From: an uncultured Candidatus Berkelbacteria bacterium
Lineage (GTDB): Bacteria > Patescibacteriota > UBA1384 > UBA12157 > JAENIV01
Reading direction: 5' to 3'
NCBI GenBank assembly: GCA_963698075.1
Contig: OY969116.1
Coordinates: 189,492 to 253,491 of the forward strand
Length of the DNA stretch: 64,000 nt
In this document: piece after piece, positions 1 to 64,000 of the stretch
Position numbering within the stretch: position 1 is the stretch's first letter
How the letters are laid out: each line of letters opens with the position of its first letter
The notes under the pieces: model-generated
Told to the model about the DNA's origin: nothing
The model's input: only the letters and a program-made list of their open reading frames with translations
Databases searched by the model: none
Position numbers and translations under genes: made by a program

Positions 1-174
1 CATAATGCTGGCATGGTGAAATCTACTAAGAATCGACGACCATTTATACTTGTTTATTCTGAAAAATTTGATAATAAAAAAGCTGCATTTAAAAGAGAGT
101 GGCATCTTAAACATCCAAAGGGTTACTTAGAAAAACTAAAGATCATAAAAAGCATGGGCCCATAGCTCAGCTGG
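1..174 (+). CDS. 3' end of a small GIY-YIG superfamily (YhbQ/UPF0213-like) gene, partial at window edge
   Basis: In-frame translation ...GMVKSTKNRRPFILVYSEKFDNKKAAFKREWHLKHPKGYLEKLKII* resembles the C-terminal half of short GIY-YIG proteins. The stop codon overlaps the start of the tRNA. Confidence 0.4.
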
Positions 175-229
175 TTAGAGCGTATGCATGGCATGCATAA
201 GGTCGCCGGTTCGATCCCGGCTGGGTCCA
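156..229 (+). tRNA. tRNA-Ala (anticodon GGC)
   Basis: Manual cloverleaf: 7-bp acceptor stem GGGCCCA/TGGGTCC with a G3:U70 pair (the Ala identity element). D-arm is GCTC/GAGC. Anticodon stem TATGC/GCATA with loop ATGGCAT gives U33-GGC-A37. T-arm is GCCGG-TTCGATC-CCGGC. Discriminator is A; CCA is not encoded. Confidence 0.85.
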
Positions 230-244
230 AAATAATATTATATT

Positions 245-306
245 AGTAATGGTAGAGCGGTCGCCTTGGCGACAGGTCCGGGGTTCGAATCCCCGTCGGT
301 CCACCA
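245..306 (+). pseudogene. tRNA-like 3' fragment (T-arm, acceptor 3' strand and ACCA; 5' half and anticodon loop aberrant)
   Basis: GGTAGAGCGG...CGGGG-TTCGAAT-CCCCG-TCGGTCC-A-CCA has a canonical T-arm and 3' end. No complementary 5' acceptor or D-stem strand exists upstream. The anticodon arm GTCGC-CTTG-GCGAC has only a 4-nt loop. It lies 15 nt after tRNA-Ala. Confidence 0.4.
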
Positions 307-318
307 CAGTGAATAATT

Positions 319-627
319 ATGAAAATAAAAGATCTTGGGATTTTGCCAAAATATTTCTCTTTGGTAGAAAGCTTCAAGGATTTTGAACCATTTGGTCCGC
401 TATCTTGGGCTGATTGGATTTTAGAAAATATTGATAATGGAAAGTTGTTATTGAAAGTAAGGTTGGATTTAGATTCGGACTACAGAGGAAAAACCAGAGA
501 AATTGATTTGAATAAGAGAAAGAAATATATGGATTTAAGTCCAGAAGGAAAAAGACAGTTACTTGAAATTTTATCAAGCAATGTCGGCAAAAGCATTGAA
601 GAAATTTTTGATTTAGAATTAAAATAG
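319..627 (+). CDS. hypothetical protein (102 aa)
   Basis: ORF with native AT-rich codon usage; no recognisable motif. Confidence 0.45.
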   Translation: MKIKDLGILPKYFSLVESFKDFEPFGPLSWADWILENIDNGKLLLKVRLDLDSDYRGKTREIDLNKRKKYMDLSPEGKRQLLEILSSNVGKSIEEIFDLELK

Positions 628-659
628 AAGAAAAAGTCAAGGAAGCCAAAAAGGGAAGA

Positions 660-1130
660 ATGGATAAAGAGTTTACTTTTACTGAATCGGATTTACAAAA
701 AACTAACGATAAATTAATAGCCAATATTTTTCTGTACGGGCTACCATTTTTGATTTATGCAATTGTAGAACTTATTAAAAATGGTTACTCTGTTGAAAGT
801 CTAATTGTTCTTTTGGGATCAATATTTTCAACAATTGGATCTTTAACTTACGCAGTCTCAATCCAGATTTACGGAGCGAGAAACAAAAAAAGTTGGTGGG
901 CTCTCCTATTAGTGCCGTTAGGATTTATACCCTACATATTTGGATGTTACCTTTGCTTTTATATGGGCTTTTGGAAACTAATAAAACTATTTTCTAATTT
1001 TTCATTTTGGGGATTAGTACTTTCTCTTGCTTCGATTATCTTTGGATACCTAATAGTTCGGACAATTTGGAAAATTTCAGAGATCGGGAGAGCTATCAGT
1101 GATAAAAGAATTAAAATTACAAATAATTAA
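660..1130 (+). CDS. hypothetical membrane protein (about 4 TM)
   Basis: Four long hydrophobic segments; 32 nt after the previous ORF. Confidence 0.5.
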   Translation: MDKEFTFTESDLQKTNDKLIANIFLYGLPFLIYAIVELIKNGYSVESLIVLLGSIFSTIGSLTYAVSIQIYGARNKKSWWALLLVPLGFIPYIFGCYLCFYMGFWKLIKLFSNFSFWGLVLSLASIIFGYLIVRTIWKISEIGRAISDKRIKITNN

Positions 1131-1296
1131 AAAATCTCTTGGAAAAATGCCGGAAAAATTACAAGAGTTTATTAAAGAAGGGAAAAAACTGACCGAAGAA
1201 ATAGATCAGTTTATTAAGAAGTGCAAATTAATATCTTAAAAGGGCAGGTCTAATATGCCATATGAGTTTCAATAGAGGAGTTAATAAAATAATATT

Positions 1297-1803
1297 ATGA
1301 CAATGATAATAGCAACATTTGTTATAGCAATTTCTTTCGTCGTATTTTTTTACCTGTTCGCTAATATTTTTGTTCCGCTACTATTTGATATCCCAGCAAC
1401 AACAAAACTTGGGCGAAAAAATATCATCAAACAGAAACCTGTATTAAAAAAATATATTATAACCATATTAGCGTGTAGTATAGTTGCATCTATAATTTTG
1501 GCACTTGCCTACTATTTTTTTATTAAATATTCGTTTGGTTTTTCCATAAGCCTATTTATTGGAGCTTGCCTAGCACTTTTGATATCTTTATGGAAAATGG
1601 TTTGGTTATTTTCCCGTTACTCGGACAACTATTTAAAATGGTTAGATTTTTACAGAAAAGATAACTCGCGTTACTTAGAGACAGCCGATATGGGTATTAT
1701 TGATGAAGCGTTAGGTGGAAAATCAGGAGAATTGGAAAAACAAACGAATAAAAAGATTGATAAAATGTTTAATAAAAAATACGGAAACCAGAATAAGGAA
1801 TAA
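1297..1803 (+). CDS. hypothetical membrane protein (about 4 TM plus charged C-terminal tail)
   Basis: Hydrophobic N-terminal 100 aa and Lys-rich tail. First gene of a tightly spaced five-gene block. Confidence 0.5.
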   Translation: MTMIIATFVIAISFVVFFYLFANIFVPLLFDIPATTKLGRKNIIKQKPVLKKYIITILACSIVASIILALAYYFFIKYSFGFSISLFIGACLALLISLWKMVWLFSRYSDNYLKWLDFYRKDNSRYLETADMGIIDEALGGKSGELEKQTNKKIDKMFNKKYGNQNKE

Positions 1804-1820
1804 GTTATTTAAGGATTTAT

Positions 1821-2534
1821 ATGAAAATATTTAATTGGCTTTCAAGCAAAAAAGACCGACAAACTTCAAGCGGTGGCAATATTACTGCCAAAAAGGTTTT
1901 AGATTTTGCTACAACATACGAGGAACTAAAACCATATTTTGCTCTCTTTGTGTATTATTTTAAGTCTGTATTGGACAGCGAAAAAGAAATTGAACAGAAA
2001 GTAAGAGAAATTCAGACCAAGACACAGCAAAATCTAAAAGAAGACCAATTATTTAAGGAATTATGGATATTACGATATGTTTGTTTATTTGTATGGTTTT
2101 TTGATCTTAAACCACCAAAAAATAAAACGGAACTTTCTGATGAGCTTTTGGTTATCAATAGCGCACTCAAAAGTGTTCTGAAAGAAAATAATAAGTTGGA
2201 CTACCTGCCTTGGCTTAAAAATGGATTGTCCGAATTTGCTGACGGAGAATTAACTTTTAATAACCTAAAAGGTTTTAGGAAAAACTTTTCAGACAAATTG
2301 GCGGACAAGATTCCGCATATTGCGTTTGATTGCACAGAAGGTAGATTGGGCGGTGAATTACACGATTTTGTTATTGAGTTGGTTATGACAACAATCCAAG
2401 AAGATCAGAAAGTTTTTAGTATGAGTGATGAAAATACTTTGACAGAGGAAGAAGCTCAAAATATCAAAAGTGCAATTATGGAAATGAGCGAAGATAGACA
2501 CAAAACGGCAGAAGATTTTATGAATTCTCTCTAA
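1821..2534 (+). CDS. hypothetical protein (237 aa)
   Basis: ORF 17 nt after the previous gene; no recognisable motif. Confidence 0.5.
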   Translation: MKIFNWLSSKKDRQTSSGGNITAKKVLDFATTYEELKPYFALFVYYFKSVLDSEKEIEQKVREIQTKTQQNLKEDQLFKELWILRYVCLFVWFFDLKPPKNKTELSDELLVINSALKSVLKENNKLDYLPWLKNGLSEFADGELTFNNLKGFRKNFSDKLADKIPHIAFDCTEGRLGGELHDFVIELVMTTIQEDQKVFSMSDENTLTEEEAQNIKSAIMEMSEDRHKTAEDFMNSL

Positions 2535-2557
2535 AAATTTATCTCAAAGAGCAAAAT

Positions 2558-3040
2558 ATGACTGATTTGGAATTACAAAAACGAGATTTACTTATGGAAA
2601 CACAAAGATGTTCTGAACTTTTTAATTCTCAAGTTTTTGCCCAACATCAAATTTTTACCCAGTCCGCTTTTATTGAGATTTTGGTTCGCTTGAATTATAC
2701 CCTTCAAGAGTTAGACAAAAAGAATAACAGAATAGTTTGGACGGACGATATTCAAACCGACCAAAATATCAAAGATATTACAGATTTAGTAAATAATTTA
2801 CGAAATGCCGCTTGCCACAGCGACAGCCCAAGAAATTATATCAGCAACTCAAGTATAAAATTTGTTTTTAATACTTTTGCCGGAAAGTGTCCGAATGCAG
2901 TTAAAATTGGAGAAAATATTTCGTTAGGCAACGAATATCAAGATGACATCGCTTTTTATTACGGAGACAAAAGAATCTACCTTGTGAGGCACATTAAAAG
3001 GTTGTTGGAAGAATTGCCTAACGAAATTAACAAGTTATAA
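2558..3040 (+). CDS. HEPN-like protein (R-x4-H motif), putative RNase/toxin-type domain
   Basis: Motif LVNNLRNAACHSD is R-N-x-x-x-H, the HEPN R-x4-6-H signature. Size (160 aa) is typical for HEPN. Confidence 0.4.
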   Translation: MTDLELQKRDLLMETQRCSELFNSQVFAQHQIFTQSAFIEILVRLNYTLQELDKKNNRIVWTDDIQTDQNIKDITDLVNNLRNAACHSDSPRNYISNSSIKFVFNTFAGKCPNAVKIGENISLGNEYQDDIAFYYGDKRIYLVRHIKRLLEELPNEINKL

Positions 3041-3107
3041 TAAATTAGGCGGCGCGCCAGTTTCACTGGCACAAAATTCGGTAATTTGGTAAAATTAAAC
3101 CACTTAT

Positions 3108-3476
3108 ATGGAAAATTGGACGCTCACTTGGACAAAACTTGCCGAGCTTAAAGAAAGTGAAGTTAATGAGCTCTCGGGAGGCATGACAGGAGTATATAGA
3201 CTGTCTTATAGATCCGAAGACGGAAATTTTTATGTCTTCTATGTCGGGCAGGCTGATGACATTAAAAGTCGTCTTTTAGAACATATTTCAGCCGCGGAAA
3301 AGAATGTATGCATAAAAAATTATATTGATAAAAAAAGTTGTTTTTTTAGATATGCCATAGTGACCAAAGATTATATCCGAGACGCAGCCGAACGACAAAT
3401 GTTTAAGCAATACGAACCAGAGTGCAACGACAAAGAACCGTATGGAAGAGATGACATAATACTAAATCTATCATAA
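3108..3476 (+). CDS. GIY-YIG domain nuclease-like protein
   Basis: GVYRLSY...YVFYVGQADDIKSRLLEH...E matches the GIY...YIG...R...E catalytic motif spacing. Confidence 0.6.
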   Translation: MENWTLTWTKLAELKESEVNELSGGMTGVYRLSYRSEDGNFYVFYVGQADDIKSRLLEHISAAEKNVCIKNYIDKKSCFFRYAIVTKDYIRDAAERQMFKQYEPECNDKEPYGRDDIILNLS

Positions 3477-3480
3477 AAAT

Positions 3481-4080
3481 ATGACTCTTACTATTTGTAT
3501 TATTGCTAAAGATGGTTTAGTGCTTGCTTCCGATAGCCGTGCAAGCTCTTTTCTGACGAGTAATGACACAGTTAAAAAAATTTTTAAATTAGATGACCAT
3601 AACGCTGTTGGAATTGCTGGAGATGGGCCTTTAGCGATGCACTTTTTCGACCTAATCTCCAAGGAATTAAATTTTAAAAATGGTATTTCATCATTAGCTG
3701 AGCAATTGAGGACCTTCGGCAAATCCAAATTTGATGAATTTTTTTCTCACCAAAGTCCTAAAGATCGCCCATTATTAAGCATTATTCTCGCTGGATATAG
3801 TCTTAGTGACAAGCCTGATATATATGTACTTAACAGCAACGATAATTTTGTTCCAAGAAAAAATCCAACTGGTTTCGAATGCGTGGGTATTCCGATTATT
3901 GCTAACTATTTACTTAACCGACTCTATGAGTCAGATATTACAACTGATCATGCTGCAGAACTTGCGACATTTTGTATAAGAGAAACGAGTTCTCAAGATA
4001 ATCGTGTTGGTGGTCCAACACAGATTGCGACTTTTTTCCAATACAAAAGAATATGCGGAATTATCAGTAGAAGATATTAG
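3481..4080 (+). CDS. HslV/proteasome beta-subunit-like Ntn-hydrolase peptidase (no HslU partner nearby)
   Basis: MTLTICIIAKDGLVLASDSRASS has Thr directly after Met1 and the D-S-R-A-S motif. GIAGDG is the GxGxG-like strand. The C-terminal half is collinear with proteasome beta/HslV. Confidence 0.6.
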   Translation: MTLTICIIAKDGLVLASDSRASSFLTSNDTVKKIFKLDDHNAVGIAGDGPLAMHFFDLISKELNFKNGISSLAEQLRTFGKSKFDEFFSHQSPKDRPLLSIILAGYSLSDKPDIYVLNSNDNFVPRKNPTGFECVGIPIIANYLLNRLYESDITTDHAAELATFCIRETSSQDNRVGGPTQIATFFQYKRICGIISRRY

Positions 4081-4224
4081 AAAAATTGAAAATAAATGTG
4101 ACCAATTCCGGTTATTACAAAAGGGCAATTTTTATCCTGAGGATAGCTCTGCAGGTTCTACAATATCAAAAGACGCAACTCCGTCCAGCCCAGGTACACA
4201 AAAGGCAAAAAAGGGGCTTAAACA

Positions 4225-4310
4225 TGGAAAAATACGATCCACAACAAATTGAAGCCAAGTGGCCCCACTTCGCTAAAGCTACGTGGGGTAAACTCCAGAT
4301 TTGGAAATAA
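4225..4310 (+). pseudogene. leuS 5'-end-like remnant (MEKYDPQQIEAKW...)
   Basis: MEKYDPQQIEAKWPHF... mirrors the canonical LeuS N-terminus and the real start MENYDFKSIENKW at 4320. It ends after 28 codons. Confidence 0.3.
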
Positions 4311-4319
4311 AGTAATAAA

Positions 4320-6721
4320 ATGGAAAACTACGACTTTAAATCTATCGAAAATAAGTGGCAAGAACGTTGGGAAAAATCTGGCGCTCATCAGGCAATCGAA
4401 CGTCCAAATGTTCCTAAGTTCTATTGCCTCGATTTCTTCCCCTATCCATCAGGCGAGGGCCTTCATGTCGGTCACTGGCGCGGCTATGTTTTATCTGACA
4501 TTATTTCTCGCTACCAAAAATTAAAGGGCAAAAATATCCTTCATCCAATGGGCTACGATGCCTTTGGTTTACCCGCAGAAAACGCCGCCATCAAAGCCAA
4601 TTCCCATCCTCAAATCTTTACCAATAAGGCCATCAAGCGTTTTCAAAAACAACTACGACAAATTGGCGCGATGTATGATTGGAATCGCGAAATTAATAGC
4701 TCTGATCCCCAATATTATCGCTGGACCCAATCGATATTTTTAAAGTTACACCAAGCCGGGTTTGGCTTATCGTCAAAAAGCGCCGGTTAATTGGTGCCCG
4801 GCCTGCCAGACTGTTTTAGCTAATGAGCAAGTCGTGGCCGGTGAATGTGAACGTTGTGGTGCCAAGACAATCAAAAAAGAACTCACCCAATGGTTTTTTC
4901 GCATCACAAAATATGCCGAAAAACTACTGAACAACTTAGATCAACTCGACTGGCCAGAAAGGACAAAAACTCTCCAGCGCAATTGGATCGGTAAATCTGA
5001 AGGGGCGATGATTAAATTCAAAATTCATGATTCACAATTTAAAGTTGATGTTTTTACCACCCGGCCAGACACTTTATTTGGCGCTACCTTTATGGTTTTG
5101 GCGCCAGAACACCCGATTGTTCAGCAAATCACTACCCCGGAAAATATTGGCGCTGTCCAAGACTATATTGAGAAAACACGTCAGGAATCAGAGCTTTTCC
5201 GCGAAACCGTTGAACGCGAAAAAACCGGAGTTTTTACCGGTGCCTATGCTATCAACCCTGTAAACAACGCCAAGATACCAATCTGGATTGCCGACTATTG
5301 TTTAATTCACTACGGCTCCGGCGCTGTTATGTGTGTCCCTGGTCACGACCGTCGTGATTTCGAATTTGCCAAAAAATTTGCATTACCCGTCGTTCAAGTA
5401 ATATCGCCAGATGGCAAAGTCAACGAGAAACTTCTGCCATATATTGAGTCGGGTTTCAATCTTAATTCGGGACAATACAACGGCCAAAAATCCGAAGACG
5501 CCAAACAGAAAATCACCGAAGATTTAAAAAAGAAGGGTTTGGCGGATTTTGCCACCAAATTCCGACTCCGTGATTGGTTGATTTCCCGGCAGCGTTATTG
5601 GGGGGCGCCGATTCCGATTATTTATTGTCAAAAATGCGGCGAAGTCCCCGTCCCGGAAAAAGAGCTTCCGGTCTTACTTCCAGAGGACGTTGAATTTAAA
5701 CCTAAAGGCGAATCGCCATTAAAACAATCAAAGAAATTTCTTAATACGACTCTGTCCGAAATGTGGCGGTAAAGCTACGCGGGAGACCGACACGATGGAT
5801 ACTTTTGTTGATTCCTCTTGGTATTTTTTACGGTTTACTGATCCAAAAAACAATAAAGAATTTGCCAGCCAAAAAGCCATCAATGTTTGGATGCCGGTTG
5901 ATCTTTATGTTGGCGGAATTGAACACGCCACCATGCACTTACTCTACGCCCGTTTTGTTACTTTGGCGCTTCACGATACTCGGGATTGTAAATTTTGATA
6001 AATTATGGTGAACCTTTCAAAAAACTTTTCAATATCGGTTTGATTTATCTTCACGGCGCCAAAATGTCAAAATCCCGTGGCAACATTGTTACCCCTGATG
6101 AGCTGGTCGCCAAATACGGTTCAGATGCCCTCAGGGGCTACGAAATGTTTGTCGGACCAGCAGATCAAGATAGCGAATGGCAAGTTTCAGGAATCACCGG
6201 TATTTATCGATTCTTAGAGAAAGTCTGGCGGTTTTTCTCACTTCAGGGCACAAAGGAAACATCAATTCAGAATAAACAAATAATCCATCGTCTGATCAGA
6301 AAAATTACTGAAGGATATTGAAAATTTCAGATTCAATACGGCTATTGCCATGCTGATGGAATCTTTTAACGATCTCGATGGAAATATTTCCACCGAGAAC
6401 CTTAAGACATTGGCAATTCTTATCTCACCATTCTTCCCCCACCTTGCCGAGGAAATTTGGGAAAAATTAGGTCAGTCAGAGTCTATTTTTACCGAAAGAT
6501 GGCCCAAGTATGATGCCGAATACCTGAAACTTAAAAAAATCAAAATCGCAATCCAGGTCAATGGTAAATTGCGAGATGTCATCGAGATTGATGTCGGTTT
6601 AAGTCAAAAAGAGGTTGAAGAAAAAGCTTTAACCGCTAAAGTTCAATTAATCATTGGTCCAAGAAAGATAGCCCGACAAATTTACGTTCCTGGAAAAATT
6701 GTCAATTTTGTGCTAGAATAA
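4320..6721 (+). pseudogene. leuS: leucyl-tRNA synthetase leuS, broken by at least 5 single-nucleotide frameshifts
   Basis: Fragments together carry the HVGH-like P-SGEGLHVGHW motif, VNWCPACQT, the CPKCGG zinc knuckle and KMSKS (AKMSKSRGN). Frame changes lie near 4770 (extra T in GGGTTT), 5770 (extra C), about 5990-6000 (two shifts) and 6316 (extra G). Confidence 0.85.
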
Positions 6722-6739
6722 ATTATTAAGGAGCAAAGT

Positions 6740-6918
6740 ATGGCCGAACCAAAAAAGAGATTAACAAGCACCCGATCAGGCAAAAGACGAAGCCAAATAA
6801 TTTCTAAAAACGAAAAATTTATCTATTTGTCCAAAATGTAAAAATCCTGCATCTACCACACCGAGTATGCCCTAATTGTGGGTTTTATAAAGGCAAAGAC
6901 ATACTTAAAATTAGCTGA
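6740..6918 (+). pseudogene. rpmF: ribosomal protein L32 rpmF, two internal frameshifts
   Basis: MAEPKKRLTSTRSGKRRSQ... then ...ICPKCKNPA... then ...PHRVCPNCGFYKGKDILKIS* are spread over three frames. Confidence 0.7.
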
Positions 6919-6995
6919 TAAACAACGCGCCAAGGAAGAAGCGCCGAAAAGACGTGCCGCCGAAGAAAAAAGTAATAAGAAAAAGAGGAGTCGAA

Positions 6996-7400
6996 GTGAA
7001 CCGTCACCTTTCACGAGTGATCTCGATGCAAACACTTTACGAGTGGGATTTTCGACCGAAATCTCAAATTGAAGAAATAAAAATTCGAAACATTAACAAC
7101 TATGATGAGGGTGCTGACGACTGACTATATTGACCAAACTATTCAAGGCGTGATTGACCAATCAAAAGGAAATTGATTGGAAATTGTCAAAGCTGCGCCT
7201 GAATGGCCCATTGAACAAATCTGCGGCGATTGATAAGACAATCCTGAGAATTGCGATATATGAAATTTTAAAATCCGAAGATGTTCCGCCCAAAGTGGCC
7301 ATCAACGAAGCTGTCGAGCTTGGTAAAACCTTTCGGTGGCGAAAATTCATCAAAATTTATCAATGGTGTTTTAGGAACTGTTTATCGTCAGCTTCCCTAA
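6996..7400 (+). pseudogene. nusB: transcription antitermination factor NusB, at least 4 frameshifts
   Basis: GTG start after RBS AGAGGAG. N-terminus NRHLSRVISMQTLYEWDF, then IDKTILRIAIYEIL...DVPPKVAINEAVELGKTF, then C-terminus FINGVLGTVYRQLP*, all in different frames. Confidence 0.7.
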
Positions 7401-7443
7401 GATTACAACCCCGACGAAGATGAATATCTTAAAAAGGAGAAAA

Positions 7444-8166
7444 ATGCCCAAAACAATCAGTCAATTGAAGAATTTGCTCAAAAAATTAGTCTACAATTTT
7501 AAAAATAAAAAACTTCTCAAACAAGTTTTTGTCCATCGTTCGTACCTCAATGAAAATATCGGCTTTGATCTCGATCACAACGAACGACTGGAATTTTTGG
7601 GTGATGCCGTTTTAGAACTCGTCGTTACCGAATATTTATTTGAGAATTTTGACAATCCCGAAGGAGAACTGACTAATTTGCGCTCTGCCCTGGTTAAGGG
7701 GCCGATGCTTTCCGAAGTTGCCAAGGATTTAGGCATGGAAAAAAATCTTTATCTTTCCCGCGGCGAAGCCAAGGCCGAAGGGAAATCGCGACAACTGATT
7801 TTAGCCAATGTTTTTGAGGCCTTGATTGGCGCCATTTACTTAGATCAAGGTTACAAGGCGGCCGTCGAGTTTGTTAAAAAGAACTTGATTTGCCATCTCC
7901 AAAAGATTATTGATGAAAAGCTTTTTCTAGACCCCAAAAGCCATTTACAAGAATTATCCCAAGAACAACTCGACGTTACCCCAGTTTATAAAGTTTTAGA
8001 AGAACACGGGCCGGACCACGCTAAAAGCTTTACTGTTGGCTGTTTCGTAAATGACCGTTTAATCGGCGAAGGCTCTGGCAGTGCAAAGCAAGCGGCTGAA
8101 AGCGCTGCCGCTTCCTCGGCATTAGAACATTGGACTGAAGTTAATTCACAAAACCGTTCGCATTAA
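7444..8166 (+). CDS. rnc: ribonuclease III
   Basis: RNase III signature ERLEFLGDAVLELVVTEYL plus a C-terminal dsRBD; RBS AAAAGGAG before the ATG at 7444; intact. Confidence 0.9.
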   Translation: MPKTISQLKNLLKKLVYNFKNKKLLKQVFVHRSYLNENIGFDLDHNERLEFLGDAVLELVVTEYLFENFDNPEGELTNLRSALVKGPMLSEVAKDLGMEKNLYLSRGEAKAEGKSRQLILANVFEALIGAIYLDQGYKAAVEFVKKNLICHLQKIIDEKLFLDPKSHLQELSQEQLDVTPVYKVLEEHGPDHAKSFTVGCFVNDRLIGEGSGSAKQAAESAAASSALEHWTEVNSQNRSH

Positions 8167-8873
8167 ATAACATATTTTCTAAGTTCTAAATAGAACTCGT
8201 GGGCTTTTTTACGAAGCCCGTCTCTTTCCCGAAATTCCCATGGTAAGATGGGATCTTTTTGTAATATGAGAGCATATTGAAAGATCTGCTTTTTAGCAGT
8301 AAAACGCGGATTGGGATCTTTATCAATCACCTTGAGTATTCTTTCGGCATTAAAATTAAACCTCTTGTACTCATCCTCAATATCAGCCAGTTTCCAAGAT
8401 TTCTCAATAATTGTTTTGTCTAAAGAATTGTTGCGGCTAACTTCAAAAAACTTAAGCGTATTTTCTAAATGTAGCCGACGGCGGATCTCTTCGACTTCAT
8501 TTTTGATGTCCTTCGGTGAAATCCAAACGCTCGGTTGCAGAATTCCCAATCCTAAACGATTTAAAGCTCGACGAATACGATCGCGTAAATCCCGCTGTTT
8601 TTCCGGGACATTAAATATCACTAAACGCCAGCGACCATCCCATTTACCAGTTTCCCGCAAGTTCTTTAAAATCCGATCAAATTCCTTTTCGCCTTTTGGA
8701 GTAATTACATAATGGGTTTCGCCGCCGATTTCTTTTTTCTCTGCCCAACCGTAATTTTTAAGCTTGCTTAAAACTCCCCGAGCTTTTCTGCCCCAGCGAT
8801 TTAAACGATAAAGCGGGACTTTCTTTTCATCTTCCAACAAAATGAAAATTTCTTGCAACGGTGTCAAAGACAT
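8163..8873 (-). CDS. PaaX-family-like transcriptional regulator
   Basis: WDGRWRLVIFNVPEKQRDLRDRIRRALNRLGLGILQPSVWISP matches the PaaX-type conserved core. Confidence 0.5.
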   Translation of the reverse strand: MSLTPLQEIFILLEDEKKVPLYRLNRWGRKARGVLSKLKNYGWAEKKEIGGETHYVITPKGEKEFDRILKNLRETGKWDGRWRLVIFNVPEKQRDLRDRIRRALNRLGLGILQPSVWISPKDIKNEVEEIRRRLHLENTLKFFEVSRNNSLDKTIIEKSWKLADIEDEYKRFNFNAERILKVIDKDPNPRFTAKKQIFQYALILQKDPILPWEFRERDGLRKKAHEFYLELRKYVI

Positions 8874-8921
8874 AAATCTCCTAACAACTTACCATAGCAT
8901 CTAACCGAACGGCCGTCAAGA

Positions 8922-9611
8922 TTAGTCGCTATTTTTTGGCCAGAAAATGCGCGAGATTTCGTATGCAAGAAATAGTGCAACAAGTATGCCAATAAAAAGC
9001 ATCATTTTATTTAAGAAAGCTAAGCCGAAAAAGTAAAAAATTAAGCCCCAAAAAGTTGACCAGAAAAATTGTCCTAAAATCATCAGAATAATAAATTTTT
9101 TAAAATTAACCTTCATAATTCCTGCTGAGATGGCGATCACGGCAGCAAGATTGGGATGAACAGCTCCCCAAATGTATATCAACCAACTTTTTTCGATTCT
9201 TTGGCGCATTTTCAGAATCGATTTTTCAAGTCCATATTTTGAAAAAAACTTTGCTCCTCCAGTAAAACCAAGATAGTAATCAAGTGATAAAGCTATGATA
9301 ATCCCCAATGTCGTCCAAATAATCACCGCTGGAAGACCAATAACTTTAGCGCCGGCTAAGGTAGCTCCGAGTAAGATGATTGAAGAACCCGGAAAATATA
9401 AACCTAAAATAATAGTAGCTTCGATTATTCCCGAAATAAAAAGTATTATTATTCCATAATCTTGATAAATACCACTAATAAACGAGAGTAGTTTCCCTTG
9501 ATCGGTAAAGTAGAAGATAATTCTCAAGATTATTAAAATTATTAAGGTAATAATTAAAATTTTTCCGAGGCCATGTTTCTGTTTCATCTTACTGCCAGTT
9601 CCAATTGGCAA
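8922..9611 (-). CDS. DedA/SNARE-associated family membrane protein
   Basis: Multi-TM protein with the DedA-like motif ...LGFTGGAKFFSKYG.... Confidence 0.6.
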   Translation of the reverse strand: MPIGTGSKMKQKHGLGKILIITLIILIILRIIFYFTDQGKLLSFISGIYQDYGIIILFISGIIEATIILGLYFPGSSIILLGATLAGAKVIGLPAVIIWTTLGIIIALSLDYYLGFTGGAKFFSKYGLEKSILKMRQRIEKSWLIYIWGAVHPNLAAVIAISAGIMKVNFKKFIILMILGQFFWSTFWGLIFYFFGLAFLNKMMLFIGILVALFLAYEISRIFWPKNSD

Positions 9612-10551
9612 AACCCCATTCCAAAAGTTTTTGGCTTTCAGCCGCTGAGGCGGTAATTGAGTTCTGATTAGTATTTAAAACGACGCTTAAAATTTCGTGG
9701 CCATCTTTTTGGGCGGCGGAAACCAAACAATGACCGGCAGCATAAGTAAAACCGGTTTTAACCCCAATTGCTAAAGGATAAAAAAACGGATCATCACTTT
9801 TAACCAATCGATTGGAACTTTTGAGGGCGTGAATAATTGAACCATCAACTGAAGTAATTGTCGTCTCGGGGGTTTTGACAATTTCACGAAAAGTTTGATG
9901 GCGTAGGGCGAAACTGGCCAAAATTGCTAAATCATGAGGAGTGGAATAGCCGGCATCATCTAAGCCTGCCGGGTCGGCAAAATGAGTATTTTCTAGGCCC
10001 AATCGCCTTGCCTTACTATTCATTCTAGCAACAAAAGCGTCTTTTCCACCAAAATAAATGGCCAAAGCAGTGGCAGTATCATTCCCGGACATAATTAAAA
10101 GTCCTTTTAGTAAATTTTCGACAGTAATTTTTTCACCGGAAACTAATTTAATGTCTGAGCCCTCGACAGCTATCATCGGATAAGTAATGCTAACAACGTC
10201 GTTGAGTTTGTCTTCGTAGTCTTCTAAAACCACCACCGCCGTCATAATTTTCGTGGTTGAGGCAATCGGCATTTTTTCGTCGGCGTTTTTGGCATACATC
10301 ACGTAAGCGCTGGAAACATCAGTCAAAATCGCGGCTTTAGCGGCAATTTGAGGGTCGGAAGCTTCCAAACTCTTCTCTGGGGGCCTTACAAGGGCTTTTT
10401 TATCAGGTTGGGGTAGATTGACTTCCTCTCCGGCTACTTTGATCAAAAAAGTCGTTTTTGCCTTTGAAACCACGTTAGTTGTAATAATTAACTGCCAAAC
10501 GAGGACGATAAAAAAAAGACCACTAATTAGCCAAATAATTTTTACCTTCAT
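9589..10551 (-). CDS. D-alanyl-D-alanine carboxypeptidase (serine-type, PBP5/6 family)
   Basis: N-terminal TM anchor; SxxK (ASTTK), SxN (SGND) and KTG (KTGFT) motifs in canonical order. Confidence 0.8.
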   Translation of the reverse strand: MKVKIIWLISGLFFIVLVWQLIITTNVVSKAKTTFLIKVAGEEVNLPQPDKKALVRPPEKSLEASDPQIAAKAAILTDVSSAYVMYAKNADEKMPIASTTKIMTAVVVLEDYEDKLNDVVSITYPMIAVEGSDIKLVSGEKITVENLLKGLLIMSGNDTATALAIYFGGKDAFVARMNSKARRLGLENTHFADPAGLDDAGYSTPHDLAILASFALRHQTFREIVKTPETTITSVDGSIIHALKSSNRLVKSDDPFFYPLAIGVKTGFTYAAGHCLVSAAQKDGHEILSVVLNTNQNSITASAAESQKLLEWGFANWNWQ

Positions 10552-11978
10552 TTTTTCTTGTCAATCTTAAGATGAAGCTCTTTTAATTGTTTTTGGTCAT
10601 CAACTTCGGCCGGAGCTTTCATCATTAAATCGCGGCCATCGCCGGTTTTCGGAAAGGCAATTGTCTCACGAATTGAATCCTCGCCGGCCAAAATCATTAC
10701 CAAACGATCCAGGCCCCAGGCAATCCCGCCATGAGGCGGCACACCATATTCAAAAGCTTTGAGTAAGTGGCCAAAACGTTCCTGAATTTCTTTTTTGTTG
10801 TAGCCTAAAACTTCAAAGACCTTTTCTAATATCTTGGGGGCGTGACTGCGAATACTGCCACCACCGAGTTCTTGGCCATTTAAAATCAAGTCGTATTGGG
10901 TAGTCCGGATGGACTCAATCTCGCCTTTGAGAAACTTTTTTTTATCTTTCTTAACCGGATCAGAAAACGGATTATGAGTGAAGGTCCAATTAGCTTCGTT
11001 ATTTTTCTCAAAAAACGGAAAATCAATCACCCAGCAGAAAGCCAATTCGTCGGCATCCTTTTTATTGCGGCGTAAATCTGGTCGATCGGTATGATATTTT
11101 TTTTGAACTTCATCGAAACTGAGTACCGGAAATAGTTCTTCGGTAAGTTTTTTGTTGGGCGTAATTTTTTTAACAATCGCCTTGCCAAGTTTTTCATTAA
11201 TTTCCATGACGTCTTTTTGTTCGGCAAAACTCATCTCCAAATCAAGTTGGGTATGCTCGGGTTGGCGATCACCGCGCGGATCTTCATCGCGAAAACAACG
11301 GGCAATCTGAAAATATTTTTCCACTCCGGCAATCATGAGGAGTTGCTTAAATTGTTGTGGCGACTGCGGCAGAGCATAAAACTTTCCCGGCTGCTGACGC
11401 GAGGGCACTAAATAATCGCGGGCGCCTTCAGGAGTCGATTTAGTCAAATTAGGGGTCTCAATTTCCCAAAAACCTTCTCTATCGAGCCAGTCGCGAATAA
11501 ATTTGATCGTTTTGTACCTGAGTTCAAGGATCTTTTGCATCCGTTCGGTTCTAAGATCCAAATAGCGGTATTCCATCCGTAAATCTTCGGCAATTTTTTT
11601 GGTATCGGTCGTCAAATCAAAAGGTGGCGTGTTGGCTTCGGCTAAGATCTCGAGATTTTCTGCCTCAACCTCAACTTTTCCGGTGGCAATTTTTGAGTTG
11701 TCCATGCCCTCCGGCCGCTTTTTAACTGTACCAGATATCGCCACGACATATTCAGGCCGTAATTTATCGGCTTTCTCATGCAATTCTCCCGAAAGAACCA
11801 CTTGGACTAAACCAGAACGATCTCTTAAATCAATAAAAATCAGTTTGCCGTGATCACGGCGGGCATGAACCCAGCCGGCCAAATTGACCTTCTCGCCGAC
11901 CATTTCAGCTGTTTGAATATTTGCTACTTTCATAAATCCCTTCTTCTTTAAGATAACATAACTTTCCACAGTTGACAA
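10548..11978 (-). CDS. aspS: aspartyl-tRNA synthetase (short form lacking the GAD insertion)
   Basis: Class II aaRS motifs FRDEDPRGDRQPE, QLDLEMSF and GGGSIR...GLDRLVM. N-terminal OB fold. Probable true start at internal MKVAN (about 11933). Confidence 0.85.
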   Translation of the reverse strand: MSTVESYVILKKKGFMKVANIQTAEMVGEKVNLAGWVHARRDHGKLIFIDLRDRSGLVQVVLSGELHEKADKLRPEYVVAISGTVKKRPEGMDNSKIATGKVEVEAENLEILAEANTPPFDLTTDTKKIAEDLRMEYRYLDLRTERMQKILELRYKTIKFIRDWLDREGFWEIETPNLTKSTPEGARDYLVPSRQQPGKFYALPQSPQQFKQLLMIAGVEKYFQIARCFRDEDPRGDRQPEHTQLDLEMSFAEQKDVMEINEKLGKAIVKKITPNKKLTEELFPVLSFDEVQKKYHTDRPDLRRNKKDADELAFCWVIDFPFFEKNNEANWTFTHNPFSDPVKKDKKKFLKGEIESIRTTQYDLILNGQELGGGSIRSHAPKILEKVFEVLGYNKKEIQERFGHLLKAFEYGVPPHGGIAWGLDRLVMILAGEDSIRETIAFPKTGDGRDLMMKAPAEVDDQKQLKELHLKIDKKK

Positions 11979-12000
11979 TTAAAAATTTTGATGATAAGAT
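11972..12000 (+). promoter_or_regulatory. sigma70-like promoter (TTGACA-17-TAAGAT) for the GC-rich ORF at 12072
   Basis: Hexamers with 17-nt spacing. Followed by a GC-rich leader hairpin CCCTCG-GGC-GAGGG and the RBS ACAGGAG. Confidence 0.4.
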
Positions 12001-12071
12001 AAAAATTCGCTAAGGATCTCCCTCGGGCGAGGGGTTCTTTGGCAGAAACTATCACAGGAGACAGTAACAGC

Positions 12072-12329
12072 ATGAAGCATCGCAAAAGCCCGGTGCAAAG
12101 ACTTGAGGAGTTCATTCTGACAAATCGTGGCACAACTGGGACACCAAGGCTCTTCGCCTTGGCTACCGGCCTCGAAGTCGAGGTCGTCGATGCGGTCCTC
12201 CAGACCATCGAGAACCGCGTCGTGATCCAATTGCGCCCAGGCATCTGGGGTTACAACCCCGCTTACCGCCACGAGCGTCAACCTGTTCCGGCAGCCGAAC
12301 TCAACGCGGTTGCAACCGTATCCACCTGA
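12072..12329 (+). CDS. small GC-rich hypothetical protein (about 85 aa)
   Basis: ATG 10 nt after ACAGGAG. About 60 percent GC, unlike the flanking aspS and pheT. No recognisable motif. Confidence 0.3.
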   Translation: MKHRKSPVQRLEEFILTNRGTTGTPRLFALATGLEVEVVDAVLQTIENRVVIQLRPGIWGYNPAYRHERQPVPAAELNAVATVST

Positions 12330-12383
12330 ACCTGAGTACCGTCCCCCTGCCACCCGGCTGGGGGACATCTGTTTATTTATAGA

Positions 12384-14297
12384 CTATTTAGACCTTAATT
12401 TTGCTTGAAATTGATCTTCGACCTTCGAAATAACGTTATTAATTATCTCTCGAGTTTCAGTTTCTGCCAGTGGTTTCTTCATCCCTTGAAGCCAAACATG
12501 GAAGGCAAGATTCTTCGTCCCATTTTTAAATAAAAATTCGTCGAATATTTCAACTAAAAGAATCTTATCGTCAGTTGATTTAATCACTTTAGCAACTTTA
12601 TCCGACCCAATCGCATCTTTGACCACAAAGGCTAGATCGCGGACAGTAGGCGCAAATTGGGAGATCGGCTGATACTTGTTTTGAGAAATCTTAAGATTAT
12701 ATTTTTGCGGCTTGATTTTAATTTCACCAACATCAACAAGAACATATATTATTGGTCGGCGGATTTTGTATAAATTAAGGACGTTTTGGGGAACTTTTTG
12801 AGTCTTTTTTTTGACTCCTAAAAACTCCAGTCGCATCTTAAGATTGATATCATCTTTGTCGGTGGTGGCAATGCCAAGTTGCCATCTCTCGGTGTTCGAG
12901 GTAAAAACTTTCTCAATTTCAAAAATATTGATTTCCGGCGCCCAAGGATTTTTCGCCATGGTAGACAAAAGCGACGGTAAGATAGAAGGTCGCAAATATT
13001 GGGTTTCCGGCGACAGAGGATTGGCAACTTCAACGCAATCTGCGATTTCAGTTTCCAAAGCCTCAATTTTATCTCGCTCGGCAAAACTATAGGAATAAAT
13101 TTCCGTGAAATTAAAATCCGCTAAATAATCCTTAATATATTCCCTCTTTTGAAATTCTTCATTTTCTGTTTGTGACCCGCCTGCCGTCGAGGCAGGTTTG
13201 ATGCTTTGGATTTGAGATTTTCTAATGTTGTTGTATCCATACGATCTCGCAATTTCTTCGGCTAAATCTTGCCAAATTTTAACGTCGTAGGCACGATAAG
13301 ATGGGACGGTCACGACGTTATCTTTTACTTCAAAACCTAATCGCTTAAGATATTCATCAGCAGTTTCTAAAGTGACATCCGTGCCGAGCAATTTATTGAC
13401 TCGATCAATATCAAACTCAATTTTGTTAGACTTTAGATTTTCTGACTTTATATCAACTAAATCGCCAATTTTAGCGTTTGGACAGGATTCTTTGATCATC
13501 GTTGCCGCCATATCGATGCCTAAAATAGTTCCTTCGAAATCAACTCCTCGTTCGTATCGATAGGAGGCATCGGTAACATGATTAAGATATTTTGAGGTTT
13601 TTCTTATGAATATTGGGTCAAAGATGGCGCCTTGTAAAACGATGGTTTTAGTCTTTTCATCAACTTCGGATTTTATTCCGCCCATAATACCAGCGAGATC
13701 ATAGATTTTTTTATTATCTTCAATAATAATGGCGCCGTCGTCTAAAACGCGATTTTGACCGTCCAAAGTCATTACCTCTTCGCCCTTTTTTGCTTGGCGA
13801 ATCCGCATTAGACCATTTTTGATTTTGTCGTAATCAAAGGCGTGCAGCGGTTGACCGGTAGCCACCATCACATAGTTTGTAATATCAACAATATTATTAA
13901 TCGGCCGAAAACCATATGTTGCCAAACGTTCTTGAACCTCTTTTAAAGACTTCCCTATCTTGATATTATCGATAATTCGCGCCGTAAACCTTCGACAAAT
14001 TTCCGGCTTTTCAATTTTAATATCAATATTTTTCTCAATCTTTTCTGTTTTAAGTTGCAGTTTTAAGTTTTGCGTTTTAAGTTTTAAGTTATATAATGCA
14101 GCTATTTCTCTCGCGATTCCTAAAATCGAAAGGCAGTCTCCCCTATTCGGTGTAATTTCTAAATCAAGCACATAATCATCGCCTATTTTTTCAACCGATT
14201 CGACTTCATGTCCAAACAAACTTAAATCCTCCGCCAGCTGCTCTGGGGTTTTATCAATCTCGACATAGTCTTTTAGCCAGTTATAAGAAATTTTCAT
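12384..14297 (-). CDS. pheT: phenylalanyl-tRNA synthetase beta subunit
   Basis: 637-aa ORF with an N-terminal tRNA-binding-like region and B3/4 and B5-like regions; located next to pheS. Contains a low-complexity KL repeat encoded by a GTTTTAAGTT tandem repeat at 14041-14100. Confidence 0.8.
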   Translation of the reverse strand: MKISYNWLKDYVEIDKTPEQLAEDLSLFGHEVESVEKIGDDYVLDLEITPNRGDCLSILGIAREIAALYNLKLKTQNLKLQLKTEKIEKNIDIKIEKPEICRRFTARIIDNIKIGKSLKEVQERLATYGFRPINNIVDITNYVMVATGQPLHAFDYDKIKNGLMRIRQAKKGEEVMTLDGQNRVLDDGAIIIEDNKKIYDLAGIMGGIKSEVDEKTKTIVLQGAIFDPIFIRKTSKYLNHVTDASYRYERGVDFEGTILGIDMAATMIKESCPNAKIGDLVDIKSENLKSNKIEFDIDRVNKLLGTDVTLETADEYLKRLGFEVKDNVVTVPSYRAYDVKIWQDLAEEIARSYGYNNIRKSQIQSIKPASTAGGSQTENEEFQKREYIKDYLADFNFTEIYSYSFAERDKIEALETEIADCVEVANPLSPETQYLRPSILPSLLSTMAKNPWAPEINIFEIEKVFTSNTERWQLGIATTDKDDINLKMRLEFLGVKKKTQKVPQNVLNLYKIRRPIIYVLVDVGEIKIKPQKYNLKISQNKYQPISQFAPTVRDLAFVVKDAIGSDKVAKVIKSTDDKILLVEIFDEFLFKNGTKNLAFHVWLQGMKKPLAETETREIINNVISKVEDQFQAKLRSK

Positions 14298-14560
14298 TGT
14301 CTTCGGTATTTATATGTAAAAATTATCATTAATAAATTTGCAAAACAGAATAGAATTTCAACAATTGTATAGGATGTATTCTTAATGGCGATGGCATATA
14401 CTAGCAGTAATATATTTCCTAGCAACCACGCATACCATGCCAAGACACTAATACCAGTTGAATCTTTTACTTTAATCAGATGATAAAACTGAGGTAAATA
14501 TGCCGTGATTCCAATGACACCACCAATAACCGCCCCAATTGCCAAGATATTTATAATCAT
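14294..14560 (-). CDS. SemiSWEET/PQ-loop family small transporter-like protein
   Basis: 88 aa, 3 TM, PQ motif (YLPQFYHLIK) after TM1. Lies between pheS and pheT. Confidence 0.5.
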   Translation of the reverse strand: MIINILAIGAVIGGVIGITAYLPQFYHLIKVKDSTGISVLAWYAWLLGNILLLVYAIAIKNTSYTIVEILFCFANLLMIIFTYKYRRQ

Positions 14561-15277
14561 TTAAAATTGCTTTAAAAATCTTAAATCTCCGCTATACGAT
14601 AATCGAATATCATCAATATCAAAATATTGCATCATATAGCGGTCAATGCCCATGCCAAACATAATTGCCTGCCATTGGTCGGGATCGATACCCATATTTT
14701 TCAAAACAATCGGATGCCCCATGCCCGAGCCGAGCATTTCCTGCCATTTTTGGATTCCATTTTGATTTTTGATTTTTGATTTTTTATTTATCAATATATC
14801 CATATCCATTCCCGGCTCGACAAAAGGATAAAGATGCGGCCTAACACGGGTTTCAATTTTATCGCCAAAAAGTTCTTTCATATAACCATCGAGTAGTCCG
14901 ATCAAATGACCCATATTCAAATCTTTATCTACGGCAATGCCGTCAATTTGGTAAAAAGTGTGTTCGTGGACTGGGTCGGTGGCTTCATGGCGGAAACAGC
15001 GGCCGGGGATAATTAATCTAAATGGTGGTTTTAAATTATTTTCTTTGACAAATCGGACATCGACGGCCGTCGTATGAGTTCTTAAAATCTTTCCATCCTT
15101 GGTCCAAAAAGTATCTTGAATATCACGTGACGGATGAATCGCGGGAACATTCAGGGCATCAAAATTAAACCACTCAGTTTCAATTTCCGGACCTTCAACA
15201 ATTTGAAAACCTCTTTCGCTAAAATAACCAAGTGAGGCACGCATAAATTGAGTTAAAGGATGTAAATGACCTTTCAT
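14561..15277 (-). CDS. pheS: phenylalanyl-tRNA synthetase alpha subunit (catalytic core only)
   Basis: Class II motifs FRLIIPGRCFRHEATD, HEHTFYQIDG and GMGIDRY. Contains an in-frame (GATTTTT)x3 repeat at 14762-14790. Confidence 0.85.
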   Translation of the reverse strand: MKGHLHPLTQFMRASLGYFSERGFQIVEGPEIETEWFNFDALNVPAIHPSRDIQDTFWTKDGKILRTHTTAVDVRFVKENNLKPPFRLIIPGRCFRHEATDPVHEHTFYQIDGIAVDKDLNMGHLIGLLDGYMKELFGDKIETRVRPHLYPFVEPGMDMDILINKKSKIKNQNGIQKWQEMLGSGMGHPIVLKNMGIDPDQWQAIMFGMGIDRYMMQYFDIDDIRLSYSGDLRFLKQF

Positions 15278-15666
15278 AAGGTTCCTCGCTGATTAATCTT
15301 TTTCGAACGAAAAAATAATTCAAGCATCCCCACCGCCAAAACAAATAATATTGCCACCCACCAGCTTAAAACTCGAATCTGTTGTAAAAAGAGCAATCCC
15401 GTGAAAGCCAAAGCGATGATTAATGATTGCCTGAGCGTCGGCACGAGGTGGGCAAAAATAACTTCGCGGTTAGAAACCCAAACTTTTAAATAAAATCCGA
15501 TCAAACTAAAAAGAGCGGCTAAAAAAAGATAAACGGCCAAGTAAAATAAGATTAACATCCAAAAGGGGATCTGGAAAGGATTGACGTTAAAGATGATAAA
15601 AACCGCGAGCCCGGCCGTTAAAATTAAGGCGGCGTAGAGACTAAAAAGGTAAAGTCTTAAAATCAT
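15274..15666 (-). CDS. hypothetical membrane protein
   Basis: About 4 TM segments. Confidence 0.5.
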   Translation of the reverse strand: MILRLYLFSLYAALILTAGLAVFIIFNVNPFQIPFWMLILFYLAVYLFLAALFSLIGFYLKVWVSNREVIFAHLVPTLRQSLIIALAFTGLLFLQQIRVLSWWVAILFVLAVGMLELFFRSKKINQRGTL

Positions 15667-15989
15667 AAATTTTCTAATATTTCTTCGACGCGGTTAATTT
15701 TTTCAAGACCTCTATCGAGCTTAAAATCTAATTTCGGCGTATATTTCATCTCAAGTTTTCGACCTAAATAATGCTGAAAATCTTTCGTTTTTGCATTTAA
15801 CTTTCTTAAAACTTCATCTTGATACTGTTTTTCTAAACAAGAAATATAGATAATCGCATTTTTGAGATCCATTGTCAAATCAACATCAATAATTGTCACC
15901 ATCCCATAATCCTCAGCCAAATTCGCTTTAATCATTCCCGCCAGTATTTGTTTTAAGAGCTCGGCAACCTTTGCCACTCTTCTTGTCAT
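15663..15989 (-). CDS. rbfA: ribosome-binding factor A
   Basis: 108 aa; RbfA-like KH fold pattern, VAELLKQILAGMIK...VTIIDVDLTMDLKNAIIYIS. Confidence 0.7.
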   Translation of the reverse strand: MTRRVAKVAELLKQILAGMIKANLAEDYGMVTIIDVDLTMDLKNAIIYISCLEKQYQDEVLRKLNAKTKDFQHYLGRKLEMKYTPKLDFKLDRGLEKINRVEEILENL

Positions 15990-16050
15990 AAGTTTAAAAT
16001 AGCATATTTAGGCCGATTTTACAAAAAAATATTAAATTTAGCCAAAAGAT

Positions 16051-16079
16051 TTGATTTTTAATAGCTGACGGGTTAAAAT
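16051..16079 (+). promoter_or_regulatory. sigma70-like promoter (TTGATT-17-TAAAAT)
   Basis: Hexamers with 17-nt spacing, about 35 nt upstream of a GGAGG RBS. Confidence 0.4.
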
Positions 16080-16115
16080 AAATTCGGGGCGCACTTACAA
16101 TCGGAGGTGAAGAGA

Positions 16116-16529
16116 ATGTTTCACTGGATGGCAATGTTGAAATCTGTTGGATTATGGATCTGGAAAGTCGTGCTGGCTGAACTTTATGCCGATTTTGTCC
16201 CTCGATGGTTGAAACGACCAGTGTTAGAAACTGATCATACTGTTGATCGGGTACTGATGCTTTCTACGGCTTTGAAACTTCCTTTCGCAATGGTTTTGAT
16301 CTATCACGCGATTACACCCCCAGTGAATCCAGCGTTTAAGCAACTGTTGGGAACTATTAGCATCTATCTTCTGATAGATTTTACCTACCAGATGTTTGAT
16401 ATAGGTTATTGCGCTAACCGGAAAATTCTGCGTCAGAGTGCCACACTAATAGTTGATGTACCATTTTATCTCTTCTGGTTTGGTTGGCGACGAGTTTTAG
16501 CAGCAGCCGCAGCTAAAATCAACGGCTAG
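16116..16529 (+). CDS. GC-rich hypothetical membrane-associated protein
   Basis: ORF after a GGAGG RBS; compositionally distinct (GC-rich). Confidence 0.4.
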   Translation: MFHWMAMLKSVGLWIWKVVLAELYADFVPRWLKRPVLETDHTVDRVLMLSTALKLPFAMVLIYHAITPPVNPAFKQLLGTISIYLLIDFTYQMFDIGYCANRKILRQSATLIVDVPFYLFWFGWRRVLAAAAAKING

Positions 16530-16550
16530 CCGACAAGGAGACGCGAAGAG

Positions 16551-16716
16551 ATGCACGCACTAGAAATCGGATTTCGAATGTTTAGCCTTGGCGCCGCGCT
16601 ATCATTTGCAGGGCTGGCGATACTGATCGCCAAATGGCCGTATTCCAAACTCGCCTTGAAAATGATACTTTCTGGAGTAATTCTAGCACTTATTGGAATC
16701 TTTGTCTGGAGGTGAG
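16551..16716 (+). CDS. small GC-rich membrane protein (about 55 aa, 2 TM)
   Basis: MHALEIGFRMFSLGAALSFAGLAILIAKWPYSKLALKMILSGVILALIGIFVWR; below the ORF-track size cutoff. Confidence 0.3.
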
Positions 16717-16721
16717 AAAGA

Positions 16722-16997
16722 ATGGACACCGCAACCAGTTTACTGGTAATCAGAAATGGTTTCTTCGTCGCGGGAACTGTTTCAGCTGGTTTAGGCCTTC
16801 TTTTCTTAGGAATATACCTTCTTTCAAATCGCTCTAAGAAATATCCCCCGTTGACCCCTAAAGGTAATTCTCGTTGGAATATCATGCGTGCTTATCTCGG
16901 GAATCGTAAATTTACTCAGATAACCGTAGACAACCCTCACCTGATCCGTATTCTTCAGCGCAGGACATTTAGTCTCTGCGCTTTTTGCGTTTTTTGA
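16722..16997 (+). CDS. small GC-rich membrane protein
   Basis: N-terminal TM hairpin. RBS GGAGG inside the upstream ORF end. Confidence 0.35.
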   Translation: MDTATSLLVIRNGFFVAGTVSAGLGLLFLGIYLLSNRSKKYPPLTPKGNSRWNIMRAYLGNRKFTQITVDNPHLIRILQRRTFSLCAFCVF

Positions 16998-17021
16998 CCT
17001 CCGCTAACGTAAACACAGCAA

Positions 17022-17046
17022 ACCCGTGGTTGCTGACCACGGGTTG
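17022..17046. terminator. GC-rich hairpin between convergent genes
   Basis: AACCCGTGGT-TGCTG-ACCACGGGTT, a perfect 10-bp stem. Confidence 0.45.
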
Positions 17047-17062
17047 AGGGATCGGATGTCTG

Positions 17063-17662
17063 TTATGTGACAAATCTGAGACGTCGGTGCAAACCATCGT
17101 AGGTGTAGTAGCGCTCAGATTCTTCGCCGAATTTGATCAAGTACAGCCGACCAAGCCAGAGGAAACCCCCGCGCTTAGTCGCTCCGACGGTCCGAGCTAA
17201 ACGGATTATATCTAACGGATCATTCTTCATCGGGTCCCTGACAACAGGGTCCCGGACGACAACGCAGGGTCGGCGAAAGCGACGTGACCGAATGTGAGAG
17301 ATGTTGGCTTGCTCAGATTGAATGGCTCCCTTAGCTTGCAGCGCACCGATAACATCCTCATTAATGCGAACCTCGATCGGTGTCTCAGAAACTTGCTCTT
17401 TAGAGACTTGAGCGAGCCGCATTAGCTGCTCGTCGAGCGAGCGAGTCGGATCGAGCAGCTGGAATGTGCCCGCCGGGTCCTGAACATGAAGTCTAATCGC
17501 CTCAACCGGAAGTTCCATTTTCTCGGCTAGGTTGCGAATGAAAACGTGAGTGTAGTAGCCGCGGCTCTCCATTTCAACTCTCGTAGTCCGGCCATCGCTG
17601 GCACGGAAGAGATATGTCACCTTTGGAGTATCAGATAGTTCCTTAGCCGGTATCTCTGCCAT
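17063..17662 (-). CDS. GC-rich hypothetical protein (199 aa)
   Basis: RBS GGAGGAG before the ATG. Contains a short direct repeat (VVVRDPVVRDP). Confidence 0.45.
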   Translation of the reverse strand: MAEIPAKELSDTPKVTYLFRASDGRTTRVEMESRGYYTHVFIRNLAEKMELPVEAIRLHVQDPAGTFQLLDPTRSLDEQLMRLAQVSKEQVSETPIEVRINEDVIGALQAKGAIQSEQANISHIRSRRFRRPCVVVRDPVVRDPMKNDPLDIIRLARTVGATKRGGFLWLGRLYLIKFGEESERYYTYDGLHRRLRFVT

Positions 17663-17735
17663 TTCTTCTCCTCCAGAAGGGTTTGTCCCGACAGGAGAAC
17701 AATATCATAATAAGAATTACTAGTCAAGACAACGC

Positions 17736-17761
17736 AAAACTCCGCCCGAAAGCGGAGTTTT
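17736..17761. terminator. bidirectional rho-independent terminator (end of the ribosomal-protein operon after rpsI)
   Basis: AAAACTCCGC-CCGAAA-GCGGAGTTTT, with A- and T-tracts on both sides. Confidence 0.7.
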
Positions 17762-17793
17762 GCTAAAAATATGATAAGGTACAAATACCTAAT

Positions 17794-18183
17794 TTACCGT
17801 TTTTGCCACTGTGGAGCCCGTCTGGCGCCCTTGAGCCCAGGTTTCTTTCTTTCCTTCATTCTTGGGTCTCGTCGCAGATATCCCTCCACTTTTAAGGTTT
17901 TATGTAGATCTCCGTTCATTTTATCTAAAGCTCGGGAGACCCCTAAACGAATCGCTTCTTCTTGAGAGACCAGACCGCCACCGTGGACTCGAGCAAAAAT
18001 ATCCACCTTTTTATCGTAACCCGTAAGCTTCAGTGGCTCGGTGTAAACACGACTAGGGTTAGCGATCTCTTGGTCATTAATTTTAACTTTACCGCTGCCT
18101 TCGGCAATTCTGACTTTGGCAACCGCTGTTTTCCTCCGGCCGATGGCAATATTTTCTTTGAGCTTAGCCATTAGCGTCTCCAT
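17794..18183 (-). CDS. rpsI: ribosomal protein S9
   Basis: C-terminal ...KKPGLKGARRAPQWQKR, the S9 signature. Confidence 0.9.
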   Translation of the reverse strand: METLMAKLKENIAIGRRKTAVAKVRIAEGSGKVKINDQEIANPSRVYTEPLKLTGYDKKVDIFARVHGGGLVSQEEAIRLGVSRALDKMNGDLHKTLKVEGYLRRDPRMKERKKPGLKGARRAPQWQKR

Positions 18184-18520
18184 TATATATCTTAAGATTC
18201 TTTAAAAATTTATCTTGTAATTTATTTTTTGGAAGCATACCTCTAATGGCGCGCCAGAGAACTTCAGCGGGATTTTTACGCATTATTTCACCCATGGTTT
18301 CAAATTTAAGATTGCCCAAGTAGCCTGAATGCCGATAGTATCGTTTATCGGTCAATTTCTTGCCAGTGACCTTAATTTTGGCGGCATTAATAATTATCAC
18401 TTTATCGCCAGAAACTTGATAAGGTCGAAATCCCGGTTTATTTTTTCCTCGAAGCAAAACCGCCGCCTCCGTGGCTAAGCGACCCAAAATTTTACCCGTG
18501 GCATCAAGTGTTTGAGTTTG
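18164..18520 (-). CDS. rplM: ribosomal protein L13
   Basis: DATGKILGRLATEAAVLLRGKNKP; start probably internal to the 143-aa ORF, which overlaps rplQ. Confidence 0.85.
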   Translation of the reverse strand, partial: QTQTLDATGKILGRLATEAAVLLRGKNKPGFRPYQVSGDKVIIINAAKIKVTGKKLTDKRYYRHSGYLGNLKFETMGEIMRKNPAEVLWRAIRGMLPKNKLQDKFLKNLKIYNGDANG

Positions 18521-18527
18521 AATCTCT

Positions 18528-18974
18528 TTACTTGGTTTGGGCTTTTTTGGCTGATTTCTCTTTGGTAGAATTTTTTGACTTTTCTTTGGGGACATTTTTG
18601 TCCTTTTTGACTGGTTCTTTTATTTCGATTGGCTCACCGGCCGCTAATTTCATTAAAACCATTTCAGCGCTATCACCGAGTCGTGGACCTAATTTATAAA
18701 CGTGAATAAAACCGCTCTTAGTTTTGGCAAATCTGGGGACTAAGACTTCAAATATCTTCTTAACGGCTTTTTTATCAAAAAAATAACCCAAAAGCTGCCT
18801 TCTAGCCGCCAGATTATTTTTTTTGGCGTAAATGATTAGTCGCTCAAGGATGGGTTTAACTTCTCGCGCCTTGGCGGCCGTGGTTTTGATTTCTTCATAT
18901 AAAACTAGGGAGGTGGCTAAATTCCTCAAAAGATTCTTTCGGTGATTATCTTTACGTGAAAGTGAATTAGGCAT
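18528..18974 (-). CDS. rplQ: ribosomal protein L17
   Basis: N-terminal RKDNHRKNLLRNLATSL; follows rpoA. Confidence 0.85.
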   Translation of the reverse strand: MPNSLSRKDNHRKNLLRNLATSLVLYEEIKTTAAKAREVKPILERLIIYAKKNNLAARRQLLGYFFDKKAVKKIFEVLVPRFAKTKSGFIHVYKLGPRLGDSAEMVLMKLAAGEPIEIKEPVKKDKNVPKEKSKNSTKEKSAKKAQTK

Positions 18975-18991
18975 TTTTGCTTAATGTAAAC

Positions 18992-19774
18992 TTATTTTTT
19001 TGCTGATTTTTTCGCGGGTTTTCTGGTTGCTTTTTTAGTCACTTTTACATGTCTAACCGGTTTTACTGGCACGGCAACTTCTTGGCACGCTTGATCAACC
19101 AAATTAAAATGTTCAACTAAAATTTTCGCCGCACTACCTAAGGCAACTTCTGGATCAACCGAACCATCAGTGGTAATTTCCATGGTCAGTTTATCAAAAT
19201 CTGTTTCTGCCCCAACGCGAGTATTTTCAATTTCATAGTGGACTTTTTTAACCGGGGTAAAAATCGAATCAACTGCAATTGTCCCAATAGGAAGTTTTTC
19301 ATCTTTCCGTTTCTCCACTGGAACATAACCCCGACCCTTGGCAACAGTGATGGCCATGGTTAATTTCCCGGTTTTGGTAAGCGTCGCCAAATACGTTTCC
19401 TTATTAACGACTTCGCAGGCGCCGCTTTCTTCAAAATCTTTGGCCGTCACTTCTTTTGGCCCGCGGGCGGATAATTTCAACGTTATTGGCTCGCTTGAAT
19501 TAAACTTGAAGCGTAGGGTTTTTAAATTTAGAATGATTTCGACGACGTCCTCTTCGACTCCCGGCAAGGTGGTAAATTGATGACTAGCGCCCTCAATGCG
19601 GCAGGAAATAATCGCCGCTCCTTCCAAAGAAGAAAGAAGCACTCGTCGAAGGGAATTTCCGACAGTTACCCCATAGCCTGGCGATAACGGTTCAATGATA
19701 AAAGTTCCTCGGTTGTTCACTTTCTCGAGAGTCTTAATTTGAATGAGACTCGTTTCTGGTAAAATATAATCCAT
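18992..19774 (-). CDS. rpoA: RNA polymerase alpha subunit (short; CTD apparently absent)
   Basis: GYGVTVGNSLRRVLLSSLEGAAI alpha NTD motif; start at MDYILPETS. Confidence 0.85.
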   Translation of the reverse strand: MDYILPETSLIQIKTLEKVNNRGTFIIEPLSPGYGVTVGNSLRRVLLSSLEGAAIISCRIEGASHQFTTLPGVEEDVVEIILNLKTLRFKFNSSEPITLKLSARGPKEVTAKDFEESGACEVVNKETYLATLTKTGKLTMAITVAKGRGYVPVEKRKDEKLPIGTIAVDSIFTPVKKVHYEIENTRVGAETDFDKLTMEITTDGSVDPEVALGSAAKILVEHFNLVDQACQEVAVPVKPVRHVKVTKKATRKPAKKSAKK

Positions 19775-19808
19775 GTTTCTCCCTATGCCACGCTCACCGT
19801 GACCGGGC

Positions 19809-19828
19809 GGCCCCGCCAAAGGCGGGGC
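19809..19828 (-). promoter_or_regulatory. GC hairpin between rpsD and rpoA (attenuator-like)
   Basis: GCCCCGCC-AAA-GGCGGGGC hairpin just upstream of the rpoA RBS GGGAGA. Confidence 0.35.
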
Positions 19829-19845
19829 TTAGCCTTTAATAATAT

Positions 19846-20433
19846 TTAGCGACTATAAAATTCTATTATTAATTGCTCATCTAAATCGGTTTCAATTTCC
19901 GTTCTAAGCGGCTCGCGTAAAACCTCGGCAGAAGTTTTTTTAACATCGAGTTTTAGCCATTTAGGCACGGTTATTTTTTGAATCTCTACGGATTTGCGAC
20001 ATTTGATGATATCTTTGGGCTTAACGCGCATCGAGGGAATATTGGTAATTTTATCGTTAATTGTAAAATGGCGGTGGCCAACAAACTGTCTGGCTTGAGC
20101 TCGAGATGACGCCCAGCCTAAGCGGTAAACAACGTTATCTAATCGTTCTTCTAATAAACGCAGCAAAACCTCCCCCGTGGCACTTTGGGAACGGGACGCC
20201 TCGCGAAAAGTTTTGGCAAATTGACGTTCGCGCAAACCATATTCTGCCTTCGCTTTTTGCTTTTCCAATAATTGCAGACCGTATTCAGATTTTCTAAGCG
20301 TCCCGGTTTTTGCTCCTTGCGAGCCAGGACGATAATTGCGACGAGTCAGGGCACATTTAGGAGAGGTGCAGCGAGCACCTTTAAGAAAAAGTTTGGTTCC
20401 ATGTTGACGGCACTGACGACAAACATCTGCCAT
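19846..20433 (-). CDS. rpsD: ribosomal protein S4
   Basis: N-terminal Cys cluster CRQCRQ...C..C and a C-terminal S4 domain. Confidence 0.9.
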   Translation of the reverse strand: MADVCRQCRQHGTKLFLKGARCTSPKCALTRRNYRPGSQGAKTGTLRKSEYGLQLLEKQKAKAEYGLRERQFAKTFREASRSQSATGEVLLRLLEERLDNVVYRLGWASSRAQARQFVGHRHFTINDKITNIPSMRVKPKDIIKCRKSVEIQKITVPKWLKLDVKKTSAEVLREPLRTEIETDLDEQLIIEFYSR

Positions 20434-20819
20434 TAGACTCTCCTTATCTTTTTTGGCCGAGTGCCATTATGGGGTATTGGGGTTATATCGCGAATACTGG
20501 TCACCCTAATTCCCTGACCACCAATCGCCCGGACGGCTGATTCTCGACCAGTGCCGACGCCGGAGACTTTGACCAACGCCTCTTTGATAGCGAATTTGCG
20601 AGCTTTTTCAAGAGCTTTACGAACCGTCATTTGAGCGGCAAAGGGGGTCGCTTTTTTTGTTCCAGCAAAACCGCTCGAACCCGCCGTCGCCCAAGAAATG
20701 GTATTACCGTTTATATCAGTAATGGTCACAATACAATTATTAAAAGAGGATTGAATATAAATCATTGCTTTAGCAACTTCTTTTAAGGTTTTTTTCTTTT
20801 TTTTGATTCGTTTAGCCAT
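20433..20819 (-). CDS. rpsK: ribosomal protein S11
   Basis: ATAGSSGFAGTKKATPFAAQ. Confidence 0.9.
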   Translation of the reverse strand: MAKRIKKKKKTLKEVAKAMIYIQSSFNNCIVTITDINGNTISWATAGSSGFAGTKKATPFAAQMTVRKALEKARKFAIKEALVKVSGVGTGRESAVRAIGGQGIRVTSIRDITPIPHNGTRPKKIRRV

Positions 20820-20828
20820 ATGATCTCT

Positions 20829-21212
20829 TTAGGTTTTTTCAGCCGCTTTCTTTCGTCCCGAACCGACAGTCACTCTTTTACCACGTTTAGTCCGAGCATT
20901 AGTTCGGGTTCTCTGGCCTCTGACTGGTAGATTACGGGTATGACGTAGCCCTCGATAAGTGTTAATTTCTTTTAAACGCTTAATATTTTGACTGATCTCC
21001 ATTCGTAAATCGCCCTCAACCTTAATTTGAGCCACAATTTCTCGGATTTTTTCGATCTCATGTTCGCTTAAATCAGCGACTTTTGTATCTACTTTGACCC
21101 CAGCCTCTTGGCAAATTTTCCGGGCCAATGGCACGCCAATGCCTTTGATATAAGCTAAGGAGTAAATTATATGTTTATTATCGGGGATATTAACCCCGGC
21201 AATTCTCGCCAT
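20829..21212 (-). CDS. rpsM: ribosomal protein S13
   Basis: [26 protein letters not shown]. Confidence 0.9.
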
Positions 21213-21275
21213 AATCGTTCCTTTCAGTCATTGATATTTTCATTTGACATTTGAGTTTTGAGCTTTGACATTTTA

Positions 21276-21389
21276 TCATCCTTGTCTCTGTTTATGTTTT
21301 GGGTTAACACAAATTACCCGCACTACACCTTTGCGGCGGATAATCTTACATTTTTGACAAATTTTTTTAACTGATGGACGTACCTTCAT
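21276..21389 (-). CDS. rpmJ: ribosomal protein L36
   Basis: [37 protein letters not shown]; below the ORF-track cutoff. Confidence 0.85.
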
Positions 21390-21511
21390 AATCGTCAATA
21401 GTTAATGGGTTAGGGTTAGGATGCCCGTTACGTCTAATGTCAAGCGTTGAATATCAAAAACACTAATCTTAACCGCCTCACGATACGGGCTTCGTTACCT
21501 TAACCGCTAAA

Positions 21512-21733
21512 CTAAAGTCTCCTAGTTATTCTTCCCTTGGATAAGTCGTACGGCGAAAGCTCAACTGAGACTTTGTCCCCGGGCAAAATCTTAATGTAAT
21601 TCATCCTAATTTTCCCAGAAACGTGGGCCAAAATTTCCTGCCCATTTTCCAGCCTCACACGAAAAGTAGCGTTCGGTAGAGCTTCCGTGACTTCCCCTTG
21701 TAAAACTATTTTTTCTTTATCCATACCTTGCAC
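21512..21733 (-). CDS. infA: translation initiation factor IF-1
   Basis: [49 protein letters not shown]. Confidence 0.9.
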
Positions 21734-21800
21734 AACTCACTTGTTACTACCATTGTTTAGTAGTGAAACTATTATTATCTTAACACAACTGAGAATTTTC

Positions 21801-21842
21801 GTCAACCCCAACACCTAAAATTAGGTGGTGGGGGTCAACCCC
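21801..21842 (+). promoter_or_regulatory. operator-like site: 16-bp palindrome flanked by GTCAACCCC direct repeats
   Basis: GTCAACCCC-AA-CACCTAAAATTAGGTG-GTGGG-GGTCAACCCC, immediately upstream of the promoter at 21867. Confidence 0.35.
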
Positions 21843-21866
21843 TTTACAAAGATTTCTGATGAGACA

Positions 21867-21894
21867 TTGCACGATCTTAATTTATCGCTATAAT
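21867..21894 (+). promoter_or_regulatory. sigma70-like promoter (TTGCAC-16-TATAAT)
   Basis: Hexamers upstream of an RBS GGGAGAGATG-like sequence. Confidence 0.4.
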
Positions 21895-21932
21895 CTATTT
21901 GTTGGACTGAAGAAGAACGGGAGAGATGACCG

Positions 21933-22373
21933 ATGGACGAGATTCACCAGTTTTACGCCGTCACCATCAGCGGCTCTCTTTATCTGGTAAGCGATAGACC
22001 TGACACCGAATCTCACGTTCCGATCGTCGAGAAAATCGTCATGATTGGCAGCAGTCGGCTTCCGGCCGGGACCAGACTAACCGGCGGCTCATTGGTTGGG
22101 ATTACCCCCGAGGGAATCCAGATGTTCAATCCGGATAAGCACAACCGCACCGCCTATACTGTTTCTACCAACTATTGGGGAGGCGGCTCTTCCCCAATCG
22201 TCGCCCTGTTCCGAGATGAGAGTGAAGCGAGGGAGTGCCTGGGCTCGTCCGACCTGAAGGCTTGGGACCCGAGGTGGCAAATGGCAACCAACCTTGTCCT
22301 CCAACTGATTGGTAGCGAGCATCCCATTTTCCGTCCTGAGCCACAACTCCTCGAGTCCACTCAATCAAGATAG
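21933..22373 (+). CDS. GC-rich hypothetical protein (146 aa)
   Basis: ORF after the promoter and RBS. GC-rich and foreign-looking relative to flanking infA and map. Confidence 0.5.
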   Translation: MDEIHQFYAVTISGSLYLVSDRPDTESHVPIVEKIVMIGSSRLPAGTRLTGGSLVGITPEGIQMFNPDKHNRTAYTVSTNYWGGGSSPIVALFRDESEARECLGSSDLKAWDPRWQMATNLVLQLIGSEHPIFRPEPQLLESTQSR

Positions 22374-22494
22374 ACTACATTCCATTCGTTGAGGGTAAGG
22401 CCTGTGCTTACCCTCTTTTCATTAATACCCCTTTGACAGAAAAATAATATTCAGATATGTTTAAAGCGATCTTGCCTAAGGAGGTGAGCGTACC

Positions 22495-24480
22495 TTGTCT
22501 AAACAAAATCGCCAAGTAACCCCAAGTGAATTCGAGGCTAAATGTACTAATCCTGGAGGAGAAGTCAGCCCAGAGGATCTGGCGAGACTTCTTCGAGAGC
22601 ATTTCCAGCTTGAGGGTGAAATTCAACATTTCTATCAGACTGATGTTTACTACGACACGACTTCATCACCAGATCTGCCGAGATTCCACCTAGGGGGGTC
22701 TGGTTTGAGTCTCCGTGTCCGCAGTTTCAGGGGTGGTGATTCGTATGAACTGACAGCTAAAAGGAATATCTCCGAGATCGGCGGCGTTTTCGTCAGAGAA
22801 GAAGTCCCGGCGATTATTCCGCTTTCTACGGATATCTCTTACCCGATTAACGACCAGAGGCCGAAGCTTCCACCACTCCTTATGATAAGAAAGTACATCA
22901 GCGGCAAGCTTTCACCTGTGGTTATGGTCGAGAATCATCGCATGGTCATCCGTGTTGAGATCGAGGGTCTCAAGATGAAGATCTGTCATGATACGGTTAC
23001 ATATCAAGATTTCCTGACGAACTTACAAGTACCAGATCACGAAATCGAGATTGAATTGCGGGGCCTAAATGCTCAACTGATGGAAGATGTTGTCAGACTT
23101 GTCAGGGAGAAATTCCCTAAACTGGTGGCTCAGCGCGAAGATAAGTATCGGCGCGCACTCGAGCTACTTTTCGGAGAACCGAAACATCGTTCACTTTCTT
23201 ACGTGCCACCGAGCTTTGAGATCGTCAGTCACGACGATATCGAAAGATGTCTTACCCAGGCACCTGAACCATATCGCCCACTGCTGGAGAAGCTCGTTCA
23301 AGATACCACAAGACGTTTAAGCTACAAGTCCCAACTCTCGGTCCTACCAATGCCAACTGATGTCAGACTGGCCCTTTGGCAGGAACGAACAATCGCCAAC
23401 CTGATTGAAGCCAACCCTTTCCTCTATTCTAGCGATCCAGTTCTGGCCGACAGCTGCTTTATCGCCGTTGATCTGCCAGAATCGCCTTTGAGATTCTTTG
23501 AGCATACTCGGGCTCAACATTCAATTGATGTTGCGACCTGGGCGATGACTTTGGCTCGCAAGTGCGGATTCGGAACAGATTCGATCGTTTATGTCGGTTG
23601 TGCTGGCTTAAGACATGACCTTGGACATCCCGCCCTTTGTCACAGTGGCGAAATCGTCGCTAAAGATGTGTGTGGGCTCGATCACGAAGAGAGAACCTTA
23701 CAACTAGTGGATGCAGATGCACCGATCCTATCTCGATACGACTTGGACATCGAGAAACTCAAAGCTATTCTCCGCGAAGAAGACATCGGTCAGATCCTGG
23801 CTTTGGCTGATACTCTTGCATATCTTATTCGAGATGGACAAGCCTGCGAGCGACCGCTTGATCCATCTGTTCCGCGAACAATTGCCGAACATTTTGATTA
23901 TGATTCATCTTCCAACGAGATTATCTTCGACGATGAGCTCATCAGTGCCCTTCAGACAATGCTTGATTTCCGCTTTGAGATGTTTCGGACTGTCTATTAC
24001 CATCCCTATTCCCGAATCGAAGAAGAAATGCAACAGAAAGCCATCAGATGGGCTCTCAGCCAAGGGGTGATAATCATCAGCGACCTTCTCGAGGGAGATG
24101 ATCCGACCCTTCTTAAGAAAATGGCTGAAATGGCAGCCAATGATCCGAAGCTCAAGCAACTGGTCGCCGGCTTTTTCCCGGATTACTGCGCTGTCTATCA
24201 CTACCGACCCCACATCACCTACAAAGGTGCCATTGACGCCGCCAGCATGGATAAAGCCTTAGTTGATGCCGGCTTTGACCCACTTGACTATATCATTAGT
24301 CTTCCAGACACGCGGGCTCATCGAAAAACCATCCGCGGGCGTCGCCTAAATGGCGAATCGGTTGAGCTAAGTGCCCGGAACGTCCGCAATTTCCATCAGT
24401 ATGACTCACAAACAATCATTGCTTTTGCTCCAACGCTTAAGCAACAAGATATCCTTCGAACTTTTCTTCACCCCCGCTAG
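22495..24480 (+). CDS. CYTH-like (triphosphate tunnel) N-terminal domain fused to a dGTPase/SAMHD1-type HD phosphohydrolase domain
   Basis: N-terminal SEFEAK (ExExK), LSLRVRS, ELTAKR and HEIEIEL (acidic C-terminal strand) follow the CYTH pattern. C-terminal RAQHSIDVA...LRHDLGHPALCH...DHEE matches the dNTP-triphosphohydrolase HD motifs. RBS GGAGG. Confidence 0.55.
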   Translation: MSKQNRQVTPSEFEAKCTNPGGEVSPEDLARLLREHFQLEGEIQHFYQTDVYYDTTSSPDLPRFHLGGSGLSLRVRSFRGGDSYELTAKRNISEIGGVFVREEVPAIIPLSTDISYPINDQRPKLPPLLMIRKYISGKLSPVVMVENHRMVIRVEIEGLKMKICHDTVTYQDFLTNLQVPDHEIEIELRGLNAQLMEDVVRLVREKFPKLVAQREDKYRRALELLFGEPKHRSLSYVPPSFEIVSHDDIERCLTQAPEPYRPLLEKLVQDTTRRLSYKSQLSVLPMPTDVRLALWQERTIANLIEANPFLYSSDPVLADSCFIAVDLPESPLRFFEHTRAQHSIDVATWAMTLARKCGFGTDSIVYVGCAGLRHDLGHPALCHSGEIVAKDVCGLDHEERTLQLVDADAPILSRYDLDIEKLKAILREEDIGQILALADTLAYLIRDGQACERPLDPSVPRTIAEHFDYDSSSNEIIFDDELISALQTMLDFRFEMFRTVYYHPYSRIEEEMQQKAIRWALSQGVIIISDLLEGDDPTLLKKMAEMAANDPKLKQLVAGFFPDYCAVYHYRPHITYKGAIDAASMDKALVDAGFDPLDYIISLPDTRAHRKTIRGRRLNGESVELSARNVRNFHQYDSQTIIAFAPTLKQQDILRTFLHPR

Positions 24481-24497
24481 CCGGGGGTTTCGTGTAT

Positions 24498-25247
24498 TTA
24501 TGAGATCTTAGTTAATATCTCAAAACCGTCGCTGGTTACAGCTACCGTATGCTCGAAATGCGCCGCCAGCGAACCATCTAAAGTCGCCACGGTCCAGCCG
24601 TCATTTAAAATTTTAACATGCCAATCGCCGGCGGCAACCATTGGTTCAAACGCTAAAACCATGCCAACTTTCAGAACCGGGCCAGCGCCCTCTCTGCCAA
24701 AATTGGGAATCGAGGGGTTTTCTTGAAGCTCTTGGCCGATGCCATGACCTGCCAGATCGCGAATGGCGCTATAACCGGCGCCTTCAATAATTTTTTGAAT
24801 CCGATGACAAACATCACCTAAATGGATTCCCGGTTTGATAATATCTAATCCTTCATCTAATGATTTCTTGGTAATTCTCAAAAGTTCTTTCTTTGGATAA
24901 TCGATCCGGCCCACCGGAACGGTTAAAGCAGTGTCGGTATGAAAACCCTTATATAAAATTCCCATGTCGATTCCCACCAAATCATTCTCGCGCAAAATTC
25001 GACCCGACGGGATACCGTGAACGACTTCAGAATTGACTGAGGTACAAATCGAAGCTGGGAATCCTTCATGACCCAAAAATGAGGCCTGAGCGCCACTATT
25101 TTTGATTTCTTTCGCCGCCAGAATATCCAATTCTTTGGTCGTCATTCCTGCCTTAACATTTTGAGCCACTAGATTTAAAATTCGGGCGGCAATTCGGCCT
25201 CCCTCCCGCATAATTTCGATTTCTTTTCCGGTTTTAATCGTAATCAT
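24498..25247 (-). CDS. map: methionine aminopeptidase type I
   Basis: Pita-bread fold metal-ligand pattern (D...D...H...E...E), e.g. FHTDTALTV and HGIGQELQE. Confidence 0.9.
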   Translation of the reverse strand: MITIKTGKEIEIMREGGRIAARILNLVAQNVKAGMTTKELDILAAKEIKNSGAQASFLGHEGFPASICTSVNSEVVHGIPSGRILRENDLVGIDMGILYKGFHTDTALTVPVGRIDYPKKELLRITKKSLDEGLDIIKPGIHLGDVCHRIQKIIEGAGYSAIRDLAGHGIGQELQENPSIPNFGREGAGPVLKVGMVLAFEPMVAAGDWHVKILNDGWTVATLDGSLAAHFEHTVAVTSDGFEILTKIS

Positions 25248-25291
25248 CTAGCAACTTTCAAAGACCACTCAATTAAGTTATAATTACCTTA

Positions 25292-27076
25292 ATGATAACG
25301 AAACAAGAAGAAAAATTCAATCACGTTACTGCTTCAGAAATATTTAATTTGCTGAATGGCATTCGCTGTGACAAAAAAACATTTCTGCCATTAGCTCTTT
25401 CTAATATTGAAGAGTTAAAGGATTTCTTTAAAGACGATAAAGATAAAAGTACTAACAATTATTTACTTGCTAATTATTCTCCAGGTGAAAAAATAGTAGA
25501 GTCAGGCAAGATAGAGGATAATTATTTAAAATCTCATAAAAACTTTTCTTATGCCGAGGTCCCACTTGGTTTTATAGTTAAGGGCGATGTAATAGTAAGT
25601 AAAGGTGGCAAGGCAACAAAAAGGTTATCACAGGGTGATTTTATCGGCTTGTTTGAAACGAGCGACTGGATTTTAACAGGCAAAAAGCGTGAAATTGGCG
25701 AATGGAGTTTAACTAATGATTCTCCGACTAAATTGATTTATTTTGGAGCTACAAGTTTGCAAGGTGATGATACTAATCACAGAAAACTCAAAAATTATTT
25801 GGTTGATATTGCGAAGAAAGATTATGTGCCTCAACCAATAACAACCCTCCCTCTTTTAGATTGGGTTGCTAACCATACAACTAAATCACGCTTAAACGAT
25901 TATGCAATAATTGCTCATACCCATCTATTACCAAACAATTTCCCTTTCTTTCGACAATTATCTTACCTCGTGAGCTTTAATAGAATGTTTGTTTTAGAAA
26001 AGCCATATTCAACAGTCAAAAGAACTTTCAACGATCTTGTGCAATCAGGCTGCGAAGTTATCCCAGTCAATATGGAACCAGGTTTTCCTTATGAATATTC
26101 AATTAAAAAGAGCTTGGATATACTCTGGGCAAAGGTTGTCGAAGAACAAAAGAAAACTGGTTTTAAGAAACTTCTAATTATTGATGACGGCGGTGATTTA
26201 TGGCTTTCTATTCCTTGGAATGATTTGGAAGGAGTTTCAATTGCTGGAGCTGAACAAACTCAACGCGGTATAACTCGTATAAAGAATAGCAATCATCATC
26301 TCCCTCCTATTATTAGTGTTGCGTCGAGCGGTGTTAAAAAGATTGTAGAGTCCATTTTCATCGGCAGATCAGTAGTTAACAAACTTAAGGAATTAAGGAT
26401 CCTTAACCAGTCGAGAAGAATTGGAATTATGGGTATGGGAAGTATTGGTCAAGCTGCGACTCAAAGACTAAATGAATTAGGCTATAAGCCATTATTTTAT
26501 GATTATGATTACAAGAAAGACAGTGAAATGTCCAACTATCGTTCATCGATCGATGTGTTACTTAATCAGTCGGATATAATTATTGGCACTACAGGTAACG
26601 ATTCGCTAAAAGGTATCCCATTCGAAAGAGTTCGCGGCCGAAAAATATTAACAAGTGCTTCATCTGCAGATGTAGAGTTCGCCTGCTTGTTGAAAATTGC
26701 CGAATCTACAGCTTCTCCGTTTGGAACACGCTATGTAAAGATAAACGATAACTTAAGTTTTGATATCTTAAATGGTGGTTATCCTATTAACTTTGACCGC
26801 CAAGGGAATGCTACACCAAGCGAAGACATCGTCTTAACTAGATGTCTGATGTATACTGGTGCAATGCAATCATCTAAGTTAATAGAAAGTGGCGTTCAAG
26901 AAGGAGCAATCTACAACCTTGATATTATTACTCAACAAAAACTTTTAGAAAAATGGATTGAAGACAAAAATAAGACGGGTCATAGTCCCGATATCAAAGA
27001 GGATGAAATAGATAACATCATCAAGCACTCAAACATTGAAGAATTTAAGAATATGGAAAGCGTCTGGGAAGACTAA
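25292..27076 (+). CDS. cyclic-nucleotide-binding-like domain fused to an S-adenosylhomocysteine hydrolase (AdoHcyase)-like domain
   Basis: Residues about 70-160, GEKIVESGKIED...GDVIVSKGG...GDFIGLFE, are a cNMP-binding beta-barrel pattern. The middle and C-terminus, LLIIDDGGDLW, IGIMGMGSIGQAA, IIIGTTGNDS and ILTSASSADVE, are collinear with the AdoHcyase DDGGD, GxGxxG, TTG and GHFD segments. The GHFD His is replaced. Confidence 0.5.
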   Translation: MITKQEEKFNHVTASEIFNLLNGIRCDKKTFLPLALSNIEELKDFFKDDKDKSTNNYLLANYSPGEKIVESGKIEDNYLKSHKNFSYAEVPLGFIVKGDVIVSKGGKATKRLSQGDFIGLFETSDWILTGKKREIGEWSLTNDSPTKLIYFGATSLQGDDTNHRKLKNYLVDIAKKDYVPQPITTLPLLDWVANHTTKSRLNDYAIIAHTHLLPNNFPFFRQLSYLVSFNRMFVLEKPYSTVKRTFNDLVQSGCEVIPVNMEPGFPYEYSIKKSLDILWAKVVEEQKKTGFKKLLIIDDGGDLWLSIPWNDLEGVSIAGAEQTQRGITRIKNSNHHLPPIISVASSGVKKIVESIFIGRSVVNKLKELRILNQSRRIGIMGMGSIGQAATQRLNELGYKPLFYDYDYKKDSEMSNYRSSIDVLLNQSDIIIGTTGNDSLKGIPFERVRGRKILTSASSADVEFACLLKIAESTASPFGTRYVKINDNLSFDILNGGYPINFDRQGNATPSEDIVLTRCLMYTGAMQSSKLIESGVQEGAIYNLDIITQQKLLEKWIEDKNKTGHSPDIKEDEIDNIIKHSNIEEFKNMESVWED

Positions 27077-27120
27077 AAACTACCTAAATGTTACCTTTCG
27101 AACCACACAGTTAGAAAAAT

Positions 27121-27153
27121 AAAAAACGGCATGCCACTTGCCGCTTTTTTTTG
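27121..27153. terminator. bidirectional rho-independent terminator
   Basis: AAAAAA-CGGCA-TGCCACT-TGCCG-CTTTTTTTT, between convergent genes. Confidence 0.75.
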
Positions 27154-27195
27154 AATTTAAGCTCCCCGAAAGCGAAGGATAACCCAAGGTCAATA

Positions 27196-27837
27196 CTAAA
27201 GAACTTTCTCAATTTCCTTCCAGACTTCCTCAATCATCGGCTCTCCATCGATGTTAATTAATTGACCTCTTTTTTGGTAGTACGAAATTAAAGGGGCGGT
27301 TTGTTTTTCGTAAGTCTCGATTCTCTTCGCCAAAACCTCTGGTTCATCATCATTCCTGAGAATTAATTTTCCACCACAGCTATCGCAGGTTACCTTCCCC
27401 TCGCCGACTGCATCGCGAAAAATCTTCCCGCATTTTTGGCAGATTCGTCTTTTGTGCATCCGCGCGATTAAAGATTCTGGCCTGACGCGGAGATTTAGAA
27501 TTTTAAGATTATCGAGGTTTTTCTCTTTTAAAAAAATATCCAAGTGGGCGGCTTGAAAAACCGTTCGCGGATAACCATCAAAAACGATTCCCTCATTAAT
27601 ATTAATTTCGCTCAGCTTTTTGGCGACGAATTTTTCTACCAAATCGTCGCTGACTAATTGGCCGCCCTCGATTGACTTGGAAAATTCCTCGCCCAAAGCC
27701 GTTTTTTTTCGGATTTCCTCGCGCATAAGATCACCAGTACCAAAATAAGTCAGGCCTAAAGATTGGGCCAGCTTTTTTGCCTGGGTGCCTTTGCCCGAAC
27801 CCGGCGGCCCTAAAAGAATAAAATTAGTAAATTTCAT
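27196..27837 (-). CDS. adk: adenylate kinase (with zinc lid)
   Basis: P-loop GPPGSGKGTQA; lid CxxC...CxxC (CQKCG...CDSCG). Confidence 0.9.
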   Translation of the reverse strand: MKFTNFILLGPPGSGKGTQAKKLAQSLGLTYFGTGDLMREEIRKKTALGEEFSKSIEGGQLVSDDLVEKFVAKKLSEININEGIVFDGYPRTVFQAAHLDIFLKEKNLDNLKILNLRVRPESLIARMHKRRICQKCGKIFRDAVGEGKVTCDSCGGKLILRNDDEPEVLAKRIETYEKQTAPLISYYQKRGQLINIDGEPMIEEVWKEIEKVL

Positions 27838-28478
27838 GATGATGTTCCCGTCGGCGTTGGGCTGATGCTGGGACTAATTGAGGGGCTGGGAGAAGGCGAG
27901 CTCGCATTAGAATCAACTACCTTATCTATTAACCATATATTGTTTTCCTGGGTTACTGTAAAGACTTTTACCTTGGGGCCCGTATAAATTAAATTTACTT
28001 TAACCGTGACGGTATTTTCATCGATCTTTTGGGTTGAAATTATCTCGTAGCTTCGTGCTTTCTCCGCTGAACCCAGAAAGTAATTCAGTTTCGCGCTTAA
28101 ATCGCTTAGATCTTTGCCATTAGCATCTTTAGTTGTTTCTAACTTCGCTTGGGCGACAATGGTCAAGAGGTCCCGCGCTTTATTGGCTTGAATTAGGCCG
28201 TCACTAGTGCTTGAAGATTTTAACCAAAAGTCTAGAAAGTCGGTGATGGTTTTTTCCGATTTTATTTTCCATATGGCCACGGTCACTTCCACTGAAGGCG
28301 AAGGCATGGCCTGACCCTTGGTGCCGATAATATAATTGGCATAATACCAATAGCCGCCACCGCCGATTATAAGAATGACGATTGTCACAATCAACCACTT
28401 AAGAATCCCGCCCCCTGACGACTCACCCGGTGTTTCGGAGCCATTCGCTCCCGGATTTTCCAAAACGCTCTGATTCAA
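27834..28478 (-). CDS. membrane-anchored hypothetical protein with Ser/Pro-rich tail
   Basis: N-terminal TM and a C-terminal SPSPSPSISPSISPTPTG low-complexity tail. Confidence 0.5.
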   Translation of the reverse strand: MNQSVLENPGANGSETPGESSGGGILKWLIVTIVILIIGGGGYWYYANYIIGTKGQAMPSPSVEVTVAIWKIKSEKTITDFLDFWLKSSSTSDGLIQANKARDLLTIVAQAKLETTKDANGKDLSDLSAKLNYFLGSAEKARSYEIISTQKIDENTVTVKVNLIYTGPKVKVFTVTQENNIWLIDKVVDSNASSPSPSPSISPSISPTPTGTSS

Positions 28479-28490
28479 AATATCTCCTTA

Positions 28491-29180
28491 TTAAATCTTT
28501 TTAATCGATTGGATCGCCCAAATCCCTTTTTCACCTTTTGTTATCGGCTGAGTAAGGGTGATTAAGAAGTTGCCGCCTTCGGAACTGGCCTGGACCGTGG
28601 CCGTGCCATTGGCGTCATCACGGTTCTTGATAGTGTAAGTATCAGTCACTTTTAAACCGTAGACGTTCGGCGCATCCGCTCTGGCAGTTTCATCGGGAGC
28701 CAGGCGCCATTGGGTTTTGCCTTGGTCGACTTGGTTTTGAATGGCTGTCGCCTTGGTGTTATCGATCATAAACTCGACTTGACCATTTTCCGGAATGTAA
28801 AGTACCTGGCCTGCTTGAATTTTATCAGCATCCGTAATCCCGTTGGCTTCGGAAAGGTCCGCCAAGGTAGTCCCTTGTTTTTGGGCAATGCCAAAAAGAG
28901 TCTCTTTGGCTTGGATGGTATAGGTTTTATTCGGGCTTGATGGTTTTTCCGTCGCCGGCCGTGAAACCGCGGTCGAAACCTGCGGCCCCGGCGTAGCCGC
29001 CGCCTCCGTTGAGGCGGTCGCCGGAGATTTTGTACTCTCGACTCCTGCTTTCTTCGAGTTGGTCGAACGGCTTTTGGCAGCAAAAAAAGTCGTGGTTGAA
29101 GCCAAAATTGCTACTAATATAACCAATCCATAAAATAAAATTTTCATTTGCTTGTTCATCATTCTCCTTACTGGAGCCAT
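28491..29180 (-). CDS. LysM-domain cell-surface protein
   Basis: YTIQAKETLFGIAQKQGTTLADLSEANGI...GQVLYIP is a LysM motif. N-terminal signal anchor. Confidence 0.65.
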   Translation of the reverse strand: MAPVRRMMNKQMKILFYGLVILVAILASTTTFFAAKSRSTNSKKAGVESTKSPATASTEAAATPGPQVSTAVSRPATEKPSSPNKTYTIQAKETLFGIAQKQGTTLADLSEANGITDADKIQAGQVLYIPENGQVEFMIDNTKATAIQNQVDQGKTQWRLAPDETARADAPNVYGLKVTDTYTIKNRDDANGTATVQASSEGGNFLITLTQPITKGEKGIWAIQSIKKI

Positions 29181-30151
29181 CCTAAAATTTGAATCGCTTT
29201 ACCCATGGCTTTTTGGCTCGAATCCTTTAGATTTTCGATAAAAATTTGGCCATTGGTTTTATCGTCGATACTCTGGTTGTACTGAGCCACCAAGAAACAC
29301 AAAAACTTTTCATCGGCACTCGAGAATATGAAATTCGCCTGGCCACCGCTAAAGTCAGCCACTTTATTCATCTTATCATCAGCGATTTCAATTGTCTCGA
29401 GACTACCTTCGTGGCTGCCAATGTTTCTCAGAGAGAAAACAATTTTCCGATCTGAAACCCATGAAAGCCAATCAACGATTTTGCCTTCAAAACTTTTTAG
29501 AGTAGAAACATCTTTAGAACTAACATTGACAATTTTAATCTGGCCCTCAGTTCCCGAAGAAGCGGCAAAAGCCACTTTTGATCCTAGCGTGTCCCAGGCC
29601 GGAGATCTGATTTCTGAGGAACTATTAAATAATTTTTGCTGGTCGGAACCGGTATTTTGCTCTATATAAAGGGTGTAGCCGTAATTTTCCTCCGTGTTGG
29701 AAAATTTGATATAGGCGATCTTTTCGGCATCTTGGGTAATTGACCAGTAAAGCGGGCGGCTGAAAGTGCTCTGGAGCGTCTCTTTGGCCCCACTGCCAAG
29801 ATTAATCAAGATTAGTTTGCCCGAGCCTGCCTTAGGGTCTTTATTGGTAATCGCCAGAATCTTTTGATTGCTTGCCGCCAGGTTAGAAACCTTAATTAAT
29901 TTTTCTGATTCATCAGCGTCAGTAAAGATTTTTTTTAACTTGCCGCCTAAATCTTTCATCCAGATTTCTTTAGCATTACCCGAAATCAAGTAAACGAAGG
30001 CGGCATCTTTTCCGCTTGCCTGAATCAGTGGATTGGATGTCCCGGCTTGAGGCTCAGACGCCGTTTGATTAAGATAGGTTTTATTGACATACCAAGCTAA
30101 CCCACCAATCACAAGCAAAATCAAAATAGTAGTGATTGTTTTTTGGGCCAT
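29168..30151 (-). CDS. TolB-like beta-propeller (PD40 repeat) exported protein
   Basis: N-terminal anchor and repeated PD40-like segments. Confidence 0.45.
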   Translation of the reverse strand: MAQKTITTILILLVIGGLAWYVNKTYLNQTASEPQAGTSNPLIQASGKDAAFVYLISGNAKEIWMKDLGGKLKKIFTDADESEKLIKVSNLAASNQKILAITNKDPKAGSGKLILINLGSGAKETLQSTFSRPLYWSITQDAEKIAYIKFSNTEENYGYTLYIEQNTGSDQQKLFNSSSEIRSPAWDTLGSKVAFAASSGTEGQIKIVNVSSKDVSTLKSFEGKIVDWLSWVSDRKIVFSLRNIGSHEGSLETIEIADDKMNKVADFSGGQANFIFSSADEKFLCFLVAQYNQSIDDKTNGQIFIENLKDSSQKAMGKAIQILGWLQ

Positions 30152-30182
30152 TGGACCTAGGCTAAATTTTTAATTAAATCCT

Positions 30183-30506
30183 TTATTCGGCGGCTGAGGC
30201 GCTGGTGGTCGGTGACGGAGAAACAGCAGCCGAAGCCGATGCCGATGGTGATGCCTTGGGCGAAGTCGAAGCCGAGACAGTGGGCGAAGTCGTCACACTG
30301 GTAGTCGGCGAAGGTGATTTCTTCACTGTCACCGTTGGCGAAGGTGAAGCGGTTTTCGTCCCAGTCTTGGATGACTTGGTGTAATACCAAACTCCGACGG
30401 CCGCCAGAATGACAACGACTAAGATGATCAAGAGCCACTTAAGGGCTCCGCCACCGCCTCCAGCGGGCATGGGTGCCTGAGGCATCCCGGGTTGTGGTTG
30501 GTTCAT
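30183..30506 (-). CDS. membrane-anchored Ser/Thr/Pro-rich small protein
   Basis: MNQPQPGMPQ..., TM, then an SPSPT-rich tail. Confidence 0.4.
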   Translation of the reverse strand: MNQPQPGMPQAPMPAGGGGGALKWLLIILVVVILAAVGVWYYTKSSKTGTKTASPSPTVTVKKSPSPTTSVTTSPTVSASTSPKASPSASASAAVSPSPTTSASAAE

Positions 30507-30534
30507 TAAAACCCTCCTTAACTTTAATATTAAA

Positions 30535-31074
30535 CTATTTATTTGTGAATTGGAAGGTGGAAAGGACATTATTGGTAATAAAATCCGGCACAGTCGTTGA
30601 TTTATCTTTCCAATCACTCGTCGGTACGCCCGTATTTAAACCATAAGCAAAAACATACTGATTGTTTTGATTAATCAATGTCGGTATCGGGCCTTGCTCT
30701 TTTTGGATAGCACTCCACTGGGTCGGCGTGTAAACATAGAGATAAAATGCTTCATATACCCCTGGAGCATCACTTGACGGCAGATCCATCGTGTAAAATG
30801 CCGTGGTGCCTTGGCTGGTGGATTTTTTCATAAAGTATCCCTGCCAAGCTCCCGGTAAAGTCAAAGTAAAACCGTAATCTTGATTGGTATAGGTTAAACT
30901 GGCCGAAGCCGGTGGCGAAGTTGTAGTCGTTGCTGTTGGACTCGGATTTAAAGTCGTCGTTCCGGTTGGCTGAACGTATTTGATATAGTACCAGTAAGAA
31001 ATTCCTAAAATCACGACTAACACCAAAACTGTTAATAGCCAGGGGAGAAAATTGGTCTTTGTTTTTTGATCCAT
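30535..31074 (-). CDS. membrane-anchored hypothetical protein
   Basis: N-terminal TM and a T/S/P-rich linker. RBS GAGAGGGG. Its ATG directly follows the third secY-tail copy. Confidence 0.5.
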   Translation of the reverse strand: MDQKTKTNFLPWLLTVLVLVVILGISYWYYIKYVQPTGTTTLNPSPTATTTTSPPASASLTYTNQDYGFTLTLPGAWQGYFMKKSTSQGTTAFYTMDLPSSDAPGVYEAFYLYVYTPTQWSAIQKEQGPIPTLINQNNQYVFAYGLNTGVPTSDWKDKSTTVPDFITNNVLSTFQFTNK

Positions 31075-31090
31075 GTCTGCCCCTCTCGAA

Positions 31091-31276
31091 TTAATAGGTT
31101 TCGTATTGACGCATCAGCAACTGCGCCTGAATTTGTCTCATCGTTTCAATTACGTTTTTCGTAACCGGAAAAGGAATAGAGACAATGGCTTTTGGCAACT
31201 GGTACGATTTAATAATTTTCGTACTGTCGCATCAATAACTGGGCTTGGATCTGACGCATTGTCTCTATTAAAATTC
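31091..31276 (-). repeat. two extra diverged copies of the secY 3' terminus (last about 21 codons plus stop), tandem to the native secY end at 31321-31386
   Basis: Minus-strand translations are IETMRQIQAQLLMRQYENY* (31209-31271) and IETMRQIQAQLLMRQYETY* (31091-31153). The native end is IIETMRQIQAQLLMRQYETY*. Period is about 112-118 nt. Nucleotide identity is about 75-85 percent, with differences almost all synonymous. Confidence 0.8.
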
Positions 31277-31320
31277 TCCTTGAATTTAATTGAAACTTTT
31301 CCTTTTACCATTCTTAAGGT

Positions 31321-32664
31321 TTAATAAGTCTCATACTGGCGCATCAGAAGCTGCGCCTGGATTTGCCTCATCGTTTCAATTATAACAGAAACCATAATTA
31401 AAACACCAGTGCCACCAATAACCAAAGTGTTAACCTTCGTAATCGCCTGAACAATAAACGGCAATACCGCAATTACTCCCAAGAAAACGGCCCCGGTGAG
31501 ATTTACCCGAGAAATAATCCGTGAAAGATACCCTGCCGTCTCCTGGCCCGGCCTGACCCCAGGGATAAAGCCGCCTTGTTTTTGTAAGTTTTCGGCAATC
31601 TGGGTCGGTTTGAGGATAATCCCGGTATAGAAAAAGGTAAAAAGGATTACCAAAATAAAGTAGGCAATCCCATAAAACCAGTTATTGGTAAAAAGGTTGG
31701 CCACCCAGGTAGCGGCCTGGGCAAGCCACTCCGAACGCGCTTGAGAGAGGAATTTGGCCCCGACGCCCGGGAAAAGCATAATTGACATCGCAAAAATGAT
31801 TGGGATAACCCCAGCCGTATTGACCCGAATCGGTAAATGGGTGTCCACCCCGCCGTATGCCTTCAATCCACGAATGCGCCTGGCGTAGGAAACGGGAATT
31901 TGCCGCCGGCCTTCATTGACGATGACGATTAAAATCACCACCGCCAGGGCGATTAAACCAAAGATGATTAGACCAATAATTTTCGTCGTATCTAAAACCG
32001 CGAGGGTATTGCGAACCTGGGCCGGCAGGCCCGCCACAATCCCTAACGTAATAATTAAAGAAACGCCGTTACCGATCCCATTTTCGGAAATGAGCTCGCC
32101 GATCCACATGAGAAGTATCGTTCCAGCGGTAATCGAGATAAGCATTACCGCCAACTGTATCGGCGTCCAAGAAATGACAATTTGCTGATTGCGAAGCAAA
32201 ACCAACATGCTGTAAGACTGAATCAACGCCAATGGCACGGTTAGGATCCTCGTCCAATAATTAATCTTTTGCTGGCCGCTCTCCCCTTCTTTTTGGAGCT
32301 CCTCTAAGGAAGGAATGACCATCGTCAAGAGCTGGACAATAATTGAGGAAGTAATGTAAGGACCAACGCCCATCATAATAATCGAAAAGTTCTCCATTGC
32401 CCCGCCGGAAAACATGTTCAAAAGCCCGAAAATTTGGTTCCGGCCAAAAAAATCTCTCAGTTGAACAATATCGACGCCGGGTAAAGGAATGTGGGCCAAA
32501 ACCCTGGCGATCAGTAACAGGGCGACGGCATATAAAACTCGCCGTCTTAAATCCGGCAAAGTAAAAATCTGTTTTAAAGTCTCCCAAAAACGCATAAAAA
32601 CAACCTTTCTTTTTAGGTCTATTTCTATCTTATCACTTGCTCCGAAATAGTCAATAAATCCCAA
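31321..32664 (-). CDS. secY: preprotein translocase SecY
   Basis: 447 aa, 10 TM, in the canonical position after rplO in the spc operon. Confidence 0.9.
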   Translation of the reverse strand: MGFIDYFGASDKIEIDLKRKVVFMRFWETLKQIFTLPDLRRRVLYAVALLLIARVLAHIPLPGVDIVQLRDFFGRNQIFGLLNMFSGGAMENFSIIMMGVGPYITSSIIVQLLTMVIPSLEELQKEGESGQQKINYWTRILTVPLALIQSYSMLVLLRNQQIVISWTPIQLAVMLISITAGTILLMWIGELISENGIGNGVSLIITLGIVAGLPAQVRNTLAVLDTTKIIGLIIFGLIALAVVILIVIVNEGRRQIPVSYARRIRGLKAYGGVDTHLPIRVNTAGVIPIIFAMSIMLFPGVGAKFLSQARSEWLAQAATWVANLFTNNWFYGIAYFILVILFTFFYTGIILKPTQIAENLQKQGGFIPGVRPGQETAGYLSRIISRVNLTGAVFLGVIAVLPFIVQAITKVNTLVIGGTGVLIMVSVIIETMRQIQAQLLMRQYETY

Positions 32665-32671
32665 GCTTAGT

Positions 32672-32700
32672 TTGACAGAAGGAATCGTCTTTTATATAAT
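32672..32700 (+). promoter_or_regulatory. consensus sigma70 promoter (TTGACA-17-TATAAT), divergent from secY
   Basis: Exact consensus hexamers with 17-nt spacing. RBS AAGGGAG and the ATG at 32729 are downstream. Confidence 0.5.
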
Positions 32701-32728
32701 CTTTTTAGACGCGACAAGGGAGCAAGGC

Positions 32729-33124
32729 ATGGGACAGGTAACGATCGACTCTCATGACGGCGTACCACTAACTTGGCCGCACTGCAAAGATCTGCGCTGG
32801 TACCGATCCGGGAGTTTCAGTCTGAACGATCACGACCGTCAGGCGATTCTCAACCATTTCGGCATGAAGGATTGGTACTTCCGCCTCGAACGGGTAGACC
32901 GAACTTCTCCGGCCCAACTCCGGGAATTCGCCGAAAAAGGCATTAGCCTGGATCTGCTCGACAATGAGGAGCTTTTGACGCTTCATCAAAGAACGGCCAC
33001 GCAGTTCGGCATCGTCTTGACCGAAGACCAGGACCAGGAACTGATGACCCGTTGGAAAGGGTTGATGACGAAAGTCGGAGAGACGATCATCGCGCGGATG
33101 CGCCCGAATCCGAATATCACCTAA
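32729..33124 (+). CDS. GC-rich hypothetical protein (about 131 aa)
   Basis: MGQVTIDSHDGVPLTW...; compositionally foreign. Confidence 0.45.
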   Translation: MGQVTIDSHDGVPLTWPHCKDLRWYRSGSFSLNDHDRQAILNHFGMKDWYFRLERVDRTSPAQLREFAEKGISLDLLDNEELLTLHQRTATQFGIVLTEDQDQELMTRWKGLMTKVGETIIARMRPNPNIT

Positions 33125-33239
33125 CGATCAGATCCATCAAATCTTACAAGAGCCCAAAGCCGGGCTCTTTTCCGTTCCCTTGACACCATTAATTTTTGGT
33201 TTATGATAGAACTAAGAACCCAGAACTCAAGGAGGAATA

Positions 33240-33986
33240 ATGAATAAAAAATGGTTGTTTATTGGTCTAATAATTTTATCACTTATCGCGGGTGGCGCAA
33301 TTTATGCCAAATTTGCCGGCCAAGCCCGGGCCGCGTTCCCAGGCGCCCCAGACGGTATTGATTTGCACATCTTACTTGAAGTCAGTGCCGATAATAGCGC
33401 CACTTGGCATAATTTTACCGGGACTGATATCCAGGGCGGCGAGACGCTCAATATCAATTCGGGGACGACGGTTCTTTTTCGGGTGAAAGTTTGGAATGAC
33501 GGCTTGGGGGCTGCGGGTGGCGTCCAAATTATCGGTGAGATTGAAGATGCCGAATATATCACTGAGGCGGGAGTGACCAATAATCAGCTTGGCGACCATC
33601 CATTTACTGGCTTTGATATTGAAAATGGAACACAGGGAGAAGTCGCGGTTGTTAATTTCGGCGGCAATCAAAATAATGGTTATGAGGGACTCCAGGGGTC
33701 AATTACGTTTAGTCTTGATTTTCCGACCGACCAAACAATCCTCATCGGCGCGGTTTGGATTCACGATTATGCCTTAATTGGTTATCGAAATAATAATCAA
33801 TTTATTCGTGTGGCTCACGCCAATGGTGTCAATAACTTTTCACAAGTCAGATTAGTCGTTAATCGTGCTCACGCCAGCATCGGCGTAAAACTGACTCCCA
33901 CGCCATCACCCGCCGCCTCCGCGATCGCGACCTTACCTTCCACCGGTAGCTCGATTTTGGAGGATTTAAAGAACTGGTGGCGCTAA
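33240..33986 (+). CDS. secreted protein with C-terminal LPSTG motif (paralog of 35957..36763)
   Basis: Signal anchor. Shared N-terminal block GIDLH...SADN.ATWHN. C-terminus ...ATLPSTGSSILEDLKNWWR* lacks a TM segment. Confidence 0.6.
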   Translation: MNKKWLFIGLIILSLIAGGAIYAKFAGQARAAFPGAPDGIDLHILLEVSADNSATWHNFTGTDIQGGETLNINSGTTVLFRVKVWNDGLGAAGGVQIIGEIEDAEYITEAGVTNNQLGDHPFTGFDIENGTQGEVAVVNFGGNQNNGYEGLQGSITFSLDFPTDQTILIGAVWIHDYALIGYRNNNQFIRVAHANGVNNFSQVRLVVNRAHASIGVKLTPTPSPAASAIATLPSTGSSILEDLKNWWR

Positions 33987-34462
33987 ACTTAATTTATCTA
34001 ATTATTGCTGCGATTCTTCTTTTAGCCGGGGCGGCGAGCACGCTTTTGCTAGTTTTTCCGTCCTTGGCTTTTATGTTTTTGGTCGCTTTCGGCTACGCCT
34101 TACTCGATCATTTTGAACATCTTTCGGCGGTCGAACTGGGAATTTTGGCGGCCATGGCCATCTTAGCCGAAACCATTGATTATTTGGCCGGATTTATCGG
34201 TGCTAAAATCGGCGGTGCCAAAACTAAATCATTGCTTTTAGGAATAGTGGGGTTAATCATCGGAATGGTAATTTATCCACCCTTAGGCGGCATTTTTGGA
34301 CTCTTTTTAGGCATTGTCCTGGGTGAAATTTTGTCATACAAAGAATTAGCAAAAGCCTTCAGAGCCGGCTTCGCCGGGGTTCTTGGGTCACTTGCCGGTA
34401 CAATCGTTAAAATGATTTTAGCAGTTTTGTTTTTAGTCCTCTTTTTAGTCTTTACGCTTTAA
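33977..34462 (+). CDS. DUF456-like small membrane protein (paralog of 63357..63839)
   Basis: About 70 percent identical to the ORF at 63357-63839; Gly-rich TM helices. Confidence 0.6.
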   Translation: MALNLIYLIIAAILLLAGAASTLLLVFPSLAFMFLVAFGYALLDHFEHLSAVELGILAAMAILAETIDYLAGFIGAKIGGAKTKSLLLGIVGLIIGMVIYPPLGGIFGLFLGIVLGEILSYKELAKAFRAGFAGVLGSLAGTIVKMILAVLFLVLFLVFTL

Positions 34463-34787
34463 GGTATAACAAAAGATTACCAACGATGAGGGTTTCATCT
34501 TCGGTGTAGGGCGAGTAGAGGGCCCGCGCAGAGACTTCTTCCCAGGTTGGGTAATTGATGGCTGAGGTGATGATCCCGGCGCCATCGACATTGAGAATCC
34601 TTAGCAGGGTGAAGTCAGTCTCGAGCACGATCTCGCCCGGGCCATGGAAAGCCACATCTTGACCGCCCCATGATTCATCCAGCCGGATCTCGATTTGGCT
34701 ACCTCGCAAGCGGCCACCGATAGCGCCACAGCCGACAGGAGTGATAACCCGGGTACCAGGTTTCTTCCACTTGGGGCTCAAGGGCAT
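34452..34787 (-). CDS. GC-rich hypothetical protein
   Basis: Probable start MPLSPKWKKPG after RBS AAGGAGG. Promoter TTGACT-17-TATTAT upstream on the minus strand. Confidence 0.4.
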   Translation of the reverse strand: MPLSPKWKKPGTRVITPVGCGAIGGRLRGSQIEIRLDESWGGQDVAFHGPGEIVLETDFTLLRILNVDGAGIITSAINYPTWEEVSARALYSPYTEDETLIVGNLLLYLKA

Positions 34788-35133
34788 GGACGTTACCTCC
34801 TTAATTGAGCTAGGTAGATAATAACATGAAGATTTCCGAAAGTCAATCAAAAAACAGGTTGGTGCTTTTCTTGATTCTACAAACGCTAAAATCTTCTTTC
34901 CCCTTGACTTTTTTCCCAACCTATGCTATACTTAATTAACTTAAGAGTTAGCTACGTACTAAATTTTAAGTATTGGCTCGTTGTCAAGACCAAACGTTCT
35001 TCAATACTCCCATTTATATTCGGCATTACTATTCCGAACGGAAGTCAACTTAGAGAATGCTTGGCAGCGGGCTAAATCTCTCTTCGACCATCTTACACCG
35101 GTCGTTTTGTGGTATGATTAAAAAAGGAGGAAT

Positions 35134-35598
35134 ATGAATAAGATCTGGAAATTTGTGATTTCAATTCTCGTAAGTTTTTTAGCTGGAGCCATTGGCTCGA
35201 TTTTTACCACGCCGGCAATCAGAGACTGGTATCCAACCTTAGTCAAACCCGGGTTTAATCCTCCCAATTGGCTTTTTGCGCCAGCCTGGACCGTTCTATA
35301 TATCTTAATGGGAATTGCTTTGTATTTGGTCTGGATCTCGAGCAGGGAAAATAAAAAGATTGCCTACATTGTCTTTTTTGTCCAGTTGGCCTTAAACGCT
35401 CTTTGGTCTTATATTTTCTTTGGCGCTCACGAGTTGGGCTGGGCTTTTTTCGAGATTGTCGTGTTGTGGCTGGCCATTCTGGGGACAATTATTGCTTTTA
35501 ATCGCATCTTAAAACCAGCGGCTTATTTGCTAATTCCCTATATTCTTTGGGTGATATTCGCCGCTGTTTTGAACTACAGTGTTTGGCATTTAAATTAA
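35134..35598 (+). CDS. TspO/MBR (tryptophan-rich sensory protein) family membrane protein
   Basis: NPPNWLFAPAWTVLYILMGIA...WSYIFFG matches conserved TspO motifs; 5 TM. Confidence 0.7.
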   Translation: MNKIWKFVISILVSFLAGAIGSIFTTPAIRDWYPTLVKPGFNPPNWLFAPAWTVLYILMGIALYLVWISSRENKKIAYIVFFVQLALNALWSYIFFGAHELGWAFFEIVVLWLAILGTIIAFNRILKPAAYLLIPYILWVIFAAVLNYSVWHLN

Positions 35599-35621
35599 AA
35601 ATTGATGGGGCCAATAAGATT

Positions 35622-35882
35622 ATGAAAAAATATTGGTCTGGGAAAGTAACAAAAGAAAGTAATGCTTTAGATTTAGAACCGGGTGTTTTTACATGGGACG
35701 ATCCGAAAAGAATCGCCCAGTCGCTCGCAAATTCGGCGAAAATTAGTACCCGTCGCAAAGGCACGCCAATGCAGTCGGCAATGTCAATGTTAAATTTTTA
35801 TATTAATCGCGCGGGCAAAAATCTGTCCAAAGAGCGCCGCGAAATTCTTGAGAAAACCAAAGTAGAACTTAGAAAGATGTAA
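35622..35882 (+). CDS. DUF3175-like small protein
   Basis: LDLEPGVFTWDDPKRIAQSL...STRRKGTPMQSAMSMLNFYINRAGKNL matches the DUF3175 conserved core. Confidence 0.5.
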   Translation: MKKYWSGKVTKESNALDLEPGVFTWDDPKRIAQSLANSAKISTRRKGTPMQSAMSMLNFYINRAGKNLSKERREILEKTKVELRKM

Positions 35883-35956
35883 TATTAAAACTTGACAAAT
35901 TTCTCGGGTAGTGTATGTTATTTATGAGATAAGTTTACAAGAACTACGGAGGGGAA

Positions 35957-36763
35957 ATGTTCCAACACATGCAAAAAATTTGGATTTTATTCTTGGTTTT
36001 TGGACTTATGGTTCTCTCTGGTGCGGCTTATCTTTTTTCTGGTACAAAAAACGTTTTGGCCGCCCCCCATGTAGGTGACGGCGTTGATTTACACGTTACG
36101 GCCCTCGGCAGTGCCGATAACGGGGCTACTTGGCATAATTATAATGGGACCGAGAACCCTCAATGGGAAACATTGACTGTCGCTCCCGGAGCGACGATTA
36201 GATTTGCAATTTTTGTTTTTGGCGTTGATCAATCGGTGGCGGCGGCAAATGTTAAAATTGAAGGTAATGTTAATTTAACCGATCCTACCTACATCACTGG
36301 TTTACGTGTTGACTTTCCAGATGCAGATCTTGATGACAATGCTTTTATTGGCTTTACTTTCCGCGGCGGCGGTGAGGGCACCGTGGCCCAAGTTCTACCC
36401 GGAAATCTCAATACGCAAATATTAGTGGGTACATTTCAGCTTTCCAACTATTTTCCCCTTGGTCAAACAATCTTACTTGGTCATGTGGACATCACCGACT
36501 ATACACCAATAGTTGGGGGTTATCATCCGTTAAAAAACCTTCGTCAAGCCTTAGGTATTAAGACTGCCCGAGCCGAAGGGGTTGGTCGTTTTTCAGACAT
36601 TAGGATTGTTGTCAATGGCAATGGAATACTTCATGGGACGACTCAAGCGACTCCCACGCCGACGCCAACATCAACAGTCTCACCTGCCAGCCAAATCACC
36701 AATCTTCCTCAAACCGGTGGGGGCATTCTTGATAATTTGTCAAGATTTTTAAGATTATATTAA
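35957..36763 (+). CDS. secreted protein with C-terminal LPQTG motif (paralog of 33240..33986)
   Basis: GVDLHVTALGSADNGATWHN... and the C-terminus ...NLPQTGGGILDNLSRFLRLY*. Confidence 0.6.
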   Translation: MFQHMQKIWILFLVFGLMVLSGAAYLFSGTKNVLAAPHVGDGVDLHVTALGSADNGATWHNYNGTENPQWETLTVAPGATIRFAIFVFGVDQSVAAANVKIEGNVNLTDPTYITGLRVDFPDADLDDNAFIGFTFRGGGEGTVAQVLPGNLNTQILVGTFQLSNYFPLGQTILLGHVDITDYTPIVGGYHPLKNLRQALGIKTARAEGVGRFSDIRIVVNGNGILHGTTQATPTPTPTSTVSPASQITNLPQTGGGILDNLSRFLRLY

Positions 36764-36783
36764 AGAGATACTCAATCTTTTCT

Positions 36784-37041
36784 TTGACTAGAGCTGGTAA
36801 GCCAATTAAAGGAGGTTTGATGAGAAAAGTGTTACTTTGGGGAGGGCTTGTTGGGACGATCGTTTTTTTTGCTTTTGCTTTTTTGGCCGGCGCCAGCAAC
36901 AATGGCAAGGCCATCTTGCCAGGAATCTACGGCACCAGCGGTCTGATGTGGGCCTTTTTTGCCGTCATTACCTTAATCCTATTCATCATCGGTTTGATTA
37001 TGGTGATTGTTAATGCCATCAAAAATCGAAATAGTCAATGA
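36784..37041 (+). CDS. small membrane protein (2 TM)
   Basis: Hydrophobic 85-aa ORF; probable start MRKVLLWGG. Confidence 0.4.
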   Translation: MTRAGKPIKGGLMRKVLLWGGLVGTIVFFAFAFLAGASNNGKAILPGIYGTSGLMWAFFAVITLILFIIGLIMVIVNAIKNRNSQ

Positions 37042-37508
37042 AAAACATCATTATTGCGATTTTGGTTTTGATCATTGTTGGTGTTGCCGGGTGGGGTTTT
37101 TATCAAGGATACAAAGTAAAATCTTACGCCAAGGAAATTAAGGGCATCATCGACCAAAGTACAAGTAAATGGACATATAACCAAATTACTATCAAGGGTT
37201 ATAATAGTAAGGCGGAGATGGAGACTGACGCCAATTTAGTCGTTAGCGATTCGAAAGAACAATTAGCCAAATTAGACAAATTAAACTTTTCTTCAAAAAC
37301 CGCTGCTCTCGAGCAAAAAACAAAAGATTATTTTAATACTGCTGTTATCGCCGGCCAAAAAGCCCAGGAACTATTGAAAACCAATGCTTTTACGGATCTA
37401 ATTTCAACCCCGTTAGTGACTGCCGAGCAAGAAACTATTTTACAAACTTATCCTGACCAAATCAAATCCGAAGCGCAAAACCTACAAAAAACTATTTTTA
37501 CTTTTTAA
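37038..37508 (+). CDS. membrane-anchored hypothetical protein
   Basis: N-terminal TM and a coiled-coil-like body. Confidence 0.45.
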   Translation: MKNIIIAILVLIIVGVAGWGFYQGYKVKSYAKEIKGIIDQSTSKWTYNQITIKGYNSKAEMETDANLVVSDSKEQLAKLDKLNFSSKTAALEQKTKDYFNTAVIAGQKAQELLKTNAFTDLISTPLVTAEQETILQTYPDQIKSEAQNLQKTIFTF

Positions 37509-37524
37509 TCAAAGCGAGTACTAT

Positions 37525-37938
37525 TTACTTTTTCGAGAACTCAAAAATTTTTCGCGATAATTTAACCTCGCGGAAAATGTATTTTTTTTGCGGTTTGACA
37601 TCAGCTAAAATTTTAATTGGCAAATTAGCGTCCGTAATTAGCTTCTTTTCTAAGAGTGCTTTGATATCAATCCTTTCCCCATCTTTGAAATTTTTCTCTA
37701 ATGTTGACAATTTGACGATTTGGGGCTTAAGATTTCGGCTACGAAAGCCCTTAGCCTTGGGTATTCGCTGAATCCAGGGCATTTGGCCACCTTCAAAACG
37801 CCGGGGAATGTTGTAACCAGCTCGGGATTTTTGTCCCTTGGTCCCTCGACCGGCAGTGGTCCCCCGTCCGGAACCCGACCCTCGGCCCAACCTCTTTGCT
37901 TTTCGAGTTCTAATTTTTACCACTTGGTTTAATTTCAT
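37525..37938 (-). CDS. rplO: ribosomal protein L15
   Basis: [27 protein letters not shown]. Confidence 0.9.
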
Positions 37939-38405
37939 CTGACCTCGCCTCGGGAAATGCGCTTTAAAGCTTCCATCGTCGCCTTAGCATTGTTGATTTT
38001 ATTGGCTGTCCCCAGAATTTTGGCAACAATATTTTTAATGCCCGCCAAATCGGCAATCGTTCTGATCGTGCCGCCGGCGACAATTGAAGTTCCTGGTCTG
38101 GCCGGTTTCAAAATTAAATGGGCCGATCCCATTTTAATATCGATGCGATTAGGAATCGTTCCATTGACAATTTTTACCTCAATCATATTTTTTTGGGCAA
38201 ATTTAGAAGCTTTAGCCACCGCATCAACGACTTCAGCAGCTTTACCAATGCCCATACCGACTTTGCCGGCGCGGTTACCCATAATCACCAGTGCCCGGAA
38301 GCGGATTCTTTTGCCTCCAGCCACCGTGCGGGCGACCCGATCAACTTGTAAAACCCGTTTTTCAAATTCGCTTTTTTCTTCTTGACGTCTCGGACGATAA
38401 TCCAT
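37935..38405 (-). CDS. rpsE: ribosomal protein S5
   Basis: S5 dsRBD plus C-terminal domain; operon order. Confidence 0.9.
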
Positions 38406-38714
38406 TTAAAACTCCAAACCTTCTTTTCTTAAATCTTCAGCGATTTTTTTAATTTGGCCATGATATTTGTAACCCGCGCGGTCAAAAACGACTTTTTTGA
38501 TTTTTTTCGTCTTAAGCGCTTTAACAAATTTAGTCGCGATTGTCTCTTTATCTTTCAAAGTAGAAGCTGAAGCCAATGTCGTTTGCTTTTCATCATCAAT
38601 TGCCTGCAAATAAAGATATTTATTGGATCGATATACCGCTATTCGTGGCCGCTCAGCGGTCCCGAAAATCTTGGCTCTGATTCTTAATTTTCTTTTTAAC
38701 ATTCCGGGTTTCAT
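38406..38714 (-). CDS. rplR: ribosomal protein L18
   Basis: [18 protein letters not shown]. Confidence 0.85.
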
Positions 38715-39265
38715 TGGGTCGCTCCAATGGCCGCTTTGGCCGCTTTACCCGGCTTGCGCCGCGGGATTTCCTCAAGATATTTAATGCCCTTTCCCTTATA
38801 AGGTTCGACTGGTTTTGCCGCTCTGATTTGGGCCGCTATTTGACCGACTTTTTGGGCATCAATACCTGAAACCGTAATTATATTTTTTTCGACTTTAAAT
38901 TCGATTTTGTCCGGAGCTTTTATTTCCACCGGGTGGGAAAAACCGACGTGCAAAACGAGCTTATCATCAGTTGCTTCCGCCCGAAAACCAACCCCTTTAA
39001 AATCAAGTTGCCTTACAAAACCAACGCTGACCCCTTGAATCATGTTGGCAATCAAAGCGCGAATCAGGCCGTGAAGCGAGCGGGTGTAGTTTCCGTGTCT
39101 TAAGCGCGTCACTTCTATTTGGGATCCCGAAACTTTGACGACAATATTTTTGGGAATTTTTAATTCTAGCTCACCCTTGGGGCCAATAGCTTTAATTGAA
39201 TCAGCGTCAAGTTCAACCTTGACGCCTGCCGGAATATTAATTTTTTGGATCCCAATTTTTGACAT
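38711..39265 (-). CDS. rplF: ribosomal protein L6
   Basis: [17 protein letters not shown]...; two L6 repeats. Confidence 0.9.
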
Positions 39266-39658
39266 TTAGACCACCTCACCGATGAATTCCCCGCCTAAAC
39301 CCTTTTTTCGAGCTTCTTCTCCAGTCATCATCCCTTCGGAGGTCGAAAAAATCAAGAGACCCTTAGGGCTTTTCGGTCGCGGGATTCGCCCGTTTGAAGC
39401 ATAGACTCTTCGACCCGGACAACTGATCCTTTTGATTTGCATTCTTTGCGACGATTGTTCGGAAAGCTTTATTTCGATTTTTTTAGCCGCTGGCCGGTTT
39501 TTATCATCAATTTGGCGAAAACTATTGATTTTATGACTTCGCTGTAAAATATCTAAAATAGCCATTTTCACTTTGGAGAAGTGAACAGAAACTGTGTCTT
39601 TGCCAGCATTTTGGGCGTTTTGAATTTGGACAAACATTTCCGCAATTGGATCAGTCAT
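39266..39658 (-). CDS. rpsH: ribosomal protein S8
   Basis: MTDPIAEMFVQIQNAQNAGK. Confidence 0.9.
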   Translation of the reverse strand: MTDPIAEMFVQIQNAQNAGKDTVSVHFSKVKMAILDILQRSHKINSFRQIDDKNRPAAKKIEIKLSEQSSQRMQIKRISCPGRRVYASNGRIPRPKSPKGLLIFSTSEGMMTGEEARKKGLGGEFIGEVV

Positions 39659-39667
39659 TTAATCTCC

Positions 39668-39868
39668 TTACCATGATGATTTTGTAATCCCAGGTATTTG
39701 ACCACGACTGGCTAATTCACGAAAACAAATTCGACAAATGCCAAATTTTCTCAAATAGCCTCGTCTTCGACCGCACCTCGTGCAACGTCTCACTACCCTA
39801 GTTGAAAATTTTGGTTTTCTTTTGGCTCTTTCAATCTGCGATACTTTAGCCACGTTCGCTCCTTTCAA
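39668..39868 (-). CDS. rpsN: ribosomal protein S14 (Z-type, zinc-binding)
   Basis: 61-66 aa with CTRCGRRRG...CRICFRELA (CxxC...CxxC). Confidence 0.85.
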
Positions 39869-40388
39869 ACGGCAACCCCCAGGCCTTAAGGAGAGCTTTT
39901 CCTTCTTGGGCGTTTTTGGCGGTGGTGGTCATTGTGATTGCCAGACCAAACAAATTTTCCGCCTGTTCGGTGGAAATTTCCGGAAAAACTAGATGTTCGG
40001 CGATACCTAAAGTATAATTACCATTTTTATCGAAACTTGAGACTTTTAGCCCCCGAAAATCACGCATTCTGGGCAAGACAATATTGGCTAATTTAATCAC
40101 AAAATCTTCCATTCTTTGACCTCGGAGTGTTATTTGAAGTCCGACTTTATCACCCTGGCGAATCTTAAAACCGGCAATGGCTTGGCGGGCTCGACGGCTC
40201 GCTGGTTTTTGACCGGCCAGCGTCGCTAATGATTTTTCCACCTGCTCGATGTATCCCGGCTTAGCTTTATTTCTATCCACGCCAACATTGACGACCATTT
40301 TTTCGAGACGGGGCAAAGCTAAGGTATTTTTAATCCCCAACTCGCTTTTTAATTTTTCATTAACCTCTCGGCGCGAAATTTTAGGCAT
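39846..40388 (-). CDS. rplE: ribosomal protein L5
   Basis: L5 core; precedes rpsN and rpsH as in the spc operon. Confidence 0.9.
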
Positions 40389-40692
40389 CTAAACTCTCCT
40401 TACACTGGCGACAAATGCGGATTTTTTTACCACTCGTCACTTTATAACCAATTCTTGATGGATGACTACAACGGGGACAAACGATGATCACATTTGAAGC
40501 GGAAATCGGCGATAGTTTATCGATGATCCCGCCATGGGGATTTTTACGAGATGGTTTTAAATGATGCTTGCTAATATTGATTCCTGTCACCATCACTTTG
40601 TCCATTTTCGGTAAAACTTTTTCGATTCGGCCACGCTTACCGCGATCCTTGCCGGAAATTATTAAAACATTGTCACCTTTTTTTAACTTCAC
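40381..40692 (-). CDS. rplX: ribosomal protein L24
   Basis: KOW motif [23 protein letters not shown]. Confidence 0.9.
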
Positions 40693-41057
40693 CAGACCTC
40701 CGTCGCCATTGAGATAATTTTAGCGAAACCCGCGTCTCGTAACTCTCGGGTCACTGGTCCGAAAATTCTTGTTCCGCGCGGGGTTTTGTCAGGATTGATT
40801 AAGACCACCGCGTTGTCATCGAATCTAATCGTCGTCCCATCATGGCGCTTGAGCGGACTCTTTTGCCTGACAATTACCCCCCGAACGACCTCTTTTTTCT
40901 TAACCGCGGAGTGAGGAGCAGCGATTTTGACGGCACCAACAATAATATCGCCGATTTTTAAGGCATCTTTTTTGGCCGCCGAAAGGCCACGAATCACCAT
41001 CACTTCCTTTGCTCCAGAATTATCGGCCACTTTTAAACGGGTGTAGCTTTGAATCAT
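40689..41057 (-). CDS. rplN: ribosomal protein L14
   Basis: [22 protein letters not shown]; start at the internal Met of the longer ORF. Confidence 0.9.
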
Positions 41058-41308
41058 TTTGTCTTTATCATGCTCCGCACTTTCCAAGATTTCTTTTTAC
41101 TCAAAGGTCTTGTCTCGAGGATTTCCACGACCTGGCCCTTTTTAATTGGGTGGGCGGTATGGACCAAATATTTTCTGGCGGTCCAATATCTTTTTTGATA
41201 AAGCCGCTGAATTTTGATTTTGGCCACCAACACTGGAACCGTGTTATTGATACTATCGCGCAAAGCGGTGCCTTTTAAAACCCTTTGAATAATTTTCTTA
41301 TTTGGCAT
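41054..41308 (-). CDS. rpsQ: ribosomal protein S17
   Basis: OB fold, KRVLKGTA...; order. Confidence 0.85.
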
Positions 41309-41543
41309 TTTTTACCTCGGAAATTTTTTCTTTGTCTAATTCTTCAATTGTCCTCTCAGAAAGAATCGTCCAAATCCAAGCAATTTTTTTACGCATCGCC
41401 CCGATTTCTTGATAGTTTTTAAGCTTACGAAAACTGGCCTTGAATCGCAACTCAATAATTTGCCGCTCGGCTTGGGCTAATTCGGAAAACAAGGTTTTAT
41501 TATCTTTGCTTCTTAATTCTTTGATTAATAATTTCTTTTTCAT
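41298..41543 (-). CDS. rpmC: ribosomal protein L29
   Basis: Small helical ORF between rplP and rpsQ. Confidence 0.8.
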
Positions 41544-41947
41544 TGTCTTTTCACAAATTTGGTGGGGATATTTAATTTATAACTGGCCAATCTCAAGGCC
41601 TCGCGAGCAATATTTTCATTGACCCCGCCCATCTCAAAGAGAATTCTTCCCGGGGTAACCACGGCGACAAAGTGATCAAGGGTACCTTTTCCGCCACCCA
41701 TGCCCGTTTCCGCCGCGGTTTTGGTCACTGGTTTATCAGGGAAAATTCTCGTCCAGACTGCGCCGCCGCGGCGAATGTAATGGGTTATTGCCCGGCGGGC
41801 GGCCTCAATTTGACGAGCGCTCACCCAGGCACGACCAAGCGATTTCAAGCCATAATTACCAAAAGATAAGGTATAGCCGCGATTGGCCACGCCGCGCATT
41901 TTCCCTCGAGCGACTTTACGATGTTTTAATTTTCTGGGAATAAGCAT
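41540..41947 (-). CDS. rplP: ribosomal protein L16
   Basis: [19 protein letters not shown]. Confidence 0.9.
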
Positions 41948-41949
41948 CT

Positions 41950-42651
41950 TTAACCTTCAGATTCTTGCTCTAATTTATCACCCTTGTAAATCCAAACTTT
42001 GACGCCGATGATTCCATAGGTGGTCAAAGCATTAACCTGGGCAAAATCAATGTCCGCTCTGAGTCTTCCCAAAGGAACCGAACCAGCCCCATAATGCTCA
42101 CGGCGAGCAATTTCGGCGCCGCCGAGACGGCCGGCGACTGCAATTTTGACGCCTTTGGCTTTGGCCTCCATCGCTCTAGTGATTGCTTGTTTGATCGCCC
42201 GTTTGTAGGCAATTCTTTTTTCAATTTGTAAGGACACTTGTTGGGCAACGATTTCGGCGGAAAGCTCAGGATTTTTAATCTCCATGATTTCGATTTCGAT
42301 TTTTTTGGCGGCCAAACCGGTCTTGGGATTTCTAAGTTTGGCGCTATTACGGATTAAATAAAGCTTTAAATCATTGATTCCCTGCCCGCTTCGACCGATT
42401 AAAATACCCGGTTTGGAAGTGTGAATAATAACTTTGATGGTGTCTTGTGATCTAACAATTTCCACTTTCGCCACGCCGGCGGTTTTACCGAAACGTTTGG
42501 CTAAAATTTTTCTAATTTCAATATCTTCACCCAGATTTTGGGCAAAATCACGCTTGCCAAACCATTTTGACTGCCAGTCCTTGTTTAACTGGAGTCGGAA
42601 ACTAACGGGATTAACCTTATGACCCACGATACGCTCCCTTCGGTCGCTCAA
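41950..42651 (-). CDS. rpsC: ribosomal protein S3
   Basis: KH domain plus S3 C-terminal domain; [11 protein letters not shown]. Confidence 0.9.
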
Positions 42652-43060
42652 TTTTTACTTTTTCGCTTTTAGCTTTTAGTTTAGGTTGTTCTGAAAGAAC
42701 AACCGTAATATGGGACATTCTTTTTAAGATAGTTGTTGCCCGCCCTCGATGAATAATTCGTCGTCTTTTCAATTTAGGGCCTTCGTCAACAATAATATTT
42801 CTAATCCAAATTTGATCATAATTTTTGTCCTTGGCCTGCGTAAGTCCATTCTTTAAAACCAGCTCCAAGGGCCTCGTCGCCGCCCGGGGAATAAACTTCA
42901 AGATATTTAAGGCGGTCTCCAATTCTTGACTGATAAGCTTCTCCGCGACTAACCTTATTTTACGCGGCGGAATTCTGACAAAGCGACTTTTAACCACTAA
43001 ATCCGGCTTTGGAGGTAAAGCGATATTTTTTGATTTTTTGATGGTTTTTATTTCTGCCAT
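42617..43060 (-). CDS. rplV: ribosomal protein L22
   Basis: Order between rpsS and rpsC; L22 fold with an N-terminal extension. Confidence 0.85.
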
Positions 43061-43072
43061 GGTATTTATTTA

Positions 43073-43429
43073 TTATTTCTTTTCTTCACCCGGCCGGGTT
43101 GGGGGCGTCTCTTGAGCTTGCTGAACCGATTGGGCTACTTTCTGGGCTTCAGCTTGTTCCTCTTCGCGGGCGATGCGACCACCATGTTTTATAAATTTTC
43201 TGGTCGGGGCGAATTCGCCCAATTTATGACCAACCATATCTTCAACTATCAATACCGGGATGTGTTCTCGACCATTATGAATTCCAATTCTAAAGCCAAC
43301 CATTTCTGGCGAAATCACCGAATTCCTTGCCCAGGTTTTAACCACGGTTTGATCGCCTTTTTTTATCTTGGCCAATTTCTTGATTAAATTTTCATCCAAA
43401 TACGGACCTTTTTTAAGTGAACGTGACAT
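43073..43429 (-). CDS. rpsS: ribosomal protein S19
   Basis: [18 protein letters not shown]...[13 protein letters not shown]. Confidence 0.9.
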
Positions 43430-43560
43430 TTTATTCCTTATTTATGTGGCCGCAGGGGATGTGTCTTCGCGAAGTGCCGGCGTCCCGAATCGCCGAAGGC
43501 GAATTCGAGACAGGGCTGGAGTGGGTGGCCGAGAGCGAAGGCACGACCCGAGGCCATTCA
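43430..43560. repeat. GC-rich intergenic element, copy B (homolog of 46322-46483)
   Basis: Shares blocks GGGGATGTG, GCGAAGTGCCGG and GGGTGGCCGAGAGCGAAGGCACGACCCGAGGCCA with the tuf-rpsJ intergenic region. About 65 percent GC in an AT-rich operon. Confidence 0.6.
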
Positions 43561-44391
43561 TTATTTCTTTCTCCTCTGGACAATCATTTTATCAGAATAT
43601 TTGTGTTTTTTCCGGGTACGAACGCCTGAAGCGTGTTTGCCCCATGGCGTCTTGGGATATTTTAAGCCAATCGGATTAACTCCTTCGCCCCCGCCGTGCG
43701 GATGGGCGTCAGGATGCATCGCTTTGCCGCGAACTGACGGCCGAATTCCCATATGACGCTTTCTGCCAGCTTTACCTATCCGCTGAGCCGAATGACTAAT
43801 ATTAGAAACTTGACCGATGCTTGCCCAGCCATCTTTCGAAAGTCTCCGAACCTCGCCTGAAGGCATTTTGATATGAACCCAACTCCCTTCTTTGGCGACG
43901 ATTGAAGCCGAAGCGCCAGCTGAACGTACCAGCTTGCCACCTTGACCAGGTTTGACTTCCAGATCAAAAATCTCAATGCCATTCGGGATATTGGCCATCT
44001 TTATACGATTACCGGCTTTAATTTCACCCTTTTCTTGGGCGACAAGGTGTTCATCAACTTTTACCCCTTCCCAAGCAATCAAATACTTTTTTTCTTTATC
44101 TTCAAACTCCACCAAAACCACAAAGGCGGTGCGGCCGGGATCATATTCGATTTCTTTTACCTTGGCCTTGACTTCTTTCTTGGTCTCGAGTGAACCCAAA
44201 ATCCGATACTTACGCTTGCTACCACCACCTTGGTGTCTGATACTAATCTGACCAGTGTTATCTCGACCAGCCTGTCGGGTGATTTTTAAAACCAAACCTT
44301 TTTCAGGTTTTCTGCGGGTTAAAACCGAGAAATCAACGACTGACATTTTTCGGCGTCCCTGGGTTGTGGGTCTGTATTGTTTTAACATCAC
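43561..44391 (-). CDS. rplB: ribosomal protein L2
   Basis: 276 aa; ...GGGEGVNPIGLKYPKTPWGK.... Confidence 0.9.
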   Translation of the reverse strand: MMLKQYRPTTQGRRKMSVVDFSVLTRRKPEKGLVLKITRQAGRDNTGQISIRHQGGGSKRKYRILGSLETKKEVKAKVKEIEYDPGRTAFVVLVEFEDKEKKYLIAWEGVKVDEHLVAQEKGEIKAGNRIKMANIPNGIEIFDLEVKPGQGGKLVRSAGASASIVAKEGSWVHIKMPSGEVRRLSKDGWASIGQVSNISHSAQRIGKAGRKRHMGIRPSVRGKAMHPDAHPHGGGEGVNPIGLKYPKTPWGKHASGVRTRKKHKYSDKMIVQRRKK

Positions 44392-44666
44392 TTTTCCTCA
44401 AAGCCCGGAATTTTCTGACCTTTTTTTAAAGTGACAATTGCTTTCTTAAAAGGCTTGATTTTACTCCGATAACGACCTCTGGTTAATTTTTCTTCGCCGG
44501 GATTATGGATCATATTCACCTTGATGACTTTAACCTTGTACATCTCTCCGATTGCTTGGGCGACCTGGGCTTTGTTGGCCAGAGGGTGAATTTTAAAAAC
44601 ATATTTGCTCTGCTGGCTCATGCCGATCGCTTTTTCCGAAATTTTCGGTTCAATTAAGACTTGCAT
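44388..44666 (-). CDS. rplW: ribosomal protein L23
   Basis: Order between rplD and rplB. Confidence 0.85.
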   Translation of the reverse strand: MQVLIEPKISEKAIGMSQQSKYVFKIHPLANKAQVAQAIGEMYKVKVIKVNMIHNPGEEKLTRGRYRSKIKPFKKAIVTLKKGQKIPGFEEK

Positions 44667-45280
44667 TTTTCCTCGATTGCTTCTAAACTTTCTTTGTCAG
44701 TCACCAGATAATCGTAATTTAAGATATCAATTAAGGTAAGACCGGAAACAGGAACCGTCTTAACATAAGGCAGGTTCGCGCTCGCCAGCTCTAAATTGAC
44801 ATTCGTTTTCGAAATGGCAATGAGAATACTGCCTTCCTGGATTGGTAATTTCTCCAAGAAACTTTGAACCTCGCGAGTTTTGGGCTCTTTTAATTCCAAC
44901 TTCGAAATCACAATGAGACGGTTATTTTTGATTCTGTCTGACAATGCCATTCTTAAGGCCGACTTGGCCATCTTTTGAGAAATTCTTTTGGAAAAATTAC
45001 GATTATTTCGCGGACCAAAAACCACCCCGCCGCCTACCCAAAGCGGAGAGCGATTCGAACCAGCGCGAGCGTTACCGGTGCCTTTTTGGCGAAAAGGCTT
45101 GCGACCGCCGCCAGAAACCTCGCTTCTATCTTTAGTATGAGCGATGGCGCGGCGGCGATTAGCTAACTGTCCTTGAACTACTTGGGCAAGAAGTTTTGGG
45201 TTTTCAGCCACTTTAAAAATCTTATCCTCAATTTCAATTGTTTGCCCTGATTTACTAGCGGGATATATCTTAAGCTTCAT
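44654..45280 (-). CDS. rplD: ribosomal protein L4
   Basis: 208 aa; order. Confidence 0.9.
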
Positions 45281-45872
45281 TTTGACTCCAAAGTTTTACC
45301 CAAGAATTTTTTGCTCCCGGCACTGCGCCTTTGATAAAGATTAATGATTTTTCGGGGTCTATTTTGATAATTTCGAGTTTTTTGATGGTCTTTTTTTGAT
45401 TGCCTAAATGACCGGCCATGCGGCGGCCTTTAATCACCCGTTGGGGAAACATTGATCCGATTGAGCCAGGTTGGCGATAATTATTGGATCCATGAGTCTT
45501 GGGACCTAGTGTAAATCCGTGGCGCTTGACGGTCCCAGCAAAACCCTTACCTTTGGATACGCCCGAAACATTGATTTTTTCTCCCTCCGCAAACAAATCA
45601 ACCTTGATTTGGGTACCAACCTGATGATTAGCAATCGTCTCTACCTCAAAGATTTTCTCCGGTCTCAATTTTAAACTCTCAAATTGACCCTTTTCGGATT
45701 TATTTAGTCGTTTTTTTTGACCAGCCGCTATTTGAATCCGGTTCTCCCTTTCGCCAGCCGTCACCCGGGTGACAGTATTGGTTTTTGCCTCAACTAAAGT
45801 AATCGGGATCTCGCGACCCTGTTTGTCAAATATTCTTGTCATTCCTAATTTTTTACCTAATATTGCACGCAT
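45270..45872 (-). CDS. rplC: ribosomal protein L3
   Basis: 200 aa; GMTRIFD motif. Confidence 0.9.
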   Translation of the reverse strand: MRAILGKKLGMTRIFDKQGREIPITLVEAKTNTVTRVTAGERENRIQIAAGQKKRLNKSEKGQFESLKLRPEKIFEVETIANHQVGTQIKVDLFAEGEKINVSGVSKGKGFAGTVKRHGFTLGPKTHGSNNYRQPGSIGSMFPQRVIKGRRMAGHLGNQKKTIKKLEIIKIDPEKSLIFIKGAVPGAKNSWVKLWSQNEA

Positions 45873-45958
45873 AAATACTCTTTATCCGGAAACGCCCCAC
45901 ACTCTAGCGAGACATTATCCTGACTACTTTCTGAACTAAATTATTACTTTTTACTTAC

Positions 45959-46321
45959 TTAGGTTTTAATCTCGATATCAACTCCGGCTGGCAAATCAAG
46001 ACTCATGAGTGAATCAATCGTTTTTGCCGAAGGATCATAAACATCAATTAATCTTTTATGAATCCGCATCTCGAACTGTTCCCGGGCGTCTTTGTGAACA
46101 AAGGTAGACTTTAGAACCGTCACCTTATTCTTTTCCGTTGGCAAAGGGATCGGGCCGGTGACAACCGCACCAGTTCTTTCGGCGGTTTCAATAATTTTGC
46201 GCGCCGATTTATCGATAATTCGATGATCATAGGCCTTAAGCCGAATGCGAATTTTCTGTTTGACTTCCGGTACCTCTTTTTTGGATACTGTGGATGTAGT
46301 TTTTGAAGTACTCTTTGGCAT
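45959..46321 (-). CDS. rpsJ: ribosomal protein S10 (N-terminally extended)
   Basis: [30 protein letters not shown]. Confidence 0.9.
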
Positions 46322-46483
46322 GTGAACGTTTTACGCCGAGGGGATGTGCCTGAGCGAAATGCCGGTCTCGATTACGCTCCGTCTTTGGCGAGTCACGCAT
46401 GAGCCAAAACGGAAGTAATCGAGTAGGTTGGCTAGGGTGGCTGAAAGCGAATGGCACGACCCGAGGCGATAATTTATCTAAAT
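46322..46483. repeat. GC-rich intergenic element, copy A (S10-leader position between tuf and rpsJ)
   Basis: Homologous to 43430-43560 (see copy B). Confidence 0.6.
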
Positions 46484-47671
46484 TTACTTTACTATCTTTG
46501 TTACTACTCCTGCTCCAACGGTTTTACCCCCTTCACGAATGGCAAACCGCATTCCTTCTTCCATGGCCACTGGCTGGAGCAATTTGACTTTGAATTTAAT
46601 CGTGTCCCCTGGCATGACCATTTCCGTGTCCGCTGGCAGTTCAACTTCGCCGGTAACGTCAGTTGTCCGAATATAAAATTGGGGCTTATAACCTTTAAAG
46701 AACGGCGTGTGACGTCCACCTTCCTCTTTGGTTAAGACGTAAACTTCTGATTCGAATTCGGTGTGTGGGGTAATCGACCCAGGTTTGGCTAAAACTTGGC
46801 CGCGCTCAACATCTTCTCGCTCGACACCACGAAGTAAGGCGCCGATGTTATCGCCGGCAATTCCTTCATCAAGCTGCTTTTTAAACATCTCGACGCCGGT
46901 AACAACCACTTTTTTAGTCGGTTTGAGACCCACAATTTCTACTTCTTCATTAACTTTAACTTTACCGCGTTCGATTCGACCGGTAGCCACCGTGCCCCGT
47001 CCTTTAATCGAGAAAACGTCTTCGACCGCCATCAAGAAGGGTTTTTCCACATCCCGTTTTGGTTCAGGGACGAATTCATCAAGAGCCTTGAGTAATTCTT
47101 CAATTGATTTTTCCCCTTCGGCGTCGCCTTCAAGGGCTTTGAGAGCCGAGCCTTTTATAATCGGGGTCTCATCGCCGGGAAATTCATATTTTTTCAAGAG
47201 ATCGCGAACTTCCATTTCAACTAATTCCAAAAGTTCTTTATCGGTCACTTGATCAACCTTATTTAGATAAACCACAATTGACGGCACTCCCACCTGACGG
47301 GCTAACAGGATATGCTCGCGAGTTTGCGGCATTGGACCGTCAGCAGCCGAGACCACCAAAATCGCTCCATCCATCTGCGCCGCTCCGGTGATCATATTTT
47401 TGACATAGTCAGCGTGACCCGGGCAGTCAACGTGAGCATAATGACGTTTATCGGTTTCGTACTCAACATGACAAGTAGCAATCGTGATCCCGCGTTCTTT
47501 TTCTTCTGGAGCATTGTCAATTTGATCAACTGTCCGCGGCTCGGCCAAGCCTTTTTTGGACTGAATTTTCAAAATCGCCGCGGTTAACGTTGTTTTGCCG
47601 TGGTCAACATGACCAATGGTTCCCACATTAACATGGGGTTTCTTGCGTTCAAATTTTTTGGTCTCTGCCAT
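46484..47671 (-). CDS. tuf: elongation factor Tu
   Basis: [18 protein letters not shown] and NKVD G-domain motifs; 395 aa, intact. Confidence 0.95.
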
Positions 47672-47710
47672 TGAAGCTCCTTCAAAATTAAATTAATTTT
47701 ACTAAATAAT

Positions 47711-47738
47711 TTTAATATAATTTAGGGTATATGTCAAT
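47711..47738 (-). promoter_or_regulatory. tuf promoter (TTGACA-18-TAAAAT on minus strand)
   Basis: Hexamers about 60 nt upstream of the tuf RBS GAAGGAG. Confidence 0.45.
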
Positions 47739-47806
47739 ATATACAGCTAAAAAACTCCCCTCAAGAACATCTTAACATAAAACCATAATTTCGTCAATAA
47801 TACTAA

Positions 47807-47835
47807 AAGATGTCCTCGCGAATTGCGGAGACATC
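47807..47835 (-). terminator. hairpin plus U-tract terminator after the 47852..48343 gene
   Basis: GATGTC..GAGGACATC imperfect 9-bp stem, followed on the minus strand by TTTTAGTATT. Confidence 0.5.
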
Positions 47836-47851
47836 TATGTTCAGAATGGGG

Positions 47852-48343
47852 CTACGGTTTTCTGGTTATTTCGATGATCATTTCCTGCCTAGCATCGAAG
47901 ATGACGATGGGCTCGTTGAAACCTTCATCGACAACACCAATTGTTTCCCCTAAAAGGACGATTTCGAATACCCCAGGAAGGATCTCACCTTGGAAGTGAC
48001 CGTTGGTATCTGCGTAGAGGTTTTCAGAATTGGCATCTCTGTCGCGGTGTCTGAAAACAATCGTCACATTAGGAACGGGCCGACCGTTTGATTCCCTGAC
48101 AATTCCCTCGACCATACGTGAACCCGGGCCTCTGGGTCTAAAGCCGTTTCCTCTAACCGATATCATCGACTTGACATAATGACCATGCACGTCCCTCAAA
48201 GCAGGTTGCCCAGGCGTAGTCGGAAGCTGCGTCAATCCAATCCAAACCAGGCATACACCCATAAAAGACATCAGGAAAGCCATCAGCCAATCCTCCTGTC
48301 GTCCAGATGGAAATATCGTACCTGAAAATATAAATAAAGTCAA
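47852..48343 (-). CDS. GC-rich exported protein with a carboxypeptidase-regulatory-like (CarbopepD_reg) beta-sandwich motif
   Basis: Signal peptide MAFLMSFMGVCLVWIG; GRPVPNVTIVF...ADTNGHFQGEILPG matches the CarbopepD_reg pattern. Promoter TTGACT-17-TACGAT and RBS AGGAGGA upstream. Confidence 0.45.
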   Translation of the reverse strand: MTLFIFSGTIFPSGRQEDWLMAFLMSFMGVCLVWIGLTQLPTTPGQPALRDVHGHYVKSMISVRGNGFRPRGPGSRMVEGIVRESNGRPVPNVTIVFRHRDRDANSENLYADTNGHFQGEILPGVFEIVLLGETIGVVDEGFNEPIVIFDARQEMIIEITRKP

Positions 48344-48371
48344 GCAAAAATGCTAAAAATCGGATGATTCC

Positions 48372-49265
48372 TTACGACTTTTTGACTAACGCCAAATAGG
48401 TCAAGGTTAAAACCGTTGAATAAAAGGTGTTAAAAATACCAGCAACAATCACCAGTGCCGCCAAGAAAATCAAACCAATCGTGACGCCATAAATAATGCT
48501 AACTAAAGGACTGGCTAAAAACATCCCAAAACCGATAGCCAATAAAATCCCGCCAACAATCAAGATGGCCAGCATATAGGCAATACCAAAGCCAAGACTT
48601 ATGGCAAATAAAAGTAAATACATCACCACCACTTCTTTCCAAAAATCGCGAAAGAAATGTAAAGAGCCGCGGATACTTTCCCAGATCCCATCATCTTTTA
48701 AAACTACCATCCGTAAAGAATAGGGCAAAATTAGGCCAACCAGAATCCAAAAAGCGATCGAGACAAACAAGAGCAATATCCCCCAGATTAGAGCCAAGAC
48801 CCACTGACCAAAAACAAACAAAAAGATCGAGGGCCCAAGCAAGACTACCAAAGAAGCCAAAACCATTAAGGTATAAAGAACCAACACTCCTAAAATTCGC
48901 CAAAAATGATGGCTGCCGATCTTAAAACCATCGCCGAAATTACTTTTTTTACCCCCAGCAATCTTGTCAACTGAACCGATTAATCCCCCTTGGCTGATGA
49001 TATTGAGGATAAATAAAATGATTGCCAACCCAGCACAAATTAGCAAACAAGTAATTATCAGGCCGCCCCAGATTTGCCAAAAACTGGCAAAACTTGAATA
49101 TGGCAATTTGTTGGTCCAATCCGAGCTATTGGTCGTATAATTGCCAAAATTGGAATTGAGACCTCGAAAACCACCGTACCCACCGGCTAAAATCCCAAAA
49201 ATCCAGAGGAATTTGTGCTTAATGCTAATTTCGTAAGCTCTTTTGATAATGCCTAAATAGTCCAT
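48372..49265 (-). CDS. hypothetical polytopic membrane protein (297 aa)
   Basis: About 7 TM segments; AT-rich native composition. Confidence 0.5.
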   Translation of the reverse strand: MDYLGIIKRAYEISIKHKFLWIFGILAGGYGGFRGLNSNFGNYTTNSSDWTNKLPYSSFASFWQIWGGLIITCLLICAGLAIILFILNIISQGGLIGSVDKIAGGKKSNFGDGFKIGSHHFWRILGVLVLYTLMVLASLVVLLGPSIFLFVFGQWVLALIWGILLLFVSIAFWILVGLILPYSLRMVVLKDDGIWESIRGSLHFFRDFWKEVVVMYLLLFAISLGFGIAYMLAILIVGGILLAIGFGMFLASPLVSIIYGVTIGLIFLAALVIVAGIFNTFYSTVLTLTYLALVKKS

Positions 49266-49297
49266 AATTTCACCTCAACTCTAATATAGCACAAATT

Positions 49298-49326
49298 CTT
49301 GACATTTTCATCACTTTATGGTATAA
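49298..49326 (+). promoter_or_regulatory. consensus sigma70 promoter with extended -10 (TTGACA-17-TGGTATAAT)
   Basis: Exact hexamers plus TGn. Nearly identical to the promoter at 53766. Confidence 0.55.
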
Positions 49327-49335
49327 TCTCGGGTT

Positions 49336-49503
49336 ATGAATATCATCCTTGTTTTAATTTTAATGTTTTTTGCCAGCGCCTTGACGAGTTTTCTTATCTC
49401 CTGCGCTTGCTTAAGTTTGGCCACCAAAATCAGGGCTAATTTGTGGATTTTAATGATGATTGTCGGCATATTCATCCTTAGTTGGATAAGGTTGGCGATT
49501 TAA
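49336..49503 (+). CDS. possible small membrane protein (55 aa)
   Basis: MNIILVLILMFFASALTSFLISCACLSLATKIRANLWILMMIVGIFILSWIRLAI*; alternatively part of a long 5' UTR. Confidence 0.25.
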   Translation: MNIILVLILMFFASALTSFLISCACLSLATKIRANLWILMMIVGIFILSWIRLAI

Positions 49504-49509
49504 AAATCT

Positions 49510-49574
49510 CCTGAAGGGAAAATTGGTGGCGCGATATGACCGCCAGCAGTTTCTCCTTCGGGAGCTTACCAGGC
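49510..49574 (+). ncRNA. conserved structured leader element E1 (candidate cis-regulatory RNA)
   Basis: CCUGAAGGGAAAAUUGGUGG-[hairpin UGGCG..CGCCA]-CAGUUUCUCCUUCGGGAG, shared with E2. The outer helix CUGAAGG/CCUUCGG competes with a local CUCC-UUCG-GGAG tetraloop hairpin. Confidence 0.45.
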
Positions 49575-49630
49575 AGGCTTTACCTAGTAAGGCACGCTTG
49601 GAAGAGAAGCACAAGAGGAGGCAGGCTTCC

Positions 49631-50170
49631 ATGTCGGAGGCAAGCTTCGGTGAGCAGTCAAGTTGGGAAGATGTCGGTCGTCTTCTGACACAACTGGGGG
49701 CGTTCTTCAGGAAGGCCGCGCGTAGACTCGATTCAGAGTTCCTCCAAGCCTTCACTGACTTCACTCCCTTTAGGGAGGCAGTCGCTGCGACCTATCGGAA
49801 ATGGGCACTACGACTGGTGCAGGAAGCCTTCGGTGTCTGGGTCCTGGAGAGCAGGTGGGCCCAACTCAGGGTATACGACCAACGCAAAACCCCCACTCAT
49901 GTCATGGAGGCCATGAGGGCGCTCGAGAGGATGGTCAAAGACGGCCGCGAGGGGCCCAAGCTTCACGTCCAAGATCATCATTTCACAACTCGAAGCTGCA
50001 GCACCAACATCGTCCAGGTGCTCTTCGCGAATAATCGCGTGCTCTATGTCAGATTCGGAGAGCGTGGAGACGTCTACTGGGATATCTACGGCGCAGCCGT
50101 CTGCCCCATCACCGGTGATGGACCATGTGAGCTCGAAGACATGGTCGCGGCCGTCAAACGCCTCTTCTGA
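49631..50170 (+). CDS. GC-rich hypothetical protein (179 aa)
   Basis: ATG after RBS AAGAGGAGG; no recognisable motif. Confidence 0.5.
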   Translation: MSEASFGEQSSWEDVGRLLTQLGAFFRKAARRLDSEFLQAFTDFTPFREAVAATYRKWALRLVQEAFGVWVLESRWAQLRVYDQRKTPTHVMEAMRALERMVKDGREGPKLHVQDHHFTTRSCSTNIVQVLFANNRVLYVRFGERGDVYWDIYGAAVCPITGDGPCELEDMVAAVKRLF

Positions 50171-50186
50171 CCCTATCTCGAACCCA

Positions 50187-50220
50187 AGACCGCCGGAGCG
50201 GTTAATTGCGCCGGCGGTCT
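50187..50220 (+). terminator. GC hairpin after gene 49631..50170
   Basis: AGACCGCCGG-(14 nt)-CCGGCGGTCT, a 10-bp stem. Confidence 0.45.
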
Positions 50221-50252
50221 CTCATATCTAGAGAGCTTTCTATACCATGGAT

Positions 50253-50281
50253 TGACAAAGGAACAGCTTTATGCTACACTC
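50253..50281 (+). promoter_or_regulatory. sigma70-like promoter (TTGACA-17-TACACT)
   Basis: Hexamers upstream of E2 and the gene at 50438. Confidence 0.4.
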
Positions 50282-50327
50282 AAGGAGTTTTGAAGCTGAA
50301 GAATAGTCCGCCAGTCGGCGGATTTCC

Positions 50328-50391
50328 CCTGAAGGGAAAATTGGTGGTGATATCATTATTGGATTATCGCCGGCAGTTTCTCCTTCGGGAG
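50328..50391 (+). ncRNA. conserved structured leader element E2 (paralog of E1)
   Basis: Same outer helix and UUCG hairpin as E1. The inner hairpin differs in sequence but preserves pairing (GGUGAUA...UAUCGCC versus UGGCG...CGCCA), a compensatory change. Confidence 0.45.
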
Positions 50392-50437
50392 ACGGGTGTA
50401 TCCCGGAAACAACACCGCTTAACAATTGAGGGATAAC

Positions 50438-51028
50438 ATGCGAGCCTTCGTACGGGGCACACTCTGGACATTGCTGGTGTTGGGCGCCATCGTGGCGGCC
50501 TTCTACGCCAGCATCAAGTACCTAGATGGCGCCTGCTGTCTGGGACTGGAACTCCTGATGGTATTGATCGCTTCTCTGGTCCTCGGCATCGTCCCGGCGG
50601 CGGTCATCGATCTGTTCTTCGCGAAGATCGTCAGGCGCCCCAGGTGGGGAGCAATCGGATTCTACACCGTACTCGGTGCCGTTTTCATCTTCATCCTGGT
50701 ACCGCAGCTCGGTATGACCCACAAGTTGGTACCCTTGGCGCGCAACTTCCACCAAGCGTGCCAGGCCGATCACCGGGAATACCAGTCGGATGACCCCGAG
50801 GTAGTCGTGGCTGATTTCGGCGGCTCGCTGGACAACATCACGTTCGAACGTGACGACGTCCTGCGGGCCGACCAGTATCTCGGCCTCGGCGGGTGGCACT
50901 ACAAGAATAGTAGCGCTACAGTCGGGATGCTGTACCTCTACACCTACCTCCCCAAGACGACTTTCGATCGGTGGTTCCCCGACCCTTACCGGCCGGCGGA
51001 ATCCCAAGAAGCAAAGGGGCGTGGCTGA
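50438..51028 (+). CDS. GC-rich membrane protein (2-3 TM plus soluble C-terminal domain)
   Basis: MRAFVRGTLWTLLVLGAIVAAFY...; RBS GAGGGA. Confidence 0.5.
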   Translation: MRAFVRGTLWTLLVLGAIVAAFYASIKYLDGACCLGLELLMVLIASLVLGIVPAAVIDLFFAKIVRRPRWGAIGFYTVLGAVFIFILVPQLGMTHKLVPLARNFHQACQADHREYQSDDPEVVVADFGGSLDNITFERDDVLRADQYLGLGGWHYKNSSATVGMLYLYTYLPKTTFDRWFPDPYRPAESQEAKGRG

Positions 51029-51111
51029 CGCCACGCCCCGACGTACCCTTCTTACGGAAAAAGTGACTGCGAAATATCGTCGTTACTTTCTCCGCAAAAG
51101 AAGTCTTATAC

Positions 51112-51140
51112 AAAAAAACCGCCCAAAGAGCGGTCTTTTT
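51112..51140. terminator. bidirectional rho-independent terminator (also ends fusA)
   Basis: AAAAAAA-CCGC-CCAAAGA-GCGG-TCTTTTTCTTT. Confidence 0.6.
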
Positions 51141-51163
51141 CTTTATTATTTTCGTTTTTTACC

Positions 51164-53263
51164 TTATTTTTGTTTCCCCTCAATAATCTTTTGCGCTATA
51201 TGACGAGGCACTTCGGCGTAGTGGGAAAATTCCATAGTGAAGCTTGCCCGGCCTTGGGACATACTCCGTAAAGAAGTGGCGTAGCCAAACATTTCCGCCA
51301 AAGGCACTTCGCCGTCAATCACCTTCATTTTCGCTCGATCCGACATTTCTTTAATATGAGTTCTCTTAGAATTTAAATCCCCCAAAACATCACCCATAAA
51401 ATCTTCTGGCACGACGACTTCAATCCGCATAATTGGCTCCAATAAAACCGGATTGGCTTTTTTAACTCCGGCCTGCAAAGCAAGTGAGCCGGCAATTTGG
51501 AAGGCAATTTCCGAAGAATCAACTTCGTGAAAAGAGCCGTCGTACAAAGTTGTTGACATATCCACCAACGGATAGCCGGCAATCACGCCTCGGGTCATTG
51601 CTTCTTTAATCCCCTTTTCCACTGCCGGAATAAATTCTTTAGGAATTGTGCCGCCGACAATTTTATCGATAAATTCAAAACCTTTGCCGCGTTCCATTGG
51701 GTTTAATTCTAACCAAACATGGCCGTATTGACCGCGGCCGCCTGTTTGACGGATATATTTACCTTCAGCTTTAATACCGAGCGCTTTGATCGTTTCTTTG
51801 TAAGCAACTTGCGGGGCGCCGACATTGGCCTCAACTTTAAATTCCCGTTTCATCCGGTCAACAATAATTTCCAAATGTAGCTCGCCCATGCCGGAAATAA
51901 TTGTCTGACCGGTTTCCGGATCGCCTTTGACCCGAAAGGTCGGATCTTCTTGAGCTAAGCGATTTAAAGCAATGCCCATTTTTTCCTGATCCTGCTTGGT
52001 TTTTGGTTCAATCGCCACACCAATTACGGGCTCTGGGAAAGTAATTGCCTCCAAAATTATTGGCGATTTTTCGTCACATAAAGTATCGCCGGTAGTAGTA
52101 TCTTTTAGGCCCACAGCCGCGGCAATTTCGCCGGCAAAAACTTCGCTGACTTCTTCGCGATGTTGAGCATGCATTCTGACAATTCGGCCGATGCGTTCTT
52201 TTTTGTCTTTAGAAGAATTAAGGACATATGTGCCGGCTTTTAACATCCCAGAATAAACTCTAAAAAAAGTTAAAGTCCCAACAAATGGATCAGCAGCGAC
52301 TTTAAAAGCCAAAGCGGCGAATGGTTCGGCGTCATCGGGCGATCTTTCGAGTTCTTCTTCGGTTCTTGGCTTCCAGCCCTTGACTGGGGGAATATCGAGC
52401 GGTGAAGGCAAATATTCAACCACTGCATCCAAAACCTGCTGCACGCCTTTGTTTTTTAGGGCTGACCCACAGAAAACTGGTACTAATTTATTGGCAATGG
52501 TGGCATTTCGAGAACTTTTTTTAATTCTTCATAGGTCGGTTTTTGACCTTCTAAATATTTATGGAGTAACTCATCATCTTGCTCGGCGATTTTTTCGACT
52601 AAAATTTGATGGAGTTTTTCCGCTTTTTCTTTGAAGCTCCGCCGGGATTTCGAGTTCTTTAACATCTTGACCTTTATCGCCATGGAATTCATAAGCTTTC
52701 ATTTTCAAAACATCGATCACTTGCGAAAATTTTTCTTCATGGGCGTTGGGGAATTGGATGGCAACGGCGTTGTCAGTTAAACGTTCTTTAATTGAATCAA
52801 ATGACTTATTAAAATCTGCGCCCATGCGGTCAAGTTTATTAATAAAACAAATCCGTGGCACCCCGAATTTATCCGCCTGATGCCAAACCGTTTCCGATTG
52901 CGGCTCAACCCCGGCAACGCCGTCAAAAACCACGATCGCGCCATCAAGAACGCGCAAAGAGCGCTGGACTTCGGCGGTAAAATCAATGTGACCGGGAGTA
53001 TCGATAATATTAAAGCGAATTTTTTCTCGAGGATTATCACGGCTGGCCCAAAAACAAGTGGTGGCGGCTGAAGTAATCGTAATTCCCCGCTCGCGCTCCT
53101 GGGCCATCCAGTCCATCACGGCCGCCCCTTCGTGAACTTCGCCGATTTTATAGGTTTTGCCGGTATAAAACAGAACCCGCTCGGTCATCGTCGTCTTCCC
53201 AGCGTCGATATGGGCAATGATGCCAAAATTACGGGTTTTTTCAAGTGAATATTCTCGTGCCAT
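51164..53263 (-). pseudogene. fusA: elongation factor G fusA, two frameshifts (near 52650 and 52455)
   Basis: N-terminal [17 protein letters not shown] and NKLDR. Middle [29 protein letters not shown]. Then [36 protein letters not shown] continues to the C-terminus in other frames. A one-nucleotide deletion (CC to C) lies at about 52455. Confidence 0.85.
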
Positions 53264-53404
53264 AATCTCCGATTTAAATTAAAAATTTCCCCTTTGTCTC
53301 TCTTATTTTATCAAAGAAATTGGATGAAGTCAACTAAAATACCACCATATTTCAGGTGGCATTTTAGCTTTTGGTTAACCAAAAATCTCTTTTTGCCAGA
53401 AAAT

Positions 53405-53689
53405 CTACTGCTTGGCCGCGGCTCCCGGAATGGTTCCTTTTTTGCGGCCGATGATCAAATAGAGAATCGGCCCGATCCAAGCAATCAAGATGATAAGAAC
53501 CAGCCAGAGAATCTTGTCATTTGGGTTGGTAAACTGGCGGCGAATGCAGTCTATCAGGGCCCAAAGCCATAAGATGAACCCCACGCCCGCAAAAATCACC
53601 CAGAAAATTACCCAGCCGATGACCAAAGTTCCGGCCACAGCAGTGGCAGCCGCCGCTGCCGCGGGATCATAACTTGCAGAATAGTCCAT
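53405..53689 (-). CDS. PLD-nuclease N-terminal domain (PLDc_N)-like small membrane protein
   Basis: LWALIDCIRRQFTNPNDKILWLVLIILIAWIGPILYLIIGRK matches the PLDc_N motif. Confidence 0.55.
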   Translation of the reverse strand: MDYSASYDPAAAAAATAVAGTLVIGWVIFWVIFAGVGFILWLWALIDCIRRQFTNPNDKILWLVLIILIAWIGPILYLIIGRKKGTIPGAAAKQ

Positions 53690-53765
53690 TAAACCTCCTT
53701 TTTTCTCGACCTAATTACAGTTTCGCATAAGATAAAAAATTTGTCAAATCTAATGTCTTTTAAGC

Positions 53766-53794
53766 TTGACTTTTACCATAAAATATGGTATAAT
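53766..53794 (+). promoter_or_regulatory. consensus sigma70 promoter with extended -10 (TTGACT-17-TGGTATAAT)
   Basis: Near-duplicate of the promoter at 49298. Followed by a GC-rich 5' leader of about 110 nt. Confidence 0.5.
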
Positions 53795-53905
53795 CCTTAT
53801 GTCAGAGCATCGCTCGGGTATAACCTGTAGCCTGCTCGGCTAACCCACTCACCGATCAATGGCCCTATGGGGACCGGAGACGGAAAGAAGAAAGGGAGAA
53901 GTGAG

Positions 53906-54379
53906 ATGTCTAGCATTCGAGTCGTCGGACCCGACGGACGTCCTGTTTCTGAAGAGCAGTACCCCATGGATGGACCAGCCCCAAAGTTGGAAAATGGGCA
54001 GAGTTTCTCGCTCTTCGAGATCCTCTCGAACCCAATCTTCATCAATGGAACGCCACTGGAACACATCCACGGAACGGCCCGAGCAACGCTGTATCCCCGG
54101 AACACTGCCGTCTGTAAGGATCGAGTGCGCTATTTCGAGCTCAGCATCCGGTCGCGGAGCTGGGACGATATGATCGCGCTCTTCCACGAAGTCCGTAGGC
54201 TCGTCTACAGCTATGAGCCGCTAATACACAAGCCGGCGCCGCCCGCACCGCCGAAGCCGGAGGATCCGTCCTTCATGGGCGGCATCAAGTGGCTGATCCG
54301 CGGAATCTGGTATGATGTCTGCCGCGTCTGGCTCTACTGCGGCCACATCTTGGACCGAGCCTACGAAGACGGCGTGTAG
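53906..54379 (+). CDS. GC-rich hypothetical protein (157 aa)
   Basis: MSSIRVVGPDGRPV... after RBS AAGGGAG. Confidence 0.5.
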   Translation: MSSIRVVGPDGRPVSEEQYPMDGPAPKLENGQSFSLFEILSNPIFINGTPLEHIHGTARATLYPRNTAVCKDRVRYFELSIRSRSWDDMIALFHEVRRLVYSYEPLIHKPAPPAPPKPEDPSFMGGIKWLIRGIWYDVCRVWLYCGHILDRAYEDGV

Positions 54380-54403
54380 AGTAGTCAACCGACCGCTTCA
54401 CTG

Positions 54404-54427
54404 GGGCGCCCTCTTCCGAGGGCGCCC
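54404..54427 (+). terminator. GC hairpin terminator after 53906..54379
   Basis: GGGCGCCCTC-TTCC-GAGGGCGCCC, a 10-bp stem with T-rich sequence downstream. Confidence 0.55.
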
Positions 54428-54518
54428 TTCTCATATCTGAAATACTTTTTTTATTACCAGAAAAGATTCCGTCAGGAATCTTTCTTCATAATCTTATGAG
54501 ATTTTCCAATTTTAAAAA

Positions 54519-54989
54519 TCAAAATCTTGCATAGTGCGCAAAAGCCTTATTGGCTTCGGCCATTTTATGCATATTTTCTTTTTGTTTGATTGAAACGCCA
54601 GTATTGCCGTAAGCCGCTAAAATTTCGTCCGCTAAGAGTTTCTCAAAATTGGCACCTTGACCTTTGCGGGCAGTCTTAATCATCCAGCGCATCGCCAAGG
54701 TTTGGCCGCGATCGCCACCAACCTCAACCGGTACTTGATAAGTCGCCCCACCGATGCGGCGGGGTTTGACTTCCAATAAGGGAGTGGCGTTCTTTAAGGC
54801 CGCTTCAAAAATCTCGAGCGGTTCTTTACTGGTTTTATCTTTTAAAATGTCAAAAGAGCCATAAACAAGCTTTCGGGCGGTTTCTTTCTGCCCCCTCAGC
54901 ATCACTTTATTGATAAACTTGGCCACTGTCACCGATTGGTATTTGGGATCCGGGTTCAATTTTCTTTTTTTGGCTCTTTTACCTCTCAT
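54519..54989 (-). CDS. rpsG: ribosomal protein S7
   Basis: 156 aa; order rpsL-rpsG. Confidence 0.9.
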   Translation of the reverse strand: MRGKRAKKRKLNPDPKYQSVTVAKFINKVMLRGQKETARKLVYGSFDILKDKTSKEPLEIFEAALKNATPLLEVKPRRIGGATYQVPVEVGGDRGQTLAMRWMIKTARKGQGANFEKLLADEILAAYGNTGVSIKQKENMHKMAEANKAFAHYARF

Positions 54990-54991
54990 CT

Positions 54992-55474
54992 TTAACCTTC
55001 CGTAGTTACCGGCTGCTCAGGAGAAGCAGCCGGAGCGGCGACTTTTCTTTGAACACCCGCCGCGCCCTTTTTCGTCCCATACTTAGAACGACCTTGAAGC
55101 CGACCTTCAACCCCAGCGGTATCGAATTTTCCTCTAACAATATGATAACGAACTCCAGGAAGGTCCTTGACTCTACCGCCGCGAATCAAAACCACAGCGT
55201 GTTCTTGCAAATTATGGCCTTCTCCAGGAATATAGGCAGTCACTTCTTGGCCCGAGGTTAGTCTCACTCGAGCAATTTTTCTTAGAGCGGAATTAGGTTT
55301 TTTGGGCGTCACCGTTGTCACTTTCACGCAGACGCCACGTAAAAACGGCCGACCTTTGACAAACTCAACTGGTCGGTTTTTTAAAAAATTAAAACCACGC
55401 CGCAGTGCCGGCGTTTTTGTCCGCTTAATCTTTGACTTTCTTCCTTTTTTTAAAAGTTGTTGAACAGTAGGCAT
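54992..55474 (-). CDS. rpsL: ribosomal protein S12 (C-terminally extended)
   Basis: [11 protein letters not shown]...KKPNSALRK...; classic S12. Confidence 0.9.
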
Positions 55475-55489
55475 AAATTTAGTTGTTAG

Positions 55490-59298
<3,809 letters not shown>

Positions 59299-59370
59299 TA
59301 TTCTCCTTCATCAATCGGTTTTGATTTTAATTCGGGGGCAGGAACCGCTAATTCGGTGACCTCAATATCC

Positions 59371-62612
<3,242 letters not shown>

Positions 62613-62765
62613 TAAGTTTCTCCTTTAGTCCCGATTAGCGGGCTTAGAACACCAAAAGAATTCAACAACAGCAATAAATACACAGCAAGCTCTGCTGCAT
62701 GGCGGCAGATGATTTAAAGTTTGCGATTAATTCTTTCCACCCTTTAAAATTATCTTTCTGTATTT

Positions 62766-62794
62766 ATTTTAAAACAAGTCTTAATTTTTGTCAA
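62766..62794 (-). promoter_or_regulatory. rpoB promoter (TTGACA-17-TAAAAT on minus strand)
   Basis: Hexamers about 150 nt upstream of the rpoB start; long leader. Confidence 0.45.
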
Positions 62795-62905
62795 GTGCCT
62801 TTGTTTACTGCCAATAATTACTACCCGTTACACTCGCACTTGACCCAGGCACCCCCCTTAGGGCGATCATATTTTAGATTTGGTATTTAGCTGGGATCAA
62901 CCTTT

Positions 62906-63307
62906 CTATTCGGTCGTTTTGCCGTCAAATTCCGGCGAGCTCTCTTCGGCTTCTTCTTTAGTGGCGCGGACCACGCCGTCTTGGTGGTGAGCCGGCGAAT
63001 AAATGGTGTAGAGCTTGAGACCTTCGGTCTCAGAAATATTGATAACATTGTGATTGGCGCCAGCCGGCACGACCACGGCTACGCCATCTTTAAGATCATA
63101 GACGTTTCCGTCAATCACACACTGGCCTTGCCCTTTTTCAAAGCGGAAAAATTGATCGTTACTGGGGTGGACTTCCATGCCAATTTCTTCTTTGGGCTTT
63201 AAACTCATCAGCACCAACTGACTGTGCTTGGCGGTATAGAGAACCTGGCGAAAATTTTCATTGACCAAGGTCTCTTTTTCAATGTTGGTGGTAAATCCTT
63301 TCATCAT
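62906..63307 (-). CDS. cupin-domain protein
   Basis: Cupin_2-like HPSNDQFFRFEKGQGQCVIDGNVYDLKDGVAVVVPAGANHNVIN. Confidence 0.6.
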   Translation of the reverse strand: MMKGFTTNIEKETLVNENFRQVLYTAKHSQLVLMSLKPKEEIGMEVHPSNDQFFRFEKGQGQCVIDGNVYDLKDGVAVVVPAGANHNVINISETEGLKLYTIYSPAHHQDGVVRATKEEAEESSPEFDGKTTE

Positions 63308-63356
63308 GCTCCTTTCTATAAAATATTACTTTTATCTAATTATACTGTAATTTCAC

Positions 63357-63839
63357 TTATAAAATAAAAACTAAAAATAAGACTAAAAAGATAATGGCAA
63401 AAATAATTTTTAAAATGGTTCCGAAAATAGATCCTAAAACGCCAGCCAGTCCTGTTCTGAAGGCCTTTAATAGTTCTTTATATGAAAGAATCTCGCCTAA
63501 GAAAATTCCCAAAAATAATCCTAAAAGGCCGCCAAAGGGCGGAAAAATTAATAGACCGATAATTAATCCTAGGATGCCAAAAAGAAGAGATTTTGCTTTG
63601 GCGCCGCCAATCTTAGCGCCAAGAATCCCGGTAATGTAATCAATTATTTCCGCCACTAAAGCAATTATTCCCAAAATTACCAGTTCAAATATTGATAGAT
63701 GCGTAAAATGATCAAAAAAAGCATACCCGAAAGCGACCAGAAACATAATTAATAAAGATGGGACCACCATTAAAAGCGTGCTCGCCGCGGCGGCTAAAAG
63801 CAAAATTCCCGCCGAAATAGTTAAGACTAAATATGACAT
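63357..63839 (-). CDS. DUF456-like small membrane protein (paralog of 33977..34462)
   Basis: About 70 percent identity to the 33977 ORF. Confidence 0.6.
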   Translation of the reverse strand: MSYLVLTISAGILLLAAAASTLLMVVPSLLIMFLVAFGYAFFDHFTHLSIFELVILGIIALVAEIIDYITGILGAKIGGAKAKSLLFGILGLIIGLLIFPPFGGLLGLFLGIFLGEILSYKELLKAFRTGLAGVLGSIFGTILKIIFAIIFLVLFLVFIL

Positions 63840-64000
63840 TGACTTAATTTTATCACAGACATCTTGACATTTCTTGATTTCAGATTAGAATATGGGTGAA
63901 ACTGCTCCTTGAGAACTTGGGAGCCGAAGGAGAGACTGCAGTGCCGACCACCAACCCCTTTACTACTCGCTACGACTTTCGTGAACCGTTCTTGACCGAC

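What the first reader, a model, noticed from the sequence alone, without database searches (positions are those of the whole stretch)
1297..4080. tRNA-adjacent five-gene operon: membrane protein, unknown protein, HEPN-like R-x4-H protein, GIY-YIG nuclease, orphan HslV-like protease
Five same-strand genes are packed with gaps of 17, 23, 67 and 4 nt, directly downstream of the tRNA site. Together with two further small unknown or membrane genes at 319-1130, they separate the tRNA from leuS. The predicted activities are a membrane component, an RNase-type HEPN motif (NNLRNAACH), a DNA nuclease (GIY-YIG) and an Ntn-hydrolase peptidase lacking its usual AAA+ partner. That is the repertoire of an abortive-infection, defense or toxin module, but the combination does not match a named system I know. 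A second GIY-YIG gene lies just upstream of the tRNA.
Basis: partly seen in the sequence, partly recalled or inferred. Interest (0 to 1): 0.7.

Follow-up and report, generated by a model that had tools for sequence, protein, structure and literature searches.

The report
Mosaic gene island, not one operon
The five tightly packed genes are real, but they are a patchwork of at least three independently travelling gene cassettes in a low-GC island beside a tRNA gene; one cassette is a previously undescribed, strictly conserved pair of a small GIY-YIG nuclease-type gene and a proteasome-like protease gene.

Summary
All five ORFs, the gaps, the RNAACH motif, the GIY-YIG and proteasome-family hits and the upstream GIY-YIG gene are as described. 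The reading as one five-gene system is not supported.

The block lies in a low-GC island (0.33 against 0.44) next to tRNA-Ala, and it breaks into separate modules:
- **Genes 3-5 (1286-3081):** 89% identical in DNA to a block in another Patescibacteria genome. There it sits in a tRNA-Ser island with a serine recombinase. Genes 4 and 5 also occur apart in many contexts.
- **Gene 5:** a solo ~160-aa protein with an invariant R-N-x3-H motif and a predicted helical-bundle fold. It is best read as a new HEPN-superfamily family. Several relatives lie inside restriction-modification operons.
- **Genes 6-7 (3105-~4190):** a GIY-YIG gene lies immediately upstream of the proteasome homolog in 67 of 75 metagenomic loci. 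The other eight contigs have too little upstream sequence to show it. None of these loci carries genes 1-5.

The window's gene 7 carries a +1 frameshift that removes its conserved C-terminal tail. The adjacent leuS has four frameshifts. Defence or toxin roles rest on neighbourhood only; no function was shown.

The parts
1..165 (+). 3' part of a small GIY-YIG gene (runs off the window start); its stop overlaps the start of the tRNA
   Evidence: PF01541, 21.2 bits, profile positions 39-72 of 78. Similar small GIY-YIG genes precede tRNAs in L016 and L017.
155..230 (+). tRNA-Ala (GGC)
   Evidence: ARAGORN; Rfam tRNA, 65.2 bits.
243..306 (+). 5'-truncated pseudo-tRNA-Ala (UGC type), with a 3-nt deletion in the anticodon loop and an encoded CCA
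   Evidence: Rfam matches only a tRNA-like 3' end, via the tmRNA model, E 0.006. 82% identical to the 3' part of tRNA-Ala(TGC) of L015. Alignment A5.
319..627 (+). gene 1, 102 aa, no family match; start of the low-GC island
660..1130 (+). gene 2, 156 aa, predicted membrane protein (about 4 hydrophobic segments)
1286..3081 (+). three-gene block (genes 3-5) shared at 89% DNA identity with L107/L108
   Evidence: blastn: 1803 nt at 89.1%. In L107 the block lies in a low-GC island with tRNA-Ser, a large serine recombinase and an HTH gene.
1297..1803 (+). gene 3, 168 aa, predicted membrane protein
   Evidence: Hydropathy. 94% aa identity to the L107 copy. Absent from all other gene-4 and gene-5 loci.
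1821..2534 (+). gene 4, 237 aa, all-helical protein of unknown function; occurs independently of the other genes
2558..3040 (+). gene 5, 160 aa, solo HEPN-type protein with R82-N83-x3-H87
3108..3476 (+). gene 6, 122 aa, minimal GIY-YIG domain; obligate upstream partner of gene 7
   Evidence: PF01541, 23.7 bits. Present immediately upstream of gene 7 in 67 of 75 loci. Y30, G47, E95 and N107 are at least 90% conserved.
3481..4080 (+). gene 7, proteasome-subunit-family Ntn hydrolase, truncated by a +1 frameshift in the T run at about 4033-4038
   Evidence: PF00227, E 5e-20. T2 and D18 are at least 90% conserved and K33 is invariant. Homologs are 235-237 aa and diverge from the window ORF after 'QIATF'.
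4037..4190 (+). out-of-frame remainder of gene 7 (frame +2: SNTKEYAELSVEDIRKIENKCDQFRLLQKGNFYPED...)
   Evidence: tblastn of this stretch hits 66 of the 75 loci directly after gene 7. DNA similarity to the homologs ends at about 4144-4193.
4224..4310 (+). 29-codon remnant of a leuS 5' end
   Evidence: MEKYDPQQIEAKW.... 4271-4287 resembles leuS 5767-5783 (family D12).
4320..6721 (+). leuS, interrupted by four frameshifts
   Evidence: Three-frame translation. The sites are not long homopolymers.

Best explanation
The block is part of a horizontally acquired, low-GC variable island next to tRNA-Ala. It is assembled from at least three independently mobile cassettes. It is not one system.

**Cassette A (genes 3-5).** This is cargo seen elsewhere in a tRNA-Ser island that carries a serine recombinase. 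Within it, gene 5 is a self-contained HEPN-superfamily protein. By inference it is a metal-independent RNase that uses R82 and H87. In other genomes it sits alone behind unrelated genes, several times inside restriction-modification operons. The most likely role is a suicide or back-up RNase of the kind proposed for R-M-linked HEPN proteins (PrrC-like logic). Genes 3 (membrane) and 4 (helical) have no assignable activity.

**Cassette B (genes 6-7).** This is an obligate, translationally coupled pair of a minimal GIY-YIG domain and a propeptide-free proteasome-type threonine protease. By inference it is a two-gene conflict module (toxin/regulator or abortive infection). The self-compartmentalising protease would control the amount or activation of the nuclease-type partner. 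In this window the pair is probably decaying, because a frameshift removes the conserved C-terminal tail of the protease.

**Shown:** the anatomy, the mosaic structure, the co-occurrence patterns and the conserved catalytic residues.
**Inferred:** RNase, DNase and protease activities, any defence role, and the regulatory relation between genes 6 and 7.
For: **Island**
- GC is 0.329 against 0.437 elsewhere.
- A tRNA-Ala and a pseudo-tRNA-Ala lie directly upstream.

**Mosaic structure**
- DNA similarity to other genomes falls into discrete blocks: 1286-3081, 2553-3081 and 3105 to about 4190.

**Co-occurrence**
- None of 23 gene-5 genome loci has genes 3, 6 or 7.
- None of 75 gene-7 loci has genes 1-5, while 67 of 75 have gene 6 directly upstream. 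The other eight contigs have too little upstream sequence to show it.
- The gene 6-7 junction is an ATGA overlap or a 0-1 nt gap in 40 of 62 loci.

**Gene 5**
- The RNxxCH motif is invariant.
- The family has 511 clusters at 50% identity.
- Predicted fold: three helices, a beta insert, then a C-terminal helix.
- The weak Pfam hits of several family members include the HEPN-clan models pEK499_p136, Apea and DUF4145.
- Relatives lie inside type I and other R-M operons.

**Genes 6-7**
- Thr1, Asp17 and Lys33 are conserved in gene 7.
- Neighbours within 4 kb in 22 loci include 10 DNA methyltransferase or type IIG R-M genes, an NgoPII endonuclease and two AbiEii genes.

**Link to a recombinase**
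- L107 has tRNA-Ser, a serine recombinase, an HTH gene and genes 3-5.
Against: - No activity was tested.
- Gene 5 reaches no curated HEPN model at threshold. hhalign to the pEK499 type protein aligns only 19 motif columns, at 6% probability.
- PADLOC recognises none of the genes as a known defence protein, apart from a partial motif hit for gene 6.
- Many neighbours of the cassettes are plain housekeeping genes: pgk/eno, rpoC/ftsK, recA. The defence association is therefore an enrichment, not a rule.
- The canonical GIY-YIG arginine (R55 here) is not conserved across the gene 6 family, so nuclease activity is uncertain.
- The window has no integrase and no convincing flanking direct repeats.
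Confidence: 0.68

Rival explanations
1. A single five-gene defence or abortive-infection operon. The membrane protein, unknown protein, HEPN RNase, GIY-YIG DNase and protease would act together.
For: The genes are on one strand with gaps of 4-67 nt. No terminator-like site was found on the + strand between them. Each recognisable domain is of a type common in defence systems.
Against: The five-gene order recurs in none of the 98 related loci examined. Genes 6-7 never co-occur with genes 1-5, and gene 5 almost never with the others. Tight packing is normal in these compact genomes: gene 5 abuts whatever gene lies upstream. PADLOC recognises no system.
Confidence: 0.05
2. Genes 6-7 are a selfish homing-type cassette. 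The GIY-YIG protein would be a free-standing homing endonuclease that copies itself and its neighbour into new sites. The proteasome homolog would be cargo or a maturation factor, with no role in defence. Gene 5 could likewise be a selfish nuclease gene.
For: The cassettes have sharp boundaries at the ORF ends. They occur between housekeeping genes, for example rpoC-ftsK and pgk-eno. Identity is high across different phyla. One gene-5 relative (P0116) is fused to a homing-endonuclease-associated repeat. GIY-YIG is a classic homing-endonuclease fold (PMC1564403, title and abstract listed).
Against: Gene 6 is only 122 aa and has no recognisable DNA-binding domain. Known free-standing GIY-YIG homing enzymes are, from my own knowledge, about twice that size. 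A pure hitch-hiker would not explain strict retention of an apparently active protease across 52-85% identity. No matched empty and filled target sites were compared.
Confidence: 0.15
3. The island is the decayed remnant of an integrative element that has lost its recombinase, and the genes are element-maintenance or cargo genes with no defence function. The frameshifts show it is on its way out.
For: The same genes 3-5 lie beside tRNA-Ser, a serine recombinase and an HTH gene in L107. A pseudo-tRNA-Ala sits at the island edge. Gene 7 and leuS are frameshifted. GC is low.
Against: This does not explain the independent distribution of gene 5 and of genes 6-7 outside such elements. It also does not explain strong purifying selection on them elsewhere. 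It is compatible with, rather than opposed to, the best explanation.
Confidence: 0.1

Closest known systems
HEPN superfamily, R-M-linked solo families such as pEK499_p136 (PF18736), ApeA and DUF4145 (Anantharaman et al. 2013, PMC3710099)
   Same: R-N-x3-H motif at a similar relative position (residues 82-87 of 160, against 96-101 of 166 in the pEK499 protein). Similar size. Similar layout: helices, motif helix, then (read from the sequence only for the pEK499 protein) a strand-rich stretch and a C-terminal helix. Stand-alone gene. Embedded in R-M operons in some genomes.
   Different: No curated HEPN model is reached. The window protein has no hit, and 5 of 41 relatives hit PF18736 only at E 9e-4 or worse. 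hhalign aligns just the motif helix. This is a separate family of at least 511 clusters at 50% identity.
Orphan bacterial proteasome homologs (Anbu, BPH, and the 22 families of Fuchs, Alva and Lupas 2021, PMC8665760)
   Same: Single-gene proteasome-fold Ntn hydrolase with Thr1, Asp17 and Lys33, no propeptide and no AAA+ partner. Similar scores to both alpha and beta 20S subunits, as those authors describe for WPH and group II families.
   Different: That study reported no informative genomic context. Here the gene is always preceded by a GIY-YIG gene. Which of their families it belongs to, if any, could not be tested.
HslVU
   Same: Propeptide-free N-terminal threonine protease of the proteasome fold.
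   Different: No HslV model was hit. The closest models and structures are 20S beta and alpha subunits. No HslU or other AAA+ unfoldase gene is adjacent in the window, and none is conserved near the homologs.
Type II toxin-antitoxin and Abi two-gene modules
   Same: Genes 6-7 are a small, translationally coupled, horizontally mobile gene pair, found in variable islands with R-M and AbiEii genes.
   Different: No DNA-binding antitoxin domain is present. A proteasome-type protease as one partner has, to my knowledge and in the papers searched, no described precedent.
tRNA-associated genomic islands of Patescibacteria (PMC12455944)
   Same: Low-GC island next to a tRNA, carrying R-M-type and other accessory genes. 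A serine-recombinase version exists in L107.
   Different: The window copy has no integrase and no recognisable attachment-site repeats.

Membership tests
HEPN superfamily | R-x4-6-H motif with a polar residue (N, D or H) after the R | tested here: met
   R82-N83-A-A-C86-H87. R82, N83, C86 and H87 are invariant in 41 sequences. H87 is invariant and R82 at least 90% conserved in 139 distant representatives.
HEPN superfamily | Up-and-down alpha-helical bundle core | tested here: inconclusive
HEPN superfamily | Significant profile match to a curated HEPN family | tested here: not met
   The window protein has no Pfam, NCBIfam or PADLOC hit. Relatives hit PF18736, PF18739 and PF13643 only weakly, E 9e-4 or worse. 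No PDB sequence match.
HEPN superfamily | Metal-independent RNase activity | not testable with these tools
   Needs an enzyme assay with R82A and H87A controls.
pEK499_p136 HEPN family (PF18736) | Pfam gathering score (26.6 bits), or a profile-profile match over the domain | tested here: not met
   The type protein scores 168.4 bits. The window protein has no hit. hhalign of A4 against the type protein aligns 19 columns at 6% probability.
GIY-YIG nuclease superfamily (PF01541) | Pfam gathering score | tested here: met
   23.7 bits against a cut-off of 22.6, residues 28-104.
GIY-YIG nuclease superfamily (PF01541) | Catalytic set: Tyr of GIY, Tyr and Gly of YIG, Arg in helix 1, metal-binding Glu, Asn | tested here: inconclusive
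   Y30, G47, E95 and N107 are at least 90% conserved in 52 sequences. The helix-1 Arg (R55 in the window) is replaced by K, E or D in divergent members.
Proteasome subunit family (PF00227, Ntn hydrolases) | Pfam gathering score, and Thr1, Asp17, Lys33 | tested here: met
   72.4 bits against 22.4. M1-T2 and D18 are at least 90% conserved and K33 is invariant in 26 sequences.
HslV | Match to HslV models and an adjacent hslU (AAA+) gene | tested here: not met
   NCBIfam hits are archaeal and bacterial 20S beta and alpha models only, all below cut-off. No AAA+ gene is adjacent, and none is conserved among neighbours.
Known anti-phage systems (PADLOC-DB v2) | Component proteins match the system's models | tested here: not met
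   Genes 3, 5 and 7: no hit. Gene 4: spurious 15-bit PtuA hit. Gene 6: 26 bits to PDC-S14 over the GIY-YIG motif only.
tRNA-integrated genomic island | Adjacent tRNA, deviant composition, integrase, flanking direct repeats | tested here: inconclusive
   tRNA plus pseudo-tRNA: met. GC drop of 10 points: met. Integrase: absent from the island and its flanks (window 1-9000), present with the same genes in L107. Direct repeats: none convincing.
Integron gene cassettes | attC recombination site after each ORF | tested here: not met
   Intergenic spacers are 4-67 nt. Only one short hairpin, at 3055-3070. No repeated inverted-repeat family.

The most novel reading that the evidence does not exclude
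Genes 6-7 define a new two-gene conflict system, widespread in Patescibacteria. In it, a proteasome-homolog ring protease is the dedicated partner (regulator, activator or safeguard) of a minimal GIY-YIG nuclease. This would be the first functional context for one of the orphan bacterial proteasome-homolog families, and a protease-nuclease pairing not represented in current defence catalogues.
Probability: 0.3. Interest if true: 0.75.

Novelty: new variant of a known kind. Interest (0 to 1): 0.5.

Why it matters
**Method.** A block that looks like one novel defence operon is in fact a stack of independent cassettes. Tight packing alone is not evidence of a system in the compact genomes of these ultra-small bacteria.

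**Two leads.**
- A large, unmodelled family of solo HEPN-type proteins (at least 511 clusters at 50% identity) moves as a single gene. Several members lie within restriction-modification operons.
- A GIY-YIG gene and a proteasome homolog are strictly coupled. The 2021 survey of new proteasome homologs found no informative genomic context for any of them. An obligate partner gene therefore gives a direct experimental handle on what such an orphan protease does.

Tried and rejected
- **Phage origin.** Scans of viral contigs for genes 4, 5 and 7 found no relatives. tblastn of an intact gene 7 homolog against GenBank phages found nothing.
- **tmRNA fragment at 268-306.** Rejected. It aligns to tRNA-Ala(TGC) and lacks the 5' half.
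- **Integron cassettes.** Rejected, because the spacers are too short and there is no attC-like repeat.
- **Attachment-site repeats around the island.** None found.
- **Gene 5 versus solved structures by sequence.** Nothing.
- **The afdb50 fold library** was unavailable.
- **The source contig** (929 kb) could not be retrieved, so the region upstream of the window start was not seen.
- **Assembly error as the cause of the frameshifts.** An independent Logan contig is 100% identical over 518-4534, including the gene 7 frameshift. Ten other adjacent ORF pairs in the window are separate intact genes. The leuS frameshifts lie outside that contig and remain unverified.
Full report
**1. The observation**

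The five + strand ORFs lie at 1297-1803, 1821-2534, 2558-3040, 3108-3476 and 3481-4080, with gaps of 17, 23, 67 and 4 nt. tRNA-Ala(GGC) is at 155-230. ORFs at 319-627 and 660-1130 lie between the tRNA and the block. I call these seven ORFs genes 1-7, in order along the + strand.

Genes 2 and 3 have several hydrophobic segments. NNLRNAACH is at residues 79-87 of the 160-aa protein. Pfam gives GIY-YIG for gene 6 (23.7 bits, cut-off 22.6) and Proteasome for gene 7 (72.4 bits). The ORF ending at 165 is a partial GIY-YIG at 21.2 bits. So the description is accurate.

- The stretch 319-4080 has GC 0.329, against 0.437 for the rest of the window.
- Gene 7 is truncated by a +1 frameshift.
- leuS (4320-6721) is broken by four frameshifts and is preceded by a 29-codon leuS 5' remnant.
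- A 5'-truncated pseudo-tRNA-Ala lies at 243-306.

**2. Is it one system?**

No. I fetched loci carrying relatives of each gene and asked which of the other island genes are present.

*Gene 5.* It has more than 120 close homologs, all about 160 aa. It occurs in 23 species-representative genomes. These include several Patescibacteria phyla and also Legionella, Clostridia, Pyrinomonadaceae and Spirosoma. None of these loci has genes 3, 6 or 7, and one (L009) has gene 4. DNA similarity to the window is confined to 2553-3081, at 84-87% identity for the closest loci. The gene directly upstream is usually on the same strand and abuts gene 5, but it differs from locus to locus. Examples are an N6/N4 methyltransferase, HsdM, Vsr, a PsbP-like protein and an EamA transporter.

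*Gene 7.* It has 230 homologs of 235-237 aa. A metagenome scan returned 75 loci. Gene 6 lies immediately upstream in 67 of them. In the other eight the contig has too little upstream sequence to show it. None contains genes 1-5. The identity range is wide: 52-85% for gene 7 and 33-69% for gene 6. The junction is an ATGA overlap or a 0-1 nt gap in 40 of 62 cases. DNA similarity runs from about 3105 to about 4144-4193.

*Gene 4.* It has 96 homologs across several Patescibacteria phyla. In L107/L108 genes 3-4-5 are together, with 89% DNA identity over window 1286-3081. Elsewhere gene 4 stands without genes 3 or 5:
- beside a restriction-endonuclease-like gene and an IS110 transposase;
- followed by a SocA/Panacea-domain gene;
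- near IS1595, PLD and GmrSD genes;
- inserted between pgk and eno.

The block is therefore at least three units: genes 3-5 (themselves separable), genes 6-7, and genes 1-2.

**3. The island**

In L107 the gene 3-5 block lies in a low-GC stretch. That stretch starts right after tRNA-Ser and carries a large serine recombinase and an HTH gene. Other copies of gene 5 and of genes 6-7 lie just downstream of tRNAs (L016, L017, L055, L086).

The window shows the same layout, with a tRNA, a pseudo-tRNA and low-GC cargo. It has no recombinase, and I found no flanking direct repeats. No relatives were found in viral contigs or GenBank phages.

**4. Gene 5**

R82, N83, C86 and H87 are invariant in 41 sequences. 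H87 is invariant and R82, C86, D129, D130, G136, Y141, R144 and H145 are at least 90% conserved in 139 distant representatives. The family has 511 clusters at 50% identity with E up to 1e-3.

The AF2 model is confident (pLDDT 93.5). It has three helices, with the motif at the end of the third, then a five-strand insert and a C-terminal helix.

Structure and profile comparisons give mixed support:
- Foldseek has no significant hit, although several HEPN structures (the HepT-type toxins 6m6w, 7bxo, 6m6u and 5yep, plus 2hsb and 8xdj) are among its top-ranked, non-significant matches.
- Weak Pfam hits of several family members include pEK499_p136, Apea and DUF4145. The 2013 HEPN survey places all three in the HEPN superfamily and links them to R-M systems.
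- The pEK499 type protein (166 aa, 168 bits to PF18736) has its RNxxxH motif at a similar relative position. Its sequence after the motif also suggests strands and a final helix. hhalign aligns only the 19 motif columns.

I conclude that gene 5 belongs to the HEPN superfamily by motif and predicted fold, as a family of its own. Membership of PF18736 is not met. One relative sits as a lone gene on a 5.8-kb mobilisable Acinetobacter plasmid. That shows the protein needs no fixed partner.

**5. Genes 6-7**

Gene 7 starts M-T, and T2, D18 and K33 are conserved. These are the Thr1/Asp17/Lys33 set of proteasome beta subunits, here without a propeptide. It is distant from all solved subunits (E about 1e-9) and scores alike to alpha and beta subunits. 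No HslV model was hit.

The 2021 survey of new proteasome homologs reports such alpha/beta-equidistant families and found no informative genomic context. I could not test which of their families this is. One of their representatives has an accession in the same series as the Lloydbacteria copies of P0229, a gene 7 homolog.

Gene 6 keeps Y30, G47, E95 and N107, but the canonical helix-1 arginine is not conserved family-wide.

Among 126 neighbouring ORFs from 22 non-redundant loci there are ten DNA methyltransferase or type IIG R-M genes, an NgoPII endonuclease and two AbiEii genes. There are also plain housekeeping genes. I found no paper describing this gene pair.

The window copy has T6 where the reading frame of the homologs requires T5, at about 4033-4038. 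The conserved tail (KCDQFRLLQKGNFYPED) is therefore out of frame. An independent Logan contig carries the same sequence.

**6. Mechanism and confidence**

The mosaic-island reading is well supported. Function is inferred.
- For gene 5, I favour a stand-alone HEPN RNase acting as a back-up or suicide effector alongside R-M systems, as proposed for R-M-linked HEPN families.
- For genes 6-7, I favour a toxin/regulator-type pair in which the ring protease controls the GIY-YIG partner.
- A homing-endonuclease reading is a serious rival, given the sharp cassette boundaries and the insertions between housekeeping genes.
- Genes 3 and 4 remain without an assignable activity. Gene 4 is all-helical with no specific structural match.

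**7. Verdict**

The interest lies in the strictly conserved GIY-YIG/proteasome-homolog pair and in the large solo HEPN-type family, not in a five-gene system.

Noticed in passing
window 4320-6721 and 4224-4310: leuS is split into five ORFs by four frameshifts that are not at long homopolymers. It is preceded by a 29-codon remnant of another leuS 5' end. Ten other adjacent ORF pairs in the window are intact separate genes. This looks like a local pseudogene next to the island, which is odd for an essential gene in a small genome unless a second copy exists.
   Followed up: partly
window 243-306: A 5'-truncated pseudo-tRNA-Ala (UGC type) with a 3-nt anticodon-loop deletion and an encoded CCA, 12 nt after the intact tRNA-Ala(GGC). 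It may be a scar of an earlier integration or deletion.
   Followed up: partly
window 1-165; L016 4597-4925; L017 9426-9863: A small YhbQ-like GIY-YIG gene ends at or overlaps the start of a tRNA gene that is followed by a gene 5 cassette. The same order occurs in three unrelated loci. This suggests a recurrent 'small GIY-YIG, tRNA, variable cargo' hotspot in Patescibacteria.
   Followed up: no
protein P0116 (Logan contig, 277 aa): A gene 5 family domain is fused to a homing-endonuclease-associated repeat (PF18780, 54 bits). This hints that some members act on or bind DNA in a selfish-element setting.
   Followed up: no
L116 6001-6726; L099 7605-8702: Single cassettes are inserted inside conserved housekeeping arrays. 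A gene 4 homolog overlaps the pgk stop codon and precedes eno. Genes 6-7 lie between rpoC and ftsK.
   Followed up: no
L112 8001-9264: A gene 4 homolog (60% identity) is followed 68 nt later by a SocA/Panacea-domain protein. From my own knowledge this domain is typical of antitoxins, which is a possible hint that gene 4 is a toxin.
   Followed up: no
window 1099-1239: A small 46-codon ORF overlaps the end of gene 2 and contains an internal 33-nt imperfect direct repeat (1143-1175 and 1185-1217). A 35-nt stretch just downstream (1266-1300) is 97% identical to L013 8749-8783, which suggests a conserved upstream element of gene 3-type cassettes.
   Followed up: no
L010-L015, L020 (genome contigs): The closest gene 5 copies (85-92% identity) mostly lie within 0.1-2 kb of a contig end. 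This fits assemblies breaking at strain-variable or repeated island sequence.
   Followed up: no

Follow-up and report, generated by a model that had tools for sequence, protein, structure and literature searches.

The proteasome-like peptidase gene that starts at 3481 of the window (by which we mean the whole 64-kb stretch of DNA analysed, to which all positions refer) is the second gene of a 1.2 kb two-gene cassette (3043–4263), the first gene of which encodes a small GIY-YIG nuclease. The two genes stand together in every related locus that is covered upstream of the peptidase gene, and such a pairing cannot be coincidence. On the basis of the sequence comparisons described below, we suggest, with a probability of approximately 0.45, that the cassette encodes an ATPase-independent peptidase which works with, or controls, the nuclease as part of a mobile accessory module for conflict or addiction. 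A literature search combining proteasome homologues with GIY-YIG, defence and toxin–antitoxin found no published report of a peptidase/GIY-YIG pairing. The peptidase family itself has probably already been counted among the orphan homologues described in 2021; what is new here is its obligate pairing with a GIY-YIG gene and its behaviour as a mobile unit, both of which are absent from the searchable literature.

A peptidase gene of the proteasome family

In the ORF list of the window the gene appears as an ATG ORF of 199 aa (3481..4080, + strand) with the N-terminus MTLT, DSRAS at residues 18–22 and GIAGDG at residues 44–49, the translation of 3481..4080 opening MTLTICIIAKDGLVLASDSRAS...GIAGDG. 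The original prediction gave the protein as 199 aa long. The ORF exists, but neither its length of 199 aa nor its end at 4080 could be maintained, as the homologues are longer and the +1 frame holds the missing C-terminus. Thus all of the 120 homologues listed are approximately 235–237 aa long (with a query coverage of only 93–95%), the tblastn match divides between two frames near 4030 (3481–4035 and 4022–4177), and the +1 frame from ~4036 to 4252 encodes the conserved C-terminus of the homologues, SNTKEYAELSVEDIRKIENKCDQFRLLQKGNFYPED. An intact peptidase gene of 250 aa (product P0121) is present in locus L038, a short-read assembly in which the cassette DNA is 92.8% identical with that of the window. 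Alignment of the two copies gave GCGACTTTTTTCC in the window and GCGAC-TTTTTCC in L038, and a single extra T in the homopolymer at 4032..4037 (+ strand; T6 compared with T5) was the sole frame-breaking difference between them. This one-base insertion cuts the annotated ORF to 199 aa, the form recorded as the product of contig OY969116.1 (P0001). Removal of one T gave a corrected product of 256 aa with the full conserved C-terminus restored. The gene accordingly runs from 3481 to 4252 on the + strand (frame 1 for 3481–4035, then the next frame, with the stop codon at 4250–4252), and by this alignment the true product is approximately 250–256 aa with its end at 4252.

Essential genes of the window were also broken by indels, namely leuS (in five pieces), nusB, fusA and rpoC, and of these four only leuS and nusB lie on L038, where both are intact. 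For this reason, the frameshift in the peptidase gene is most likely an assembly indel. If the extra T were real, the window copy could be inactive.

The gene product is a member of the proteasome family (Pfam PF00227, MEROPS T1 Ntn hydrolases). It matched PF00227 with 72.4 bits (cutoff 22.4; E=5.1e-20) over the whole domain, from residue 4 to residue 183 (profile positions 7–187 of 189). The hallmarks that had first pointed to a proteasome-family Ntn hydrolase, a threonine after Met1, DSRAS and the GDG loop, are all present, and this part of the original prediction was borne out. Residues T2, D18, K33 and G47 align to T1, D17, K33 and G47 of the M. jannaschii beta subunit and, like G136 and Q172, do not vary among the 21 cassettes, so that the Thr1/Asp17/Lys33 equivalents whose check had been proposed were found, as was Gly47. 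D173, conserved in 16/21, is the counterpart of Asp166 in the T. acidophilum beta subunit, and Ser129 and Ser169 of 20S beta correspond to I135 and V176 of the peptidase (Ile and Val). A propeptide, also proposed for checking, is absent, as the threonine directly follows Met1 and would be exposed as the nucleophile once Met1 is removed. Judged from these residues, the Thr1 peptidase is probably catalytically active.

An alpha-beta-beta-alpha Ntn fold was found. The AlphaFold2 model of the homologue P0002 (pLDDT 82.7) contains the full Ntn core and a C-terminal helix (residues 196–207). The C-terminal tail that follows this helix is predicted to be disordered and carries the conserved motif K-x2-F-Y-P-E; residues 212–236 of the P0002 model are of low confidence, yet they contain the invariant K214, F217, Y218, P219 and E220. 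An exhaustive profile search against clusters at 50% identity retrieved 31 clusters at E<=1e-30, 232 at E<=1e-10 and 839 at E<=1e-3. Most relatives listed by this search are approximately 230–260 aa long, all twenty taken from the top of the list start with M-T/S-L, and pore-loop insertions occur in some members of the wider family (the 232 clusters at E<=1e-10). Databases label the peptidase family generically as 'proteasome subunit'.

Sequence searches of the PDB, with the single sequence and with the profile, gave the beta and alpha subunits of archaeal 20S proteasomes as top hits, both at E ~2e-9, and HslV was not found among the best 60 hits. The NCBIfam models of archaeal and bacterial beta and alpha subunits were matched far below their equivalog cutoffs (54.7 compared with 224). 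In an hhalign comparison with an HslV sequence, only the first 80 residues aligned. We place the peptidase, from its sequence, in the 20S/Anbu-like branch of proteasome homologues and not with HslV. The label of HslV homologue given at the outset was rejected on the length of 235–250 aa, on the C-terminal helix and tail, on the lack of hslU and on a sequence and structure that are not closest to HslV.

The GIY-YIG partner and the movement of the cassette

The partner gene (3108..3476, + strand) encodes a minimal protein of 122 aa which passed the Pfam GIY-YIG threshold and for which a confident GIY-YIG fold was predicted (pLDDT 95.2). The best structural match of the model was the GIY-YIG domain of UvrC, and the model also resembles the catalytic domains of I-TevI and T4 EndoII; conserved N- and C-terminal strands (W4, L6, W8 ... 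N120) extend the GIY-YIG core. In the window copy the full catalytic motif (Y30, Y45, R55, H59, E95 and N107) is present, and the main clade, to which the window belongs, shows little or no variation at these residues. Y30, Y45, R55 and H59 are replaced in 5/21 cassettes, which form one sub-branch (L017, L018, L024, L025 and L026), and R55 is replaced in 10/21. Because of these replacements, a simple model in which the nuclease is the effector cannot hold everywhere. Since the nuclease residues are replaced in five cassettes and the peptidase site is invariant, the peptidase looks like the constant part of the pair; where the motif is replaced, the GIY-YIG protein may act as an adaptor, with the peptidase as the constant catalytic core.

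In the window the stop codon of the nuclease gene lies 4 nt before the peptidase ATG, and in the relatives the two genes are separated by a few to ~10 nt, adjoin without a gap, or share up to 4 nt. A GIY-YIG gene directly precedes the peptidase gene and shares its strand in the window, in 20 distinct loci and in L038, that is in all with upstream sequence available, and the pairing extends to four more distant relatives (P0192, P0195, P0197 and P0198, down to a profile E value of ~1e-43). Still more distant peptidases (P0199, P0202 and P0210) are without the nuclease gene and are followed instead by a short overlapping ORF, once at a prophage end. An all-against-all comparison of the flanking ORFs revealed no gene family other than GIY-YIG common to the cassette flanks. 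Similarity at the DNA level among the loci is limited to the two genes and at most ~25 nt upstream, starting at ~3082–3107 for the closest cassettes and at 3187 or later for distant ones.

The peptidase is consequently not the stand-alone protein it had been taken for, being the second gene of a strictly conserved cassette. Nor did its description as the last cistron of an accessory operon hold, as 3108–3476 is its only conserved neighbour and leuS follows on the same strand. An operon with the five upstream ORFs (319–3040) was rejected, none of them being conserved beside the cassette; the 159-aa upstream protein of L007, for example, is unrelated to the 160-aa ORF of the window. The claim that the window holds no ATPase unfoldase was upheld: its six-frame translation contains no Walker A motif of the AAA+ type, among its real genes only EF-Tu and EF-G have P-loops, and a Pfam scan of ten of its large ORFs gave no ATPase. 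The flanking-ORF comparison likewise found no AAA+ gene among the neighbours in any related locus. A second proteasome-family gene is absent from every locus.

The neighbourhoods of the cassette are varied. A restriction–modification enzyme lies immediately upstream in three loci (MmeI-type in L001, MTase-Mrr in L013 and TaqI_C in L029), NYN, SocA/Panacea, caspase-like or PIN-like genes are neighbours in others, and an HNH-AP2 homing-type gene adjoins the cassette in L012. Many loci lie between or next to housekeeping genes (dnaN/PBP, rpsI/grpE, rpoC/ftsK, rpsF, prfC and leuS). A Pfam census of 141 neighbour proteins returned a housekeeping mix with some restriction–modification, MADS and SspH matches, which is suggestive but not conclusive of enrichment in defence islands. 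With PADLOC 2.0, the peptidase matched no model, and the nuclease gave weak partial matches only, over ~40 residues of PDC-S14 (E=8e-7).

The cassette was found in only 19/185,579 species-representative genomes of scattered taxa. Most carriers are Patescibacteria (Saccharibacteria, Lloydbacteria, Paceibacterota and Staskawiczbacteria), and a few are MAGs labelled as Planctomycetota, Bacteroidia, Chitinophagaceae, Gammaproteobacteria or an archaeon. Its GC content is 31–41%, under that of the flanks in most loci and by up to 13 points. Searches for a viral or plasmid origin found no cassette relatives in IMG/VR contigs or GenBank phages and none in PLSDB plasmids, archaeal psmA excepted, and no att-like direct repeat of the tRNA-Ala end, as expected of integration there, was found in 1–8000. 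Pairwise identities of the two proteins correlate with r=0.79 (210 pairs), so the two genes co-diverge. They move between genomes as a unit. For both genes dN/dS is ~0.04–0.16 (dN 0.08–0.34, with synonymous sites saturated), and by this measure both are under strong purifying selection.

A trace of movement was obtained from the comparison with L038, in which a blastn block pairs window 3043–4263 with L038 113–1335. At the left edge of this block lies the cassette leader with a probable promoter region (3043..3107, + strand); promoter-like sites, as consensus matches only, are present at 3066–3095 and, just outside the leader, at 3014–3041. The L038 block begins 3 nt after the stop codon of an unrelated upstream ORF. 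The right edge of the high-identity block is a duplicated 5' end of leuS, MEKYDPQQIEAKW (4225..4263, + strand). The peptidase gene of L038 extends at its end into the leuS start (MGKYDHQKIEAKW), and the window holds an L038-type copy of this start, comprising the first 13 leuS codons (39 nt, 4225–4263), followed ~95 nt later by its own leuS start, MENYDFKSIENKW; the native start is thus the later of the two, at 4320. Window and L038 share 92.8% identity over the cassette but only 73.4% over the adjacent leuS-rpmF-nusB-rnc region. This difference, together with the donor-like leuS copy, indicates at the sequence level that recombination at one and the same site exchanged the cassette separately from its flanks.

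Possible roles of the cassette

If the peptidase and the nuclease belong to one conflict or addiction module, the two proteins would act together as a complex, and the ATP-independent peptidase would control the nuclease, by activating or by destroying it. Alternatively, the peptidase may use the GIY-YIG domain as a DNA-directed partner, or the nuclease may target the peptidase. The cassette could then be an anti-phage, abortive-infection or toxin–antitoxin-like system, and the F-Y-P-E tail of the peptidase and the terminal strands of the nuclease (W4, L6, W8 ... N120) are candidate contact elements. More tentatively, the pair may represent a new two-component system, consisting of a Thr1 peptidase without an ATPase and its obligate GIY-YIG partner, which would be either an immune or addiction module with a protease-gated nuclease or a DNA-targeted proteasome-like complex; in the latter form the GIY-YIG protein would be a regulatory or targeting subunit. 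The earlier suggestion of an effector or maturation protease is a reasonable guess. In favour of a conflict module are the intact peptidase active site, the full nuclease motif in the clade of the window, the constant linkage and co-divergence of the two genes, the scattered distribution and the restriction–modification or similar genes beside some cassettes. Several observations speak against a conflict module. Many loci lie between housekeeping genes and not in defence islands; furthermore, the peptidase is not represented among the PADLOC models, and substitutions affect Ser129 and Ser169 as well as, in the sub-branch, the nuclease motif residues.

A rather unlikely alternative is that the cassette is a selfish homing element, in which the GIY-YIG protein, as a free-standing homing endonuclease, would cleave alleles without the cassette, repair would copy the cassette into them, and the peptidase would be cargo or a helper. 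The resemblance of the nuclease model to I-TevI and T4 EndoII is in keeping with this idea, as are the low GC content relative to the hosts, the HNH-AP2 homing-type gene adjoining in L012, and the exchange upstream of leuS, where identity falls from 92.8% in the cassette to 73.4% in the flanks at the same site and the 39-nt donor-like leuS copy remains. The position between conserved essential genes in several genomes would also fit, but patescibacterial genomes consist mostly of housekeeping genes, so insertion between such genes says little. The 122-aa protein is without a DNA-binding domain of the homing GIY-YIG type, the supposed cargo is better conserved than the nuclease, with an invariant active site and a linkage kept to ~35–50% identity, and the pair persists in the sub-branch in which the nuclease motif has decayed. 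The absence of the cassette from the viral collections (IMG/VR and GenBank phages) also argues against homing. It is distinctly unlikely that the two proteins form a DNA-damage module, the nuclease and peptidase acting on DNA–protein crosslinks or protein-capped DNA, to which the GIY-YIG domain (related to UvrC and Slx1) would bring the peptidase. UvrC is the best structural match of the partner, the two genes lie close together or overlap, which suggests co-expression, and a universal peptidase site beside nuclease residues that are dispensable in the sub-branch would suit a DNA-binding adaptor; however, a patchy, horizontally transferred cassette in 19/185,579 representatives is unlike a repair function, and the flanking-ORF comparison showed no linkage to other repair genes.

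Two further explanations concern the peptidase gene itself. That it is a true pseudogene in this genome, within a decaying cassette remnant without current function, would agree with the deposited +1 frameshift, which removes 50–70 conserved C-terminal residues, and with the 199-aa form on record. We consider this very unlikely, as a single homopolymer base is affected, neither reading frame is interrupted apart from the one extra T, the corrected product retains the conserved C-terminus, and leuS, nusB, fusA and rpoC are broken by indels as well, leuS and nusB being intact on L038. Equally, the proteasome fold and the catalytic residues are what would be expected of a conventional HslV/20S-type protease served by HslU or an AAA+ unfoldase encoded elsewhere, or of an ATP-independent housekeeping peptidase with a coincidental neighbour, and BPH and the uncapped 20S provide precedents for ATP-independent action (PMC8665760, PMC5777263). 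This explanation is nevertheless extremely improbable: the peptidase is not HslV-like in sequence or fold, neither the window nor any locus has an AAA+ gene, the constant GIY-YIG pairing is not coincidental, and the rarity of the cassette is unlike a housekeeping role.

Among the bacterial proteasome homologues without an ATPase (Anbu, BPH and the 22 groups of 2021), one orphan lineage now has a conserved, co-evolving and closely spaced partner of known biochemical activity, which gives a testable functional lead and, if the module proposed above is true, would be the first functional context for an orphan bacterial proteasome homologue. The 1.2-kb unit can be moved into a model host for direct tests of binding, of cleavage or activation of the nuclease, and of toxicity, addiction and phage protection. 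The cassette occurs mainly in Patescibacteria, the defence and mobile-element repertoire of which is poorly known. The annotation is also corrected, the 199-aa product being most likely a frameshift artefact and 'HslV' the wrong family label.

Comparison with known systems

As in HslV (ClpQ), the threonine comes right after Met1 without a propeptide, and an Ntn fold with Lys33 and Gly-rich loops is present; however, HslV is ~175 aa long, lacks S12/H5 and lies beside hslU, whereas the peptidase described here is ~250 aa long, has H5 and a tail, and has no hslU. With the 20S beta subunits of archaea and actinobacteria it shares a full-length collinear alignment and the equivalents of Thr1, Asp/Glu17, Lys33, Gly47 and Asp166. 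Unlike these subunits, it has no alpha-subunit gene and no propeptide, Ile and Val take the places of Ser129 and Ser169, and its NCBIfam scores are below the cutoffs. BPH was rejected as an identity, as neither a close structural or sequence similarity nor the compact subunit of group I was found. Anbu genes reportedly share an operon with ATP-grasp, alpha-E and transglutaminase-like genes. All three are absent here (by the shared-neighbour comparison and from the 25 families listed in the Pfam census of 141 neighbours), and the sequence identity between Anbu and the peptidase is only 16%.

Protease-plus-effector defence operons, such as a bacterial gasdermin with its adjacent protease, and toxin–antitoxin pairs are compact gene pairs. 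The cassette resembles them in having two close or overlapping genes on the same strand, the gene of a potentially toxic effector being followed by that of the peptidase, and in its patchy distribution, its horizontal transfer and its occasional restriction–modification or toxin–antitoxin neighbours. In contrast with known defence proteases (caspase-like and others), the peptidase is an Ntn hydrolase of the proteasome type, with no sensor domain and no PADLOC match.

Fuchs, Alva and Lupas catalogued 22 new clusters of proteasome homologues in 2021 (PMC8665760). The peptidase resembles their group II (WPH/PMI, Anbu-like) in its size (~235–260 aa), in having Thr1 without a propeptide and in retaining Asp17, Lys33 and Gly47; the pore-loop insertions of some wider-family members recall the PMI proteins. 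It also shares with these orphans the C-terminal S12/H5 elements, similarity to both 20S alpha and beta, the lack of an AAA+ partner, an occurrence in bacteria including candidate phyla, and signs of horizontal transfer. The family probably falls in or near the WPH or PMI clusters, beside which we set it by their published description. A candidate is PMI-3, the representative of which, OGZ26396.1, was derived from the genome series that also yielded P0013: family size, nr70/nr90 ratio and source dataset agree, whereas the H1/H2 or H3/H4 insertions described for it were not seen in the P0002 model. WP_040339656.1 is the other published representative (PMI-3 or WPH clusters). According to the same study, the orphan proteasome homologues have neither an AAA+ partner nor an informative genomic context (PMC8665760); the peptidase described here differs from them in having an obligate GIY-YIG neighbour.

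Duplicated leuS 5′ end and low-GC stretch next to the cassette

Two copies of the 5′ end of leuS were found in the window, spaced about 95 nt apart. The donor-like copy (MEKYDPQQIEAKW, 4225–4263) lies inside the block sharing 93% identity with L038, the locus of a short-read relative, and the native start (MENYDFKSIENKW) occupies positions 4320–4358. The paired 5′ ends look like a recombination scar left by acquisition of the cassette, i.e. the GIY-YIG nuclease gene together with the peptidase gene.

Upstream of the cassette, the stretch at 231–3042 has a GC content of 32% compared with 44% in the remainder of the window. It begins directly after tRNA-Ala(GGC) (155–230) and carries five ORFs, all on the same strand, two of which (660–1130 and 1297–1803) encode apparent membrane proteins, as judged by eye from their hydrophobic sequence. 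Neither an integrase nor an att-like repeat is present. The stretch may be a genomic islet distinct from the cassette.

Broken essential genes in the window

Single-base indels break the essential genes leuS, nusB, fusA and rpoC of the window into several ORFs each. The leuS gene (4320–6721) is in five pieces, nusB (7154–7423) and fusA (51164–53263) are split by indels, and rpoC (about 53800–58990) is present as many fragments. For fusA, the GTPase domain is missing from the ORF at 51164–52441, and the P-loop of that domain belongs to another ORF, at about 53215. Both leuS (799 aa) and nusB (156 aa) are unbroken in L038. The window looks like an indel-rich assembly, probably one made from long reads.

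A separate observation concerns the protein of 661 aa encoded at 22495–24480, which joins CYTH and HD-associated domains (E about 1e-8 in Pfam), an uncommon architecture with no relation to the cassette.

Variation in partner genes and carriers

In five cassette-bearing loci (L017, L018, L024, L025 and L026), the GIY-YIG gene, which lies upstream of a match positioned at about 6001 or 2253, encodes a partner carrying Y30F, Y45F, R55E and H59L/I, with Glu95 and Asn107 retained. The catalytic residues of the peptidase are the same as elsewhere. The GIY-YIG protein of this sub-branch may be an inactive or differently working nuclease.

In L007, another such locus, a putative PIN-like protein of 159 aa (9140–9619; likeness judged by eye) is encoded ahead of the cassette, and a second GIY-YIG piece of 70 aa (11058–11270) comes after it. 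A serine recombinase 4 kb upstream suggests a mobile-element context. As for carrier labels, an identical 235-aa peptidase (P0013) was deposited by one study for three MAGs labelled Lloydbacteria and one labelled ‘Alphaproteobacteria’, and so some non-Patescibacteria labels among cassette carriers may be binning artefacts.

Three peptidase relatives of greater distance, P0199, P0210 and P0202 (L030, L031 and L036 respectively), are without a GIY-YIG gene. Downstream of their peptidase genes lies a small ORF of 61–76 aa (L030, 841–1071; L031, 1470–1700; L036, 755–940), and in L031 and L036 this ORF overlaps the 3′ end of the peptidase gene. The L031 pair is located at a prophage end, adjoining a serine recombinase and an S24 repressor. 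The small ORF may represent an alternative partner for this same peptidase superfamily.

Follow-up and report, generated by a model that had tools for sequence, protein, structure and literature searches.

The window analyzed here, a 64,000-nucleotide stretch of DNA from an uncultured Candidatus Berkelbacteria bacterium (GCA_963698075.1, OY969116.1:189492-253491), carries a series of gene modules, labeled M1 to M8 by position, that break up conserved operons at slots between aspS and pheT, rbfA and rpsI, infA and map, secY and rplO, tuf and fusA, and fusA and rpsG. GC segmentation of the window resolved seven blocks of 54 to 59% GC within a 43% GC backbone, located at 12008-12366 (59%), 17023-17606 (54.5%), 21918-22362 (56%), 32708-33112 (56%), 34502-34800 (59%), 49525-51048 (57%), and 53801-54427 (59%). 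The initial annotation had described at least eight modules of about 55 to 62% GC in conserved operons, set in a backbone of about 35 to 40% GC. The seven blocks bear out the first part of that description, but the backbone measures about 43%, and three of the stretches claimed as GC-rich are not, namely, 16.0-17.0 kb (43 to 45%), 22.5-24.5 kb (49%), and 47.8-48.35 kb (only 48%). Two of the modules as originally drawn (16.0-17.8 and 21.7-24.5 kb) are composites in which such a lower-GC stretch is joined to one of the GC-rich blocks. The window also carries indel errors, seen as frameshifts in fusA, rpoB, and rpoC.

The blocks are foreign in more than GC content, as had been proposed. Their dinucleotide signatures lie at a δ* of 184 to 289 from host core genes, compared to 50 to 110 for host control segments, and the Arg/(Arg+Lys) ratio is 0.70 in module proteins versus 0.34 in host proteins. 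The signature also differs from that of other clade-specific genes; PLDc_N, which is conserved as a slot gene and has 53% GC, has a host-like one. Genes acquired by transfer are usually richer in AT than their host, whereas the modules here are GC-rich.

M1 occupies the aspS/pheT slot, antisense to pheT-aspS. Its predicted promoter (11972-12000, plus strand, TTGACA-17-TAAGAT with TG) is followed by a conserved 5' hairpin at 12019-12034 that folds at -15.2 kcal/mol, and both are kept in the relative L162 (relatives and contigs are designated by L numbers). The open reading frame (ORF; 12072-12329, plus strand) encodes 85 amino acids (aa) at 58% GC and a third-codon-position GC (GC3) of 0.65, and a terminator hairpin lies just downstream (12341-12366, plus strand, -21.5 kcal/mol, z = -3.4). 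The orthologue in the same slot of L162 shares 58% aa identity, has 61% GC, and differs by indels in multiples of 3, with a dN/dS of 0.21; the pair retains a GC3 of 0.65 to 0.70 at a dS of ~1.6. BLASTP gave no alignment between M1 and an 88-aa ORF in the matching slot of L171. The product is likely a small protein, possibly of the helix-turn-helix or DNA-binding type; a single-sequence AF2 model shows three helices, at a low confidence (pLDDT of 56).

The rbfA/rpsI slot contains two units. M2a (16117-16997, plus strand) consists of three small membrane-protein ORFs (16117-16529, 16551-16715, and 16722-16997) that are not GC-rich, with candidate promoters at 16051-16101. The signature of the first ORF (measured over 16107-16529) is non-host, that of 16551-16997 is closer to the host's, and the unit is missing from L162, L164, and L166. 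M2b (17063-17662, minus strand) encodes a 199-aa protein with a ubiquitin-like beta-grasp domain at its N terminus and a C-terminal domain of no assigned kind, and has a predicted promoter at 17699-17727 (minus strand, TTGACT-17-TATTGT) and a bidirectional terminator at 17021-17045. Homologues of M2b are found at the same slot in L162, L169, and L172. Across these three lineages and that of the window, M2b dN is 1.9 to 2.7 times host dN in all six pairwise comparisons, and the orthologues have a GC3 of 0.51 to 0.71, versus 0.30 to 0.45 in the flanks, with synonymous sites saturated. The dN ratios indicate that M2b was vertically inherited and has codiverged with its host.

The infA/map slot is likewise layered. 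M3b (22495-24480, plus strand; 661 aa) has CYTH and HD domains, the latter weakly resembling dGTPase (Pfam, PADLOC, and NCBIfam), so that its product is likely a CYTH-HD nucleotide phosphohydrolase. Its predicted promoter (22433-22461, plus strand, TTGACA-17-TATGTT) is kept in L170. Only three homologues were found among 5.8 × 10^9 proteins, and all three (L169, L170, and L171) are encoded in the map-infA slot, antisense to the operon, that of L171 being about twice as divergent as predicted from host distances. Nested within this older M3b slot is M3a (21933-22373, plus strand; 146 aa, 55% GC), which has a -10 element, TATAAT, at 21889-21894 with a weak -35, and a terminator at 22391-22415. 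The M3a unit lies between direct repeats matching at 11 of 12 positions (ACCCCTTTACAA at 21838 and ACCCCTTTGACA at 22427) and is missing from L169 and L170, both of which carry M3b.

At the secY/rplO slot, the predicted M4 promoter (32672-32700, plus strand) is back-to-back with the conserved secY promoter and was not found upstream of secY in L163 or L164. The M4 ORF (32729-33124, plus strand; 131 aa, GC3 of 0.67) ends ahead of a terminator at 33148-33169; in L083, L164, L166, L171, and L172, rplO and secY adjoin immediately. M5 (34452-34787, minus strand; 111 aa) has a predicted promoter at 34818-34846 (minus strand, TTGACT-17-TATTAT with TG), and its 3' end overlaps a convergent DUF456 gene. 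The M5 gene was also called in an independent assembly.

The tuf/fusA and fusA/rpsG intervals hold the remaining modules, M6, M7a, M7b, and M8, which are all missing from L002, L003, and L004, where the sites are empty. M6 (47852-48283, minus strand; 143 aa) has a non-host dinucleotide signature and encodes an N-terminal hydrophobic segment and a weak, sub-threshold CarboxypepD_reg match; its promoter and terminator are predicted at 48315-48343 and 47808-47836. The next unit, at 49299-49503 (plus strand), belongs to the host and is not an insert. It comprises a promoter (49299-49327) and a 55-aa membrane ORF (49336-49503) with 37% GC and a host-like signature, and the ORF is kept in L002 and L003, with a comparable promoter ahead of the L003 copy. 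M7a (49523-50170, plus strand; GC3 of 0.67), which comprises 215 aa if the TTG at 49523 is its start codon and 179 aa if the ATG at 49631 is, is inserted 3' of this host gene and appears to use its promoter. M7b (50426-51028, plus strand; GC3 of 0.77) encodes a membrane protein of 196 to 200 aa and has a promoter-like TTGACA-17-TACACT at 50252-50280 and a hairpin at 51016-51039; it also shares the predicted bidirectional fusA terminator at 51118-51134. The predicted M8 promoter (53766-53794, plus strand, TTGACT-17-TGGTATAAT) diverges from the conserved PLDc_N promoter and is missing from the rpsG-PLDc_N spacer (66 to 130 bp) of L002 to L004. The M8 ORF (53906-54379, plus strand) is a 157-aa orphan with a GC3 of 0.72, followed by tandem terminators at 54403-54428 (-24.8 kcal/mol) and 54459-54485 (-13.8 kcal/mol). 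When 5.8 × 10^9 proteins were searched with M8, the sole match was M8 itself.

The modules are genuine protein-coding accessory genes. Independent Logan contigs of ERR10755944 (L001 and L174 to L176) cross the junctions of 9 of the 11 genes at 99.9 to 100% identity, covering M3a/M3b, M4/M5, M6/M7a/M7b, and M8 without gaps, with the M8 junctions confirmed by L001. M1 and M2b are outside these spanning contigs and, like M3b, have same-slot homologues in other samples. The initial annotation had asked that a chimeric assembly be excluded, and these contigs and homologues refute it. The GC content by codon position follows the order GC1 > GC2 < GC3, with a GC3 of 0.56 to 0.77, as for genes of a genome with 55 to 62% GC, and M1 and M2b show in-frame indels and a dN/dS of 0.21 to 0.27. 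When the window was scanned for Rfam families and tRNAs, only a tRNA-Ala at 155-230 was returned, and no module matched.

Gene order in relatives confirms that conserved units are interrupted. A metagenome scan with the map protein gave relatives of at most 66% identity, and closer ones were obtained by protein search and contig look-ups. Contiguous neighbors, i.e., empty sites, occur across L002 to L004, L083, L162 to L166, and L172; M2a, M3, M4, M5, and h25292 are missing in L162 to L166 and L083. Elsewhere, the same slots share cargo with the window (M1 in L162; M2b and M3b each in three relatives) or hold different cargo, as at rplO-secY in L163 and PLDc_N-fusA in L004. The slots of L171 hold small GC-rich ORFs, and L084 has 8.5 kb between map and infA. 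Accessory content thus varies among genomes at rplO-secY, map-infA, rpsI-rbfA, PLDc_N-fusA, and fusA-tuf.

This distribution points to modules of widely different ages. M1, M2b, and M3b appear to be old residents that have diverged with the host, and M1 and M2b are still GC-rich after a dS of ~0.6 to beyond saturation. A simple account of foreign DNA still ameliorating therefore fails for them, because their GC3 stays high at large dS. M3a, M4, M5, M6, M7a, M7b, and M8 occur in no sampled relative and are, on this comparison, apparently lineage specific, although their absence from relatives could mean loss there rather than gain here.

In most modules, a sigma70-like promoter is combined with a Shine-Dalgarno site and with a terminator hairpin that folds stably, these promoters and terminators being predictions from consensus scans and hairpin folds. 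The unusually consensus-like promoters reported earlier are present (TTGACA-17-TATAAT occurs without mismatch at both 32672 and 49299, and TTGACT-17-TATAAT occurs at 53766), and matches to the consensus with at most one mismatch are in excess (5 observed versus 0.45 expected). However, two of these five matches belong to operons of the host (47737 and 62794, minus strand), and the one at 49299 drives the conserved 55-aa host gene. Hairpins of -13.7 to -24.8 kcal/mol (z of -2.7 to -5.2) follow M1, M2b, M3a, M4, M6, M7b, and M8, and no terminator hairpin was found for M3b or M5. The claim that every module has its own promoter and terminator thus holds for most of them but not for M3a, with its weak -35, for M7a, with its apparent host promoter, or for M3b and M5.

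Machinery that could have moved these genes is not evident. In agreement with the initial annotation, Pfam, PHROGs, NCBIfam, and PADLOC scans of the module and neighboring proteins detected no integrase or transposase; in these libraries only M3b was matched, apart from the sub-threshold M6 hit. All-against-all DNA and protein comparisons found nothing shared among modules beyond promoter hexamers, and target duplications or inverted repeats at the borders were no longer than in shuffled sequence, with the exception of the M3a direct repeat. A transposon, insertion sequence, or MITE was rejected, as no terminal inverted repeats or target-site duplication exist beyond that repeat, and so was an integron gene cassette, as there is no shared attC-type site and no intI or other integrase. 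Among the modules absent from relatives, M8 was the one covered by a whole-database search; the others (M3a, M4, M5, M6, M7a, and M7b) were checked against viral, phage, and family libraries, where they had no homologue. No donor emerged from the M8 search, from a viral contig collection (eight module proteins), or from phage genomes searched by tblastn (three module proteins).

Taken together, we consider it fairly probable that the modules are moron-like accessory cassettes residing in insertion hotspots between core genes of a Patescibacteria (CPR) chromosome. The moron concept of Hendrix and colleagues describes genes with their own promoter and terminator and deviant GC content that lie between conserved genes at entry hotspots (PMC2920897). 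As with phage morons, one or a few genes of deviant composition, with their own predicted transcription signals, are inserted here between otherwise contiguous conserved genes, and the cargo at a given entry point changes from one related genome to another. Unlike phage morons, however, the modules do not reside in a phage or prophage; their backbone consists of bacterial ribosomal-protein and translation-factor operons (flanking genes include aspS, pheST, rbfA, ribosomal protein genes, infA, map, secY, tuf, and fusA), their cargo is GC-richer than that backbone, some units appear old and vertically inherited, and no phage relatives were found for them. Gene-transfer hotspots lacking mobile elements offer a second parallel: recombination in the core genes on either side drives them, and they are commoner in transformable species (Oliveira et al. 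2017, PMC5635113). In both cases, accessory genes turn over between the same core-gene pairs, and the intervals lack integrases, transposases, and any further gene for mobility. The driver proposed for those hotspots, homologous recombination within the core genes at their edges, may act here as well. The slots differ in their location, within a ribosomal super-operon and in a genome smaller than 1 Mb, and in holding insulated single-gene cassettes. Genomic islands, integron cassettes, and transposons resemble the modules as compositionally deviant DNA with accessory genes, but here there is no integrase, tRNA-adjacent attachment site, attC-like repeat, terminal inverted repeat, or consistent target-site duplication. 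A literature search for GC-rich insertions in CPR ribosomal operons returned nothing relevant.

Under this cassette reading, each module would be a self-contained unit of sigma70-type promoter, Shine-Dalgarno site, ORF, and usually intrinsic terminator, placed in an intergenic slot between housekeeping genes and mostly antisense to the surrounding operon. The slots would be a feature of the clade, with the sites downstream of pheT and at rpsI-rbfA, map-infA, rplO-secY, rpsG-fusA, and fusA-tuf holding homologous, different, or no cargo, and the products other than those of M1, M2b, and M3b would be several small membrane or soluble proteins. Foreign DNA may first have been captured by illegitimate or microhomology-mediated joining and then spread or been replaced by homologous recombination in the ultra-conserved flanks after DNA uptake, both steps proceeding without an element-encoded recombinase. 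Only cassettes with host-type expression signals and terminators would persist inside essential operons, because these leave flanking transcription undisturbed, and the apparent uniformity of the regulatory parts could therefore reflect a survivorship filter.

We think it rather unlikely that the GC-rich genes are instead native and clade specific, kept GC-rich by a gene-specific force such as codon or mRNA-structure selection, biased gene conversion, or conversion from a GC-rich extrachromosomal copy, with their absence from relatives reflecting loss or very fast divergence. The codivergence of M2b across four lineages and the high GC3 that it and M1 retain fit this explanation, as do the presence of M3b at the same slot in four genomes and the GC-rich, host-like PLDc_N. 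However, seven genes are missing from all sampled relatives and have no homologue (in a whole-database search for M8 alone), M3a is nested in an older slot with a short direct repeat around it, and the module signature is unlike that of other clade-specific genes. Flanking genes, moreover, are not enriched in GC, which argues against biased gene conversion. The broader proposition, that the clade keeps fixed slots in its ribosomal super-operon for lineage-restricted, orphan-like GC-rich genes (GC3 up to 0.7 in genomes of ~40% GC) whose composition has been actively maintained over long periods of evolution, is doubtful; if true, a gene-specific compositional force would act in a minimal genome in place of decay toward host composition, the candidates being selection on GC or codon choice and recurrent conversion from a coevolving GC-rich extrachromosomal reservoir.

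The suggestion of the initial annotation that a single GC-rich donor recently supplied all modules, or that they arrived by one mobilization mechanism supplying standard parts, appears improbable. The modules are alike in GC content (54 to 60%) and lie within a δ* of 63 to 133 of their pooled signature, and the promoters at 49299 and 53766 have similar -10 regions. However, the pooled signature is generic, with every ratio near 1, so it marks the modules as non-host without showing a shared donor, and a common donor drawn from the dinucleotide result was rejected. The residence of M1, M2b, and M3b at identical positions in relatives, together with the codivergence of M2b, argues against a uniformly recent arrival, and such shared positions are what the initial annotation itself had named as evidence against recent acquisition. 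No common sequence, end repeats, or consistent target duplication unites the modules, and by our calculation a sequence of 64 kb should contain a shared 12-mer by chance. Nor do the regulatory parts imply a common origin, as they match the host's own: the same consensus elements make up the promoters of tuf, secY, PLDc_N, and h33240, and the 49299 promoter is that of a host gene.

It is less probable still that the modules are phage gene remnants or true morons left by prophages of the clade. Their architecture fits the moron definition (PMC2920897), genes from phage pools that have been poorly sampled typically lack detectable homologues, and the M3b HD domain weakly resembles defense-type dGTPases. 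However, no viral contig (eight module proteins tested), phage genome (three tested), or phage family (PHROGs) gave a match, the surroundings contain no genes for phage structural proteins, integrases, or repressors, and the modules are single genes scattered across 42 kb of essential operons. Chimeric-assembly artifacts or structured noncoding RNAs, which the sharp GC steps, the indel errors in the window, and the frequency of structured RNAs among GC-rich intergenic blocks of AT-rich genomes might suggest, are already effectively refuted by the junctions spanned for 9 of the 11 genes and the same-slot homologues of M1, M2b, and M3b in the one case and by the Rfam result, codon periodicity, purifying selection, and in-frame indels in the other.

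If the modules are moron-like cassettes, then even in a reduced genome of less than one megabase the most conserved operons would serve as landing pads for accessory genes, and would do so without recognizable mobile-element machinery. The insulation of the cassettes suggests that essential operons tolerate only self-terminating units. That apparently vertically inherited slot genes stay GC-rich runs contrary to the picture of AT-rich acquired genes drifting toward host composition. The slots may therefore offer a concrete handle on the origin of CPR orphan genes, and M2b, with its ubiquitin-like fold, and M3b, with its CYTH-HD architecture, are defined clade-restricted proteins that are open to direct testing.

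The window, part of a 929,420-bp contig, is a stretch of bacterial chromosome averaging 43% GC. Its nearest public genomes are uncultured Patescibacteria (CPR) assemblies, with 78 to 79% identity in rpsG and up to 84% in map. The minus strand, read from roughly 64 to 10 kb, carries in this order rplJ/L, rpoB, rpoC, rpsL, rpsG, fusA, and tuf, followed by the S10, spc, and alpha ribosomal operons; secY, adk, map, and infA; and rpsM to rplQ, rplM, rpsI, rbfA, pheS, pheT, and aspS. Two-state GC segmentation delimited sharply bordered GC-rich blocks at 12008-12366 (59% GC), 17023-17606 (54.5%), 21918-22362 (56%), 32708-33112 (56%), 34502-34800 (59%), 49525-51048 (57%), and 53801-54427 (59%), and the accessory coding units wedged between conserved genes were numbered M1, M2a, M2b, M3a, M3b, M4, M5, M6, M7a, M7b, and M8. 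This module set is a real feature with multiple instances. The GC contrast described in the initial annotation holds for these blocks, but the backbone is about 43% GC rather than 35 to 40%, and some proposed modules are less GC-rich than claimed: outside their blocks, 16.0 to 17.0 kb is 43 to 45% GC, with three small membrane ORFs, and 22.5 to 24.5 kb is only 49% GC, and the module at 47.8 to 48.35 kb is 48% GC.

A chimeric assembly, initially raised as a concern, is ruled out by independent Logan contigs (ERR10755944), which match the window at 99.9 to 100% identity without gaps over four stretches (21710-25373, with M3a, M3b, and map; 31381-35048, with secY, M4, and M5; 47366-51278, with tuf, M6, M7a, M7b, and fusA; and 53120-55492, with M8, rpsG, and rpsL), and by homologues of M1, M2b, and M3b at the same slots (cargo-carrying intergenic sites between core genes) in assemblies from other samples. 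In fusA (52440-52620), a compensating pair of frameshifts was seen, at runs of A5 and A7, and the frame changes twice in rpoB (59300-59860) and five times in rpoC (55490-59230); in two related genomes (L002 and L004), each orthologue is one unbroken ORF. These sites lie outside the independent contigs and look like homopolymer indel errors of the assembly rather than biology.

No Rfam family was found at threshold in any GC block, and the module frames follow the pattern GC1 > GC2 < GC3 (0.58/0.45/0.71 in M8 and 0.61/0.41/0.77 in M7b). Codon-position GC relates to genome GC in a known way, and from this pattern we therefore infer real genes from a 55 to 62% GC genome. Module proteins have an Arg/(Arg+Lys) of 0.70, versus 0.34 for those of the host. 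Between M1 and its orthologue in L162 (the closest relative, at 84% identity in map), the indels measure 9, 6, and 18 nt and dN/dS is 0.21; M2b has dN/dS values of 0.21 to 0.27 against its orthologues. M3b is predicted to combine a CYTH domain, an HD domain, and an HD-associated region, with weak resemblance to dGTP triphosphohydrolases; M1 was modeled, at low confidence, as a small three-helix protein; and M2a, M6, and M7b have hydrophobic segments.

Comparison with related loci bore out the proposal that the modules break up conserved units, the rplO-secY, map-infA, rpsG-PLDc_N, and fusA-tuf spacers being short or empty in several relatives. M6, M7a/b, and M8 are missing in L002 to L004, where 66 to 130 bp separate rpsG from a PLDc_N-family gene, about 216 bp separate fusA from a 55-aa ORF, and about 150 bp precede tuf. 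The map-infA spacing is 68 to 131 bp in L162, L164, and L166, and rplO and secY adjoin in L083, L164, L166, L171, and L172, so that the whole 32.7- to 37.5-kb block is lineage-specific. M3a is missing in L169 and L170 and is thus a younger insertion nested beside M3b. The 577-bp M3a unit is bracketed by an 11/12 direct repeat (ACCCCTTTACAA at 21838-21849 and ACCCCTTTGACA at 22427-22438), which may have arisen by duplication during a microhomology-mediated insertion; its right-hand copy overlaps the -35 element of the conserved M3b promoter. Apart from this short repeat, no target duplications or inverted repeats above chance were found at module borders, and, as first noted, neither the modules nor their neighbors contain an integrase or transposase.

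Several modules do have counterparts at the same slots, which argues against the recent acquisition of M1, M2b, and M3b. L162 carries an M1 orthologue in the pheT-aspS slot (opposite strand; 58% identical; 61% GC), with the promoter and 5' hairpin conserved, and an M2b orthologue in the rpsI-rbfA slot (73% identical; 56% GC). M2b homologues occupy the latter slot also in L169 (about 50% identity) and L172 (32% identity; 60% GC and GC3 of 0.71 within a 40% GC contig), and when 1.84 billion representative proteins were scanned in full with HMMER, only four family members were found. For M3b, 5.8 billion proteins include only three homologues (67, 61, and 41% identity), each encoded in the map-infA slot on the opposite strand, and the M3b promoter is nearly identical in L170. 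Other cargo was seen in the rplO-secY slot of L163 (a DUF3175 protein and a 275-aa protein), the PLDc_N-fusA slot of L004 (two AT-rich ORFs), three slots of L171 (small ORFs of 54 to 57% GC), and the more distant L084 (map 53% identical), where about 8.5 kb (10765-19269) lies between map and infA, at the junction of M3a/M3b. The rplO-secY spacer contains tandem units of about 40 bp in L164 (4520-4720; TATACCTTATTCTAACCCCTGGGGTTAAA...) and L171 (17500-17660; GCGGCACGATAACTGTGCCGATATATCATAGGAGTGTTATA).

The window, L162, L169, and L172 form six pairs, and in each the ratio of M2b dN to that of six flanking host proteins falls between 1.9 and 2.7; the branching order implied by M2b also matches that of the host, and such agreement is the signature of vertical co-divergence. 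The history of M3b is less clear, since the L171 copy has diverged about twice as far as would be expected from host distances. M2b has a GC3 of 0.51 to 0.71 versus 0.30 to 0.45 in its flanks, with synonymous sites at or beyond saturation between lineages, and M1 has a GC3 of 0.65 to 0.70 at a dS of about 1.6. Our rough two-state decay calculation predicts that, after so much change, GC3 would differ from that of the host by only a few points, yet GC3 stays high, and the GC-richness of these old residents is therefore not merely leftover donor composition. Simple biased gene conversion is argued against by the flanking genes, which show no GC enrichment.

A scan of the window for TTGACA-N17-TATAAT with at most one mismatch returned five occurrences versus 0.45 expected. 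The near-consensus module promoters initially described stand for M4 (32672) and M8 (53766), but the one at 49299 precedes a 55-aa membrane ORF (49336-49503) that is conserved in L002 and L003, with a comparable promoter in L003; judging from this context, it is the promoter of that host gene, downstream of which the GC-rich M7a/M7b block was inserted. The remaining two belong to host operons (47737, for tuf, and 62794). Host genes use the same type of signal, including secY (TTGACT-16-TAAGAT), the ORF h33240 (TTGACA-16-TATGAT), and the PLDc_N gene (a conserved TTGACA). Hairpin terminators are indeed frequent, being predicted by folding for M1, M2b, M3a, M4, M6, M7b, and M8 (-13.7 to -24.8 kcal/mol; z of -2.7 to -5.2), but absent for M3b and M5. 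The M8 promoter and its two tandem predicted terminators are missing in L002 to L004 and thus arrived or arose together with the insert; the M4 promoter is missing upstream of secY in L163 and L164. A terminator-like hairpin (12019-12034) followed by TTCTTT, between the M1 promoter and its ribosome-binding site, is kept in L162 and may be an attenuator or 5' stabilizer.

In composition-normalized dinucleotide abundances, every module lies at a delta* (signature distance) of 184 to 289 from the host core, versus 50 to 110 for host control segments, and nearer to the pooled modules (63 to 133); the non-host signature extends to the less GC-rich M2a, M3b, and M6 and to an AT-rich insertion, h25292. 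Host-like signatures were found for the conserved clade-specific h27834 to h30535, h33240 to h37038, h48372, and the PLDc_N gene (53% GC). The pooled values are all near 1, a generic pattern, so the modules are "not host-like" without pointing to a single donor. Comparison between modules revealed no shared sequence, M8 has no homologue among 5.8 billion proteins, and neither a viral contig collection (eight module proteins tested) nor a phage genome collection (three tested) gave a match. With no common sequence, a generic pooled signature, and promoter signals that the host also uses, the suggestion of one donor or common origin is not supported.

Other genes of the window also stand out. 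The AT-rich h25292 (25292-27076; 594 aa; 36% GC), which encodes a 2-hydroxyacid-dehydrogenase NAD-binding region, separates adk from map, two genes that adjoin or overlap in every relative examined; given the non-host signature of h25292, slot cargo is not always GC-rich. A GIY-YIG domain ORF (3108-3476) and a proteasome-subunit-like ORF (3481-4080) are both of non-host signature despite a GC content of 36 to 37%. Between secY and adk, 27834-31074 encodes four or five membrane-anchored Ser/Thr/Pro-rich proteins of host-like signature, including a LysM protein and one faintly like the Tricorn N-terminal region, conserved across the clade (L083, L162 to L166, L171, and L172). The small PLDc_N-family membrane protein gene (53405-53689; rpsG-fusA; GC3 of 0.63), conserved with its own promoter in L002 to L004, may be a slot gene of long standing that has become fully domesticated. 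In the rplO-secY slot, host-like genes at 33240-37508 (DUF456, TspO/MBR, a weakly SpoIIIAH-like protein, and others) are missing from that slot in all relatives; this 4.8-kb slot therefore combines the GC-rich M4 and M5 with native-type genes that have relocated.

Phage morons have their own promoter and terminator, deviant GC, and recurrent entry points between conserved genes (PMC2920897). The modules resemble them in all of these respects, but their setting is the chromosome of a cell. Among general frameworks, the nearest fit is a gene-transfer hotspot bounded by core genes; hotspots of this type lack mobile elements, and their content is turned over through homologous recombination on either side, particularly in bacteria capable of transformation (PMC5635113). 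Ribosomal and translation genes, being so conserved, would make good recombination anchors, and essential operons would tolerate only cassettes with host-type signals and terminators, a filter under which regulatory uniformity would need no common origin. What is unexpected is that a reduced genome carries such cargo within its ribosomal super-operon and that vertically inherited modules keep their high GC over long periods.

What the first reader, a model, noticed from the sequence alone, without database searches (positions are those of the whole stretch)
21740..24497. Foreign GC-rich cassette inside the ribosomal-protein operon (between infA and map): operator-like palindrome, promoter, 146-aa unknown protein, and a CYTH-HD fusion enzyme
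The infA-map junction is normally tight, but here it holds 2.7 kb of GC-rich DNA on the opposite strand. It begins with GTCAACCCC direct repeats flanking the palindrome CACCTAAAATTAGGTG, a likely repressor site, followed by TTGCAC-16-TATAAT. Gene 1 (146 aa) is unknown. Gene 2 (661 aa) joins an N-terminal CYTH triphosphate-tunnel-like domain (EFEAK, LRVRS, ELTAKR, HEIEIEL) to a C-terminal HD domain of the dGTPase/SAMHD1 type (RAQHSIDVA, LRHDLGHPALCH, DHEE). Both domains act on nucleoside triphosphate groups. dNTP-depleting HD enzymes are known anti-phage effectors, and CYTH domains make or hydrolyse triphosphate-containing signals. I am not aware of a described CYTH-HD fusion. The regulated, horizontally acquired two-gene arrangement looks like a self-contained system.
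Basis: partly seen in the sequence, partly recalled or inferred. Interest (0 to 1): 0.75.

Follow-up and report, generated by a model that had tools for sequence, protein, structure and literature searches.

The report
Rare fused dNTP-destroying enzyme, inserted gene
A candidate-phyla-radiation bacterium carries, wedged into its ribosomal-protein operon, a very rare dispensable gene that fuses a SAMHD1-like nucleotide-cleaving domain to a triphosphate-cleaving domain; this probably degrades DNA building blocks completely, and the small gene next to it is an unrelated later insertion.

Summary
The sequence features are real. The 661-aa protein is a CYTH/triphosphate-tunnel domain fused to a SAMHD1/EF1143-type HD domain, and both catalytic residue sets are intact. 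The DNA is an insertion. A closer relative (Map 81% identical) has the same gene order, only 67 bp between map and infA, and none of these genes.

The "regulated two-gene system" reading fails. The 146-aa gene has its own promoter-like site and terminator. It is missing from all five other CYTH-HD loci, and one homologue lies elsewhere. It is a separate ~0.62-kb insertion between the back-to-back infA and CYTH-HD promoters.

The fusion is extremely rare: four 50%-identity clusters among 1.84 billion representatives. Five of the six loci with usable flanks sit at the infA|map junction. In two of them GC3 is far above the flanks, and divergence does not track host relatedness. It behaves as accessory hotspot cargo.

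Best mechanism (inferred): HD cleaves (d)NTP to nucleoside plus PPPi, and CYTH cleaves PPPi. The biological role, phage defence or pool control, is open. This is a new variant of known kinds, of moderate interest.

The parts
21512..21724 (-). infA (IF-1), flanking core gene. An ATG at 21724 gives the 70-aa form seen in relatives; the GTG at 21733 gives 73 aa.
   Evidence: Pfam eIF-1a E 6e-26. 87-94% identical to infA of L001-L003 and 90% to L086.
21744..21766 (-). Conserved hairpin in the infA 5' leader (TTACTAC ... GTAGTAA).
   Evidence: Same arms in the window, L001, L002, L003 and the empty-site locus L086. L080 has a different hairpin at the same place. No covariation was seen.
21777..21805 (-). 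infA promoter-like site: -35 TTGACG (21805-21800), 17-nt spacer, -10 TAAGAT with upstream TG. Bases 21794-21805 (AATTTTCGTCAA, reverse complement TTGACGAAAATT) are a relic of the last codons of map (LTKI).
   Evidence: Called by the scan. Conserved in L001-L003 and L086. In empty-site L086 the same 12 nt (12/12 identical) are the codons TTG ACG AAA ATT before the map stop.
21801..21842 (.). Two GTCAACCCC copies (21801-21809, 21834-21842) around an inverted repeat with 13-nt arms (21806-21818 / 21821-21833). Function unknown. The first copy overlaps the infA -35 box.
   Evidence: Not present in L001-L003 or L080.
21867..21894 (+). TTGCAC-16-TATAAT, a possible promoter for the 146-aa gene. The -10 is perfect and the -35 is weak.
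   Evidence: Read from the sequence. Not called by the consensus scan.
21933..22373 (+). 146-aa protein of unknown function. It is part of a separate ~0.62-kb insertion (about 21806-22428) between the infA and CYTH-HD -35 boxes. The insertion is flanked by imperfect direct repeats CCCCTTT(G)ACA(G)AA at 21839-21852 and 22423-22437.
22391..22420 (+). Intrinsic-terminator-like hairpin GAGGGTAAG-7-CTTACCCTC followed by TTTTC, ending the 146-aa transcription unit.
22433..22461 (+). The CYTH-HD gene's own promoter-like site, TTGACA-17-TATGTT (10 of 12), followed by AGGAGGTGA and the TTG start.
   Evidence: Nearly identical in L003 (TTTGACAGAAAAATAATATTCGGATATGTT). TTGACA is also found upstream in L002, L080 and L081.
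22495..24480 (+). 661-aa CYTH-HD fusion protein. The CYTH/triphosphate-tunnel domain covers residues ~12-230 (nt 22528-23184). A helical and disordered linker covers ~231-331. The SAMHD1/EF1143-type HD domain with HD_assoc_2 covers ~332-657 (nt 23488-24465).
24471..24487 (.). Hairpin CCCCCGCTAGCCGGGGG spanning the CYTH-HD stop codon. Likely a bidirectional terminator between the convergent CYTH-HD and map genes.
   Evidence: A hairpin of different sequence sits at the same position in L001, L003 and L080.
24498..25247 (-). map (methionine aminopeptidase), flanking core gene. Its last codons TTA ACT AAG ATC (24504-24515 on the + strand) are the second copy of the segment kept at 21794-21805.
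   Evidence: Pfam Peptidase_M24 E 4e-47. 8 of 12 nt identical to the infA-side copy, and all four differences are synonymous.

Best explanation
The 2.7-kb block is two independent accessory insertions at a permissive spot, namely the last codons of map just upstream of infA.

(1) The older, larger unit is a single-gene transcription unit with its own sigma-70-like promoter and a terminator shared with map. It encodes a bifunctional nucleotide-destroying enzyme. The C-terminal SAMHD1/EF1143-type HD domain would cleave (d)NTPs into nucleoside plus inorganic triphosphate (PPPi). The N-terminal YgiF-like CYTH tunnel domain would then cleave the released PPPi into PPi and Pi. That removes a strongly metal-chelating product and makes nucleotide breakdown irreversible.

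(2) The 146-aa gene, with its palindrome, promoter-like site and terminator, is a later and unrelated insertion between the divergent infA and CYTH-HD promoters.

The CYTH-HD gene is dispensable and patchily distributed in a lineage of Patescibacteria (CPR) whose nearest named relatives are Berkelbacteria-like. It was probably spread or replaced horizontally at this same site. Its cellular role is most likely to lower the dNTP pool, either for phage restriction or for pool control and nucleoside recycling.

Shown here: the anatomy, the domain identities, the residue conservation, the empty site and the rarity. Inferred: both catalytic activities, their coupling, and the biological role.
For: Anatomy:
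- A terminator-like hairpin and a separate conserved promoter lie between the two genes.
- The 146-aa gene is missing in L001, L002, L003, L080 and L081.
- In L002 and L003 the infA and CYTH-HD -35 boxes are back-to-back.

Insertion and accessory status:
- L086/L087 (Map 81%, S13 89%, S4 88% identical) has the same synteny, a 67-bp map-infA gap, and no trace of the genes.
- The duplicated map 3' segment is 12/12 identical to the L086 map end on the infA side. In L080 a 9/9 direct repeat flanks the insert.
- The CYTH-HD gene has GC3 of 64% against about 44% in its flanks in L001, and 56% against about 32% in L080.
- CYTH-HD identity is about 41% to both L001 and L080, although those hosts differ greatly in relatedness (Map 68% against 55%; infA 87% against 68.5%).

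HD half:
- The profile matches 2hek, 2q14, the proven dNTPase EF1143 (2o6i) and dGTPases.
- The H...HD...D ligands and the VYYHPYSR motif are invariant.

CYTH half:
- The best sequence-profile match is also YgiF (E 5.6e-11, full-length). Class IV cyclases score E 0.24-0.58.
- The ExExK motif and all acidic and basic tunnel residues are invariant across 11 subfamily members.

Coupling:
- An unrelated ~1,470-1,570-aa family (7 clusters) carries two SAMHD1-like HD modules followed by a C-terminal CYTH of the same subfamily. The two domain types have therefore been joined at least twice, in opposite orders.
- SAMHD1-type enzymes release PPPi (PMC5207538 abstract).
- PPPi is a strong chelator. Specific TTM triphosphatases have been proposed as 'metabolite proofreading' enzymes, and the in-vivo source of their substrate is unclear (PMC3440374).
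Against: - No biochemistry exists for any member of this family.
- The nearest solved HD structures (2hek, 2q14) are uncharacterised structural-genomics proteins, so substrate specificity (dNTP, NTP or something else) is inferred.
- A CYTH domain with intact catalytic residues could act on another triphosphate. It could also serve as an allosteric or sensor module.
- The alignment behind the structure model has only six sequences, and the relative placement of the two domains was not examined.
- Horizontal spread rests on composition and on pairwise identities from six sequences, not on a reconciled phylogeny. Ancestral presence followed by loss in L086 is not excluded.
- No integrase or other mobility gene lies nearby.
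- No known defence gene is adjacent, and defence profiles match only the generic HD motif.
Confidence: 0.5

Rival explanations
1. Single-protein anti-phage effector. The HD domain depletes dNTPs on infection, as bacterial dGTPase and dCTP-deaminase defences and SAMHD1 do. The CYTH domain either removes PPPi or senses an infection-derived triphosphate signal. This is a biological-role reading that is compatible with the best explanation's chemistry.
For: - dNTP depletion by HD dNTPases is an established defence strategy (10.1101/2021.04.26.441389; PMC13519002).
- The gene is dispensable, patchy, compositionally foreign in two loci, and sits in a hotspot with other variable genes: the 146-aa gene, a 111-aa ORF in L001, and the 594-aa gene.
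- In Peregrinibacteria the same map|infA junction carries an opposite-strand patatin-like phospholipase gene.
- One member of the 2xHD+CYTH family lies beside HTH_38 and MT-A70 genes.
Against: - PADLOC and NCBIfam anti-phage dGTPase models match only about 70 residues around the HD motif, far below their cut-offs.
- No fusion homologue exists in 50,697 phage or 72,556 plasmid records, and there is no PHROG hit.
- No neighbouring known defence genes.
- No sensor or regulator is evident.
- CPR phage biology is essentially untested.
Confidence: 0.3
2. Housekeeping dNTP-pool control or nucleoside-salvage enzyme of a reduced-genome CPR lineage. It would be vertically inherited at this position and occasionally lost.
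For: - The position is conserved in five of six loci, across hosts whose Map proteins are only 55-75% identical.
- Within the window/L002/L003 clade, identity ranks follow the flanking genes.
- In the window itself the gene's GC is unremarkable (z 0.94).
- EF1143-type dNTPases are housekeeping enzymes in other bacteria (established knowledge).
Against: - A closer relative (L086/L087) lacks the gene entirely and has a clean 67-bp junction.
- Maps 80-84% identical to the window's are known, but no CYTH-HD above 67% identity exists among 5.8 billion clustered proteins.
- Only four 50%-identity clusters exist among 1.84 billion representatives.
- GC3 is anomalous in L001 and L080, and divergence is incongruent with host relatedness.
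Confidence: 0.25
3. Signalling module. The CYTH domain acts as a class IV (CyaB-like) nucleotide cyclase, and the HD domain degrades or responds to the cyclic product. Alternatively, the CYTH domain is a non-catalytic nucleotide or polyphosphate sensor that gates the HD domain.
For: - Some CYTH proteins are adenylyl cyclases (PMC8233210).
- A plant TTM3-like protein described as an adenylyl cyclase (8h92) and a 'putative adenylate cyclase' (2gfg) appear among the structural neighbours.
- SAMHD1-type enzymes are allosterically regulated by nucleotides (PMC9257424).
Against: - Profile matches to true class IV cyclases (2fjt, 3n0y) are not significant (E 0.24-0.58), whereas YgiF scores 5.6e-11.
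- CyaB-type cyclases form a small separate cluster, and members of the cluster that contains 2gfg (BH2851) are reported as not forming cAMP (PMC8233210).
- The HD half is of the triphosphohydrolase type with HD_assoc_2, not HD-GYP or PDE.
- Full conservation of the catalytic acidic and basic tunnel residues argues for catalysis rather than mere binding.
Confidence: 0.1
4. One reading: a horizontally acquired, repressor-controlled two-gene system in which the 146-aa protein partners with the CYTH-HD enzyme (for example as regulator, antitoxin or sensor).
For: - The genes are adjacent and on the same strand in this genome.
- A palindrome lies upstream.
- Both genes are richer in GC than their flanks.
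Against: - The partner gene is absent from all five other loci.
- Its homologue P0007 lies in an unrelated context.
- A terminator-like hairpin and an independent conserved promoter separate the two genes.
- The palindrome is not conserved elsewhere.
- The two genes differ in composition (GC3 64% against 48%).
Confidence: 0.04

Closest known systems
SAMHD1 / Enterococcus faecalis EF1143 / Aquifex aq_1910 (2hek) clade of HD-domain dNTP triphosphohydrolases (Pfam HD + HD_assoc_2)
   Same: - Same H...HD...D metal ligands.
- Same DxxxY..RD and VY.HP.SR motifs.
   Different: - Carries an N-terminal CYTH domain and a ~50-residue low-confidence insertion before the HTR..HS motif.
- No SAM domain.
- Only 16-21% identity to solved members.
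- Substrate and allosteric control untested.
E. coli YgiF and other triphosphate-tunnel-metalloenzyme inorganic triphosphatases (NeuTTM, CthTTM, AtTTM3)
   Same: - ExExK motif and the full set of tunnel arginines, lysines and glutamates are present.
   Different: - YgiF carries a C-terminal CHAD domain; here the partner is a dNTPase-type HD domain.
- Only 20% identity.
- Activity on PPPi is inferred, not shown.
CYTH-'HD hydrolase' fusions noted by Iyer & Aravind 2002 (as cited in PMC8233210)
   Same: A CYTH domain joined to an HD-superfamily phosphohydrolase. The authors place such proteins at the interface of nucleotide and phosphate metabolism.
   Different: The original paper could not be read here, so it is unknown whether those fusions involve the SAMHD1-type HD domain or this domain order. 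The family found here comprises four 50%-identity clusters and has no name in any source.
Bacterial anti-phage dGTPase / dNTPase effectors (Dgt-type; Clover CloA)
   Different: - Profile membership fails (13.6 bits against a 400-bit cut-off).
- Different HD subclade.
- The published survey of dGTPase fusions lists SAM, NLR, TIR, CARD, death and SIR2 domains but not CYTH.
- No defence phenotype is known.
~1,500-aa proteins with two SAMHD1-like HD modules and a C-terminal CYTH (P0025, P0039, P0136 and others)
   Same: Same two domain types and the same CYTH subfamily. These are among the best CYTH matches in 1.84 billion proteins.
   Different: Reverse domain order, two HD modules, more than twice the length, different organisms and contexts. 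Also uncharacterised.

Membership tests
CYTH / triphosphate tunnel metalloenzyme superfamily (PF01928) | Profile match above the curated threshold | tested here: met
   35.3 bits against a 23.2 cut-off, residues 42-221. 50-53 bits in P0008 and P0009.
CYTH / triphosphate tunnel metalloenzyme superfamily (PF01928) | N-terminal ExExK motif plus conserved basic (R, K) and acidic (E, D) tunnel residues | tested here: met
   E12, E14, K16, R74, R76, K89, R101, R149, D166, E185 and E187 are invariant in 11 subfamily sequences. They align to the YgiF motifs.
CYTH / triphosphate tunnel metalloenzyme superfamily (PF01928) | Closed beta-barrel tunnel fold | tested here: met
   [not shown]
Inorganic triphosphatase (YgiF/NeuTTM-like activity) | Specific hydrolysis of PPPi to PPi + Pi | not testable with these tools
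   Supported only by nearest-neighbour similarity. Requires an enzyme assay.
Class IV (CyaB-like) adenylyl cyclase | Significant similarity to the CyaB / YpAC-IV cluster | tested here: not met
   2fjt E 0.58 and 3n0y E 0.24, against YgiF 5.6e-11. CyaB enzymes form a separate small cluster (PMC8233210).
SAMHD1/EF1143-type dNTP triphosphohydrolase (HD + HD_assoc_2) | HD and HD_assoc_2 profile matches above threshold | tested here: met
   HD 22.7 bits against 22 (marginal). HD_assoc_2 35.8 bits against 23.1. The PDB profile search returns 2hek at 1e-14, 2q14 at 6e-9 and EF1143 at 8e-7.
SAMHD1/EF1143-type dNTP triphosphohydrolase (HD + HD_assoc_2) | H...HD...D metal-binding residues and accompanying catalytic His, Arg and Tyr residues | tested here: met
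   R339, H342, H374, D375, H378, H383, H397, D439, Y443, D447 and H503 are invariant in six homologues at about 40% identity. They align with the 2hek, 2q14 and EF1143 motifs.
SAMHD1/EF1143-type dNTP triphosphohydrolase (HD + HD_assoc_2) | Release of nucleoside + PPPi from dNTPs; nucleotide-dependent oligomerisation and allostery | not testable with these tools
   Needs biochemistry. No oligomer prediction was run.
Known anti-phage dGTPase (PADLOC dGTPase; NCBIfam NF041026 / NF003701) | Full-length profile match at the family cut-off | tested here: not met
   PADLOC gives 31.4 bits over residues 335-406 only. NF041026 gives 13.6 bits against 400, and NF003701 gives 11.1 against 383.
Known anti-phage dGTPase (PADLOC dGTPase; NCBIfam NF041026 / NF003701) | Location among other defence genes or on mobile elements | tested here: inconclusive
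   Variable hotspot with an empty site in a relative and foreign composition in L001 and L080. However, there are no recognised defence or mobility genes nearby and no phage or plasmid copies.
Two-gene operon / system (146-aa + CYTH-HD) | Conserved co-occurrence and co-transcription of the two genes | tested here: not met
   The partner is absent in 5 of 5 other loci. Its homologue lies elsewhere. A terminator-like hairpin and a separate promoter lie between the genes.
Genomic-island / hotspot cargo | Empty site in a close relative with otherwise identical synteny | tested here: met
   L086/L087: map-infA gap of 67 bp, flanking proteins 72-90% identical, no tblastn trace of the genes.
Genomic-island / hotspot cargo | Boundary repeats or target duplication; integrase or transposase | tested here: inconclusive
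   A short duplicated map 3' segment flanks the insert (8/12 in the window, 9/9 in L080). No recombinase gene is present in any locus.

The most novel reading that the evidence does not exclude
The fusion is a self-sufficient 'nucleotide incinerator'. A SAMHD1-like domain strips the triphosphate from dNTPs and hands PPPi directly to a fused triphosphate-tunnel triphosphatase.

If true, this would be the first evidence that dNTP triphosphohydrolases are a physiological source of PPPi for TTM/CYTH triphosphatases, whose substrate origin in cells has been unclear. The enzyme would act as a mobile immune effector that candidate-phyla-radiation bacteria exchange at a fixed hotspot inside the ribosomal-protein operon.
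Probability: 0.25. Interest if true: 0.7.

Novelty: new variant of a known kind. Interest (0 to 1): 0.5.

Why it matters
Both domains belong to well-known superfamilies, but their pairing suggests a concrete and cheaply testable link. SAMHD1-type enzymes are among the few reactions that release free inorganic triphosphate. Dedicated PPPi hydrolases of the CYTH family exist without a clear cellular source for their substrate (PMC3440374). Two independent fusions of these domain types argue that the activities belong together.

If that holds, it would assign a metabolic rationale to a branch of the CYTH family. It would also add a new architecture to the dNTP-depleting enzymes that matter in antiviral immunity from bacteria to humans.

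The locus further documents that the map|infA junction of the ribosomal-protein cluster is a recurrent insertion site for accessory genes in CPR bacteria. Accessory and defence gene content in these organisms is poorly charted.

Tried and rejected
- GTDB species-representative genomes scanned with the CYTH-HD profile: nothing found, not even the source genome.
- The same collection scanned with Map gave only relatives at or below 53% identity, so it placed the lineage in Patescibacteria but supplied no close genome.
- JGI metagenome scan: one partial relative (L005, near-identical to L003 in its flanks and intergenic DNA) and one HD-only protein.
- Phage and plasmid collections: only HD-only matches at 24-32% identity. 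PHROGs: none.
- Rfam and tRNA scans of the region: no significant feature, so no tRNA-type integration target.
- Contexts of the nearest HD-only homologue (P0011) and a stand-alone CYTH (P0142) were checked for an adjacent partner domain. The contigs were too short or showed none.
- Cluster look-ups gave no names or accessions.
- Iyer & Aravind 2002 is not held, so it could be cited only through PMC8233210.
- The idea that the GC excess marks the whole block as recently foreign was rejected for the CYTH-HD gene in this window (z 0.94). It was kept for the 146-aa gene.
- The idea of strictly vertical inheritance, suggested, was rejected after the empty site and the GC3 and identity incongruence.
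- The number of independent insertion events could not be resolved from the short boundary repeats.

Full report
**1. What is at the coordinates**

infA (21512-21724/21733, minus strand) and map (24498-25247, minus strand) are separated by 2.76 kb. That DNA carries two plus-strand ORFs, 21933-22373 (146 aa) and 22495-24480 (661 aa).

Pfam places three domains on the 661-aa protein, each above its curated cut-off: CYTH (residues 42-221), HD (339-405) and HD_assoc_2 (473-546). The 146-aa protein matches nothing in Pfam, PADLOC, NCBIfam or PHROGs.

The GTCAACCCC pair (21801-21809, 21834-21842) and the inverted repeat are real. The repeat count is only marginally above chance: 2 copies against 0.42 expected, with 5 of 100 shuffles reaching 2. 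The 16-mer is not a perfect palindrome, because its reverse complement differs at 2 positions. It does extend to 13-nt arms at 92% complementarity. TTGCAC-16-TATAAT lies at 21867-21894, with a weak -35 that the consensus scan did not call.

Across 78 window ORFs the mean GC is 43.2% (sd 5.7). The 146-aa gene is an outlier (55.1%; GC3 63.9%). The CYTH-HD gene is not (48.6%, z 0.94).

**2. The two genes are separate units**

A terminator-like hairpin (22391-22415, followed by TTTTC) follows the 146-aa gene. After it come a TTGACA-17-TATGTT promoter-like site (22433-22461), an AGGAGGTGA Shine-Dalgarno sequence and the TTG start of the CYTH-HD gene. That promoter is almost base-for-base conserved upstream of the CYTH-HD gene in L003. 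TTGACA boxes also occur upstream in L002, L080 and L081.

On the other side, a minus-strand TTGACG-17-TAAGAT site (21805-21777) and a leader hairpin (21744-21766) precede infA. Both are conserved in the relatives.

In L002 and L003 the infA and CYTH-HD -35 boxes lie back-to-back, 5-10 bp apart. In the window about 620 bp is inserted between them (roughly 21806-22428). This insert holds the palindrome, the second GTCAACCCC copy, the weak promoter, the 146-aa gene and its terminator. It is bounded by imperfect repeats CCCCTTT(G)ACA(G)AA.

**3. The CYTH-HD gene is a rare, dispensable insertion at a fixed spot**

A word-indexed search of 5.8 billion clusters found four proteins: the window's own, and others at 67%, 61% and 41% identity. 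An exhaustive HMMER search of 1.84 billion 50%-identity representatives found only four full-length clusters.

Five of the six loci with usable flanks (window, L001, L002, L003, L080) place the gene on the opposite strand immediately upstream of infA; map lies on its far side in the four whose contig extends that far. L081 has it elsewhere. A seventh, partial locus (L005, near-identical to L003 in its flanks and intergenic DNA) also has it next to infA.

This first looked like vertical inheritance, because identity ranks follow the flanking genes within the closest clade. Three later results argue against a strictly vertical history:

- **Empty site.** Map homologues 80-84% identical to the window's exist. 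One of them, on L086/L087, has the same synteny from SecY through RbfA, with flanking proteins 72-90% identical. Its map-infA gap is only 67 bp, its adk-map gap is 93 bp, and tblastn finds no trace of the 146-aa, 661-aa or 594-aa genes.
- **Composition.** The gene has GC3 of 64% against about 44% in its flanks in L001, and 56% against about 32% in L080.
- **Incongruent divergence.** CYTH-HD identity to the window is about 41% for both L001 and L080, although those hosts differ greatly in relatedness (Map 68% against 55%; infA 87% against 68.5%).

The insertion point is precise. In the empty site, the infA -35 box TTGACG is formed by map's own last codons (ATC TTG ACG AAA ATT TAA). In the window the infA side keeps TTGACGAAAATT, 12/12 identical to L086. 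Map itself ends with a second copy, TTA ACT AAG ATC, that differs only at four synonymous positions. L080 shows a 9/9 direct repeat (TATTGACAC) on both sides of its insert.

No recombinase gene is present in any locus. The number of independent insertions, as opposed to one gain followed by loss, cannot be resolved.

Other genes occupy the same neighbourhood. The AT-rich 594-aa gene sits between map and adk in this genome only. A GC-rich 111-aa ORF lies next to the CYTH-HD gene in L001. In Peregrinibacteria, an opposite-strand patatin-like phospholipase gene sits between map and infA. The junction therefore behaves as an insertion hotspot.

The host is a Patescibacteria (CPR) bacterium. The nearest named Map proteins are from Candidatus Berkelbacteria at 56-60% identity.

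**4. What the protein is**

The AF2 model was built from six sequences (pLDDT 81.9, pTM 0.81). It shows a beta-barrel domain (residues 12-230), a helical and disordered linker, and a helical HD domain (332-657).

Sequence profiles agree. The HD half matches 2hek (1e-14), 2q14, the biochemically proven dNTPase EF1143, and dGTPases. A profile of 11 members of the CYTH subfamily matches YgiF best (5.6e-11, full length), whereas true class IV cyclases score E 0.24-0.58.

Residue conservation supports catalysis in both halves. The ExExK motif and the acidic and basic tunnel residues are invariant across the subfamily. The H...HD...D ligands and accompanying residues are invariant across six homologues at about 40% identity. 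A published similarity network places YgiF among triphosphatases and the CyaB cyclases in a small separate cluster (PMC8233210).

**5. Mechanism**

SAMHD1-type enzymes cleave dNTPs into deoxynucleoside and inorganic triphosphate (PMC5207538 abstract). PPPi is a very strong divalent-cation chelator. Specific CYTH triphosphatases have been viewed as 'metabolite proofreading' enzymes, and the cellular source of their substrate is unclear (PMC3440374).

The fusion of a dNTPase-type HD domain to a YgiF-like CYTH domain suggests a two-step enzyme:
- HD: (d)NTP -> nucleoside + PPPi
- CYTH: PPPi -> PPi + Pi

Independent support comes from a second family of about 1,470-1,570 aa (seven clusters among the top 150 hits). 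It carries two SAMHD1-like HD modules followed by a C-terminal CYTH of the same subfamily, with the same invariant residues. That is the same pairing in the reverse order.

Both activities and their coupling are inferred, and I put the chemistry at roughly 50%. The biological role is less certain:
- Phage restriction by dNTP depletion: about 30%. This fits the accessory hotspot behaviour, but no defence profile, defence neighbour or phage/plasmid copy supports it.
- Housekeeping pool control or nucleoside recycling: about 25%.
- Cyclase or sensor signalling: about 10%.

**6. Comparison with what is known, and novelty**

CYTH fusions to 'HD hydrolase' domains were noted in the founding CYTH paper, as cited by PMC8233210. 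The original could not be read here. A 2026 survey of dGTPase domain fusions lists SAM, NLR, TIR, CARD, death and SIR2 partners but not CYTH.

The protein passes every testable membership criterion for the CYTH/TTM superfamily and for the SAMHD1/EF1143-type HD clade. It fails the profile criteria for the recognised anti-phage dGTPase families and for class IV cyclases.

It is therefore a new, uncharacterised and very rare variant built from known parts, not a categorically new system. Its main value is the testable link between dNTP triphosphohydrolysis and PPPi hydrolysis, together with the documentation of an insertion hotspot inside the CPR ribosomal-protein cluster.

**Verdict.** Interest 0.5.

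Noticed in passing
window 25292-27076 (+): A 594-aa AT-rich gene (35.6% GC) lies on the opposite strand between map and adk. It is absent in L001, L003 and L086, where adk and map are 0-93 bp apart. The only family signal is an NAD-binding Rossmann segment (2-Hacid_dh_C at residues 373-431; adenosylhomocysteinase-like at 291-473, far below cut-off). This looks like a third independent accessory insertion in the same stretch.
   Followed up: partly
L037 1190-2101 (-), also L038: In two Peregrinibacteria genomes the map|infA junction (about 1.19 kb) holds an opposite-strand 303-aa patatin-like phospholipase gene (GGGGARG ... GTSMGS motifs). This suggests that the same junction accepts different accessory genes in another CPR lineage.
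   Followed up: partly
P0025, P0039, P0066, P0074, P0136, P0140, P0144 (loci L083, L085): An unnamed family of ~1,470-1,570-aa proteins carries two SAMHD1-like HD modules and a C-terminal CYTH domain of the same subfamily as the window protein. In L085 the gene is flanked by HTH_38 and MT-A70 genes.
   Followed up: partly
window 21744-21766 (-); L001, L002, L003, L086 equivalents: A conserved hairpin (TTACTAC ... GTAGTAA) lies in the infA 5' leader of five related genomes, including the empty-site one. L080 has a different hairpin at the same position, and L003 carries an extra GC-rich stem in the loop. There is no Rfam match.
   Followed up: partly
window 24471-24487; L001 ~11945-11970; L003 ~3913-3935; L080 ~2511-2535: A hairpin spans the CYTH-HD stop codon in every locus that retains map downstream of it, with a different sequence in each. 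The structure, presumably a bidirectional terminator shared with map, is kept while the sequence changes.
   Followed up: no
L001 9468-9803 (-): A 111-aa Cys-rich ORF with a hydrophobic N-terminus and very high GC3 (72% against about 44% in the flanks) sits between infA and that locus's CYTH-HD gene. It has no Pfam hit and is unrelated to the window's 146-aa protein.
   Followed up: partly
window 49523-50170 (+) and 50426-51028 (+): These two ORFs are the strongest compositional outliers in the window (57-60% GC; GC3 67-77%; z up to 3.8). They may be other foreign genes, or they may be spurious ORFs over a GC-rich feature.
   Followed up: no
L081 5596-7539 (+): The one CYTH-HD homologue (P0009, 41% identical) that is not at the infA|map junction lies downstream of a lytic-transglycosylase (SLT) gene, near the HIT, S21, YqeY, YbeY and FtsA genes of another CPR-like genome.
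   Followed up: no
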